DNA of 64,000 nucleotides, filler included, from Sphacelaria rigidula (taxonomy: Eukaryota), in the NCBI GenBank assembly GCA_964200075.2. It is 5 parts of 5 records of this genome, joined end to end, with 100 filler letters (N's around TTAATTAATTAA, not from the genome) between each part and the next. Parts side by side here need not be neighbours in the genome. Positions count along the whole stretch, not along the records: positions 1 to 12,726 come from CAXNAA020003468.1; positions 12,827 to 25,551 come from CAXNAA020003469.1; 3 more parts are not named here. One strand, given 5' to 3'. The position numbers and the translations under genes were made by a program. Each line of letters starts with the position of its first letter. The first letter of the stretch is position 1. Positions 1 through 64,000 of this stretch are shown piece by piece. The notes below the pieces were generated by a model. It did no database searches. It saw only the letters and a program-made list of their open reading frames with translations, and was not told the origin of the DNA.

Positions 1-72
1 TGCTCAAATCACTAAGGCACGCAACAAAAGAGTACGCCCCCCCCCGAGGCCGGCCAGCCCCCCCCCCCCCCC
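1..72 (+). mobile_element. 3' terminus of a poly(C)-tailed LINE (family A)
   Basis: tgctcaaatcactaaggcacgcaacaaaagagtacg followed by a C-run matches the LINE 3' end at 23738-23780 (ggtcaaacgactgaggcaagcaacaaatgagtacg-C8) and at 6846-6890. Confidence 0.85.
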
Positions 73-403
73 AAACCTCTAGATTCTTGGGTTGGCGTGG
101 AGTGGCAACAGCGATGTAAAACAAGCCACCAAATCCTGGACATGAAATGTATAGACTGTCATCGCACCTGTACCATCAACCGCTACTAGACAATAGAAAG
201 TCCCGGATCGACAAACACAATAGACTCACAATAACTTAAGTAACCAAATTTGTTTCCCCCCAGAAATTCACAAAATGGATAAAAACATTATATACCGAAG
301 CTGGCCTTTTTGTAAGTCGTCCGTTTTCCTTTTCTGCGTTTTTCCCATTCCATTTCGTCTTTTTCTTCTTCCTTTTCCTCTTTCTGCACACATTTTGTTT
401 CTC

Positions 404-935
404 GCTACCATAAAACAGCCCGGACGTGGAATATGGAAGCTATCCCTGTCCTTCCTTAAGCCTACCATAACACAGCACGGACATGGACATGGAATATGGA
501 AGCTAATCCTGTTTTTTCTTTAGCCTATCATACACAGCCCGGACATAGACATGGAATAGAAAAGCTAAGCATGCTTTTTCTTCAACCTACCATAACACAG
601 CCCGGACATGGACATGGAATATGGAAGCTAATCCTGCTTTTTCTTTGGCCTATCATACACAGCCCGGACATAGACACGGAATAGAAAAGCTAAGCATGCT
701 TTTTCTTCAACCTTCCATAACACAGCCCGGACACGGACATGGAATATGGAAGCTAATCCTGCTTTTTCTTTAGCCTATCATACACAGCCCGGACATGGAC
801 ATGGAATAGAAAAAGCTAAGCATGCTTTTTCTTCAACCTACCATAACACAGCCCGGACATGGACATGGAATATGGAAGCTAACCCTCCTTTTTCTTCAAC
901 CTACCATGACACAGCCTGGATATAGACGTGAAATA
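404..935 (+). repeat. Tandem array of 62-63 bp units alternating A/B (about 125 bp higher-order period)
   Basis: Unit starts cctaccataa at 461, 586, 711, 837 and 900 and cctatcatac at 524, 649 and 774. All contain cagcccggacat(g/a)gacatggaata. Confidence 0.95.
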
Positions 936-2404
936 GCGAGAAAAAACAGATTTACTTTCCCGTATCAAGACGGGATATAAGCGAGAGTCTCCCCCCCGTA
1001 TCATATCAAAGGTAAGACAAGAATAAAACCGAAACCTAGACAAGTAAGCAGTAACGTGAAGGTTGACCACCTTACATCTCAACCGAGACTACAAAATGCA
1101 TAACAAGTACGGATAAAGCAGGGTCGTCACCCCCTCCATAGTAAATTCACATGGAGGTTGGGGTCTCGTGGTGAGATACTCGTGAAACGTTACCGGTTTC
1201 CAGTGGGCGGCGAAAATCTGGTCAGCCATTTCCTTGAAATTTCCGACATGAGGTGCGAAAGGCGCCCAATGAATGGAAGGGGTAGATAATGCACAACATT
1301 TAAGTCGAGACCTACTGCACTCATGAAACAAACGCCTTACCAATAACCGACCACATGACCTACGAGAAGAAGCACCAAGCGGAATGTAGACCTCTTGAGA
1401 TCTTGAAGAATAGAAGCTGGTGTAAAGTGTGGGGGAATTGTTGGCTAAGCTTTCGGCAGCGAAGGTCTACTCGGTAACGTGAGTGGGGCAGCAACCCATG
1501 CTGAACCGTACACAGCGTGTGAGAAAGTGATGTACGGGACATCCCGATGTGAGGAAGACCATGTGTTATGCAAGCCGTCCTCGAACGTTACACGGTGAAA
1601 ATGACCTCCCTGGAGAAAAGTAACCAGTACAGCAGCGGGGCAAGAAGATGGNNNNNNNNNNGGTTTACCATGAAAATCGCCTGGCGCAAACGTGGGGTAC
1701 TTGTGTCAAAGGTGTTGAACTTGGCTCCATGCTACGAGCCCGTGTTGGAGGCATTATTTAGTTTCGGTGAGCCAGCTAAAGAACTAAAAGGCACCAGACC
1801 CTCAACAAGTACTAGGATTCGGATGTCCCAGTACGTAGACTACATCCCACCAATACACTCGAAATGATTAAGCTGGAGATTATCTCGGAAGAGATCGAGG
1901 GGGAAAAGGTGAGGGAGTGAGAATGGACAAGTAAATAGTGGACTGGTAAAGTACTAGTTGTGTTGGCATTCGGAGGTCGTAGCGATATGGCAAGAAAAGA
2001 GTTAAAAAGGAAATGCACTGGAGTTGGACTATTCTGTTTTGCAAGAGGGAAAGTAGAAAGGAAGGGAGAGCACTTCCGAGTCACGCTAAAACAGAGCGTG
2101 AGCAAGGAGTGGGAAAAGATAGAGACAGCAAGGTGTCGCCATGGGTTAAAAGGGTAGGATGGAGAGTATGCATCGCTATTGGAACAACAAGCCTAGGACA
2201 TAGTCCACTGGTGAACGGAGGGGAAGAGAGGGAGGAACAGGTGAGTACCCGGAAGGGGAAGGGGAGGCGACGTAGCGGCCCGCAGCGAATAGACAAAGAC
2301 CAACACAGAAACGGGAAGAACAATCAAACAAGGAAAAGTGAAAGTAAAGCGACGGAGAGAGAACAGTAGACAACAGGAGTGCAAATGATTCCGAAAGGAA
2401 GTCA

Positions 2405-5400
2405 AGAATAGGGTCGTGTAACGTGTGTAGATTCGTCACAGACAAGCGCAAAAGAATAGATAGAACGCAACAATTAGGTAAACACGACCTAGATATAGTA
2501 GGATCCCAAGAGTCATGGGAGAAAAGGGGGGCGGAAATAGGATACAAAGTTGAAGAGTACGCATGGATAGGGAAAAAGTGGAAGGGACAGAAGCCCAAGA
2601 GCACGGGAGCGGGGGGAGTAGGATTCTTAGTCAAGGAATACCTGTGTGACAGCATAGAAGTGATCGACGACACGAAATTCGACGAGAGTATATGGATAAG
2701 GGTATCTGGAAAGCGGGGAACGAAGGACTTCGTAGAGAACATCTACATGCCCCGAGAATCGAAGAGTAGGGGGAGCGATATACAACGGAGGTTGGGGAGA
2801 TAGCAGCAGATGTACATGAGTATAAAAGGCAAGGAGAAGTGATTCTAGTGAGAGATTTCAATGCAAGGGTAGGAAGCGCAGGTCTACCGGATGCTATCAT
2901 TGGGCAATACGGGGTAGATAAAATAGCACGAATGGAGTAGAAATGCTGGAGTTCCTTGAGCATAACGAGATGAAGATGGTGAACAATAGAGCACACGAGC
3001 CAGAGGCGCAATGGACATGGACTAGAAAATGCAAAGACAAGAAATAACGCTCCTTTCTCGACAAAACAGTGGTTGAGCATGGAAATAGTAAAGAAACGGA
3101 AGTACATGTATGCGCGGAGGACGTGGGAACCACAGATCATTGCCTAATATGAACAGAGAGCCAACAGACGAGAGCTGAAAGAAATAGGCGGGGTAGGAAG
3201 CTGTACCAATGGAGAATCGATAAACTAGATATGGAAGAAGAACCGCAAGAGTTCCAAGGAGAGATTGCCAAGAATGCAGTGACTTTTTATCGAGCTGATG
3301 GCGCGCGTAGGTACACTTAATACCAGAGTAGGAAGAAATCGGGCAGGAGCGATCATAGAAGGATGGGAGCAGTTGGTCAAGGACACAGCGCGTAAAGTCA
3401 TACTTCCTCTGTCTCATAAGTTAGGGTACCTGTGGGCAATGCGTTGTCTGGATACAATAGTGTAGGTGAGGATAGTGTAGTCGGGTTCGTTAGAAACGTA
3501 AAACGAAGAAGAAGCTAGAGGAAAAAGAAAAAAACGGTGCTCTACTCATTTACCTTATATGGGTTAAAATATACCCTATTTTGGCCTATTTTGGGAATAT
3601 TTTTGAGAACGTTTTGAGAATTCTTCAAACATTATCAAAAGCGTCCAAATTTAGTACCTTACCCGCCCACTACACCATTCTAGCGATAGACTCGCCCCCC
3701 AGCACACCTCCACCTCGCAAACGGGGCGCCGAGATATCGGTTGGTGGTTACTACGCAATGGCGACAATGGTCCTCGACACTTTATTTCCCGTAGGAAAGG
3801 CGTGGAATACGGCCATTTTTGGGCCGACTGATTTGTTTTCGGCCGTTCGGCCGCATGGTTCAAGCACCGGCCGAGAAAAATAATCATGTTTTTTACTCGA
3901 AAAACACCGAAGACTTCAACAAAAAAATCGAGAAACAGATCGGACACGGCTGAGGGCCCGTACAAATTTAGGTACCCTGATTAATGAGACAGAGGAAGTA
4001 GGGTGGAAACTGATCGTATGCAACAGAGCAGTGCAATGGTGGGATGAGGAAGTAAAAGAGGCTATAAGAGGAAAGAGAGAGGCCCACGCGAGATGGATGT
4101 CGAGTAAAACTACGGCAGGATGGGAGAAGTATACGAAAGCTCGAAAGAACGTGAAAACGATAGTACAGCAGAAAAAGGAGGAAGTATGGTAAGATGTAGT
4201 GAATGAAACAAATTGAGATTTCGATGGGATGAAACACATGTGGGTAGGGATAAAAGGGATAGCGGAAAACAAGGCAGGAAAGATGGACAAGGGGACAGCC
4301 ACACTCCGGGCACAGAACGGTAAAATGGTCAGTAGTTCGAAGGGGAAGAGAGAAGTGCGAGTCGAGCACTGCCGTAAACTAGGAGCACCAAAAACAACCC
4401 CGGAGTTCGACACGGAATTATACAACGTAATCAACGCGTGGGCAGAGGCAAATGTAGAGACGTCGAAACGGGAGGATAGGGGCTCCAAATAATTGTAGAG
4501 AGAGTTTACCAGAGACGAAGTAAAGGAGTGCGTAGCTAAACTCAAGAACAAAAAGGCAGCAGGGGCAGACGGAATAGTGAATGCTTCCTTGAGTACGGGG
4601 GAGAGGGAATGATCGCTATGATTGTACAACTGGATCTGGGGAAACGAGGACACACCCAAGAGGTGGAGATAAGGAGTAGTCGTCAACCTGTTCAGAAAAG
4701 AAGACAAGGCTGACCCAGGAAATTATAGAGGGATAGCGCTACTGAGCACGGAACGGAAAATATTCTGTAAGATCCTGAACGATAGAGGAGGAGCGATACT
4801 AGAAAAGGAAGTCAAAATCAGCGAGGCACAAGCAGGATTTAGACCAAACCGCAGTTGTGTAGACCATGTGTACACACTAGGCTGACCCAGGATATTATAG
4901 AGGGATAACGCTACTGAGCACGGTGGGGAAAACATTCTGTAAGATTCTGAACGATAGAGTAGGAACATAGCTAGAAAAGGAAGACAAAATCAGCGAGGGG
5001 CAAGCAGGATTTAGATCAAACCGTAGTTGCGTAGACCATGTGTACACACTGGGTAAGAATATTTAGGGTAGGGAAGACACCGGGCTGATAACGTACTGTT
5101 TCTTCCTGGACGTGCAAAAGGCTCATGACACAGTATGGAGAAATGGGTTGAGGAAAAAGTTGTGGGAAGCTGGGTTTAGAGGAAAGATGTGGAGAATGGT
5201 GAAAAAGATTGCAGAATGTGCCAAAAGTGCCATGATGCTAGACGGGGAAATATCGATTTTTTTATACTTTACAAGGAGTTGCACAAGGATGTACGTTATC
5301 ACCCATTTTGTTCAAGTTGTTCATTAATGGCTTCATAATAGCAGTAGAAGCAGCAGACCAAGGGGTTCAGGTGGGTAAAGATATGATATCAGGATTGATG

Positions 5401-6738
5401 CTCGCGGATGATTTTGTGGGGATTTCAGGAACACCAGACGGATTACAGACACAGATAGACAGGGCGCTAGAATACACTAGGAAATGGAGAGTGACAGCGA
5501 ACGTGAACAACTACGCGGTACTTGTCTATAACGAAGATAATAACAATGCGGTACAGTTCAAATGGAAGTGGGGAGAAGAGGAATTGCCGATCGTGGACCA
5601 GTACACATACCTTCGCGTAGAGATCTCATAACACTGTTCTAGGGATGCACACACACAAAGTAATAGAAAAGGGTAAGGCACAGATAGGTAGGATGGACGT
5701 GATCCTCAGAGACTCGCACCTAAACACTAGGATCAAGAAATGTATCCTGATGAACGTGATTGTACCAAAACTGGAATATACAGAAGAGGTATGGGAGGGG
5801 AACGTGAAGTTGGTGGAGAAGTTGGAAACAGTACAGATGGCAGCAGCTAAGAAATTACTTGGATGCTCGAAAACGACGAATAATACAGTTTTGAGAGCAG
5901 AGTTGGGAATGTACTCACTTAAAACAGAGAAATGAGAAAAATGCGATGACAATATAGCTTAAAGAACACGCAGAGAAAGAGATTGCCAGCTATAGTTGAT
6001 AGGGCTGTATGGAGGAAAAGTACGAAGGGGCGGGCTGGAATAAGGTGGGATAAAGAAGTCGAGAAAGGATGGAAGGAGATAAAAGGAAGCCAAGACGAAA
6101 TACTGTCCATATATGAAGGCGCGGGGTACAAGACAAAAGTAAGAGACATGATATAAATAAGGGAAAAAGGAGCGCTCAGACGCGAAGTAGATGAGAAAGA
6201 ACACCTGAAGATATACGGGGGGTTGAGAGAGGGGATAAGAATAAAAGCATATTTGCATGGCCCAATGAGCGCTGCGAAAAATCTGAAACTGCGATTTTGG
6301 ATGGGGGACCTGGATCTGCCAGAAAGAAGAAAGAGATATACCAGTCGTCGAAAAAAAGAGGAGGAATTAGACATACAAAACTGCCTCTGTGGCAAAGCAA
6401 TGGAGACCAGAAGTAATAAAGTGGCAGAATGTGAACTATACAAGGAGAAACGGGACGTGCTAGAGAGGAAAATAGGGGACGTGAACAAAGGTGGCATGAA
6501 ATCGTTTGATGCGTAAGACAGTCAGGAGAAAACGATGATTATACTAGGAGATAGATGGTGGCAACAGACGGCAAAACAGGGCGGGGATAAGATATGCAGA
6601 AGGTTTTTGTGCAATGTATGGAAGGAACGTAATGGGCGCCGGAATGTTGGAGGTGGCTCTATTAGGAGTAGGAACAGTGCTCCGTCTCGAAAGGGATGCG
6701 TGGTCAATGGTCAAACGACGAAGGCAAGCAACACGTGA
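2405..6738 (+). pseudogene. LINE ORF2 (AP endonuclease, reverse transcriptase, zinc-knuckle remnant) with stops and frameshifts
   Basis: APE motifs RIGSCNV, DIVGSQESW, GVGFLV, RDFNARVG and TDHCLI. RT motifs NYRGIALL, QAGFRPNRSCVDH, FLDVQKAHDTVWR and MLADDFV. C-terminal CLCGKAMETRSNKVAEC. Confidence 0.92.
3403..3998. mobile_element. 596-bp Tc1/mariner (Stowaway-like) MITE inserted in LINE ORF2
   Basis: TIR cttcctctgtctcataagttagggtacct / aggtaccctgattaatgagacagaggaag, with TA duplicated at 3401-3402 and 3999-4000. Removing it restores the LINE frame KVIGWKLIV. Confidence 0.93.
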
Positions 6739-7255
6739 GATTCCGCCCCCCCCCACCCCGGCACCACCGCCCCCCACCACGCCGCCCCGACCGCCGTCGC
6801 GGGCGGGCGGNNNNNNNNNNCGTCTCGAAAGGGATGCGTGGTCAATGGTCAAACGACGAAGGCAAGCAACAAATGAGTTCCCCCCCCCCCAAAGCCTGCC
6901 AGTTTAGCGTTCAACAAGGGGAATGAGTCACGGCTGTAAAGAGCTGAAGGTTGTTCTTGCCCTGTGCGCTGCAGTGCCATCCCTCGAAACACACGGACCG
7001 ACCCCTCCGTCCCTCAACAAGTCGACATCATCGATCATTAACCTCAACGCAAAAAAAACATGGTATCGCGTATATCGCCACTCCAAGGAATATCACTTGC
7101 ACCAGTATAATTTTTTCTCGGTATATGGCAAGGAGGGTAATCAACTGCGTCAACGTTCCTCAGCGGAAAGAGGAGTAGCGATGGTCCAAACACTACCTAT
7201 CGACTGTGATTGTGATTTTAGTGAAAACGCCGCGGTTGTGATTTCTCTCATGCAG

Positions 7256-7447
7256 GCAGCACGATGTGTCGGCGCGAGGGGATTGGCGGCTACTCTGTCG
7301 ACCGGTTCAGCAGCGGGGCGAAGTAAGCTATGGGCTTCTTTGATCGACGTGGAACACAAATTTGGCACCCCCGCATCGTTCAAGGAGGTTTCCTTGCGTG
7401 CTTGTGACGACTCCGAGATACCGAACGTCTTCCCCGACATTGCTGAG
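7256..7447 (+). CDS. Exon of an RRP5/PDCD11-like HAT (half-a-TPR) repeat protein
   Basis: cag|...|gtacga boundaries. AARCVGARGLA...RSKLWASLIDVEHKFGTPASFKEVSLRAC resembles the RRP5 C-terminal pattern ARxxAERAL...KLNVWxALLNLExxYG...VFERA (recalled, not aligned by tool). Confidence 0.7.
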
Positions 7448-8254
7448 GTACGAAAAATAATTTGTCGATTAAAAACATGGTGGAAACCATTCAGCCATGC
7501 TTACAACGCCTGGTAGGATCAGATTCACGTTTAAGCTCGGCAATTATTGTCTGTACGGATTCATGTTGTGCTCTTGTGTGCTTTGATGCAGTGTGTGAGT
7601 GCACAACATCAGGCATAGCAAACCTGTGGACAACACTGCCGTCAACGATAGAAAAACCACTTGAGGTAATGCTGCGTCGTTTACTAGCGTCATGCATCTC
7701 TCCATGCCTTGTGAATCCTTGCTAACCTTGAGGAAATCATCAATTCCTTCCCCCCCCCCGTTCCTATCGTTCCTATCGTCGAGAGATGAAACGCATGTCT
7801 CCAGAGTAACAAGCTGCTCATGTCTTCGAAATAATGTTTCGCGTAGGGTCAACATTCCAAAATCTCCGCCCCTGTCTCACCCTCGCTCCGCGCAGTTGCA
7901 TGGTCGCGACGGGGGCAAGACTGATGGATGGTGTGAGAAGTGCGAGTCATTGTTCCGGAGCTGCATGAAAAAAAAGAAATATCGCCACTCCAAAGAGGTC
8001 AGCACACTCAGAAGTGGACGTGCATTTCAGCCAATCTGTCTGTTTTTCCCCGTGTGTTGCTGATGATGGAAACCCGCTGTTCGTACGTCAAGTATGGCAT
8101 GGTTGGAGTTCACTTTCACCGTACAACCGAGATCTCGAAATGCTGGTTCAGCTTGCTTCTTCTTCCTGGCGGTCCAGAAAAACTCAGAAGCAAAGCGCGG
8201 GTGTGGGGATATAACCAAGTATCACCATCATATTGTCTTGATGCTCTGGTAAGG

Positions 8255-8507
8255 ACAATTTCCACCATAGCCACCCCCCCCAAAAAGTGTTTGGTTTGGG
8301 GAGGCAAAATCTACACGTGAATCGAAATTTAAAAAGCCTGGCACATCGAGCAGCTGGGAATTCACACGCTTGGGTTCGTTCTCGCCGATGTCGCCCATGT
8401 GAGGCGCTTTATGCAGGCTAAAACCAAAAATCAGGCGCGGTATGACCATATTCCTCGTGACAGTTTTGGGCTGGTTTTGGAGGGGGGACTATCGTAAAAA
8501 GACTGTA
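8255..8507. mobile_element. About 250-bp MITE (Tc1/mariner-like end ...ctgTA)
   Basis: Imperfect TIR acaatttccaccatagccacccccccaaaa versus ttttggaggggggactatcgtaaaaagactgt. A second copy lies at 25388-25551. Confidence 0.7.
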
Positions 8508-8662
8508 CGAATGCCATGTTTTCGAACATTCACACCAGGGTCTCTCAGCCTCACAGCCTTTCATCCTTACAGTTTTTCATTCTTGCAAATATATATTTTT
8601 GCTATTCAGCGCTGTCAGCGGTTGAAGCACCCAGAATACAGTTCCATTTTTGCAATGTTGAT

Positions 8663-8730
8663 GTGTCCACGGCTGGATCCCTGGGGGTCGGTTAAAGTGC
8701 GACAATCAAATAAAAAAAAAAACCAATCTA
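8663..8730 (+). mobile_element. 5'-truncated retroposon end with a (CAAT)n-type tail
   Basis: ccacggctggatccctgggggtcggttaaagtgcgacaatcaa recurs at about 27062-27130 and 50998-51055, each followed by caat repeats. Confidence 0.7.
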
Positions 8731-8967
8731 TGTCGGAACAGATTAAGCTGTACATCACATAGGCAGGTGCAATCAGGGCACTTCGGGTGAACTAGAAACG
8801 CCGGCGTATGATGGGGCTCATCTCCTCTTGTGCATACTATTTCCCCACAAGTGTGTTCGTTGTGCGAGCATGGGACATGGAGAGAAACTTTGGGCACCAC
8901 TTGCATTCTTCTGCGGTTACCGCCCTTGCTACTGTGTTGATACATTCCGACTATCCCACGTTACATG

Positions 8968-9290
8968 TGTAGGGAATTTGTGCTTGGGAGAACGGGGGAT
9001 GTAATCATGATCTTGCATGCCATAGTCATCAGACCATTGAACTCGCATCCCTACAAGGCCGGGACAGAGCACGCGCGGTTTCAGCCGGACGAGGCTCGCA
9101 GTGAATCACCAAGCGCGAAGCGCCGTGGTGTGCTCGGCGAGTCGCATGAAGGGTGAGCTGCATCCTGCTGGGATTATTCGGCCCGAAGCGTACTAATTAT
9201 CTTGCATTTGGATGACAGCCTCCAATGAGCGACTTCGTTTTCTGGTGTCGCTACTTCCAGAGACGCCACGGCTCAATCACTGTCTCATGG
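8968..9290 (+). repeat. Interspersed repeat of about 320 bp, class unknown
   Basis: Collinear homolog at 24518-24825 on another scaffold (shared gcatgccatagtcat...agcgcgaagcgccgtg...gagtcgcatgaagggtgagctgcatc). Confidence 0.85.
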
Positions 9291-9889
9291 CTGCAGAAGG
9301 GGCGAGGCGGCGCTTGAACGATTGATTTTCACGAGTCTGAGTGGGGTGCTGTGCTGGTTTCTTCGACCAGGTGTGGATTGCGATTCAACTGTCTCGGCTG
9401 CACAGAGGGTACGCTGTCGGTGCCTGGGAAATGCTGCAACTTAGCTTGCACTACCTTCCCGGCGAGGACCACGTTTTCGTCATCTCAAGGTAACAAGTAC
9501 GATATAATATTTTCAAGGTTGTGTTCTGCTTAGATATGCTGAGAAAGGGTACCCGCGGAAGTGGGAGATTTTTTATCGGCATACCAAATCTCATGGTGCT
9601 GAAATGTGTAGCGAACACTCTCGGGTATGGTCCGGCAGGGTATCGAGCCTTGTTCCGAACAGGAAACAATGCGATACGGTTCGGAAGGGTATATGCCGAT
9701 ACCTGTAATAACACCTCTTTTTTACACTTCTGTTAATATCCGAATTTCAGCCCGTGTACCCTCCAGAGCACAACCTTGATATGAATATGCCCTGCAGACG
9801 GTTTCACTATGCAGGTTAAAGGGTTACTTTGAAAAAAGCGGCATCCAGTCCGCGGCAAGCGGTGTTGACATGGGCATCTACCCTACATG

Positions 9890-11465
9890 AACGTTGCAAG
9901 AGTAGATCGAGTAGAGTATGTACTTTTGAGTACTCGAGTAAAATAGTATTTACTCTACTCGACGTTTGAGTAAGTCGATCACGGCCTCAAATACTCTACT
10001 CAATTTTTTAGTAGGTCGAGTACGGCCTCACATACTCTACTCAAATTTTGAGTAGGTCGGGTACGACCTCAAATACTCTACTCAAATACTGAGTATGACC
10101 TCAATACTCTACTCAAATTTGGAGAAGGTCGAGTACGGTTTCAAATACTCTACTCAAATTTTGAGTAGGTTGAGTATGGTCTCAAGTACTCTACTCAAAT
10201 TTTGAGTAGGTTGAGTATGGTGTCAAATACTCTACTCAAACATTGAGTAAGTACTCCCAGTAATACTTGAGTGTAGAGTATCACCCGAGTATGACCTCAA
10301 AACTCTCCTCAAATTTCGAGTAGATTGAGTAGGATCTCAAATACTCTACTCAAATTTTGAGTAGATACTGGGTATGATCTCAAATACTCTGCTCAAATTT
10401 TGAGTAGGTTGAGTACGACCTCAAATACTCTACTTAAATATTGAGTAAGCACTCTCAGTAGCACTTGAGTATAGAGTACCCTTTGGCTATGGTGAGTACC
10501 CCTGACAGTCGGCGACTTCGTGACGTCACTTCACAGACTATGTTGAATGCATGAGCGAACGATGACCATCAATAAGATGGCCGGCGTTACATCACAGCCA
10601 ATAAGGAGTGTGAGCGAATGAAGGCCATAAAAAAATAAAAAAGCGTGCAGGTGAACGAACCTACTTGCCCCCGCGCCCCATCTCACCAGCCCCCACCCAC
10701 GGCAGTTAATACTCGATACCTCGCAACGCCTTCAATATCACTTTCAGTACAGGGCGCTAGTCATCATCATCGAGTAATCGAGTAGACGAGTAGTCGAGTA
10801 GGTATGATCAAAATGAGCGACTCTACTGGCCACGGTTCGACTCTACTGGCCACGGTTCGACAAGACAGTTTGACCTTGAATCAACACTACTCATGGGTGG
10901 GCAACTGTACGAATACCTCGGTATTTCCTCTACCCGAGTTTGAGTATCTTGCGTACGAACTTGAATGTTGAATTTGAAGTTATACGTTTTCGGTACATCG
11001 GATCCGGCCTCAGATACTCCACTCAAGTTTTGAGTAGGCCGAGTACGGCCTCACATAGTCTGCTCAAATTTTGAGTAGGTCGAGTACGACCTCAAATACT
11101 CTACTCAAATTTTGAGTAGGTTGAGTATGGTCTCAAATACTCTACTCAGATTTCGGGTACGTTGAGTACGGCTTCCAATACTCACACTCAAATTTCGAGT
11201 AGATCGAGTACGACCTCAATACTCTACTCAAACATTAAGTGAGCACTATCAGGTATACTCGAGTATAGAGTATCACTTGAGTATGACCTCAATACTATAC
11301 TCAAATTTCGAGTAGACTGAGTATGATCTCAAATACTCTCCTCGAATAATTGAGTAGGTTGAGTACGACCTCAAATACTCTGCTCAAACTTCGAGTACTG
11401 AAGGTATGACTCTTAAAAAAAACTGAGTATTGAGTATACTCTACTCGACCTACCCTTGGAACGTT
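9890..11465. mobile_element. Non-autonomous TIR element with two internal arrays of a 41-bp palindrome-containing unit
   Basis: Left end aacgttgcaagagtagatcgagtagagtat is the inverse of right end atactctactcgacctacccttggaacgtt. Arrays of ctcaaatactctactcaaattttgagtaggtcgagtacgac lie at about 9985-10480 and 11010-11400. Confidence 0.85.
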
Positions 11466-11815
11466 GTCTCAAATTCTGAAGGTTAAGCTTATCCAAAAAA
11501 ATGTGAACGATGTAGCGTTTATACACCTTTTGGCTTTTTTTTCAAATGTAACTGATTCAAGAATGGTTTCAAACAGTCACTTGATCATACCTTCTTCTTT
11601 TCTTTTCCCTCGCGTGCTTTTTGCTACGTAATGTTGAAGAGCCGCACAACGACCAAACCCGGTTAGTTCCTCATGTCGTACACAGCCAGCCGATGCTATC
11701 CCACCACACAGGAGCTGCCGGCCACCATTGTGCTCCATGCTTCATACTTGCCGCCCACCAGCCCATGTCGTAAGCACCGCCTGTATACGTACGTTATTGT
11801 TGCAATATTTGCTAG

Positions 11816-11981
11816 ATTCGCTCTTCACAACCTCAAATTTGGATCCACTGAGCACGGGCGGGCGATATATGAATGCCTCCTGCAAGCATATCCGGAGAGA
11901 CTGGACGTCTGGAAGGAATATTTTGAGGCCGAGGCGGAGAAGGGGGGCACGCAAGTAGCCAGGAACCTGCTTCAGAAGCTG
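11816..11981 (+). CDS. Downstream exon of the RRP5-like HAT-repeat protein
   Basis: tag|...|gtgagt boundaries. FALHNLKFGSTEHGRAIYECLLQAYPERLDVWKEYFEAE matches the RRP5 pattern FAxLEFKxGxxERGRTIFExxLxxYPKRxDLWxxY. Confidence 0.8.
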
Positions 11982-12140
11982 GTGAGTTTTTGCGCGTACA
12001 CATACCATGTAGGTGGTGACAGAGTGTAACACCCAGCTTGGTGATGGTGTCGCCGACGTCGATTTTCCTCAGGAACAAGACCAGTATATGGAATTCCCTG
12101 TGTCAGATGCATTTAGTCCAGACGTGATTCCAGTGTTGCA

Positions 12141-12297
12141 GCCGTGCCCCGGTGGTCTGAATTAAAAACGGTCAAACTGAAACCAGTGGGTGCGGAAAGA
12201 TCGAGGATTCGAGTCCCGGGAGATGCATGTGGTGTGTGTGTGTTTTCTTTGTCTGACTGAGAAGTATCTGATCTCTGCCCTTGGAAACGTGAGGACG
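12141..12297 (+). mobile_element. tRNA-derived SINE (family B)
   Basis: gccccggtggtctgaa (A-box-like) and ggattcgagtccc (B-box-like). Body and ccttggaaacgt end resemble the copy at 16544. Confidence 0.65.
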
Positions 12298-12726
12298 TGA
12301 GTGGCGAAGATTTTTTTCTTTCTTGAGAGCCGACGCGATACGGAAGTGCTGGTCATGATCCGATCCGCGATGCCCGAATATATGTAAGGCGTGTACCCCG
12401 CAGGGAAGAGATGTCTCGACCGACCCCATGAGCCTACGGACCCGTCCTGAGAAAATGGACTTGCCTTTTTTTTTAAGAAAGTTGAACGCAAACGTGCAGT
12501 TCGATCCCTTGGATCCAACCAGTCACTTTTTAACTGCCACGGTACTCTGCTCATCGCGGCTGGCAGAGCGGCGTACCTCGCCCCTCTTGCCAGCGGAGGT
12601 AGAACAGACCCATTGCTGCTCAAGGGATTCAGACTTTGCCTCCGCAGGGATGAGTGCTGGGGCAAGACACAGAGTCGGGTCGGGTGAGTCGGTGAGAAGA
12701 TCCGAGTAATGCCGTGATAGCCCCCC

Positions 12727-12826
12727 NNNNNNNNNNNNNNNNNNNNNNNNNNNNNNNNNNNNNNNNNNNNTTAATTAATTAANNNNNNNNNNNNNNNNNN
12801 NNNNNNNNNNNNNNNNNNNNNNNNNN
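12727..12826. other. Artificial scaffold spacer
   Basis: 44 N, TTAATTAATTAA (stops in all six frames), 44 N. Confidence 0.98.
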
Positions 12827-12870
12827 CTAAATCCTGCTTGTGCCTCGCTGATTTTGTCTTCTTTTCTAGC
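12827..12870 (-). mobile_element. Fragment of the family A LINE RT region at a scaffold edge
   Basis: Reverse complement gctagaaaagaagacaaaatcagcgaggcacaagcaggatttag matches 4800-4842 and 4971-5014. Confidence 0.85.
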
Positions 12871-13719
12871 ATCCTAGCAGGGGGAAGGGGGACACCGAAG
12901 TAGCAACAAACCCCGTCCTCCGTCGTCCCACTTTGCCTGATTCTTCTCCCCCAAAAAAACGATTATGCTTTTTACTCCACCGATGCAATACATTGAGATC
13001 GCTCTCACGATCGGTTGTGCCAGCTGAGTCCTGTAGTTTGACCTGACGAAATTAAGGTCAAGTGTACCGCGTGCAGTCTTCAAACCAGCGATAGTTGTCA
13101 TTATCTAGCAAATTAAGGAGGCGTTTAATCGAAAAAATATCAAGAGAAAGACGTGGCCGCAGCAACAGTGTGCGCCCTCGAGCGGTTCTAACTCTACAAG
13201 TAGAGAAGGAATAATGTCTGGGCCGATACGAGAGCTGAACCGCTTTTTCTACCAAGATTTGGTTCGGATTTTCGCCAAAACCACAAATACCCCAAGAGCG
13301 TTATGTTTTCTTGCTCCCAATCTTATGTCCCGATCCTCCTGTTTTACAGATGACTCTGATCCGGGGTCGAAACTGCAATGAAGATGCATCGATATCCTGA
13401 TATTTCTCATTTGATCCATGATACGCTGTAGCCTCTACTCCATATAGGTAAATGCATCTGAACCGTCTGAATACATGGTTTACACTTTCTCGTGGATCAA
13501 GGATTTTTGTCCTCAGCAGGCGCTGTGAGAATTATCCTGTCCTCTACATGCACCTCAGGTGTTGAGTAGGTCAGTAACTACATTTTGGGATATGACCCCG
13601 TACCCACGAAATACGCATCTATTTTTTCGATTGAATTGGAGTGTTTCATAAGTGAGCATACAGTTTTGTTCTATGGGCTCGACGATCCGAGCTTCCGCAT
13701 CTTCGTGCACGTTTGTCAG

Positions 13720-13923
13720 GCGTTTTCGATATCTCCACACGCGGCACCGCTGGCGGGGACAGAAAGTACCTCTCCTCTGCCCAGTAACGCCGCTAAAGAA
13801 GGGGTTGCTGGCAAGACCGGCGCTAAAAAGGGATCGGCGGGGACGGGGTTGGGGGGAGCGGAGAATGGCAATATGCCGTGGAGGATGGTTGTCGAAGCTG
13901 CGTTGGATTCAGACAACATGAAG
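13720..13923 (+). CDS. Probable exon of an unidentified protein
   Basis: tgtcag acceptor and a GC-rich 204-nt open frame AFSISPHAAPL...PWRMVVEAALDSDNMK. The best donor is aag|GCgagt. Confidence 0.5.
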
Positions 13924-16543
13924 GCGAGTCGTGTGGTTCTCTGAAGTTCTGAAAAGTTATGGTCTGAAGGTTTCGGCGTTAAAAAGGCGTAGCTGTTGTC
14001 ATGAACGGATCGTCAGAGGGAAAACATACAGTCCTACCATTTTTTTGTTGCAATCGAGGTTCTGCTTTTGCTTTCTGCTTCCAGCAATATATACATGTAT
14101 GTATAGATATATTCGAGAACGTTGTGTGTGATCACCTTCCGAGCGCGTGCCACTAGCAAATGATCCATACCGTGTATTTCGTTTGTTCAATAACTAGGAC
14201 TTAAAAGATCGATAAGTGCTCTCCTGAATGTATTGATTGGTTTGGAAGATCAAGAGTGCATAAAACCCTTGGGGATCTGAACCTCAAAATCATTAGAACT
14301 GTTTTGCAATCTGGATGCGTGTTTTATTTTGTTGCATTTTCAACTCGCCACCCTTCCCAGGGGCGAACCTACGATCTCAAAGGGATCAAACCATTCATCC
14401 CCCGGTACGTGCCTTGCACTGCATTATTGAACATTGAACCTCGAACCGGCACACCCGCAGCCCGTCCACTTTCGGCGAATCACTTGAGCCCAATTGTTCA
14501 TACATTCTCGATTTTTGCTTTCCAACTATGTGGGAAGCGCGAATGTTGTCTGGAGGTAGGAGGTTGCTCAGCCCCATACTATCCATCGACCTCCAAACAG
14601 TATTTGGAGCGAGAGTGCGTACTGACATGAGGATGCTAGAAGCGAGGGACACTCATCACTATGATGTTGAAGTTCACATGAGTTGACCTCTACATTTACA
14701 CGTGCTTGCCCGGGTCTGGGTAGCGAGAATATTTTCAAGAGCCTTATTTTTCGGCATTTGAGTGCTTTTCGGTGGTGGTTTATTATGGAATTCACAGTTA
14801 AGCAGTAACGACCAACGTTCGAACAAGCATAAATCATGTGATGCCGATCTAGCTAGATCTTGAGTTAAAACTAAAATCCTTGGGTGCGGAATAGTTGTAT
14901 TACAGTCCATGTATGTCAATACCGGTGTTTGTATCTTGATCTTGAGGCTTGAATCCTCCAACAGTAAAAGATCCCGACTCCTTCGCAGTCACAGGTTTCA
15001 TCTCCAGGGTCAGCAGAATCTACACAAAAGACCCACGCTTGAAGTAGAAATGGGCTCACTGTTAACGTGCTGGGGACGTTAGCACAGTAGCATTTACCAC
15101 TTGGTAGTTACTTGATTTCAGTGTGGACAAGAGTCTAAAAAATCCGGATCTTAATAATCAGGGTGCTGTGCTCCTAGCGTGCGCAGAACGCGTTTTTACT
15201 CAGAAGTTTACTCACCTAGCAGAAGTTGTTGACACATTAATATATCTCGACGACATCGTGTTTTGGTTCATGGAGCACAACGACGAATGTCTCTTCGTTC
15301 CATCAACCACTACTTTCAATATTTATTTCATCATAAGACCACAACGACCGTGTTTCCTCGTCGTCAACAGGTCCCTGATCGCTTCACGTCTCGGCTCCCC
15401 TACTACTACAGACACACGCCGGAGGATTTTCCGCACTTCGTCCCTTCCCCCATGTCATCCGGTTCCGCAGGCTCCACAGGCCAACGATCGTCTCTCCGAC
15501 GAAGGTATGCAAGAGACCACTGCGCATATAGCTCGGCCTCCACTCCGTCCGTGTACTTTATACGCTCATGAATACGCAATTTTATATTGACTTCAGTATA
15601 AGCGCATATTTGTTTCACAAGTACGGTTCTAAGCACATACGGAGCAGCGACTTGCATACAACGCGCCATTCCGGCAAGCCTTCCGGGACCAATATCTGTC
15701 CTCAGGCCGGATGTGAAGCCGACTTATAAAGCAATGGGATCGGGGCAGAGAAAAACAAATAGTTTCCCCACGGGAAATGTCTGCTAAGGATGAGGACACC
15801 GGAGCCTCGTGAAGCACCGCTGCACATACATTCCAAGTTCTCATATCGAAACGGCCCCAATCCTCTGGGCGTGTGCTTATGCATTTACGATCTGTACGTC
15901 TTTTCTTCTTATATTATATGATATTGAACATTAAACGCTGACGACAACGCTGTCAATAGATTGAACGTTCAAGGGAACGCTCCGGGCTGAACGGGCGAAT
16001 GGCGCGTGGACAATGATGTGCGGTACTTGAGAATAGGCTGATGATCACAATCTTCAACTCATGGCAGACCTCATAAAGGTTATCATTCTGCACGTGATAA
16101 AACGGAAATACTGGGTGTGTGATTTTTGAAGCCCCCGAATGTCCCTCGCAAATAGTGTACGCTATCATCTGACATTTTACACAGAGGCTATCGTAAATCT
16201 GCACTCTAATAGTCAGCCGCACACAACTTGTCTGCGCTTTTTGCTGGGGACATATAGTGATGTATTACACGTTTTATTCGGATCGTACTCTAGTGCGCTA
16301 TACTTAGAACGTATCATATGAAGTACCATGCTGAAATGTACCTGATACCAGACCATGATTTTATACAGTTATGATGCACTATACTTAAACTGTTCTTGTC
16401 TCGAATGACCTCGGCGGTATCTTTCAATTCAAAACGTTGGAAACCACCGTCAACACCCGTCCGAACTAATCGACGAGATCTTCGGACGAGTTGAACACGC
16501 ACCACACACTATGCTATAATTTAAGAACGAAAATGCTCAGCCA

Positions 16544-16701
16544 CCGCGCCCCGGTGGTTCAAGTCAAAATGATCCAACTGACACATTTAGGGTAGACAGA
16601 ACGCGGGTTCGGTTGCCTCCATGTGCGTTTCTTTTTTTCTCCAAAGTACAGTGTCTGATTTCCGTCCGCCCTTGAAAGCGTAGGGCCGTTGTTGTTGTTA
16701 C

Positions 16702-16735
<34 letters not shown>

Positions 16736-16736
16736 G
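16544..16736 (+). mobile_element. tRNA-derived SINE (family B) with a (GTT)n tail
   Basis: ccgcgccccggtggttcaag head, gggttcggttgcc B-box-like motif, ccttgaaagcgtagggcc, then (gtt)n. Confidence 0.7.
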
Positions 16737-16920
16737 CCGTTCCGATATCTGCGGAGTACTCCGTACTGGGCATCTGATGCGAACGCCTTCCGTGAACACG
16801 GGCTAGGTACCCAATATAAGGCTTAGGAAAATGAAAGAAGAAAAAAACAGGACCCAGAGAAATTCGCACGCAGACGTGACCAGCAAAAACAGTCTGTTCG
16901 GCTGAGTTTGTTCGACGAAG

Positions 16921-17040
16921 GTTGGCGCGGTGCACGAGTGTGGATCCAATTCGCGACACCGAAATGTAAGGCGCATACCGGGGAAGAGCTGTATCTGATA
17001 CCTAGAGAGCACGGGTTCGTCTCGAGGAAAGGGAAGGGTT
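16921..17040 (-). repeat. Interspersed repeat of about 120 bp
   Basis: Reverse complement (ccgtgctctc...catttcggtgtcgcgaattggatccacactcgtgcaccgcg) matches 23781-23890 and 40750-40862. Confidence 0.75.
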
Positions 17041-17857
17041 GAAAATGTGATGAAAAACAAACAAAATTGGTACTGTATTGCAATGTATGTAGAGATCGCA
17101 TAGCATGCATGTTTTGTATACTGCTGTACCTGATTGCAGTAGGGCATACTATCGACGGAATTTATAGCAATAAAACGATAGTGTGCTCGCCAACACTACT
17201 GTACGCGAGACATGAATACGCCACCGACAGAATGGTACTCGGAAGTCGACTTGCAGTGATGCACGACGGGGTGTTATTTTTTTGCGGCACATGACGTTTT
17301 GGGATAAACATGTATATATATATATATACATATATGTACATATGTGTGTGTTCAATGTACCATGCAAGCAGTACATTCATCTATACTGGACGAAACACTC
17401 CGATCGTCGACGGCACACCGAAGCCCAGCATGTGTCGACCCATGGCTGAATATTTGTATCCTCTCGCACGTGTACTTAATTTTTTCTGCCTATTTCTGTA
17501 CGAATTGGATATCAAATGCGGTGATGATTGTCGTATGCTTTGGCTCATGGGAAAAGGCAGTACTACGCCTTCATTAACTAGCTATGGACTTCAAAGCGCG
17601 TGCTCCGCGTGCAGCGTTTTGGGTATTGAAATACGGCACGATCATGGAATTTATGGCGAGGAAAAAAGAAGGACGTTCCATTGTTTGTTTTTTACGTCCA
17701 CAAGTTTTCTTTTTTTCTTCATGTCCCTTGGCAGAACTGTTGTTTCTTCGAGTTCTTCCCCTTGAGGATTCGCAATCTGTAGTTGTGGACGTGCACGTGT
17801 TCAAAGGTCGAAAAACTCTTGATCGATTGCTTCGAATCGACTGCTGTACATTAACTG

Positions 17858-17858
<1 letters not shown>

Positions 17859-17899
<41 letters not shown>

Positions 17900-18286
17900 G
17901 TGTGTTTGCGTGTGTTTGCGTGTGTATGTTGTCATCCCATCTATTCTGGGCGTCATTCTACACCCTTCGGTATATGTGGACGCACCAACCGGGGTCACAC
18001 AGGAGGAAGATCAGCACAGGATTCTTTTTCATTTTGTATTTGTTTCAGTTCTCCATCTTCCTTCTGCGATGCTAGCCTTATTTTTTCATCGAGAGAGGGG
18101 TTCAGCACTCCCTTTCCGTCGTCGACCGTGAAGTCGAATGCTGTGTACCCACGACATAGTCTCTCTCCACTGTTGGGCATGGTGTGAGAAACAATCCCAA
18201 ATCGTGTAACTGCACCGAGATTCGAACCCACGACCCAACCGTCAGAAGGTGTCGAGGTTACCAACTGAGCCACCGGGGCGACCGGT
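17859..18286 (-). mobile_element. tRNA-derived SINE (family A) with a (CA)n tail
   Basis: Head ccggtcgccccggtggctcagttggt...cttctgacgg...gggttcgaatctcgg. The body of about 350 bp is shared with the 43257 and 55297 copies. (TG)n at 17859-17925. Confidence 0.92.
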
Positions 18287-18302
18287 CACCCTACAAACCA
18301 AT

Positions 18303-18568
18303 CACACGTCGGACAGATCATGATCCGTCTGAAATGACCAATCTAATAGAAAAGTAAGACTCTTGGACCCGTTGGTCGAAACACACTAAATATGTGACCG
18401 CGGAGTCAGAAAAAGTCGAAGCGCAACCTTTGCGCTACTCGGCGTGCTTGGCGTCCGGCGCTCTGTGGAGAAAGCATGGGAAAGGGGGGCCAAATGACCC
18501 AGATTATGATCCGGATCAGTACACTGAGAGGAAAGAATTTTCAGATAGATCATGATCTGTGGGGTGTG
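18303..18568. mobile_element. About 266-bp MITE with CACAC termini
   Basis: cacacgtcggacagatcatgatccgtctgaaa versus tttcagatagatcatgatctgtggggtgtg, an imperfect TIR of about 31 bp. Confidence 0.7.
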
Positions 18569-20011
18569 TTGAATCAATCCAGCGGTGATCGCGAGAGACG
18601 TATGTTCAAAGTGAATACGCACACTCGCTGAAGGAAGCTCGAGGAACAGGAAATAACAAAGGAAGCAAACTGATGTACTGATGTAGACGCCGAGATATAA
18701 ACGGAATAACGACCCCGAGAAAATCCTCGATAGATACCTGCCAGCGCTTCAGGTAGGAGGCACCACAAGAACCGAGGAACTTGCTCCGACTCCATCAACC
18801 CGACGGAAGGCGTGTTGTGCTCTTTTGCAAACTCGCAGCGACAGGAAAAGGCAAAAGGCTGCAGTGCAGTTGCATTCTTTTCGTCGTGCACATAAGCATA
18901 TGTCCCGTGCCTGTGCAACGCACAAGATTATTCGAAAGTATCCCGCGAAATTCTCTGCAGAGCACACGAAGAATAACCCCAAATATCCGTGTCGTCCATT
19001 CATGAGAGCACCTTCGTGATTGGACGTTTTCGTATTCTTGCGTTATGCGCAGTCATAGGTAAAGTTCATGCGCGTAATCGTATATGTGTATATTAGACAT
19101 GTGTTCTGGTACTGCGTTGCGTGCTAACCACCAAGAATTTTATGGGCTGTATCCATCAGCCTATGCGTACGTGTGCAACGTACAGCGCATGGCGACATAT
19201 TGTGCCACCCACGTGACGCTCCACAGGCCATTACCGTGAGCTTGTGTGCGTATGCAACCTAGATCGTTTTATTACGTTGTGTGCTGCAAACGAAGCGTTT
19301 CGCGCGCGTGCTTTTCGATTACCGTTACGGGCGAATGGAACTTGTATACCAAAAATTTGGTGTAAGTTGTATGCTACAAAATCATGACTATTGCATAATG
19401 CGTTACATCCGGCGTACTAAGCCGTCCTCCCCTCCCCCCCCTCCCTCTCCCGTCCCTCCCACCCACATATATTTGCCGGAGTTCGGATCCTCAACCTTCC
19501 GCCCAGACTTGTTTAAGTCGTACCGTTTAGACCGTCGGGGCGGGGTATTACGGCATGAATAAGGGGAACGGTATGTCTACGAGAGTAGGGGACAAACAGG
19601 GTACGACTCACCTCCCTGCAGGAATGGAAGTTGATGACATCACAGCGGCACGGCTTGTACGAAGAGGTCATGGTCCATACACATACTTTTCGACATGTTG
19701 ACTGTTCGATGCCCCATTCCAGTAGATCGTGCCACCACCAGTCACTATCCAGACGGGGGAGGGAGGGTAGAATTCGACCTCCGAGCATACCGCAAAATTT
19801 ACTCAAAACGCTGTTCAAACTTGTATATTTGGGCTACTTGCCTTTGCACAACCATCACTCATTATATCGACTAACTGAATCAAAATGGGTGATGTCGCTC
19901 CTGCCGCCACCCGCCCCCAATCGTTTTTCGCGCAAGCGCCGTGGCCGATCTTCCCGCACCCCCCGTGTTTTTGAATACTCTTCCTCATGATGCAGCAGCG
20001 GCTACTTGCAG

Positions 20012-20215
20012 GATGTCGAGAGAGGCGACACAAACGCAGGGGATTCGGTTGTCGAGAGCGTGGGAAGGTTCACGGTAATTCCTGCGTCCGGTGATTCGAA
20101 CGGGCAGCATGTTGAGGGCCGAGAACACGGGGATCGTGAGGAGAGCGAGGGGGGGCAAGGCAGGGGGGAGATGGAGAGCCTCCGCTGGTGGTTCGAGATT
20201 GTCGGAGCTGCCGAG
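20012..20215 (+). CDS. Probable exon of an unidentified protein (possibly the same gene as 13720-13923)
   Basis: ttgcag|...gag|gtgtgt boundaries and a 204-nt open frame DVERGD...ESLRWWFEIVGAAE. Confidence 0.55.
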
Positions 20216-20322
20216 GTGTGTTTGCCGTGGCGATCATCGTAGATGGTCATGTAGCCGATGCACTGGACCAACTGTTTGAGTTTGAAGGGAGACATTACAC
20301 TTTTTTGCCGTGTACGCGCATA

Positions 20323-20326
<4 letters not shown>

Positions 20327-20376
<50 letters not shown>
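20327..20376. repeat. (CT)n microsatellite
   Basis: Direct reading. Confidence 0.95.
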
Positions 20377-20380
<4 letters not shown>

Positions 20381-21639
20381 CCTCTGTCTTTCTCTCTGTG
20401 GATTAATCCAAACAACAAAAAACTTACCGCAAGAATGAACGCAGGGCTCATGTAGTGTTGCAAACGTAGCTGCTAGTATAAGTATGCGCGTATGTTTCGC
20501 TATACAATATCAAGTATTGAGTGTGGTGTAAGTACCAGAGTATATGCGTGCCCAAACACACCCACAGACATGTGCGTCGGGACATTGTGCCCCCCACATA
20601 GGTCCAGGAATGTTTCTCTGAAATGAATGTTTCGTTACGTCGGGTTTTCGTCCGCTCGGTCACCGGAGTATCGTCATGCTCCAAGGAAGGGGGTAGCGCA
20701 CCAAATCTGCATTATCTTCCTTCTCACCGGTATTCACTGCAAGCGCCACACACAAGTACATGCAGTCACGTCGTCGTACCACACATATATGACCCATTAG
20801 GCTACTGCTTCCCATTCCTGTGAGTGGGTAGGTTCATTAGGTTCTGCATGGTTTGTCACGATATGGGTGTATGAAGTTAAGTTTGAGAACTGCCCAAGTC
20901 CAGCGTTGACTTCTTGCAATATATTTTGGTGCTATTAATATCAATAATATCAATCATATCAATCATATCAAGCATATCAATAATATACAGTTCATATAAT
21001 ATATTAACACTATTCAAATCACAAACAGCATTAATATTATGAATATTATGAATGTTGTATTAATAATTATTTTTGTTATCATTATTACTGCTAGTATTGC
21101 CATTGCAATTATCATTGTTATTGTTACAATTACCATTACTATCATGACTATTATGGTCATCTTTATTATGTTGTATTTTATGAAGATCGCCAGAACCCCG
21201 CTTACGCGGTGATTTCACCCCACAACTCAGCACATGTTTCGCCAGTGCACCTGTCCATCGACTGGGCCCAGCGTAGCTAACCATCGAGTAGGTGTGGTGC
21301 TTCCACGCTTTGAGCTCGTTGCGGAAACTTTAGTTCGGTGGCCTGAATGAACTTCCCATTTTTTCAGTCCTTGTGGCGTTTCCAACACATTCAGGTACTT
21401 TTACGCGAACCGATCGAGAATTTCCGTGATTGGTTCTTCTACCTCTTCTTCTCATTATCATTACCACTACTTTTATTGTCATCATGATTGTTATTATTAC
21501 TATCATTGCCATTGTCATTGTCACCATCATCATTATTATTTTTTGTTTACTGCTGCCAATATCACTATTATCATCATCATCATCACTAGTACACACCCTG
21601 GACAATACAATATGTTTTCAATATATATCAGTCGATCAT

Positions 21640-21950
21640 ATTGGAAATTTGCGATATATTGGCGGCGTCGTATATGTCGGTACCCTTGGACTGCACACGT
21701 ATTGCGCGCCTAGTATATGTTGATGTCGTAGGGCTGCATACATATTGCCCGCGCAACATGTATTGGTACCGTGGGGTTGAACGCATATTGTCCCATCAAT
21801 ATATACATTGGGGCAGTGTGGGCGACGGCATATTGCACGACCAATATATATTAGGGTCGCATCGGTGACAACATATTGACCGGTCAATATATATCGGGTC
21901 TGCGTCGGTGCCAATGTATTGGCCGGTCAGTATATATCGGACGATATAAG
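21640..21950. repeat. Degenerate minisatellite of about 40 bp
   Basis: Recurrent (c)atattg...caatatata...gggtc units, adjacent to the ATC/ATT low-complexity tract at 21450-21585. Confidence 0.65.
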
Positions 21951-21996
21951 TATGGTGTACACTTTGAGAAAGATCCACACGGGGTGGATGCCGGAG

Positions 21997-23780
21997 CCGT
22001 AGGGAAAACATTTTGTAACATTCTGAACGATAGCGTTGCACCGGTGCTAGGAAACAAAACAAAACAGCGAGGGGCAAGCGGGCGTAGACCAAACCGTAGT
22101 TTCGTATACCCTGTGTACACACTAGGTAAGAGTATTCAAGGTAGGAAAGACGCCGGGTTGACAACGTACTATTTCTTTCTGGGTGTACGAAATGCCTATG
22201 GCACAGTGTGGAGGAATGGGCTGTGGAAAAGGTTGTGGGAACCTGGAATCAAAGGGAATATATGGAGAATGGTGAAGAAGATGACAAAATGTGCCAAAAG
22301 TGATACTTTGAAATTTTACAAGGAATTACATAAAAATGCACGCTATCAGCCACTCTATTCAAGCTATTTATTAATGACCTGATATGAGAAATAGAAGCAA
22401 CAAAGCAAGGAGTCAAGGTGGGTAAAAATATGGTATCAGGACTGATGTTCGCGGATGATTTTGTGTAGATATCAGAGACATGAGAAGGATTGCAGACATA
22501 GAGAAGGCGCTAGAATACACCAGGAAATGGAAAGTGACAGCGAACGTTAACAAATGCGCAGTACTCGTGTGTAGCGAAGATAAGAAAAATCCGGTAGAGT
22601 TCAAGTGGAAGTGGCGCGAAGAGGAACTGCCGATCGTAGACCAGTATTCATACCTCGGCGTAGAGACATAAAAAACTGTTCTTGGGATGCACACATGAAA
22701 AAAGTGATGAAAAAGGATAAGGTACAGATAGGCAGGATGGACGTGATCCTCAGAGACTTGCACCTGGATACTAGGATGAAGATATGTATCCTGTTGAACG
22801 TGATTGTACCAGAGCTGGAATATGAAGGAGGATATGGAAGGGGAATGTGAAGATATTGGAAAGAGTACAGATGGCAGCAGCTAAGAAGATACTTGGATGC
22901 TCGAAAACGATGAGTAATACAGCTTTGAGAGTAGAGATGGAAATGTACCCACTGAAAACAGAGACATGAGAAAATTGAGATGACAATATAGCGTAAAGAA
23001 CATGCAGAGTAAGAGATTGCCAGCCATAGTTGATAGGGCTGTACGGAAGAAAGGTACGAAAGAGCAGGCTGGAATACGGTGGGATGGAGAAGTCGAGACA
23101 GTATGGAAGGAGATAGAAGGAAACCAAGACGAAATACTGTCCATAGGTGAAGACGCGGGGTACAAGATATAGCAAGAGACATGAAAATAAGGAGGGAAAA
23201 AGAAATGCTCAGATACAACGCAGACGAGGAAGAACACCTGAAGATATACGGCGGGTTGAGAGGGGGGATAGGGATGATCGGATATTTGCATGGCTCAATG
23301 GACACGCCGAACAAATTGAAACTGCGATTTCGGGTGGGGGACCTGGACCTGCCAGAAAGGAGAAAGAGATCTACCAGTGGTCGAGAGGAGGAGGCAGTAG
23401 ATGCACAGAATTGCCCCTAAGGCATGCCATTAGAGAGCAGAAGTCATATAGTGGCAGAATGTGAACTATACAAGGAGGAACGGGACGAGCTAGAGGAGGA
23501 AATGCGGGACGTGAACGAAGGTGGCATGCAATCATTTGATGCATTAGATAGTAAGGAGAAGGCGATGGCTATACTGCGCGACAGATGGTGACCACAGACG
23601 GCGAAATAGGACGGGGATAAGTTATGTAAGAGATTTTGTGTAGTGTATGGAAGAAGCGCGATGAGCATCGAAATGTTGGAGGTGACACTAGTAGGAGTAG
23701 GAACGGTGCTCCGTCTCGAAAGGGATGCGTGGTCAACGGTCAAACGACTGAGGCAAGCAACAAATGAGTACGCCCCCCCC
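21997..23780 (+). mobile_element. 5'-truncated degenerate copy of the family A LINE, ending in poly(C)
   Basis: Collinear with 4920-6745 (MFADDFV, ALEYTRKWKVTANVN, LKLRFRVGDLDLPERRKR, ESRSHIVAEC). Ends aaatgagtacg-C8. Confidence 0.95.
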
Positions 23781-24517
23781 TTCCACGGGACGAGTCCGTG
23801 GTCTCAAGCGAGCAACCCATCTCTTCCGCGGTACACGCCCTGCATTTCGGTATCGTGGATTGGATCAACACTCCCGCACCGCGTCAACTGTCGTAAAACA
23901 AAGCTTTTCTGATAATGACATGAGTTCTCCCGTTTTCAACGAAGGGGATCGGATACTTTTCAGAACAAAAACACGCCTTAACCTGCCTGGCTTCAGTTGT
24001 ACCAAAACACCAACAGAGGCGCGCGATCTTCCAATGTTTAAAAAAAAACTACTGTTCAGAAAATTATCTCCATACGACGCTGGAATGACCACGCAGCTAG
24101 CCATGAAAAATGTCCGATATGTAAACGATCTGTCGATTGGATGACGACCAGAAACACACTTGCAATATTGCACGGCCCAGGCGTCATCCATCGTGGTATC
24201 TTTTTGTACCATGTGTGCCTTGCTGCACACTTGTTGGTTCAAAGAAGGATGCGTAGTGCGGTGATAATTGGTAGCATAATTTGCTGCCATGATCGCTGGA
24301 GTGATCCTATCAGGGAGGGGGAAGAGAGGGTGCTCCGAGCGAATCACTTCTTCACTAGCACAATAAGACCCTTTTGAAGCGGTGCTGTACGCACCAAATG
24401 CTATCCGAATGTTCTGGATATCTAGGGAACATACCTGTATACACACCGCTTTCGAGAATACTTTGGCCCATCAAAACAATACTCACCATCGAAATGTGTG
24501 TGGCAGAACCGGTACCA

Positions 24518-24825
24518 AGCAAGGACTTGCGTTTTACGGGGGAGAAGGGGTGTACTCATGATCGTGCATGCCATAGTCATAAGACCATTGACCTCGCACC
24601 CCTACAAAGCCAGGACGAAGCACNNNNNNNNNNATCACCGAGCGCGAAGCGCCGTGATGTGTTCGGCGAGTCGCATGAAGGGTGAGCTGCATCTTGCTAA
24701 GATTGTTCGGCCCGAAGCCTACTGATTATCTTGCATTTAGATTGACAGTCTACAGTGAGCTGCTTCATTTCCTGACATCGCCAATTCCAGAGACAGTCAC
24801 GGCTTACACACTGCTTCATGTGTGT
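24518..24825 (+). repeat. Second copy of the 320-bp interspersed repeat
   Basis: Homologous to 8968-9290. Confidence 0.85.
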
Positions 24826-25387
24826 CTCACCAATATTATTACGGGGGGATGGGGGGGGGCGTCAAACATTTATCCCCTTCCCCGCCTTTTGCTGCAGAGG
24901 AGTCCGCACTGTAGTTGCACAATATGAAACAACCCATGTCTCCCCTGTAGCCTCTTGCCATGCACTTGAGACTGTCTTGCATTGAAATCACCACCCGCGA
25001 AGCCCGTCGGCGTACTTTGTTACCCTGAATCATTTCTGAATCAACCATCTTACCTCGTGCAGCATTTAAACCCACTCAACGCCGTAGCATCACTCGTCAC
25101 CTGCTTCCACTATGCATGTGGGTGTGCACGCGTCCGTGATGTTCTGCATTTCCTTCGTCTCTGGCGGCTATCTTACGCCCGTGAACATCCCCCACGCAGG
25201 TTGAGATGGCCCATGACCCCACTCAAGTTGATCGAGAGAATGCCGAAGTGGAACGGTGAGGACTAGCCCAAACAAACATAAATCCACGCCGCCGGTGCAG
25301 TTCTGTTTCTTGTTCCTTCAACCTTCCCCACCTTCCGCACAACGAGGCTGCAGTCTCAAGATACCAACCCATCTATGATTTCACCGG

Positions 25388-25551
25388 TGACACTTTCTAC
25401 GATAGCCACCCCCAAAAAGTGCATGGTTTTAGGGATGCAAAATGTTGACGTAAATCGAAATGGAAAAAGGCGAGCACAACGAGCAGCTGGGAATTCCCAC
25501 GCTTGGGTTCGTTTTCGCTAGTGTTGCCAATATGAGGCGCTTATGCAGCCT
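25388..25551. mobile_element. Partial MITE homologous to 8255-8507, cut by the scaffold end
   Basis: Shared atagccacccccaaaaagtg...cgagcagctgggaattc...cgcttgggttcgtt...tgaggcgctt. Confidence 0.8.
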
Positions 25552-25651
25552 NNNNNNNNNNNNNNNNNNNNNNNNNNNNNNNNNNNNNNNNNNNNTTAAT
25601 TAATTAANNNNNNNNNNNNNNNNNNNNNNNNNNNNNNNNNNNNNNNNNNNN
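25552..25651. other. Artificial scaffold spacer
   Basis: 44 N, TTAATTAATTAA, 44 N. Confidence 0.98.
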
Positions 25652-25687
<36 letters not shown>

Positions 25688-25725
25688 CATAATAATAATC
25701 ATAATAATCATAATCATAATAATAA
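25652..25725. repeat. (AAT)n microsatellite at a scaffold start
   Basis: Direct reading. Confidence 0.95.
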
Positions 25726-27137
25726 ATGTCCTGTTTCTCGTAGACACAGTTCCTCCGGACCCGCCACGACGACTTCGCACAACTCACGCGGGTTCGGGGG
25801 ATGCACATTGACGCTTGGGGTAGGCTATATGGACAATTCTCACCCGCAATCAAAAGTAGGGGTTTCAGTCTCACGCAATTACACGGTCACCATTCGCGTA
25901 GTCTTCGGAAACCACACGTCTTGGGATCTGTCCCTCTCCCTTCTACCATTCCTTCGTGATGCTTTTACCCCTCTCAACCTCCCTCCTCGGGACAAGTTCG
26001 CAATCTCACGGGCTCAACCAATTTCCTGTCCGGAACGTGCCAGGTACTTCGGAATCGAGCATTGGATGATGACCATAACCGCTCTCGCACTCCATCAATA
26101 TTCCTCCGGATTTTTTATGAACTTAACGCCCGCACGCTGCTCACGGCAGGAAAGCAGTACAATAATAATGACCATTGTGTGTCGGGATTCGCAAACCCAA
26201 ATATGTATTTTCTTTTTCATCTCCCTTTTTTTGTTCAAGTCCTCGAGCTTCCTTCAGCGAGCGTTTCCGCTTTCATTTATCTTGGATCAGAGTACCGTGT
26301 GACTATGGTTTGTACTCCTAGCGGGTAGGCTAATGTCACTGTGCAACAATCATGAAACAGCAGATCGATCACATCCGCTCAAACAGGCCGATAATGCACA
26401 GGGCTGACCACCGGGACTAGGCGACGATGTGAAGACGGATAGACCTGTTGAAGTCCCATACCGGGCCTGCCCAACCTTCAGGAGCACCACGTGTTTGTTT
26501 TGGAAAAAAAGGCTCAAATTTAGATGTCTGCTCAACCGTCAACAAACCGGGGACCTGGACCCTCATAGCATGTATTGTACTGTCACCCATGATATATATG
26601 AACGGTTAGACGTATCTTCGAAGGAATTGCGAATGGTGGGCATGACGCAACTTTGTTCTGAATGTTCAACTCGAACCTTTTGGAACCCATTGACGGTTTC
26701 TGTTTTTGTGAAATAGCATCATTTTTTTCAGTCATTTTCAAGTCAGAATGATGCCTATTCACAGAAAAAAAAAATCGCCAATGGTCCGTAAAGGGTTATT
26801 GGACTACTCAATGCAGCACGGGAACCAGGAACTCGCGGTACACTTCGGCAAGGCGATTACAATAATGGCCTAATGGCCAAAGATTGGTCGTAAGCCGGCT
26901 CCGAAGGTTTTCAGGTCAACGCGGTACGTTCACGCTCCGCGTTCTCGGCTGATCTGGGTACCTGACACCATCCCCCCCTCACTACACCGAGGGCATCCAC
27001 AGTGAAAGTAAGCCAAACTACCGCTTCCGTTGTATTTATTTTCAACGCTCGCCTATCATGTGACCACGAGTGGGTCCCTGCGGGGTTCAGTTAAAGTGGA
27101 CTATGACAATCGATCAACCGAATCAATCAACGCTCAC

Positions 27138-27466
27138 CTTCCAACTGATCCGGACCCCCCACTCTCATCGTCCGCCCCCGTCGCCCCCGTCGCCCCCGCC
27201 GCCCCCGCCGCCAAGCTCGAGTCCAGCCCTTGTTCTCCCGCAGTGGTGCCGGAGGATGCTGATGCGGTCGATGCTCCCGGCAATGCTGCTGAAGTTTCGG
27301 GGAGCGACAGTGCGGGGTCCTCGTCCTGCATGTTGTAGTCCGCCAAGATCCGTCGCAACTCTTGCTCTGGCACTGAGCGCGGTAGCGGGTGCCGGTACTT
27401 CTTGAGAAGTCGTGCGGACAATTCTTTCTCTTTGGATCCGTACTTTGCGATTATCTCCGCCATCAC
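27138..27466 (-). CDS. Exon of an unidentified protein
   Basis: gtag| acceptor and |gtgag donor. VMAEIIAKYGSKEKELSARLLKKYRHPLP is followed by an Ala/Ser/Gly-rich tract. Confidence 0.65.
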
Positions 27467-27748
27467 CTACGCGGAGCGTAGCAGACAGGGTAGGTTGACT
27501 TGACAGTGGGGTGTTGCATTCGAGAATAACGCAGCTTTTTCTTCTACCGGCTCGGGCTCAATCATGTAGGAAAGCCGAGTCACCCAGACTCTCACATGAA
27601 AGTCCGGTGACTGTCCGATGATACACCAAAGCAAGTGATTTCCTGGAACCATACTAGAAAAACCCAAGTGCTTGGCCAACCCCCCATGTCGACCCCCCCT
27701 TTCCCCCATGCTCCCCACATCGAACTTCGACACTCTAGGGGATTACAC

Positions 27749-27896
27749 GCCTTCAATATTTCTCAAGATGTCCTCTTGGGGAAGGAAGCTCTCCGACGCA
27801 CCACTTGCTTCTAAGGTGCTTGACAATGATTTCTTCATGCTTGTGACGGTAATAGGCTTCAACGTCATCGACCAGACAGAAAGCTCCCGGGAGAAA
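27749..27896 (-). CDS. Probable upstream exon of the same gene
   Basis: ccag| acceptor and |gtgtaa donor. The open frame FSRELSVWSM...EDILRNIEG joins in phase 0 to the 27466 exon. Confidence 0.45.
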
Positions 27897-28143
27897 CTGG
27901 GAACGGACAAATAGATTTAAACTGATTTTCAAACTTTCAGAGACAGTGCAGCAGCTCGTTAGACGGCCAGAGAACGAGTACCAGCATAACGACAAAAACG
28001 GAAGAGCCGCACTCGGTATGTATATATACAAATAAGATAGTGACGAAGCAAGATACCCTCAACCCTTAGACCGCGATGCGGGAAGTTCATGTGGATCACA
28101 CATACTTTTTTCAAATGAAATCGATGCCGATTAAGCAGATGAC

Positions 28144-28380
28144 CTGCCCTCGCGGTCGAAGGGTTGAGACACGCTGTTCAGCCGCGTAGGGAAGCGCAGT
28201 AGTCGAAATATTTGAAGAGGAGACGCCCTCCCTCGTTATATTTATATCCTCTAGAGGCTGCCTACTGCTCCTCCTGTTGCACGCGGCTGAGAGCTCTTTG
28301 TATTTCTCGCATCCAAGGATGACGCAGAGCGCCAAACAGTCCCGCGTCAATGGCGCCAATATCTGATCGATGCAGACGAC
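28144..28380 (-). CDS. Possible further exon
   Basis: ccag|...cag|gtcatc boundaries and open frame VVCIDQILAPL...LRPRGQ. Phase compatibility with the next exon is not established. Confidence 0.35.
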
Positions 28381-30379
28381 CTGGGAGCGAAGCCTACGCC
28401 TTCTTCCACGGTGGGAATGACGCGGGACGGTAGTACTGTATATGCACCACAATACACTTTGTGGGACAAGGATGCGGGAGGCTGCAGTAACGTACAAAGG
28501 TCGAAACAGACACTGCCGAGAGCCCCTGGTGGTTGATGACTGCCGTGAGTACGTGGAGACTGTTTTGGGAAACAAAATATACACGTAGGGGAGTTGCAAG
28601 TGAGGATACACTCAGGCCCCACAAACCGACAGAGAGCGCATAGATACCGACCAACCCTGCCCCAGTTTGCTCCTGAATTCGAGAGCTTTGGCCCTACCCC
28701 GCTCCAACCCACAGAAGAAGCGACACACGCCACACGCGCGAAGTGAATCGAGGAACCCGCCAGCGCATACTTGAGCGCTGCTGCACGTATAGGTGTGATG
28801 CTCAGCGGAAAGAGTGAGCAGCTCGAGAACACACATTCAGCACATGAGCACAGCTGCACGCACACAGGTGATGTTCAGCGGACAGGATGACCAGCTCGAG
28901 GACACACATGATGCAGCCGTTTGAACGCGTGGTTCCGCTTCGCCAGCTCTGCCAGGTCCGGCAGAACGCGATGCCGCTACCCTCGACGAGGAGACACCCG
29001 CGTCGGAGTAGCAGATATCTCCTCTGTATTCTCCAGAGGCGACTCTGTATTACTCGTGCCGAGTCCTTTATTCTCCAAAGGCGGCCCTCATTGGTCCACC
29101 TCCAACGCTTCGTCGCACAAAACATCGCCCGAGTAAAACACAGACAATCAATGGCCTCTGACAGCGGTTGTGGTGTGAACCATCACTCATCATCTCCTTC
29201 GCACCGCCGCATTCACCGCGGTGCCCGTATCTATTGTCCGTAGACCGCTGCACTGCTGCATGTCAACTGTCATTCACATCCTACAACATGCAGAAAATAC
29301 GGACAGCACCGTACTGTCTCTACTGCGCGTCGTTCAAGCCGTTGTTGGTACAGCCCATGGTTGCACATATCCCGCTAGACTCTCCGCCGAAATATTGTAC
29401 CGAAACCAGACCCGGAGCCCGAAGGACCACCACTATGGTCACGGAATTTTCCTTCAAGCATTTAGGCGGCGGCGGCAAGATGCCACCCGCCAAACAAAAT
29501 GAACAGAACGGCAGGAAAAAGCGTAAGTCAGGTCGACTATTCCTACGAGAGTGTGGCGCTTCCAGTAAGTGAAATGTTTGCATGCATTGACGGGGTAAGA
29601 CGTGCTTGGGCGCCGCGGCCGCTTTATGCTGCAGACGGCGCGATGCCACCAACATACTCTCCACTCTCCACTCTCCACACTCTCTCTGCTTCCTCATGCA
29701 CACACTCGGTCGCAAAAGAAAGCTCAAACGGTTGTTTTGACGAGTAATTTTAAAATAATGGAAATGAACCCATTAGGCGGGCACCCCCCAGGCGCATCTC
29801 TTGTCTACTTTGCTCTATTGAATGTGACAAGAATGCACACACGAACGAAAGTACAAACATGAAAAAACACGCCTCCGAAAAAAAAAAATATATATATAGG
29901 GGGGGGAAAGTCGAACGCACCAGGAATCGAATTCCAGGCCGCTGATGTGAAGGGAAAAAAAAAACGAAACAACCCACCCAGCAACCACGGGTACATCCTA
30001 ATATGAACTCTCACTGCGTACAACAATCTTTGCCGAATATCTTACAGAACCGTACATGAAAAAGCTTTATCAGAAACGTTTTCGATCAACTGGTTTGGAA
30101 TCAATAGAGAGGTGTCAAGGCCACAGCTTCAGTGGCGCAACGTGCTTGGGGCGCGGTGTGCGTTAAAACAGCGGATACCAGCATTGTGCTTGTTTCCGAT
30201 ATTCAACACTCGTTGTCTGATGATATCAATCGGGCACGCAGGTAGCAACGGATCCTGCCCCGTGTAACAAACCTTCACCCGGTAATGGATCAACGCATGA
30301 AAAAACACAGCTAAGAAACACCCTTTAGGCTTTGTTATATAACTGAGGATTGAGGGCTTAACATTCCCGCCCCAAGTTT

Positions 30380-33300
30380 CTCGACAGCTCTAGGTCGAGC
30401 TCCTCTCGTGCGAACTGTGGGTTCTGTCACGGACCCTTACAACAGACAGTACCAGAACATCCGTAACGGGCGTGACGACAGTCTAGCCGCCACGAGAGTG
30501 CTTATGGCGGTATTTCTCTCAGGGTACCAACTTAGAGTACGGCCGTTTCGGGTTTGTACGTTCACATTTTGGTGGGTGACCAACTTCCGCTTTGTCGAGG
30601 TCTTGCGGAGTATTCTACTATCCGACAAAGTGAAACGTTAGGCACGTCTAGTTCCACGCCAGACGCGGCCAGCAACAGCACTCGTGCGCACAGAGTAGCG
30701 CTCGCAGCTCAGAGAACAGAGTACCATTTCACCCTTGAAATCCCGCACCGTGACAGGTTGAAGTAGCAACCGCTCGCGATCTGTAGACGTTCATCCTCCG
30801 CCACGCTGATTCCTCCACCGCCGATCGACGCGTGCTGGGTCAGCTATCCGTGCTGATTGTGACTATATCTCTTTCCAGGATGGTTTCTTGTCTGGGTTCA
30901 ATAAAACTGATACTGTGGAACACGACCGTTTCAACTGGAACACCAAAATTTTATAATTCACCGGCACAAAAGCCTACATATCATCACTGCCCCGGCCTTG
31001 ACCTTCGAGCCGCCGAGGCCGCGTCGGCCGATAGAAGCCAGCGACCCCTGAAAATGCACAGCAATACGGGTCGTACGGAGATTCAGTAGCACATGCTGTC
31101 AAAGACCTCCGTGCCACAGTCACGCGGAAACTCGGTGATTCCTGCGGTCGAATTACCCCCCCGCGTTTACGCCTTACGATGGTTACCACCCGTGACACAG
31201 TCGGTCCCCTCCCCCGACCGTAGCCCGGAGCCGCCGAGGCCGGGTTGAGCCAGCTGAAGGCAGCGACCCCTGAAAAAGTACAACACTCGGCTTTGGTGGA
31301 GAATAAGTGACTCCTTCTGTCAAACTGCTTCGCGCCACAGTAGTGCGGGACTGAGGGACAACCACTGTCACACTGCCCGCACCATACAGTGGTCACTACC
31401 CGTAACATTGCTGCTACGTGCCGACGATGTCAGAACAGGCCCTCCCCCTGCCGACGGGGGTCGCTTATCTGAGTAATCATCACCGCCGCCAAAAGATTTG
31501 TTGCCGTAGCTCTAACCGCAGGCGGCGACGTGCGGGGAAGCATAAACTTCCACTTGATTAAGGTCGACATGCGCGGGAGCCGCTGAACCCCGTGCAGGAG
31601 AGACGAAGCAAGATCGGGAGTAGGCGGGAGAGACCGTAGCGGCGGAGAGTAGCCCACGAGTGGTGGATCAGACACCAGAAGAAAAGGGACAAAGAGAGAA
31701 CAGAGAAAGGAGGAAAGGAAAGACCAGATGGACGAGTAGCCAAACACAGACTCGCGTCAATCACTCTGCTGTAAGGGATGTGTCTCGATCTAAAGAGCTG
31801 GTGGTTGTCACCTAGAATGTGTGTATCATAGCCGAGAAAGAAACCAACGGCGCAGACCACGCAGAGGACCTGACACCATTTGCATCCAAGTACGACTGTA
31901 ACTTCGCCGCCCTTCAAGAAACCCGCCGCGATGGAAGAACAACCTGCCAAGCACCAACCGCGGCGTATATCATCCACTGCAGTGTCCACTGCAATGGAGA
32001 TGGGGTAAACCGGGAACGCTAGGAGTCGGCCTTGCCATTAAGGAGTCTATCGCCAGCACGCTAAGCCTGGAATGTATCGTCCCCTAACATATCAGTGCAA
32101 GTATGCGTAAGGTGCGAGTGGTATTCAGACATGGAGTTGTCATGAGCTTTATCGTGAGGTATGCTCCCACTGAAACAGCAGGCACCTCTGACAAGACCAA
32201 CTTTATGGCTGAAGTGCCCACCGAAGAGCACCTGATACCTTGGATGGATGCCAATGATCGCACCGGAAAAAGCGAAGGCGGAGGCCTGGATGACGATCGG
32301 AAATTGGGGGAGTATGACCAAGACACCCGACATGATAACGGCAGACCACTGCTGAAATGCGTTGCGGAACAAAAAACGGCAATCACCAACGCACTTTTTC
32401 GCACGCCAACCAGCGGGGAAAGCTCAGCCGCACACACATGTGCAAGGCTGAAAGCCGGACACCGCTGGCGCCTGGACTACATCCTGGTACGTCAGCAATA
32501 CGGAGGACTCGTCCGAAACGCCACGGTGCACCCCAAGATGAAGTGGGATAATCGACCGGTCCCAGCATTCATCCGTCTCCTCGGACGGGGCTCACCAAAC
32601 CGCCGACCAAAACCGGGAGGGGGGAACAGCGGAGTGCGCTCCGACCGGAAAGTACTCACATCCGACCAGGGTTGGAGCGCGATTGTCTCGCAGACCACTG
32701 TTACCAAGCTCCCGAGAGCCCCCAACTCCACGGCAATCGTGGACATCAACGACATTGCATCTACCTTCGCCAGCGCCCTGCGACAGACGGCCGCGCGCGG
32801 ATGAACTCCCCCGCTGCGAATAGCCTTCCATCTAGAGGTTTCCGTGAGTCGCCAATGGGCTCAGGATCGCCTCCAAGAAGCGTGGAACATCAGGGAACGT
32901 GTATGGGAGAAGCTGCGCGCCAGCCCCAAAGACATTGCCCCGATTTAGGCGCTGAAGGTGGCAAACAAGTCGTTTCAGCGGGTGAAGGACGCTGAACTGC
33001 ATACCTTCATTCACGAGTTCACCGTCTGGACAGCGGAGTTTGCTCGTAAGAAAGATCCGGCAGGGCTGTATCAACACATTAAGTTATTCGAATAGCAAGG
33101 GAAGGAAGGGTGTGGCTCATGCTACATCAGGGGTATGGTCGACGAGTTGTTGCGGGACAAGCAAGCTATTCTACGACGGTGGAAAGAGTGGTTTGAAACG
33201 CGTCTGAACGCATCTCGCCTACGCTCGACCACTCTGCCATCGATCTCATCGAACAGTCGCCGGAGCACGCACCGCTCGCGGCCGAGCCGTCGATGAAAGA

Positions 33301-35070
33301 AGTGAAGGATGCTAACCCAGTGTAGGGCAAGGTCATTGGGGCTGGAAACATATGTGGCGCAAAGCTCGGCCTTACCGACAACTCTTCCATCCACAGTGTG
33401 GCCTCAGGAAGTAGTGCCCCTAGGAATATAAAGACACCATAATCAAGGTGCTCTCCAAGAAACAGAACCCGTACGTATGCGGCAAATACCGCGATATTTC
33501 GCTCGGGCCCCACGCGGCCCACGTGGTTCTTCGCGGTAGTTGCGCCTACCGCGAGTGGAAGGGAATCTTCCCAGAAGCTCAATTCAGCTTCCGACGCGGC
33601 CGATTGACGCTCGACATGATGTAGGCTGTGCGCAGACTCCAAGAACAGACCAGAGAGAATAATTTCCCACTGTACATGTGCTTCATCGACTTCCAAAAGG
33701 CGTACGACTCAGTGGACCGCTCTCTTCTCTGGAAGGTCCAAGCACGATACGGCATCCCCGCCAAGATGATACCCAGGATCCACCAGTTCCACGACGGCAT
33801 CCGGGTGGGCGTGGGCATTGACAGTGGCAAGAGGTCGGGGTGGTTTGACGTTAACCAGGGCCTCCGCCGAGGCTGTGTGCTCGCCGCGGTTTATTCAGCA
33901 TCTTCTTCGCGGCGATGCTGACGGTGACGTTCGACCGCCTCTCGATCAATAAAGGGGTGGCGAAAGATTTCATCCGCATCACTGAAAGCAGCGGGAGGAC
34001 CAGGGACGAATTTAGCAAAGTGCTTGGGGCCATGCTATACGCCTACGACGCTGGCATCGTCTCGCAACCTCAAGTAAGCCTGGGAAAGACGATGACGGTC
34101 ATCGCCGAAGTATGTGCGGCGTTCGGTCACGTCGTGGCGAAAAGGAGACGGAAACCATGCACGTGCGCTTCCCGAGCATTGAGGCGGAAGTGGTCGACGT
34201 GAAGGCAGCACGCCAAAAGGTTCAAGCGAGTATTTCCTGCATCTCGGCGGCAAAATCAGCAGCATCGGCGATGTCATTCCTGAGGTCCACAGCCGCATTG
34301 GCCAGGCCTGGACGTGCTTCTGCAAGTACAGCAGAGCGATAAACAACAACCCCTGCCTCGCCCTGGCCACTGGGCTTCGTCTTCTGAAGGAAGAAGTGAT
34401 AGAGGACATGCTATACGGCTGCGTAACCCGGACGATCGCGCCGGACAAATTCGGCGACTTGCGGAATGCCCGCTACGCGCTTCTGCTGAGGATCCTCAAG
34501 AAGCAGATCTCATACCGCAGCGCTCTCGACTACCGCATGCTGCCATGCCGCGAAGTCCTCGGAAGACCTGACTGCGCGTGCATCGCGGCCACCGTGTAAG
34601 GCAAATCCTCCTACACGCCGGCCATGTCGTGCGCATGCAGGACAAATACCTCTCCGACATCGTCATGTTTGGAGTGAGAGTGGGAGGGGAGACGAAGGCC
34701 AGCCGACCATTGAGACGCCTGTAACACAGTGTCACTGCAGACTGCTCCGACGTCGGAATAAAGCCGACATCATGGACGCAGGTTACCTTAGATCATTCGA
34801 AATGGTTCCGGATCGTCGAGAAGGGGGCCAAGATCTCTATGACAGCCTGGACCAAAGCGTGCCATGTGTGCGTTTTACCACACCCCGACCAACCAGGGTG
34901 GAAGTTTTTTCTCTGCTGTTTTCTTGGCTTCTCTCTCTCTTCGTTTTATTTTGTATCATTCTGTTTGTTTCCGGAGTCTCAGAAGAAGCAATGAGAGCTC
35001 CATTTCTTGTAAGGAATAGCAAAAACGGATTTGGAAAGGAGAGCGTACGTCTGTATCCACCAGTTTGAGA
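30380..35070 (+). mobile_element. Degenerate RTE-clade LINE (APE-RT remnants about 31805-34880); boundaries approximate
   Basis: APE motifs FAALQETRR, YAPTE, MDANDRTG and LDYILV. RT motifs FIDFQKAYDSVDR, QGLRRGCVLA and MLYAYDAGIV. Many stops and frameshifts. Confidence 0.88.
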
Positions 35071-35132
35071 GATAGGGCTGATATGCGGAAATATTGGAAT
35101 AAAAGATAAAAATGAGAGGGATAAGAATATAT

Positions 35133-35161
35133 CCACCACCGACACCACCACCACCACCACC

Positions 35162-35210
<49 letters not shown>
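35133..35210. repeat. Compound (CAC)n(AAC)n microsatellite
   Basis: Direct reading. Confidence 0.95.
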
Positions 35211-36257
35211 CAATAAAAATAATCAAATACATTGAAAGCGTAATGTCTCTCCGCCCCGCTCTTGAATCAAATGTTCAGCGAAGCTTTCCATACTTTGTTC
35301 AGTACAAAAGTGAAGCATCGGAATCCGTTTTCCCAACCGCTGTCTGCACCTGCAGAAGAAACTAGGTCACTGGCAACCACAGACATGCACATGTACTCTG
35401 AAATCAAGGCAAATGCGGACAAATATGTCTCTGCCACCGCACTGTGTCTGCGCAATATATGCACGCTGAAGTAGCTGGGTCGGCCGTCTGCCAAGCGTGT
35501 GCGATAGGTTCGGCGGCGGTCTCCGTGCTATATTACTGCTGCTGCTTTTGCCGCTAGCTCGTGCTGACCTGTCGGTGCATGAGTGTGTGACCTGTGCTGC
35601 TGTGTTTGTGCGTGCCGTACCTCTCCATCGCCATCCGCCCAATGTAATGGACAGAGGCAACGACGGTATATGACAGACATGTATATGTCTTTTCGCACAT
35701 CAGTCTGAAATCAAGACTTATATGGACAAATAAGCTCGCTGATCTTTCTTCAAAACGACTACATACACACGAAACACGACTACTCACCAACTGCCTCACA
35801 TTCACCGACTGCCTCGCACCGTACGCACGCACCAATGGTCACCGACTAGTGCGCAACACGTATCCCGAACGACCAGCTCCTTCTTGTTAAAGGGTAGTGT
35901 TGAGTAAACACCATGGATTCATCTTGTCTTGTTTAATATCTTTACTTTGATGCTACGTCAGAAGAGGTGTTGGTGTTATGTGCTGGCTCCGTCGTGCGCG
36001 TGTGGATTCAAAAATGGTGTTGGTTGGACCGGCGGGTCTGCACTAATGATCTGTGGAACTGGTTCTGCTCGGCGGGCAGGTCCTGTGAATCTGCCTGCGC
36101 CCGCATATATACACCGAGCGGTCTGCAGTAGTGCCCAGATATTGAACTAAACACCACTTCCAGAACCGCCGCATTTCTGCACACGCGCAGATCAGGGCTT
36201 CGATATGGACCAGGGCTGTCCACCAACTCAAGAAATGGATGACTTGACTACTTGTGA

Positions 36258-37274
36258 TATTTGCTCCAAAGTCTGCTTGACTAATCACGAGTATTTGATT
36301 GAATCAACTGGAATTGGTGACTTGATTAAATCAACTGATTATGAACAGTTGATAATTTTGAAAGTGTCAGAGAAGAAAGTATGACTCAGTTGGCGAATAT
36401 TTCATGGTAAAGCAGTTCACTGCACACGCGCACGCCAGCATTGTTCTTTGTACTACTACGGCCACATCAATACACACCACCTGTACTGTAGTAGCAAGAC
36501 GTTCACTCAATACACCATGCAACAGTCTCCTCGTGTGGTGCTGGAGTAACCCCATCATTGGACATGTCGATACACAGTAGGTCACCTTGTGGGTGCGACG
36601 GATAAATAGGTACGGTATCACCCTACCCACTACCCATAAACGATCGTCAGAGATACGACACCCACAGCTTCCATGATATGCATATCACAACGTTTTGTTT
36701 CGTTTTCGTCCGGGGTCGGCAAGCAGTACTTGGAGACACCTCATGCTCTACATTAAAATGAACAGTGCCACCCAAAAGGCAGAATCCGTTCACGTCCAGC
36801 TTGACTCTTGTGAAGTGAGGGAGAACAGTCCGATGCGGCGTTGCCAACGTCGGGTGCAGCACCTGCACCACGACCGAGCGCGCCACTCACGGTGTAGCGT
36901 TGCGTGTAACCCTGATCGTACTGCTGTACTGCTGTGCTGTGTGGCGTACGGTCTGTTGTGTATTGCTACTGCTATGTGTGGACAATGATGAGGATCTGCT
37001 GCAGCCGTGTACCGTCGTCTTGAGTAAACCCACCGTTAGCTCCAGCGCGCCGAGGGCAAAAAAATACGACGCAAAGGCCGCTTATATTCTCGTAGATCCA
37101 TCGTTTGCTCCAGCGCGCCAAAGGCAAAAAAATACGACGCAAAGGCCTCTTTTGTTGTCGTAAATGATCAATCAATCACGATTAGTTGATGAATCAACGA
37201 ATCAACCCAATTGAGCCAATTATCAACAGCAAGTTGATGCGATCATGATTAATAAGCTCAACTTTGAACTAATA
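36258..37274 (+). mobile_element. About 1-kb TIR element, possibly an internally deleted hAT transposon
   Basis: Imperfect TIR tatttgctccaaagtctgcttgactaatcacga versus tcatgattaataagctcaactttgaactaata. Subterminal ATCAAC/GTTGAT clusters at both ends and weak hAT-like peptide remnants inside. Confidence 0.55.
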
Positions 37275-38236
37275 ACCAGACCTTTGCTAATCGTTGGCGT
37301 ACAACCTTAATATGGACAAAACTATTTCTCGAGAAGACTGACAACCGGCCGTTGTTGGGGCAATCAACTTTGAAAAATGGTTTTTCGAAACGTGATGCAT
37401 CACTTTCGATAAGAACCCGCTTAGAGGCGTGTTTTAGCACAGTACAGTGGGAAAAAAACAATCCGATCTGACAGGTCATCACCTCAACATAAATGGTCTA
37501 AGACACTCCCTGAGGAGATATATCGGAGTGCGGAAAGGAGGGGTCTGAAGACAACGGTCGTTCATCATAAACTTGACCATGGCCTCGTAAGGGGGGCGTG
37601 GTGTCGACTACATCCACACGACACCGCAAAGGAGAGGTCTGTGGAGACTATGACGGCTACGGCAAGCCAGCGGGGTTCGAAAATATCGCGAATGGCTACC
37701 GCCAGGCGTTTCAGGATGTAAACGCAGCAAACACCTCAACGCCTGCGGGTACGCCATCGACGCGGGCCAGGAACAAGTCATCGCGACCCTCAACGATGGT
37801 CTTCGATCTCGAGTTGGTGCATACGACCTGTGCGTTGCCCATGCGATACAGGCAGCCGATGCCTGACTACTACCGGCGAGGATCGACGAACTAGGAATCG
37901 ATGCTCTTTGAATTCGTTTCTGTACATCCGGTGGGGGGTTAGACGAGTGACGGGGGGCTTTTCTACTCGGTTTGGCCCTTGCTTCTTTGGAATAGATGCT
38001 CTATGAATGTAGCGCTGCCGGGTTGGCGCCAACACGGTCAGGCTTCCTTCTTCCGGAGTGGTTACGGTTAGTAGTGGGGTTGGAAGTCATTATCTCCCTA
38101 TACTCATAAGTTATGGTCCAGGTCAGGGTCATTCTTGCTTTTCGTCATTTTGTTCAAAGCCTCCACGCGTGCGAGACCCGTGGCGTTGATACCCGCGGCA
38201 GTGCTGCCACGCGCGTCAGCCGTGGCTCACCACTCG

Positions 38237-38263
38237 TAGTAGCAATAGTAGTAGCAGTAGTAC

Positions 38264-38350
<87 letters not shown>

Positions 38351-38375
38351 AGTAGTAGTAATGGTAGTAGCAGCA
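38237..38375. repeat. (GTA)n microsatellite at a scaffold end
   Basis: Direct reading. Confidence 0.95.
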
Positions 38376-38475
38376 NNNNNNNNNNNNNNNNNNNNNNNNN
38401 NNNNNNNNNNNNNNNNNNNTTAATTAATTAANNNNNNNNNNNNNNNNNNNNNNNNNNNNNNNNNNNNNNNNNNNN
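38376..38475. other. Artificial scaffold spacer
   Basis: 44 N, TTAATTAATTAA, 44 N. Confidence 0.98.
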
Positions 38476-39639
38476 AGATGCTTGCGGCCATCCTCAGGGG
38501 ACCGGACCTCCAGCAGGGCAAGCTACCACGTCACCACTTTTCAACTTGAGGAATTCCACAGCTTTTCTTCGCGGTTCTACATTTTTTTTATTTTTGCTTT
38601 TCTTGGATTTCCAGGACGGTTTAGGTTGGACTATTTACTTAGCGGACTGTATCAACGGTTTCCCTTTTGTGTATGTAGCGTAACGACGGCTGCATTATGA
38701 GCATACTTTGTTTTTGCTTCGACTTTCCTTCTTTTCTTCGGACGGTCAGGACATCGGTAATGATATTTGTCGGCGTGCCTGTTCAACCTTCTCTGTAAAA
38801 AGCTTCCATCACGGGGGCGCACTTCGTAGCATTCATCGATATAGGCTTCCATCGCGGGGGCGTGTTAGAACAACAGATTTGTTATTGGTCTCTTATTTCG
38901 ATACTCGCTCATATCGGGTAAATAGCAGTACAACTTCCGCATCCTCAGAGGATTGCAACTATTCTAAGATTGTTAGCGGAGCTTCCGTCTCTGCCGGGTT
39001 AATGTAAAGTTCTACGATTCTCATTACTTTGTTCTAGAGTTCTGTCGGGTTAATGTAAAGTCGTAGGATTCTCATAAGTAAGAATATTCTCATAAGTAAG
39101 AACTTAGGCGTAGCGCATTGATCCGAGGGTACTTGTGGGTTGCCCCCACACCCTCTTACTCTCTTTTTCTTCTTCACTCTCTTCACTGAGATTCTCGGCC
39201 ACGTAAGCGCCAATTTCCAACATCAGTCTTTTCGACAAGCAAGGGTGCTTTACCGCCACTTCGGGCTGGCTCTGTGCATCTCCTTAACATATTACGCCAC
39301 ATCAAGAACTACCTCGTTCTTTCATTTTCATGCAGAGTCCTTTTCGGAATCGGCATCATTTTCAGTTTTGTTCGAGTAAATATGATGCCGATTTACAAAA
39401 TAGCCCCACCAACACCCCGAGCAGCCCTGGGAACCCTTTTGGCTAAACTTAAAAAGTGCACCCCTACCGTGGCATCACTCCAAAGCGGCGCAAGGTATGG
39501 ATCAGATATCAGAACCACAAGAGGCCCGGAACAACAATCACAAACATCACACAATTCGAGCGCACCATCACAGAAATACAAAAGATTTTTCATCAACGTA
39601 CAGACATCCGAACACAATCACACGCAGACACTAACCGGG

Positions 39640-40237
39640 GGGGACGGCGACGACGACGGCGACGGTGACGGCGATAGTCGCAGGTCTAACAGTACCTGCG
39701 TCGCCCGCCGTGGCTGCGGACAATATAGCACCAACGGCGGCTGCATCGGTCCCGCCATCAGTGCCGGTGGCGGCGGAAGCTGTTGTGGTACCACTGGTGA
39801 CGGTGATGGCGACAGCGACGGCGATAGCCGCACGTCCAACACAGCCCGCGACGGCCGCCGCGACTGTGGATAGTGTAGCACAGGCGGCGGCGACATCGGC
39901 ACCTCGAGCCACACTGGTGGCGGCGGCGGTAGGTGTGATGGTGATGGCACCGGCCTTAGCATCTCCTCGAGCATTGCACGCGATGGCTTCGGCACTTGTG
40001 ATGGTGACGGCAAGGGCGACAGCATCTCGTCCAGCACTTCCTGCGATGGCGTCGGCACCTGTGATGGCAACGGCGGCGGCTGCAGCATCTTTCCCAGCAG
40101 TGTGCGCGGAGGCGGCGACGACCGTGGTGGCGATAACCGTACATCGAGAAACAGACATACAAATGGAGGTAAAGGGACGACTCATGACTAAGAAAAAGCG
40201 GCGTCTAAGGCAATTGGAGACGAACAAGTATACTTAG
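39640..40237 (+). other. GC-rich imperfect repeat region, open as an Ala-rich frame with 21-aa units; coding status uncertain
   Basis: 63-bp units start at 39935, 39998, 40061 and 40124. ORF 39665-40237 ends in MTKKKRRLRQLE. Confidence 0.45.
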
Positions 40238-43123
40238 TCCCTTTTGATGTGTTTTGAGGTATAGCACACCTCTGGTGGGTTATGCGCAGCACTTTCAGCT
40301 CCACTGCGCACCATCCCGCTAGTTACCTTCCGTGTAGCTGGCCAAAAGGACTGGAGTCGGGTCAAGTCTACGCCATTATTGTTCCCGACAACTGTTGCCG
40401 ACCGCTATACCCTCAAGTGGGCCGAAACGACAAGGTATATTTTTCCTGGCCGCTGCCCCGATAATACACTGGCCACAACGTCGACAGGGTATGACACACA
40501 AAACGGAATATCATCGCTTCCAGAGGTTTTCCTGCGCACGACTCGTGGATGATGGCTTACTGGGGCCGGAAATTTCATCACCGAAAGGTAATATTCTGGG
40601 TGAGGGGGAAGGCGGGGTGCGGTACAGTACGGTGGGTGCCGGGACGATTGAAGACAAAGTCCAACTCGTGTTGGCCGGGGGTGAAGGGTTGTACAGTCCA
40701 CAATATGCGGATGTCGAAGTTTTTCCTTTTTCGTCACCTTCTGGACCTTTCCCCTCCCTCCGAACGTGTCCGTGCTCTCGAGGGATGAAGCCAGCTCTGC
40801 CCCGCCGCAGGCGTTGCAATTTGGTATTGCGGATTGGATCAGCGCTTCCCCACCGCGCGGTGGATACTCTCTGACTACACTCTGTTTGCTGCTCACGCTC
40901 TCGTGTTTGCGACGGAAATCCAACATATCTCCGAAAATAAACACGTGGATCTGGCGGACATTGAACCCGAACTTTTCCAACCTGCCGGCGCAAGTGGTGC
41001 CGTTAGACCATCGCGGCGCGACGGCTATTTTAGTATCCACCGCAGCCTACGGTTTTCGTTACCCCGGGGCCACCTCCACGTCATTTCCCGAAAGCGCAAC
41101 CAACACACCTTTTTTCCAAAACTTCTCACCAGGTACGATCAAACACGGACACCGGTCGTCTCATAGATATCTCAGGTATACGAACGGCGCGGAAACCCAA
41201 AGAAGAGTGTTTGCAGTACATCATGAGATACGAAAATTACGGTACTCCGCAGAAAGTATAGTCTATGTCTTCAAGTTCAAGATGATACTTTCAAGCACAA
41301 AACTAAACCATCGGGCATGAGCGCCGGACTCGTGCACTACTTGAGAGCTATCTTCCAACACAGAGGCTGTTTATGTGCGGAATAGATTTCCGTGTCCTCA
41401 TGTCCGGGAGAGCGACAGCCGTACTGTACCCTGCGTGTATCTCTATTAGGGGGGACAATGATCCTTCTTGTGCGGGACAGAGAAATCACTACGCGAGATA
41501 ATGACTATGTTTTTGTGGCATTCGAACAACAGGGGTTGAGATGGCCCGTGAAAATGACCGTACAGTAGGGGGAGACGTGTGTTGGGTACGAAATCATTCC
41601 CCGTTATTTGTGCCCGATAGTTGTATGTCCCCGAGGAACACCGAGACAGTGATGGTCCGTATAGACTCATGACATTCGACGGCAATCGTACCGGTTATCA
41701 TGAATATATTGGTTTGTCATACATGAAGTTTTGTAAGTACCGACAGGTCATCCCAAACAGGCGAATATGGTACATACTCTGCGTTAAGTGTGACGACAGT
41801 ACTGTTGACGGGTGATGCATTTACCATGCATACAGAATAGTTTCCAGCTGAACCAGAGAATTTTTGTAATCTATTTGTAGTGGGCGATTTTCAAGAGTTT
41901 TTTCGCGTGCCAACACTGATACCAGTGAACGTTTGATCCCAGAGTTTGGGGATCGGGAGATACCAAGCATCCGCTAAACATTCCGAAACAAGAATTCTAT
42001 ATGCACTCAATATTGAACGACTTACGGGTTGACCGGTCCTCGGGGGTCGTGAGACTACCCAGCCCCAGGTTCTGACACTCGTGCATTTTTGGTCGGTTGA
42101 AGCAATCTCGATCGTTCTCGGGTACAAATGCAAATACAAGTTGTTCCAGTTTTTACCTATTCATCACGCTCGAGGCGAAAAACTGTGTTTTTGGGACCGT
42201 GGATGTTCGATAACACCCGTCTGATAAACGATCCCCTTGCTCCTTATCACCCCGACAATACCAACCTTGAGCATTGTGTCCTGAGCACCACCTGCCTCTT
42301 TTCCCGATATCTATCGATGCTTCAGTAGGACTTTCGAGCGCCTGAGGAAGAAGAACCCTACACGAGAAAATTCAAAAGAATACCCTAAGGACGAATTGCC
42401 CAACCGAGCTCCGTGTAGCACAGAGGGGGGGGGGGGGGGGGGACAGGGGGTTTTGTCGCTTCCGTGAATATTTCACAAATCCTTTTGCTTTTTCGATCNN
42501 NNNNNNNGCGGGGGGGGGGGGTGGGGGGGGGGGGCGGGGGGGGGGGTGGGTGGGGGGTGGTGGGTGTACATGAGTCTTGGTCGCTCTCGTGAATACTTCA
42601 CAGATCCTTATGCTTTATCGATACCTCTCTATCGCGCTAGAGCCGAAAATAGGTATGTTTTAGACCAAAAGCGGTCAATAGCACCCTCTGTCAATTCAGC
42701 TCGTGAGTCGTTGAATATTGAGCGCAAAGATTATTTTTGTTTCGAACCTCATCCGTTTTTTCTCGCGTTGACGTAAAATTCATCCCACAAGACGTTTTCA
42801 TACTCAAACCGAGTATTTAGGAGTTTGCACGTTTCAAGTTCACGTCCTCGCGCAAACGCGCAAAACCTCACGCCGTTATTACGAGTCAGACCCTCAAACT
42901 CCGCACGAATATGCTATGTGTCATTACGTAACTTTCGATGGACGAGCTAATTCTTGCTTCTTGCTTTTTTTTCCGTTTTCAGGGGTCCGACGGGATCCAA
43001 GTCGTTTTTTTGCAGCAGTCTCTATTATGGGACGCCGGAAACCCAGCGCTGCGATCTCCTTTTTCCGGGTTTTTTCGCGAACGAGCAGTCGCCGCATAAC
43101 CCATGGAAGAGCCCGACAAAGTT

Positions 43124-44041
43124 CACACGTCGGACGAGCACAAGTATGACTCGTGGCACTCGTACTCGTTGGGCTGCTCGTTGGCCGTCAAATTCAATAG
43201 GGCAAGCACTCGAGTCATTGCTCGTTGTGGAAAAAAGTTAATAGGGCGAGCACTCGCCGGTCGCCCCGGTGGCTCAGTTGGTGACTTCGAAATCTTCTGA
43301 CGGTTGGGTCGTGGGTTCAAATCTCGGAGCGATCTGAGATTTGTTCTCACACAATGCCCAACAGTGGAGAGCGACTATGTCGTGGGTACACAAAATTCGA
43401 CTTCACGGTCGGCGAGCGATAGGGATCGCTGAACCCCTCTCCCGATGAAAAATAGAGGCAAGCACCGCAAAAGGAAGGTGGAGAACTGAAACAAATTAAA
43501 AAGAAAAAAGCTCCTGTGTTGACCTTCCTCTTGTGTGGCCCCGGCTGGTGCGCCCACATATACCGAAAGGTGTAGACCGACGTCCAAAACAACTGGGACG
43601 ACAACACAACACACTCGAGCCATCGCTCGTTGTGGGGGGAAAAGAGTAGGGCGAGCACTCGAGCCATTGCTCGTTGTGGAAAAAAATAGGAGGGCGAGCA
43701 CTTGAGTCATTAACCGTTGTGGAAAAAAAATAATAGGGCGAGCACTCGCGTCATTGCTCGTTGTGGAAAACAATCAATAGGGCGAGTACTCGAGTCATTG
43801 GTTGTTGTGGGGAAAAAATCGATGGGGCGAGCGCTCGAGTCATTGCTCGCTGTGGGGAAAACAAATGATGGGGCGAACGCTCGAGTCATTGCTCGAAAAT
43901 AAAAGTGATGGGGCGAGCACTTGAGCCATTGCTCATTGTGAAAAATGTGATGACTTGAGCACACGAATCATGCTCGTTGTTTAAAAAAAGCACATCCACG
44001 AGTGCACTCGTTTCGACGAGTAATGTCTCGTCCGACGTGTG
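43124..44041. mobile_element. TIR element with CACAC termini and an internal tandem array of about 42 bp
   Basis: cacacgtcggacgag / ctcgtccgacgtgtg form a perfect 15-bp inverted repeat. Units aatagggcgagcactcgagtcattgctcgttgtggaaaaaa span about 43196-43985. Confidence 0.85.
43257..43611 (+). mobile_element. tRNA-derived SINE (family A) nested in the tandem array
   Basis: A/B-box-like head, shared body and CA-rich tail. CACTCG is duplicated at 43251-43256 and 43612-43617. Confidence 0.93.
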
Positions 44042-44449
44042 AAAAGTTTCGTGGCCGAACTCGATGGACTGATGCTTACACTTTTAAGCTCACCTCAAAG
44101 TTAGCCCAAAAACGCCATCTTCATACTAATATCAAGTACTGTGCGGTTTTACCGTGGCACGGAAAAGTTCATCGCACTAACGCGGAAAACTTCGCGCCAT
44201 TTTTAGGAGTTAAATCCTAAAATTTGACACAAATGTGCCATGGGTCATTACTTTGGATGAACAAGTTTCTTTTCTTTTCAAGCGTTCCATGGGGGTCCGA
44301 CTGGATCGAAGTCTCCCCGAAAAAATGAGACTCCCGAAAAAAAATGAAAAAAGTCAGGAAGTGGAGAAAAAAATCGGCCTCCGAAAGTTGCCTAATGACC
44401 CATAGCACATTTGTGCAAGTTTCAGGGTATTATAACCCCTTCAAACGGC

Positions 44450-47400
44450 GTGAAGTTCCACCGATGGGTCTCTTTCGGATGATATGCGTCCGGCTACTGT
44501 ACTTATTCGTATGATGTCACAGCCTAGATACCAATGCCTGCACGACCAAGCCATGAATGCCCGGGCCTTGTGGGAGGTAAGCATGTACCATAACACTAAT
44601 ACATGGTAGGCGAGAAAATTTCTCTGTAGTGCCTTTCAAGAGACGAATACTCGTAGGCTACCTGGCAGTCAATGCTGTGTCTGCATTGTCACGGAGACGA
44701 TACCTGGATGATATCATCACTGTTCCTCAACATTACCCACCTCGACGAGACTCACACGGTGGGCACAGGTGCACGGCAGGGAGACCTCGAGCATTCGCAG
44801 AGCGTGACGCTGATGTCACTGGCTCGGTGGAAGGGTAGCGACCCGTGTTGTTGGTTCTGTTGTGTTTTGCGGGGATAGGATACGATGACGCATGCAGCGG
44901 GCGGAACGGGTGCGGTGTCATTCGTTTTTTCCCGAATGAATCGTCACACATATGAAAAGCGGAAATCCAACACCAGTGGCTATTGCATCACAGGATAAAG
45001 AAGCGACATATTTCTGGTTTTCCTGACAGACGTCGACTAAACGGTGGTCTTTACTCAGCTTATCTTTTCTTATAAAAGGGAGTGAGTGGCTCGGCAGCAG
45101 GCCCTACGCAACTCTCATGACATCGGTTGAATACTGAACAGTGGTTAGGCAAAGTGCATGCAGACCACGAATATCGAGCTGAGCGTGACTCTGTGAAATT
45201 ATTAAAAGGTGTACTGTACCGTTACTTTAACATAGAACATCGATGCAGGATCATTTCTCTTGGTGTTCTGTTTTTTCGAGTGCGAACTGGGCCAGCTGAC
45301 AGTCGTCCTTGAATGCTGTTTTGCGCCCGGCGGCGCTAAATTTGAGGAGGTAAGCGCTGAAATTTTGACGCGACATTTAAATCATCAACACGAGCAACAT
45401 TTCTCGGGATACCAAGAGGGGAAAAAAATAAAACAAGAAGTCTGAGCGACTTGAACTTTCGGCAAAAACTGGGGAAATGCCGTAACTTCGTTAGAAAACG
45501 ACTCCGAAAAACGGTGGAATCCCCAGAAATGTTGCACGCACTTGCGCGCAGTAGATACTGGCAATCACTTGGCCAGAAATTCCTAAAATTGGATCCAGCC
45601 TGACACTTTTTGTGTGACACCGCTGCGCCTCTGTAATCCAAGTGATACAGGAGACTCCAATTATGGCGGTCACGAGTTCGAATCCCGACATATCCTCTTC
45701 TTGTTCTTTGCGTCATTAAGGTCATATTTTGTGCAGTGCATAATTTTTTCTCCAACGACAGACCGTGCATGATCAAGTTGGTCTGCAGTTCACAGCGATA
45801 TGCTTGAATCGGACTGATTCGGGAACTTGAGAAGCTGTTGTGTGATGTGCGCTTGTACGTCTCACGACCGGCCCAGCTCGTATTCCACGGCAAACTGACG
45901 TACCTCTTCAAGCTGTATCCGTTAACGAACAACGCCTGATTGTGCATTGTCCGCAAGTACAAGGTTCGTCACGGTCGACCCGGCTGCTTGTTTGTCTATC
46001 GCCGCACAACGCACCAAACTCGAAAAAAAAACATATATTCCACCTTCAACGTACTAAGTTCAGGCATTCTCCAAATTTCGAACGGGGGGTGGGGGAGAGG
46101 AAAGCGTGATATTTGGAGGGTGATCCATACATCACTTCGGATGCTCGGCTGTCGAATAGTCTTCGACTCCTGGACGTGGTTGAAAACAACAAATATACAA
46201 AGAAGAGATAGCAGGGGGTAATATCTTCCATAATCGACGAAAACAGTAGCACTCATAACTCAGCTCGCAGTACGGGGCCAATCAATCGTCTCTCGGCAGA
46301 TACTTTCATGGGCACTTGAAGATGAACAGCGCCCTCACCACACGACACACAAACGAGACCACATCACACAACACCCCACCGCGGAGCCACCATGTGTTAC
46401 ATGTTTTGAATGTGTCCCGCCCGACTGAGCCGCACCGGAACAAAACAATCTTGCGATTCTGCCTGCTTGAGGCAATGTGATTCCTATTCATGTGCGTCGG
46501 TGTGTGTGTTTGCCGGCACGATCGTGTGTTTCACGTGCAGGGAATTTTTACCGTATGTTCCCCTTTTGTACTATGACGGTCCCATGTGCCCCCCCTGCCG
46601 TTGATAAAGTGCCATGGCCCATTATTTTTCGCTCCAATCGACGTTGATTTCGAACGCCGACCAGCCTTCTAAGGCTTTCAAAACGATGGCGGTGCCCCCT
46701 CTCCCCGCGCGCAAAATCAAACCACGATCTCTCCTCACGGCCACTTCTTGTTGTCCAAACATTGCTGCGAAACAGTCCAGGCAGCGACCCTTTCTTGGCA
46801 ACTTTACATTGACAAAAATATCCCAAACCGTGTCTTGCAGCTCTGAAAACCGTTTGGCGACTTTGCACACCAAGGTGGAGGTGCCCACTAGCGTGATTCT
46901 TACCACAATGCATTTGGAGCACGAAATAGCGGTCGCCACCATGCCTGTTGCCTACAGCCGTTCGTTGTCTGTGCTGCTCGGTCTGTGCGGCTGCACTGCA
47001 TGCACAGTGAAGCGTTTCGCTAACGTTTGCGCATGCACGCATGTAGTGTAAAGCTCTGTACTGCACCTGTGCATACGGTTAAAACTCATTGTACTGTTGG
47101 ACAACGGTACTGACTATGTTGTAGTGTTGCTATGTGGTGATTTGTGCTTGCTATCTGTAGTGTACTATGCTGTGCTGTATGCAGCTATACCTCGTCCATG
47201 AACTGTCTGTACAGCTGGCTACAGCGTGCGCTTGGTGAGAAGCATATCCGAAAATCCGCTGCGGACAAACTTCAATGTTTCCAAGAAGAAGAATTTTTCC
47301 CCGACGAGATGGGCGAGAACAGCACGTTTCCGACGAAAAATGACCATCTCGTAGAGCTTGTACCCAGATAAATGCCTGTCAGCAATGGTTGAAAAATATT

Positions 47401-48275
47401 TACCGCGGATAAAACGCCCAAATATTGCCTAGACTGGACCTTTGTGGACTCTAAAAAGCGACTGTACATGATAATGACAAGGACAACAGCACGTCAGACT
47501 GAGACAACACTACAGTGCACAACCCGCGTCGACACCGAGTGGGACGAGGAGCAGCGTTGGGATAGGCGCCGGCTTGAGGCAGGAAGATGCGCTGGATCCT
47601 CATCACGACTGTAAATCACCCACAGTGTACAACACAGTAAGTATCAGCCAAACAGACAGATCGTTTCAGTTCAAAAGCTCTCCTGTACACGATAAATAAA
47701 CAAAAAACGCGCCTCTCGCGGCCGAAGCCCAAAGGCCCCAAAGACGCCGACGCCCGCAATCAGGGACATATCTTGGCTGATCAGTCAAGCCATATTTCGC
47801 TCTCTGTGCAACAGACTATGTTTACCTTGGTTTCTGATGTTTTTGGTGCTGTATTCGTTATCGAGGTGCTCACAAGCAGAACGCCCCACGCACACAACAT
47901 AGGGTCGCACATCAAGATGTCGTTCTGGCTACACCCGAACGGCGGCAAAACCCACGCTTGATTCCTCTTCTCAAAACAAAAATAGGTACATCCACATCCA
48001 TGTTCCCCTATGGTGATCCTCGCGCTGGCACTTTCCTACCTGTTACACGTGCATTTTGCATCTACTTTCCACAGGACAGTGTACATCCGCCGGTTTGCAT
48101 CTGGTGGAGTATACTGTACTTTGTATGTCGTGATACAAGTCAGAAACAAGAGTCCAAATGTGGAGCCCACACCACCCGAAAATACAGCCAAGAGGATCTA
48201 CCCTGAGATAGACGTGACACCCCTCTGACAGCCCAGCTTCACAGCGAAAGGAACGTTCAGGCACTTCCTAAAAAT
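44450..48275 (-). pseudogene. Degenerate multi-exon gene resembling a CxC-KDZ transposase (copy B); extent approximate
   Basis: Manual translation gives a CxC-like block at 46600-46955, YKRGTYGKNSLHVKH, DEPCTCGQC, QFAVEYELGR...QQLLKFP and CNSHWCWISAFHMCDDSF, with in-frame stops. Collinear with copy A. Confidence 0.5.
45620..45700 (+). mobile_element. tRNA-like SINE head remnant
   Basis: gcgcctctgtaatccaagtg (A-box-like) and gagttcgaatccc (B-box). No acceptor stem. Confidence 0.45.
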
Positions 48276-48399
48276 ACTCTTACTCGCCCTCGCCAGCCGT
48301 CGGCTTTGGCGGAAACCAAATCATATGTCGGAGCACGGTGGATAGGGCTTGTACGTGTAGACTTCGAACTAATGGCCCACATCGAATCACAGTTCTTCT

Positions 48400-50630
48400 T
48401 GCTGCAGTAAACCCCAAGTACGTATCAACACGTTCTCACTTTGAAAGCTCTACCCACGTTCGCCTTGCAGCTCAATCTCGACGTCACTGGTTGATGTTGT
48501 CGTGGTGCTAGAAGGGTGTCTCAGAACGGCTCGCTTTTTTTATCAGACAGAGACAATGAGGCGTGTGTCACCTCGGTTTGAGTGATGCCATCAACATATT
48601 CGGGGGTGTAATTCTCCGTACAGCACTATGAGATGACACCATTACAACAGCACAATGGGTCCACGATCCTGGCTTGGGGGGGGGGAGGGGGGGTGTACCC
48701 TCAGTATCACCATGCTATCGTACACTCGAGGACCATCGCGCTTACACCACTGTGCCCAACGCGAGGAGGCCATCCACATATAGGTTCACAAATACATACA
48801 ATAGTCGGAAGTGGTCTGGCGCTGGACACGGATACGAGGCGCTTTGAGACAAGATCGACAGGTTGTGTACACGCTATATAAACTTCGACTGGAGCATGTC
48901 ACCACTTGGTCCAAATGTACCTCATAGCCCGTGTGACCTCAGGGTGGGCCTTGACAACGGAGGGATAGCTGAGGGGGGGGGGGGCGGGGGGGTCGCGTGT
49001 AGGTTTCGAAATATCTAGCGTACTTTCCACGCCTAGTCGTTTGGCTTAGGGCGGTCGATGCTGGTCATGGGTCCGACAGAGCGCATGCAGCGAACGCGAT
49101 TTGAGCGTACTGTACCGCACAACGTTGTCTGCGTTGATTTGCTGAGTGTATTTCCATCATGGGCTGTCAAAGCTCGGAGGCCTGACTGAGGACGGGCGTA
49201 ACGCTTGTCAGCGATTGCATCAAAAGATGACGACTTGGAAGGAAACGAATGATTCGCTGTATCTAGCCGTGCGACGGAATCTATCAGCCGTGAATTTTGT
49301 TTGCCGAATTACAACTGAGATGTACACGGTACTGGACTGGGTGAAGTGCACCGCATTATGCCGTGCCGTGCGTTACTGTAGTGCACTCAAACTGCCAGCA
49401 TACTGCGCGCGGTTGTGGCGGAGCTGTGGTTTTATGCCCTAGGTGTCTTCATGTCCAGTGCGTAGCTGAAGGGTGTGGTGAAGGAAGCTCACGACATTAG
49501 GGTTTGTGGCGGTACGATGACGGCCTTTCTAGCAGGCAGTGGATCGGTCGTCAAAGCATGCGGTGCGAACAGATCTTCGTCTCCGCCATCACATCCAAAT
49601 GTTGCCATACAACACCACGTGATCGCACGGCGATAGATGAGAACTTGTGAGACAGCGGCAATCCATCGCACCTACCTAGTCATGTTATGACATTGGTTGG
49701 AAGTAGGGGTCTCGCGCTTACCATACCCCAGCAGCTCTCTGTGCTGTGCGGTGCTGTTCTGTACTGTACTACTCTACAGCCCAACCTGATTTGTACCGTT
49801 CATTGTTGTGTATTGCCCTGAGTTGTTCCCGCAGTACACACGATTCAAGAGAGGTATATCTGCGTCTTCTATGCTCCAGACGTCTTGATGCGCAGGACAT
49901 CCGATGTAGCAGGAGAGGGCAGCGATGATTTTGACGCTCGGGCGCGCGACTGCTTTGTCGACTTTCGTGAGCGGTGTAGCGGGAACATCAGAGTATGCGA
50001 TCGGATCTGCACGGCTGCACGAACACCGACCAGCTGGTCACACGACAATCTATGAAACCCCCAGTCAATGGCTACAGCTGGTAACCGTTTGTGTTTGTCG
50101 TGCGCACATCCTATCATGATCTTACAACAATTTTGCTGCCTATATAAGGCGGTGCGTTAACGCGCACAGGGCTTATCGTGGCTCAAACCTGCTGCACAGC
50201 CGTGGCCGTCGACACCTGAAGACCGATAACGGTTCATGTATGGCATGTTGTTGTTGTCTTCAGAAAAAGATCGCGTGTCGTCATTTTTTGGTGTGACGAA
50301 ACTAGACCGCCAGATCGTAACAAGGTATTTTCTTTTGAAATCACCGACTTTTTCAGATGGAATGAGGCCTGTCAAAGCTGTCTCCACCTGGCAGTCGTCT
50401 AGAAAGTCAACGTAGGCGCACAAATAGGCGTTGTATCGATCGCTAGACGAGGGACATGTTGTAGAGGGAAACGCTGAATCATGACCAATTTGACACAGTA
50501 GATTATGACCAAAGTGCCGGCGAGCGTATGTTTCTGCATATTTACCCGATGCACCCTTTCGGGAAGATGTATTTGCAGCTCGCGGCCGGTGAGGTTTACA
50601 TACCTGAGCTTTAGCACAAGCAAACACCCG
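48400..50630 (-). pseudogene. Degenerate multi-exon gene resembling a KDZ transposase (copy A); extent approximate
   Basis: YARRHFGHNLLCQIGH, DKPCAR*, PAVAIDWGFHRL...SHTLMFP, CDH/WCCMATFGCDGGDEDLF and MMEIHSANQRRQRC occur in successive segments, some AG/GT-bounded. Confidence 0.5.
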
Positions 50631-51199
50631 AGAGTAGGAGGTTAGCTACTGGTCTTGCACATGTATGAATTATTCTTGTTCATTTCAGATTTGCTGGTGG
50701 CTCCGTTTCGTTCCGACTTGGCTATCATGACGGGATACAGCACCCCCTCAGCAGTCCTCATTCACATCGTTCACGTCGCCAGGCCCACATCTTCAGGTCT
50801 CACGTTCGTCTTTTTCGTGATTGATTATGTTGTTGTCTTTGAGAAAATCTACACAGCCGGCACGGCATTCGCTTTGCGTTTCCATGCCCTTGTGAAATAG
50901 CCCACATCCTCACTTTTTTTCTGCTTCTGTTCCTTTTTCTTTCCTTTTTTGTTAGAGCGTGTTTGAGTTTCGTTTCTCTTGGGTACGTCTATCATGAGAC
51001 CACGGCTGGACCCCGGGGGGGTCAGTTAAAGTGCGACAATCAATCAATCAATCACAGTCAACAACTCCTCGCAGCGGATGAGGAAATTGAAATGTTCCTT
51101 CCGGCATACCGTGATCAATTACCGTCACATTTACTGAAGCAGTGTCCGATCGAGTCTCAGGGCATGGCGTCGACCGTCGTCGCCATGCTGTCACGGGGG

Positions 51200-51299
51200 N
51201 NNNNNNNNNNNNNNNNNNNNNNNNNNNNNNNNNNNNNNNNNNNTTAATTAATTAANNNNNNNNNNNNNNNNNNNNNNNNNNNNNNNNNNNNNNNNNNNN
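51200..51299. other. Artificial scaffold spacer
   Basis: 44 N, TTAATTAATTAA, 44 N. Confidence 0.98.
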
Positions 51300-51394
51300 C
51301 CTTTTCAGAACTGATGCTCTTCTAGTTGTGGAGTAATCGAGCTTTGAAATTCGGTCCAGGGGGTGTGCGATGACTCGCACAATCACGGGTACCG

Positions 51395-53270
51395 GGCCGA
51401 ACTCCTGGCAGGTTGTCACTAACACGGCCATCATTCGAGCAAGGTCTTCTGAGGCCTTCGAGGCTATGCCGGCATCGTCCGCATAAAGCATTGCCCACAC
51501 CGCGCGTCGCACCTTTTGCGGGTTCACCATCGTCACCTTTCGGCGCATCATCTAGAAAGACCAAGTCTGACACGATGACTGGGTCCGCCGCAAACCGCTG
51601 AACGATCACGTCCGCCAAGCCTTTTCCGAAGAGGTTGAACAACAGCGGGGATGAAAACGCAACTATATCTGACTCCCTGGCACATGTGGAACCACGCTGA
51701 TAGTTCGCTACTATCTAGCTGTACCTGAGCTTGCATGCTGTCGTGAAACATACGGATGATCGTGATCATTCGCGACGGGACTCCAAACCGAGCAAGCACT
51801 TCCCACAGGAGCGTGCGGTCTACGGAGCCGTATGCTTTCTGCAGATCGATAAAGCACATGGTTAGTGGGACGTTGCTCGCCCGTCCCAACTCCTGAAGTC
51901 GGCGTACTACGAACATGATGTCTATGGTCGAGTTTTGGCGCCTAAGTCCACACTACTCTTCCGGGAAGACGTCTGTTTCCTCACCAAAAATACCGAGCCT
52001 ATTGGCTACGATTTCGGGGAGAACTCCAGCAGTATGTGCCACAAGTGGAATGCCCCTGTAGTCGTCGCACTCGGTCCTGTGTTTTTTTGTGCAGCACTTT
52101 GATAGTTATATCTTTACATTCTTGCGGTACCTCGCCAGATGTCCAAACCGCAGAGACGATGCTGTGGAAGTGGTACAGACTCTCCGACGCCTCCCCGTTC
52201 AGTCCAAGCTCCAGGATTTCAGCAGAAATACCGTCCGAACCGGTTGCTTTGCAGTTCGAAATAGCTCTCAGAGCCTCCTCGGTTTCACTCGGGCTTGGCG
52301 TGTCTCGTAGTGACAACGCTACTGGTCGTTGGGCGATCTTCTCGATGAAGGCTCGGTCGATGGTTGCCGATATAGCGTTCAGAAATGTAGACAAGTACTG
52401 TTCCCATCTTCCACCGATCAAACGTTTGTCCCGCCGTATATTCGCGTCCTCATCTCGAATGTACTGCTCACTCTCGATTGGTCGTTCAGGCAATCCCCAC
52501 CCTCCGTTGAGATGTCTGCACCACCCTCTGAAGTCCCCCGCTCGAGTATACTCTTCTTGTTCTCTAGCATACACATCCATATATTTGTCCACCCCAATTT
52601 CGATGACCTCTTTGACCTTTTTGCATGCTGCTCGCAATGTGCGCCGTGCGGGTTTATCTCAAGATGATCCCAGTCCCACCGCTGATCTCGACCTTTCTCT
52701 CTCCATCCAGGCATGTTTGAATTCCGTTCGGATTTCAGCATCCTCGAACCACCCCGGTATGCGTGGCTTTCGTGTCAGATGGGGTACCACCTTTTCAGTG
52801 GCACTCAAGAGACGTCGGCAAAGTTCGGAGCCAGTGAACTAACTGTATCGCCCGTTATACTCTGTCTGAGCTCGCTGACGACGAGCTGCGTGAGCTGCTC
52901 CCGTCTGTCGGGGTCAGATACTAATGCCCATCTGTCGATCAGTGTACGACCCACTGGGATTCGTCAAGGTCTGTTGTGTGCGAAGTGACCAAGGAGCCGC
53001 ACTGAGGCGCACACGATGTTGTGGTCAGAGTTCGGCGAGTTGGGGGGTTGAAGGTGGACGGTGATATTGCGAACACGCCTGAGGTGATCTTACCGTGTGA
53101 GGATGTAGTGAATGCGTTTCTTGTCCGCGGGGCGATTCGCAACACCGTTGAACGTACGCGACGTGTTTCCTTTGGCGGTGGAAAAGAACGTGTTGACCAG
53201 GGAAAACCTGTTGTCGCCTGCAAATGGCATTGGAGATGTGCCGTTACTGTCGTTGGATCGTTTTCACCTT
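51395..53270 (-). mobile_element. Degenerate RTE-clade LINE (second subfamily), late APE to RT region
   Basis: AMLYADDAGI, CFIDLQKAYGSVDRTLLW, KATGSDGISAEIL and GEVPQECKDITIKVLHKK. The 5' part may extend to about 55295. Confidence 0.9.
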
Positions 53271-55296
53271 TATCGCAAACGACCGTTTTTTTTTTCATCC
53301 TTCATCATATTCGGCCAGAATAGCCGGTGTTACGCACCACACGCTCGTGAGACGCAACTGACCGCTAGACCGCTCACTCAGCGCTGAGTGAATAGTATTT
53401 TTGACGGTCCCTTCTATCGAAGAAATAACATTCTTTTGAGCTCGAAAACTCTCCGGTCGCAACTCCGAGACTCGTCATCCCTCACAAGGGCTGTTGTCGT
53501 AGTAATGCTAGGCGTGAGGCTCCGAAGGTCTTTCAACTTTTCGGAGAATCGACCTTGGCACTTCTTTGGCTCGCCAAACGGAACTGCCCACTGAACCTCT
53601 CACACTGACTGAGTGATGTAGTGGGTTATTCCTTCTAACGATCACTGAAGGCGGAGGGCGCGTAGTGCTATGCAAGGACACCGAGAAGGACGCGAACGGC
53701 GCACTTATCAATCGTCATATGTTCCGACTGGTACATTTTCGAGTGCTAAAAAACAAATCCACGGCCGGGGAGGAAGCGGGGGGGGGGGGGGGGGGGGGGG
53801 GGGTTCTCATGTGTGGGGGGGGGGGGGGGGGGGGGGGGATATATACATTCAAAGTCTTCAGGACCACCCAGGAGTTCTATACAACACATATTCTCCAAGT
53901 TTGTGTACGTATAGCCGTAATATAAACAGAACAATCGACGCGGTGGTCAAATTGTGGTCGGGGACCTCCGTTAGATTGCGGTATCGAGGGTGTCGGCTGA
54001 CCAAGCCCGGAGGGTCTGCTGGAGTGGTTTGACGCTAGGGGTACACACCGTTTTCTAAGACTCTCCGATTTAGGAGCCTCACGATGACAAACATCGGGGC
54101 CATATTTTGCAGCCCCAGAAAATGTTTGGACGAAAGAGTGCACCCCATACCGTACAATCACTCGGTGGTGGAAGTGATAGTAGTGGTAAAAGTGATAGCG
54201 GTAGTGGAAGTAATAGTGGTGGTGGCGGTGGCCGCGGCGCCGAAACAGGTGTCGTCGGGCGTGGTTGGATAAATGCAGACAACGCACTCCCCTGTGGTGT
54301 AGACGGGGAGTCGGAAGCGATGGGAGAGGATCGGGGGTCGAGCAACTGGTCGCTTGAGGCCTGAGGAGTTTCGCCAGGCATGGAAGCCCTGGCGGCGACT
54401 GGGGGCACAAAGGCGGCGAAGGCAGACTTTGAGGTGATCACGACAGCATATGACATCGCTAGACGATAAAAGGGGAGTCAAAATCACATAAGTTTTTCAA
54501 GGTAGTAAATAAGGCGTTTCCTCTTAAACTAGCTTGTCCTATAGAACAACCGCAGACTTGAACGTGGGCAACACACGAAATAGACTAGGCGGCGGGACAC
54601 GATGCTGTAACCCCCCTCCGCCCCCGTCCTCCTCCCCTATCGTTGAACGACAAGGTTGTGAGAGTGGGGCAAGGTGGAGCTAGTGGGGTCAGCGGCGGTA
54701 GCTCCCGCGAAGGGGGGTAAGAAATAGTGGTGAGACAACGGTTTACTGTGTGGCTGTCGAGATAAGACTGGGGCGTCTGTGATCGGGCGCACGTCTCTCT
54801 GTAGTCTCCAGTTTCCCCACAAAGCTCACCCGTATCTAGTGTCTAGCGACGCCGAATGTCCTACTCAATTACGCAGAACCCCTTGGACAGACGCACTTCA
54901 CCCGCCTTCTGCTCATGGGCCTCCAACCACACTGGGTAACACCACAGTATGCTGAACCAACCTTTCCCCGCATTCACCGGCGCGCCCTAACTTTTCCATT
55001 GCGAAGGTGGCGAGTTTTGGTTGGCATGTCAGTCAAAGGAAAGCGCCCTCGTCGAGCGTAGCGCCCGCGGTTGCGCGCCTCTCAGAGCTGGTCGCGGCCG
55101 GGCCGTTGGGGGTGACACTCTTTCGCCACAGATGACCTGCGTGGCGACGATCGCAAGTTACTTACTTTTGCGACACATAAGGTTGGTCCTGTCCCCTGCC
55201 GAGACGGCGATATCTATCTGGTAGTCGCGGTCGACCGTGCATGGATCTAGTCCGGGTCCTGTTCTGTGCACCCGGTATCTAGCTGTCGACAAGTAG

Positions 55297-55672
55297 CCGG
55301 TCGCCCTGGTGGCTCGGTTGGTAACATCAAAACCTTCTGACGGTTGGGCCGTGGGTTCGAATCTTGGTGCATTCACACGATCTGGGATTTTTTCTCACAC
55401 AAGGCCCAACAGTGGGGAGCGACTATGTCGTGAGTACACAAAATTCGACGTCAAGGTCGACGAGGTGAAGGGAATATTGCTGACCCCCTCTCGCGATAAA
55501 TATAAGAAAGCAAGCACCGCCGACGGAAGGTGGAGTACTAAAACGAAATGAAAAAAACAAACACGGTGTTGGCCTTCCTCCTGTGTGACCCCCGCCGACC
55601 CGCCCATACATACCGAAAGGTGTAGACTGGCGCCCAGAATTGATGAGATGACAGCACGCAACACAAAACGCA
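55297..55672 (+). mobile_element. tRNA-derived SINE (family A)
   Basis: ccggtcgccctggtggctcggttggt...gggttcgaatctt head, shared body and CA-rich tail. Confidence 0.92.
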
Positions 55673-57335
55673 CGAGTGCTGCCAACGCGTGCATTGTAGG
55701 CACGGGATGACATATATTCGGAGGGTGTGTGGTGACGTTCACCGCTCCGCACCAGGGGCATTTCATCACAAGATATGATGTGATGAAAGGGTCTGCTGGG
55801 GGAACATTTTCGGACACGGAGCACTCCCCCCCCACCCCCGCCCCCTCCTGGAGGGTAATTACAAAAAAAATGTCATAATTGTTTTCGTCATTTTTTTTGG
55901 TAATATCGCTGAAGAAATTATAAAGAAACACTGACAAAAACCGAAAAAGTGTGGTGGGCTTTGCGAGGTTCGTGCATTTGCTTCTGCTTGTTGCCCGCTC
56001 AGTCCTGATGACCTGGGATGCCGGCCACGCTCACACATACGCAAGCACACGAGCGCACGGTAGCGACAGCCTGCAGCCAAAGTATCTAGTCCTATTAAGT
56101 ATATGCCACCGTAATGTAACAGCAACTTTATCTCACGGCTCGCCAAACTTGCTGGGGCTACATGTAGGGTCTCGAGGCACACGACACGGAACAATCCCTT
56201 GAACGTTATCATGGCAAGTGATGAGCTTGGGGGAGCGTCGTGTCCGCCATCTCATCGATCTCCATACCAAGGATCTCTGTACGGCAGATGACTGCACCCG
56301 CCAACGCCATGGCTATAAACTAGAGGACAGCAGGCTGGGCCCCCCCCCCCCCCCCAGCCCCCCGCTCAAAAACTCAATTTTTCGATCTTGGGGCCTACGT
56401 GTCCCGAAATCATTTTTTGACAGACCTTTGATCGATGCTACAAAAACCTGCGCCGAATGATGACATCCAACGGTAAAACGTTCCCGGCGAGGTCGAACAG
56501 TTGTGCTTCTGAACCGCTAAGGCCGCAGTCGTGCTCATCGGACGATATCCAGCCCTCGCCTCGTCGTCCATACATCGACCCGCCCCCCCCCAATCGATCG
56601 CCGTGCCGAAGCGGCGTACTGACCGGGAATAAGTACAGGCTGCGAGAGTGAGGCCATTGCGTTAGTTCTAACAATTGTGGACCGTTTGCCAGCTTCCCCT
56701 CAAAACTGCGGGATTTGCCGTGTGGTAACGCGTTGCCTCCGCCGGAGATACATGTTTGGTGCTGACAGTGAGCCGCCCACGTAGCCTCCGGGAACCCATG
56801 AGCACGCTCGGCTGCGATCGCTCGTGGTAGAGGAGCTCCGATCCGACGTCGAGACTCAAACCAGTGTGTGTTCAGCCTGGTGCTGCTTCCGACCTCGAGC
56901 AGGCATGCGTCGCCCCGCAGGGCTAGCCCCGGTAATTGCATGGCATGTGGGCCCTGGGACACAGTACTGTCAAGGACTAGTGGTTGTGTTGTTTCTTGCC
57001 TTAATGTGTGTACTGACAGCCACGGCCTGCTTCCTACCGAGGTGTGAAACATAGATAAACGCTCATATTGTCGGCGGTCTTTGAAAGGACACCGGCATGT
57101 TCCCATGACACTAATCTCGAGAGATACACACAGACCCTGTCGTGTGAGGGTCTTCTTTCCGTGTGTTGCCCTTCTCCACCTCGGAAGGAGTGGTGGCACA
57201 GGATTATCTCGTTTGTAGCACCATCCGCCATGGGCACGATGGTCACTGATGGTTATCACCAATATGGGCTCAAAGGGAAACACCTACCTTGATTTTTTGT
57301 TCAAACATATAATCGTTCTCCATTTGTCAGTAGTA

Positions 57336-57418
57336 GTGACCCCGGCTGATGCACCCACATACACCGAAAGGTGTAGACTGGTGCCCAGAATAAATGGGAC
57401 GACTACACATACACACAC
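57336..57418 (+). mobile_element. 3' fragment of SINE family A
   Basis: gtgaccccggctgatgcacccacatacaccgaaaggtgtagactggtgcccagaat followed by a CA tail. Confidence 0.85.
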
Positions 57419-58515
57419 AGTGGATCATTCATTGGTGTTCGGTTGCTTCCTGGCCAAGAAAGCAACAAAGCAAAACCACCGTCGGCGACCTGAACTTGAC
57501 CGCATGATAGAGAGTGTCTGTGTACCCGGGCTCATGCGGTACGATACTCAATGACACACAATAACATGCAACAACGGTTTTTCTGGCGTCGATGATGGCG
57601 TACGGGCTGAGGGCGTGACTGAAGTGTATAACCCTCTTCTCAAACTACAGTATTCGCCAACCACCGGCCGCTGCCCTGGTGGCACCCTCAACGAACGAAG
57701 AACTCCACTGTCGCTTTGGAGTAGGCCTCGCGCCATGGATTCCCGCCAAATGAATCCAAGTTGAATCAACCCCGACTGCAGGCCAGCACCTACCTGAACT
57801 GTGCTACTGTCCATGAGCGCAACAGACACATACCGATGCGTGACGCAGTGCTATGCAAGGATACCAAAAACGACACGGAATGTATGGATGCGGCTGCTGC
57901 AGGATCCGCCATTCGGTCAATTTCGACGACTCGATCATGAGAGGGCGTCAGGAAAGATACAATAATACAATCGTCGGGGAGTTGACGTTGTTGGATGATC
58001 CGACCAATCACAAGCCTGTCTATTATAGTGTTTTGACTGCAGTACAATAATATCACTGCATTTTAGAGATCGTCTCACCACTGCTTTAAAAATATTCCGC
58101 GAAAATTCCACTAGACCAAATGAAAATATCTCCCGACATCTTTCTTTGTCAGACCCGCCGTCATGTATTACAATTTACATCTGTGATGTTTTCTCCACAC
58201 CCAGAGAACTGAGATACAAGTCTAGTACAAGGAGGCGGCACCAGGTGCGCCGGTCGGTGTTGGCGTTTCACACGAAAAGATCCTGGCGGTGAACAAGTGT
58301 GAAGAGGGAGATCTAGGTGGGGCGGAGCAGCGCTGAAAGTATCAAAAAGTGAAGGGGAAAGGGAAAAAATCGGATCACATACTTTAACTGTACTTGTACG
58401 TGGGGAAAGTCATCCCGTTCGCGTGGAGAGGGCTGAAAAGAGTATCGAAGCGAAAGTTTGGAAGCCTGGGGGCGGGTAAGTAATATTAAATCAAGGACAC
58501 GGCTTGGGATTACAG

Positions 58516-58794
58516 CAGCAGCAGGCACTGGAGTTGGAGGAGCGCGAGAGGGGAGTAGGCCTTGGGTTTGCTGAGACGTACAGTGCGGTCGGTGTGTGGG
58601 AAGGCGTTGGAATATTCATGGCCGAGGACTCTAATACCCCATCAAAACATCACAAAAGGACCGGGAGTGGTACGCACCGTACCATGGTCGGACGATGTCA
58701 ACCTCTAGGTGGGGAGTCGATGAGATGGATCAAGGACACGGTGTCTGGCCTGCCGAATCCCCATGATGCTGCCGCGCGGAATAAAGTGGCCAAG
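58516..58794 (+). CDS. Ankyrin-repeat protein, exon leading into the first repeat
   Basis: Open frame ending LPNPHDAAARNKVAK|gtgggt, in phase with the next exon. The acceptor lies within a CAG run, so the start is ambiguous by 3-9 nt. Confidence 0.7.
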
Positions 58795-59330
58795 GTGGGT
58801 TGAGAGGTGGTTGTATGGGGTGGGACCGAAGGGGGGCAGCGATTTTCGGATGTTCAGCGCGTGAAGAGTTCACGGATATTTTTGTAGTAGAGACAAATGG
58901 TTCACTAATTTCACTACTGCTGTACACATTCCCCACTTACTTGACATCATGTTTTTCGCTTTTTGTCGGCAAATATCTATGTCCTCCATTAGGAGACAGG
59001 AGGGTAACAATGTTGTTTGTTTCCGAATCGCTTCTACTGTACCAATGACGGAGGGCTGAGTCCCGAAGTCGTTACCGATATTGTTATTGTAGAGGAGACT
59101 ATACTATCCCGCGTAAGGCGATGGGGAGGGTGGACGAGGGAGCGGAGCGTGGGGAGGGAAATGTCGAGCTCCGGAGTACAGCGAAGTCTGTTCCTGTTTT
59201 TATGGGCTCCCTCTTTTCGGGCCCGTTCCATGAAGCCCGCAGCAAGACGCCCACATTTTCTGCATCTTTGAATCGAAGAATCGTAACTGGTCAATCTTCG
59301 CCCCTTTTCACGTGTCTTCCAATCGACTAG

Positions 59331-59402
59331 ATGCGGAAATACACAATGCAGGGAGGCGACGTCAACAAGCGGAACAATCTGGGGGACACGCCGCTGCATG
59401 AG
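59331..59402 (+). CDS. Ankyrin-repeat protein exon
   Basis: tag|MRKYTMQGGDVNKRNNLGDTPLHE|gtaact, containing the canonical GxTPLH motif. Confidence 0.9.
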
Positions 59403-60189
59403 GTAACTGAGGCTGTGTCGCAAATGTTTTGTCGTATCTCTTCTCTGCGGAGCCTTTTCTCTTGTTCTTGTGAGTTCCCTGCTGTCTGGTGTGTACATCC
59501 TCCCCCACCTTGGCATCGAACAGTGGTATCGCAACCATCTACGGTGGCATGAGCAGTTGATGTTATGACGTATACTTGAGAGTGTTCGGTACGGTGGTGG
59601 GGGTATGCCGACAGTGAAACTCAAAATTAGAGCGTGTGACGCCACTCCTTGGACTTCAATAGCTGTTCGTGTGAACGAAAGCGCGGCAAGTATCGTGGGA
59701 TGTACTGTTTGTACTGTAATATCCCAATGTGCTGTGCTGTCTTTGTGTTAGGTGTTGGAGAAAGCTGTATTTTACACTGTACAAGCGAGAGGCATCGGTC
59801 AATCATAGAACGTGACGTACTGGCTGTCTTACATGTAAACGACTTCAGTGCAGTACTACTTGAGTACAGACAGGGTCTCGTTTGTACTGGATTGTTTCCC
59901 GAATAGTGAGTACATCATGCGTTACGTACTATTGTTGTATTGTCTTCACTCGGGGTGCTGAAAAAAATAGCTTTTGTTTTACAGGTAGATTGGCATCGGT
60001 CAAATTTCAGGACGTGCTTTCTTTCGGGCGTTGTGGTGTTGTCTTAGATTCATATGTTTTTCGTTCACAATTTTGTTCTCAAATTCAAATGTTGAGGATC
60101 TGATGCAGTACGTCCGTCGTACTTCGCTGTATATCTGACCGTACTGTACTTTACGCTATCGTCTGTTGTACGTCATCTTTCGCGTCCAG

Positions 60190-60246
60190 GCTTGCGCCTA
60201 TGTTCGGGATCAGGGAGACAGTGCTAAGGGCAAGAAGCGAAAGATG
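60190..60246 (+). CDS. Ankyrin-repeat protein short exon
   Basis: ccag|ACAYVRDQGDSAKGKKRKM|gttgga. Continues TPLHE-AC and is phase 0 at both ends. Confidence 0.7.
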
Positions 60247-61602
60247 GTTGGAAAGGACAGGCGTAAAATCGGAAAGAGGCTACCCAGTCAAACAACAGAG
60301 ATCCCTCGGGAGGGCGGGCCTCGTGACGTGAGATTTCACCCCTAAACTTGTTGAATTTTCGATATATATTTCCGAAGAATTTACAGCACTCTTTTCAAAT
60401 TCGCTTCCTCAAGGAAACCTCCAAAACTTTAAACTTCGCCGTAAAACGCAAGTCGATGACGACACAAGTGCGTGTTTTGGTCTCCACCTATACGTGTACC
60501 CTGTCCGATCTGGCAAAACCGTACAGCGTACGATAGGAAACACAAACACATGGCAGAGCGCGTGACAGTTCTGTGTGTTTGACGCGCTCGCCACGGTAGG
60601 TAGCAGCAGGCAGCAACGTTCTTATTTCTGTCTACAAAAGTCGTTTTTTTTCGCCTCGAGCCTCGAGCCTGGTGTCTGGTGTTAACTGCTGCTGGCATTT
60701 TCCTGACGAGAAGAAAAAGAGGGCCTGGGTGTGTGCTGGGTAGCTGGGCTATTTCTGTTGCTCGACACTGCACACGAATGTCAACAGGCCTGCAGGCATG
60801 AGTAAGCTTTGTATTTTGAATGTGCGTGCTCCGTTCAGTCTTGGCACTTGATCGCTGAACTGCGTTACTAGCTCACTGACTGAAGTGTGACCCACTGTAC
60901 CCACAGCGTCCGTAGATGGCGCTCGTGAACTCAGCACATGCTGGGTGTTTGGTTCCGAGTTTTCGCCACGTGCTATGAGCCACTGCACAATACTGCCTGT
61001 CGCACTGTACTGTGGTTGCACCACTGTACCCATCGTACCGCACTACAGTCGCGTCGTGCAGTGTGCACGGAAGTGCCAATCATACCCCCCGCTGTTGCAA
61101 AATGAAACATCAGTGAATAAGATTACGCACTTGAAAAGCCACCAAAGTCGCACCTTAGGCACCCTCCACCGCTTGGCACACCAGAGAATACAACTCTGAT
61201 CGGTGGGGGCGTCAATTTCGTAATCTTGCACCCCATCTAATCTCATGGGAGTGACCCTGGGGTTGGGTGAAAGGCTCAACAACTGCATGTAGATGTACAC
61301 GTAGATAGCACGCTCGCATAGAAGGAAATTCTGCGAACATGACCACGTCGACGCTTGAATACATGCATGTAGCTGATGATGGTTCCTGTCGTGTCACTTG
61401 TTCTGTCCTCCACCCTGCAAAAATATCAACTACGTGCACCCGAACCAGCTTTAACATGCAATGCGTCTTGAGACAGACAACACTTGACAGGCACACAAGA
61501 CCCAAAGATAGTCCATACCCATGAAATCATATCCATATCTGCGGACCCCACATTTGAGATCTGGAAAACGACCATCTTCGGAATCTTTCTTATTTTGAAC
61601 AG

Positions 61603-61745
61603 ATGCTGGAGCTGCTGATCAACGCCGGAGCCCAAATAGACGCTCGGAACATTGTGGGAGACGCACCTCTACACAAGGCAGCACTCAACGGTCGATCGGT
61701 GGCGACGGATTTCCTAGTTGGCGCAGGAGCAGACGTAAACATTAG
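61603..61745 (+). CDS. Ankyrin-repeat protein exon
   Basis: acag|MLELLINAGAQIDARNIVGDAPLHKAALNGRSVATDFLVGAGADVNI|gtatgt. Confidence 0.93.
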
Positions 61746-64000
61746 GTATGTCGATGCTTGCCCGTGGACGGTGTGGGGATAAGGGGAAGGCTGGGCAGGA
61801 ATTCGTCGGGTACGATCCCGGTATGCTGATGACACGCGGGACTGTAGTACTCTGTACCCTGTACTGTACCGTACGGTACTACGACCAGCACTCTCATCTT
61901 TTTGTCCCTGGATGTCCGGCATCCATTTCCATCATTACGCCGTTGCTTTTCTTGCTTAGAATACCACGGCCTTTCGCCCTTCGGGGTAGACTTTGACTCC
62001 GTTCATCATATTCGATGTCCATCCGATTCTAGGCCGGTGTTCAAGTGAGAATGTCCTCGAGAAGACCGCGGTGAGGCTCCCGCTACATGACAAATCGAGA
62101 TGAAAAAACAGTTCTGACTTTTGTATTACCCCAACGCTGACTTTGTTACTTGTATTGCACGGGATGGACGGCACAACTCCTCCTTGATAGTAACTTCGCG
62201 ATGATGTCTAAGCTGCACCAGCTCTAGATCTATTCCACGATCATGCGGACTGCCGTTTGAAAATCATGGCAGATATCTCTTCTCAACTTGCCATGCCCGT
62301 GGCGCGCTATGCATCCGCGCGATTAGTCCTCCGTGGTCTAGCAAAGTGCGTGGGACTTCATGATGTGCACCACGAAAAGAGCCTGTAAGGAAAAGAAATA
62401 ACTCTTTCAGCACACCTCGGGCCCCAACAGACGAGCCCCCCCCTCCCTCCCCCCCCCGGCTTGGAACTTCACCCATGCAAACACGAGGGACTTAAGATGA
62501 TGCGCATCTTGCTCGCGCCGTGTGAACATGAATATGCCCTCGAACGCTTTCACTACTTACGGTCGTACGATGTAGTGCGCAGTATATCCGGAGATGCAGC
62601 TTCGTTGCTCGTGCTGTGCATGGTACGCATGCTATATACTCCACTCTCATTATCCTTCTCTGCGCTGTATAGCGCGAAGAATGCTAGTTGCACCGCGCTA
62701 ATGCACACTTATACTGTACGCAACTTGGCGACTTGGGTGTTTCGTGTGTACTGTAGGGGTATCCAGACTCATCACGATTGAATAAATTCTTGCGCAATAA
62801 TTGATCGACGTCACGCTGGATGGTGTCGCGAGTGCAACGAACTGCTGAACAGTATATGTAGGTGCAGACAGGACAGGGTCGTTGGGAGGTGTGCGACGTG
62901 TTGAGTGTCGGAAATCATTCAAAGCGATCATATCATATCATGCCTTCGTTTCTTCTCTTGGAAGTATCCCCTCTCCGTTCGCTCATTTTTTGTGGTTGAC
63001 CGATGAGAGCCAGCTTTGAACAATGACAGATAATGCGTCCTCTGACTATGTCATGTACGGGCGTTTACTCCCCCTTTTTGTCACCGTGGTTTGGTATGCC
63101 GCAACACGACCCCTGTTCGAAAGCGATGGCATCGGCATTACTATACTACGGTATTACTGTATGCCCCATGTATGGTACCTTGCGTTATGGCCGTAGCACA
63201 GACCGTAGCACCTGCTTCGTACGCCCTGCGAATAATAGCACGATCGAAAATCATGGACGGCGTCTTCATGTCGGAATCAAAGCTGCACGGTAGTTTCCCC
63301 CAAGATATTTTCATCAGCACGCCAACAGAGTTTAAACTCAAAACTTATAGGTATCGGTCGGACAGCTCTGCGGCCTGTGCAAGGTCTGATCGAAACATCA
63401 CCCTGCACGTCTTAGGCGTGGCATGTCGAAGTTCTGTATTTCCTGTAGGATCTTATCGCGAGTTCCAACCCGCAGTCAGTCGAAACGCTTTCTTCTCTCG
63501 TTCAATTCTAATGAATTTATGGGTGAACCACAAGTGGGTCGACCGTTTTCTGGGGGTACGAAAGAAAACTTCTCCAATGAAAAGAACCTGTTTAGGCGAT
63601 TATTCGGTGACCAATTCTGCCCGAGTACAGTGCGTGATGGATTGTGGCACGTCAGAAAGACACGCTGTACCCTCCGAGACGATTCCAGCGTTATTTCCCT
63701 ACCTGTCGCGTGTCCAGTTCCACGTTCTGCCCGGCTGCCAATTTTTCACGTTATCGTCAAAGCTGTCGTTTCCTGTGAGTCTGTCGTGGTTTTTACAGAT
63801 TTTGAATTATTTCTGTAGCTCTCTTAACCTTCTTAGGCCGCTTCTTATAGACTTGAAAAAGTCTCTGAGAAAAGTCCTTTTGGACGACTTTTCTCGGACA
63901 CTTTCTCTAGATAAATTAGTTTTCAGAACCCCACCTTGTAGTCTACGAAAAAATGCTGGGGATTTGTACACCCGAGGCCATCATCTAGCCTGCGTGCCAC

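Follow-up and report, generated by a model that had tools for sequence, protein, structure and literature searches.

The stretch of DNA analysed here (the window; 64,000 nucleotides, filler included, of the Sphacelaria rigidula assembly GCA_964200075.2) carries three plus-strand copies of one LINE family and, on the minus strand, two copies of a shorter non-autonomous family. Copy A (1-72) comprises the last 36 nt of the LINE end, through a GTACG motif, and the tail, the remainder lying outside the window. Its stop codon is mutated to AGA (29-31) and is followed by GTACG (32-36), C9 (37-45), 12 other bases and C15 (58-72); over 45 nt it is 91% identical to an intact relative, L006. Copy B (1112-6890) is near full length and decayed, with its true 5' end somewhere in 73-422. 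Its 5' UTR is homologous to L006 from 1112, and its 5' region contains plus-strand tandem repeats of 63/125 bp (422-936), similar to those with which the 5' region of L006 opens; these are probably a monomer-type 5' UTR. The open reading frame (ORF) of copy B survives as remnants with frameshifts and stops (1909-6876), including about 600 nt that remain unaligned (3403-4010) and a tandem duplication (4704-4881 / 4876-5053). Copy C (21942-23780) is 5'-truncated, with clear homology from 21999 and decayed homology back to about 21942, and ends in AAA TGA (23762-23767), GTACG (23768-23772) and C8 (23773-23780). Copies B and C are 80.5% identical, identity of the window copies to each other and to L006 is about 75-80%, and the window copies are old.

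Protein comparisons place the family among LINEs with a single long frame. The reverse transcriptase domain RVT_1 (PF00078) is matched directly by two ORF pieces in the window (4673-4885, E 7.4e-05; 5242-5631, E 1.8e-07). Precomputed Pfam annotation of homologues adds PF03372 in P0007 and P0008, PF14529 in P0007, and PF00078. P0007, an intact homologue of 1360 aa that carries all three domains, covers window positions 1909-6870 and 21996-23764 in tblastn alignments, which reach its last residue at 23764 and residue 1359 at 6870. No direct Pfam match to the endonuclease domain was obtained on the decayed window pieces; residues 133-461 of P0007, the endonuclease region, align to 2285-3287. In L006 a single uninterrupted frame of 1382 codons spans P0007 residues 1-1360 at 88% identity and is followed by TGA GTACG C13. 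P0007 and P0008 both terminate in ...KASNK, and an ASNK C-terminus is found in five of the 30 homologous proteins retrieved. The only close named matches in the protein search, which point to a brown-algal origin, are gene models of Ectocarpus sp. CCAP 1310/34, of which P0012 ends ...TTASNK and P0017 reads ...KACKTEEYVPP, where VPP may arise because the frame continues into the C-run. More distant named matches, at 24-28% identity, are uncharacterised proteins of fish and ctenophores. 5'-truncated copies (copy C and the external locus L007) have one common 3' end and no terminal repeats, and the depth of Logan contigs climbs toward the 3' end of the element. Most likely the element is about 5.5-6.8 kb long, and its one long ORF encodes, after an N-terminal domain, an APE endonuclease and a reverse transcriptase, with a Cys/His knuckle at the C-terminus.

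The three plus-strand copies (1-72, 6683-6890, 23700-23780) end approximately in ...GCAAGCAACAAA TGA GTACG plus a C-run. Allowing up to three mismatches, the 18-nt end motif has four matches in the window against 0.08 expected, a number reached in none of 100 shuffles. The same arrangement of TGA, 3-5 nt and a C-run, set in unrelated flanks, was found at all five loci from other assemblies (L001-L004 and L007); their spacers read GTACG, CTACG or GTA and their C-runs C13, C8, C11, C2-T-C7 and C9-T-C8. In Logan contigs from three DNA runs, drawn from at least two studies, 821, 887 and 494 contigs show a loose end behind 23780, where the consensus continues with a further 10-17 C and then dissolves into diverse sequence (agreement 0.39-0.45). 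Neither an A-rich tail nor a conserved 3' UTR was found beyond the C-run in the window copies, the five external loci or the contigs of the three DNA runs. Since copies diverge beyond the C-run, it is the terminus of the element rather than an internal tract. The first-pass annotation had described three C-run ends lacking poly(A), with the ORF2 stop about 5 nt before the run, and both descriptions are borne out, the latter by the tblastn end points as well as by TGA GTACG itself. All three ends are present, but the one it had given as 6700-6890 consists of two tail units rather than one.

In these two units the terminal module is repeated head to tail, forming the tail of copy B (6683-6890). 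The first (6683-6810, plus strand) is slightly decayed, with TGA at 6736-6738 and C9 at 6746-6754, after which interrupted C-rich sequence leads into a 10-N assembly gap (6811-6820). The second (6821-6890, plus strand) follows directly after the gap, with TGA at 6874-6876, GTT and C11 (6880-6890), and is 94.4% identical to 6683-6753. In the window, tails of these elements adjoin the short assembly gaps: three gaps of 9 or 10 N (6811-6820, 24624-24633 and 42499-42507) lie next to C-runs or tail units, so that the assembled run lengths cannot be relied on. All the same, the C-runs are very unlikely to be sequencing or assembly artefacts at homopolymers: the same end recurs in five other assemblies, among the contigs from three DNA runs, and in the curated library of PMC12477816, for which a near-complete Ectocarpus assembly was used.

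The terminal module itself (plus strand, 23706-23772 in copy C; about 67-72 nt) is coding throughout except for GTACG, and shows the highest conservation within the element. Identity between L006 and copy C over the last 70 nt is 96% (mean 74.8%, maximum 83), and between L006 and copy B 91% (mean 77.4%, maximum 87). This conservation goes without obvious RNA structure: the predicted fold is no more stable than shuffled sequence (MFE z -0.53), a compensatory change is seen at just one of the 15 predicted pairs in seven nearly invariant sequences, and Rfam gave no match within window positions 1-25000.

The module is also carried by the non-autonomous family. N-a (24536-24820, minus strand; about 300 nt, including the 10-N gap at 24624-24633) has a last stretch of about 70 nt (24614-24546) that resembles the LINE module and starts at the same boundary; the element ends ...ATGAGTACA C4 TTCT C5. 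A second copy of the family, N-b (9000-9290, minus strand), has its module at 9072-9004 and ends ...ATGATTACAT C5. Both share the LINE module from profile position 34 onward, over about 67-72 nt. Homology between N-a and N-b seems to extend about 15 nt past the tail.

Beyond the window, module units with C-runs both before and after them occur in hundreds of contigs. Array joints running from 23777-23780 back to 23706-23709 were counted in each of the three DNA runs (86, 112 and 40 contigs), commonly with the module starting at, or within a few letters of, the C-run; poly(C) precedes 23707 in 315 contigs of DNA run X2, and C-runs before array units reach about 26 C. An earlier suggestion of a 3' recognition signal overlapping with coding sequence agrees with this combination of a conserved module, its sharing with a non-autonomous element, and arrays of module plus C-run. 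Such arrays could have arisen by repeated insertion into older tails. They could also form all at once, if the reverse transcriptase jumped templates or started again on the tail, or through later unequal crossing-over, an origin that we regard as rather unlikely. How often C-run and module abut or nearly abut (40-112 contigs in each DNA run) and the close likeness of the two tail units of copy B speak for it; likeness of neighbouring units nevertheless says little, because the module is highly conserved among all copies. Against it, two units of a second family (42425-42650) are only about 80% alike by eye, and the spacers between array units vary in the contigs.

The surroundings of the insertions bear on whether C-tracts are also the target. 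N-a is flanked by C9-AT-C6-GTAA upstream (C9-AT-C6 at 24859-24843) and by ...C5-GTAAAA downstream, a candidate C-run plus GTAA at both ends, and the sequences that follow the tails of copies A and B are AAACCT and AAAGCCT, respectively. The C8 of copy C coincides with an internal C-run of another repeat, R, which occurs at 8713-8660 with C5 and at about 51045-50990 with C7; in DNA run X3, 277 contigs match from 23773 onward with other sequence before. A test for a target-site duplication around copy C scored no better than shuffles (17, against 18.1 +/- 3.3), and a C-run at the 5' junction is absent from both 5'-truncated copies inspected (copy C and L007). The proposal that the family inserts specifically into C:G tracts draws mainly on the 'C-rich' target-site duplication (TSD) listed for Ectocarpus RTE-X in PMC12477816, together with the suggestive cases in the window; the two truncated copies without a 5' C-run speak against it.

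The same observations allow a different account, in which the C-run is target DNA only: the element would cut beside pre-existing C:G runs, and reverse transcription would start at ...GTACG on an RNA without a C tail. The C8 at copy C does not exceed in length the run that repeat R itself carries (C5-C8), so that this run is possibly wholly target-derived. Moreover, of the 23 C-runs of at least 8 in the window, five have the tail of this LINE upstream and 18 do not; targets are therefore plentiful. We nonetheless judge this account improbable. Hundreds of contigs have junction runs with 10-17 C beyond the eight, and about 26 C stand before array units; published consensus sequences carry '(C)n 3'' (PMC12477816); and module and C-run stay together in non-autonomous elements and arrays. 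It also predicts C-runs at 5' junctions as often as at 3' junctions, contrary to the two truncated copies.

We favour a C-run that belongs to the element. The poly(A) of L1-type LINEs is added after transcription, and we know of no general enzyme that adds C-runs, so the C-run would be either templated or regenerated by the reverse transcriptase. Unlike an added poly(A), it would most simply be part of the element RNA's own sequence, copied from DNA. The element protein would recognise the C-run together with the final ~70 nt of the ORF that encodes it, and the endonuclease would nick at or next to a C:G run; the oligo(G) 3' end released there could then pair with the templated oligo(C) tail and prime target-primed reverse transcription. 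The sense strand of the ORF is C-poor (13.6% C, with one C-run of at least 4 in 4077 nt), and the tail would therefore be the sole good partner for an oligo(G) primer. Every 3' junction would then be expected to carry a C-run, and target-site duplications to be C-rich. Earlier tails would be preferred targets, giving head-to-tail clusters and terminal-module arrays, and non-autonomous elements would ride on the same terminal module. What is observed is the anatomy, the terminal C-run, the conserved module with its occurrence in other elements, and the arrays; priming by G/C pairing, the targeting of C-runs and the templated origin of the tail are inferred.

More tentatively still, and with doubts that outweigh our confidence, the final ~70 nt of the ORF and the C-run may together form a self-sufficient retrotransposition module. 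Its signal would be embedded in the protein's own coding sequence, pairing between G-run and C-run would set both target choice and priming, and a preference for earlier tails would yield module-only arrays and head-to-tail clusters while seeding many genomic C:G tracts. If true, this would be a minimal LINE 3' recognition system that is open to experiment and whose integration is guided by a homopolymer, and it would reach beyond a one-line entry in the table of PMC12477816.

The first-pass annotation knew of no described family with a C-run end; a poly(C)-tailed LINE of a brown alga is, in fact, already recorded for Ectocarpus. Supplementary file 1 of PMC12477816 (Genome Biol 2025) lists RTEX-1_Ec32 as 'single EN-RT ORF; (C)n 3'' and RTEX-2_Ec32 with '(C)n termini/TSD', gives 'C-rich' in the TSD column for Ectocarpus RTE-X, and puts the lengths of the two families at 5.5-5.9 kb. 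The main text of that paper contains 'c-rich' zero times, its passages on these elements do not mention the C tail, and a 5-nt 3' UTR does not appear in the supplementary table. Compared by description, RTEX-1/2_Ec32 and the Sphacelaria element share a single EN-RT ORF and a (C)n 3' end, and the ORF end of the Sphacelaria element recurs in two Ectocarpus gene models, P0012 and P0017. A brown-algal RTE-X-type LINE of the Ectocarpus RTEX-1/RTEX-2 kind, with a C-run priming mechanism, is the best overall explanation and one we consider probable. Membership in RTE-X would follow from the published annotation of the Ectocarpus families of the same description, whose best blastp matches are RTEX-4_NV_pol and RTEX-1_BF_pol (PMC12477816). 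Among the non-autonomous Ectocarpus elements, RTEX-N1 'can be present in tandem' and is annotated '60 bp 3' end 83% RTEX-1_Ec32/RTEX-2_Ec32' (PMC12477816). RTEX-N1_Ec32 and RTEX-N2_Ec32 resemble N-a, N-b and the contig arrays in being short, with an unrelated head joined to the last 60-100 nt of the LINE, and in tandem occurrence; they are listed with a C-rich TSD, and differ in length (604-607 and 188 bp, respectively, against about 300 nt for the window family). LINE/RTE-X accounts for 16,418 copies and 3.41% of the Ectocarpus genome (PMC12477816, Table 1). No TE families are more abundant in brown algae than these elements together with their riders.

Poly(C)-tailed LINEs are rare beside those with poly(A) or A-containing repeat tails. 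The microsatellite-targeting LINEs Kibi, Koshi, Dong, Waldo and Mino belong to clades other than RTE-X. In these APE LINEs, which target (TC)n, (TTC)n, (TAA)n, (ACAY)n and (AC)n, respectively, the tail repeat matches the target repeat, implying pairing between tail and nicked target at priming; their repeats are 2-4 nt long, however, and a C homopolymer is used by none of the five groups (PMC3812793). Flanks of this kind on both sides were not seen at copy C or at the external locus L007, where the 5' C-run is absent. In stringent-type LINEs the protein recognises a specific 3' tail RNA common to SINEs, and a conserved 3' module is likewise common to the autonomous element and its non-autonomous riders (PMC4176376). 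The Sphacelaria element differs in that its module showed no stable or covarying stem-loop in our tests and in that the conserved module, with just 5 nt of 3' UTR behind the stop codon, falls within the ORF, which suggests that a 3' recognition signal can sit within coding sequence. With L1-type LINEs, finally, it would share the pairing of a homopolymer tail with a complementary homopolymer at the nick (PMC11014359), in which case such pairing would not depend on polyadenylation.

In a six-frame reading, the plus strand at 1-7000 and 21900-23800 of the Sphacelaria rigidula window is without a long open frame and carries many ORF pieces with LINE motifs, and Pfam matched RVT_1 on two of the window's ORF pieces. 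A search with a 129-aa reverse transcriptase (RT) piece retrieved full-length proteins of 1328-1360 aa with PF03372, PF14529 and PF00078, the closest named matches being gene models of the brown alga Ectocarpus sp. CCAP 1310/34. The window DNA is eukaryotic; the LINE in it, whose 3' UTR is 5 nt long and whose tail is (C)n, is probably of the RTE-X type of brown algae, and it is accompanied by non-autonomous riders and arrays of its terminal module. Its sense strand is purine-rich (GC skew and AT skew each +0.26 to +0.31 at 2001-6000 and 22001-24000). Of copy A, at the window start (1-72), only the last 36 nt and the tail fall inside the window. Copy B (1112-6890) is decayed and near full length: residues 1-1359 of P0007, an intact homologous protein of 1360 aa, align by tblastn at 1909-6870, and the RT region holds a 172-bp tandem duplication (4704-5053). 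Copy C (21942-23780) is 5'-truncated, with P0007 residues 754-1360 aligning by tblastn at 21996-23764, decayed homology reaching back to about 21942, and 80.5% identity to copy B.

About 600 nt of copy B (3403-4010) are unaligned, without a counterpart in P0007 or in L006, an intact relative from another assembly, and are probably a later insertion. The 5' region of this copy (422-936) contains 63/125-bp tandem repeats, with 8.2 copies of the 63-bp unit; L006 starts with similar repeats, which may represent a monomer-type LINE promoter region. A 5' end could be defined for no full-length copy among the window copies and five external loci, none of the five extending that far. Directly upstream of the decayed 5' end of copy C lies a 43-bp minisatellite of at least five units (21650-21945); a supposed likeness of this flank to the repeat called R below was dropped, the sequence being decayed LINE. 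Among the 121 window ORFs of at least 110 aa, the 73 that lie outside the LINE copies yielded only one more RT remnant and two weak matches in Pfam. Remnants at 33010-33885 (+) and 51635-52132 (-) share 25-30% identity with the LINE protein and belong to different retroelements, RVT_1 being matched on the minus strand at 51551-51952. An open frame at 63046-63999 was rejected as a host gene, its translation not being coding-like. The Ectocarpus models P0001, P0012, P0017 and P0045 fuse LINE fragments to other domains and look like gene models contaminated by transposable element sequence: P0012 (1927 aa) ends in ...TTASNK, P0017, with ...EEYVPP, apparently continues through the LINE tail, and a poly-Gly stretch in P0001 may be a G-run.

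The 3' end is the defining feature of the family. The first-pass annotation had reported three ends with GTACG and a C-run, the stop codon lying about 5 nt before the run, and these were seen in copies A, B and C, all of which end in ...GGCAAGCAACAAA TGA GTACG followed by a C-run, with slight decay in A and B. At up to three mismatches the end motif occurs four times in the window, against 0.08 expected. The reading frame is confirmed by P0007 and a further homologue, P0008, whose C-termini read ...KASNK; ASNK closes 5 of the 30 proteins from the RT-piece search, including an Ectocarpus model. At 6700-6890, where a single end had been described, the tail is present as two units (6683-6754 and 6821-6890) with C-rich sequence and a gap of 10 N between them. 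The three assembly gaps of 9 or 10 N, at 6811-6820, 24624-24633 and 42499-42507, each lie next to a C-run or tail unit; the assembly seems to break at poly(C) tracts, so that its tail lengths are lower bounds.

Ends were further tabulated in contigs of public sequencing runs and in five loci from other assemblies. An exact 25-nt anchor placed 35 nt upstream of the C-run, and hence blind to the sequence after the stop, found one locus in genome contigs and three in metagenome contigs, and a protein-based scan found one further LINE locus. All five continue with TGA, 3-5 nt and a C-run (C13, C8, C11, C2-T-C7 and C9-T-C8) before passing into unrelated sequence. In L006 a frame of 1382 codons runs without interruption ahead of TGA GTACG C13 and shares 88% identity with P0007 along the entire length; intact copies therefore share the C-run end. 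Logan contigs from three DNA runs, plus a run that may be RNA, were compared with window 21700-24100 at 80% likeness; 54,623 to 101,608 contigs per DNA run matched, with depth increasing towards the 3' end. Loose ends behind 23780 were found in 821, 887 and 494 contigs of the three DNA runs, and the consensus there adds 10-17 further C before agreement is lost (0.39-0.45). Contigs of X6, a run guessed to be RNA, also contain the LINE and C-run ends. Neither a conserved 3' UTR nor an A-rich tail follows the run in these contigs and loci; the run is terminal, and the first-pass interpretation of a family that carries a C tail or inserts specifically into C:G homopolymer tracts was right in substance.

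That the last ~70 nt form a functional unit is suggested by three results. This module (23706-23772 in copy C) is coding except for GTACG, and over its 70 nt L006 is 96% identical to copy C, against a mean of 74.8% and a maximum of 83 in the other 25 windows, and 91% identical to copy B (mean elsewhere 77.4%, maximum 87); between copy C and the decayed first end of copy B the value is 87% (mean 80.3%, maximum 90), the module not being the top window. Six window sites match a profile built from the last 100 nt; at two of them, 9072-9004 and 24623-24552 (both minus), the match begins only at profile position 34, and these sites lie in two copies of a ~300-nt element whose head is unrelated. The three DNA runs contain 86, 112 and 40 contigs with joints that lead from the C-run (23777-23780) directly back to 23706-23709, and in one of the public runs (X2) poly(C) stands directly before 23707 in 315 contigs. 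The common boundary therefore delimits both the stretch that the non-autonomous elements have in common with the LINE and the unit repeated in head-to-tail arrays, and these arrays of module plus C-run explain why depth rises 5-8-fold across the last two bins. The predicted RNA fold of the module is no more stable than shuffles (z -0.53), covariation is nearly absent (one compensatory pair of 15 in seven nearly invariant sequences), and Rfam returned no match in window 1-25000. Homology between the two ~300-nt copies apparently extends some 15 nt past their C-rich ends (24536-24520 and 9000-8985, both minus), which does not fit two independent insertions; the pair may lie inside a larger repeat.

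Evidence that the LINE targets C-runs is indirect. On its side stand the module and C-run arrays in contigs and a second family at 42425-42650 (-) built likewise from two ~57-nt units, each followed by C11-C18. One non-autonomous copy (24536-24820, -) lies just downstream of a C9-AT-C6 run, with a C-run plus GTAA on both sides; AAACCT follows the tail of copy A and AAAGCCT that of copy B, and copy B may start right after the tail of copy A. The C8 of copy C coincides with the internal C-run of repeat R, which reads T-run, GATTGTCGCACTTTAAC, C5-8, (A/G)GGGxTCCAGCCGTGG and lies at 8713-8660 (-), about 51045-50990 (-) and 23773-23902 (+); C5 and C7 occupy this place in two window copies of R, and 277 contigs of the run X3 match from 23773 onward with different upstream sequence. 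Against targeting, no C-run stands at the 5' junction of either inspectable 5'-truncated copy (copy C and the external locus L007), a search for target site duplications (TSDs) around copy C did not rise above shuffles, no empty site came to light, and only 5 of the 23 window C-runs of 8 or more follow the tail of this LINE, the other 18 not having it upstream. These 18 may be tails of other RTE-X families or riders.

By eye, the units at 42425-42650 show ~80% likeness to each other; C11-G-C12-A-C12 and a gap of 9 N come after the first and C18 after the second, and their similarity to the last 100 nt of the LINE is not above shuffles (z 2.4 or less). Repeat R is abundant in public runs, and the tail of copy C adjoins its C-run exactly. 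Overlapping C8 matches number 109 in the window, against 1.5 expected, and further long C:G runs, up to C24 and C26, lie at 53778-53838 (-), 56340-56355 (+), 48973-48992 (-), 48676-48693 (-) and 62436-62457 (+).

In the intact ORF (4077 nt) only 13.6% of the sense strand is C, with a single C-run of at least 4, so the tail would be the sole site in the RNA at which an oligo(G) primer could pair. The best-supported reading is that the C tail would be templated, that a G-run would prime reverse transcription, and that older LINE tails would serve as preferred targets.

The first-pass annotation knew of no described family with such an end; in fact RTE-X entries of Ectocarpus were already listed with one. 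A supplementary table of the Ectocarpus transposable element catalogue (PMC12477816), the sole mention of a C tail found in our literature search, gives '(C)n termini/TSD' for RTEX-2_Ec32 (5582 bp), 'C-rich' in the TSD column for all RTE-X entries, and for RTEX-N1 (about 605 bp) a '60 bp 3' end 83%' in common with RTEX-1/2, together with the remark that this element 'can be present in tandem'; RTEX-N2 measures 188 bp, and among the remaining Ectocarpus LINEs the RTE elements have (CAA)n ends and the CRE elements (CA)n ends. The main text of that paper counts 16,418 RTE-X copies, or 3.41% of the genome; its passages do not mention the C tail ('c-rich', 0 occurrences), and the RTE-X passages of PMC5753468 and PMC10294476 do not treat tails. 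The search returned no paper discussing a poly-C-tailed LINE, weak evidence of absence since 'poly(C)' is unsearchable as printed. RTEX-1 is present in Saccharina too (PMC4421812), and among the repeat-targeting APE LINEs in the relevant part of one review (Waldo, Mino, Kibi, Koshi and Dong; PMC3812793) none has a C homopolymer. Matching descriptions, and Ectocarpus models with the same ORF end, suggest that the window family is of the RTEX-1/2 kind. The RTE-X kind, the C tail, the C-rich TSDs and the tandem habit are thus already in print as table notes; added here are the spacing of 5 nt from stop to tail, the finding that the last ~70 nt are conserved at nucleotide level and have a discrete boundary, a measure of how extensive the module arrays are in public reads, and the low C content of the sense strand.
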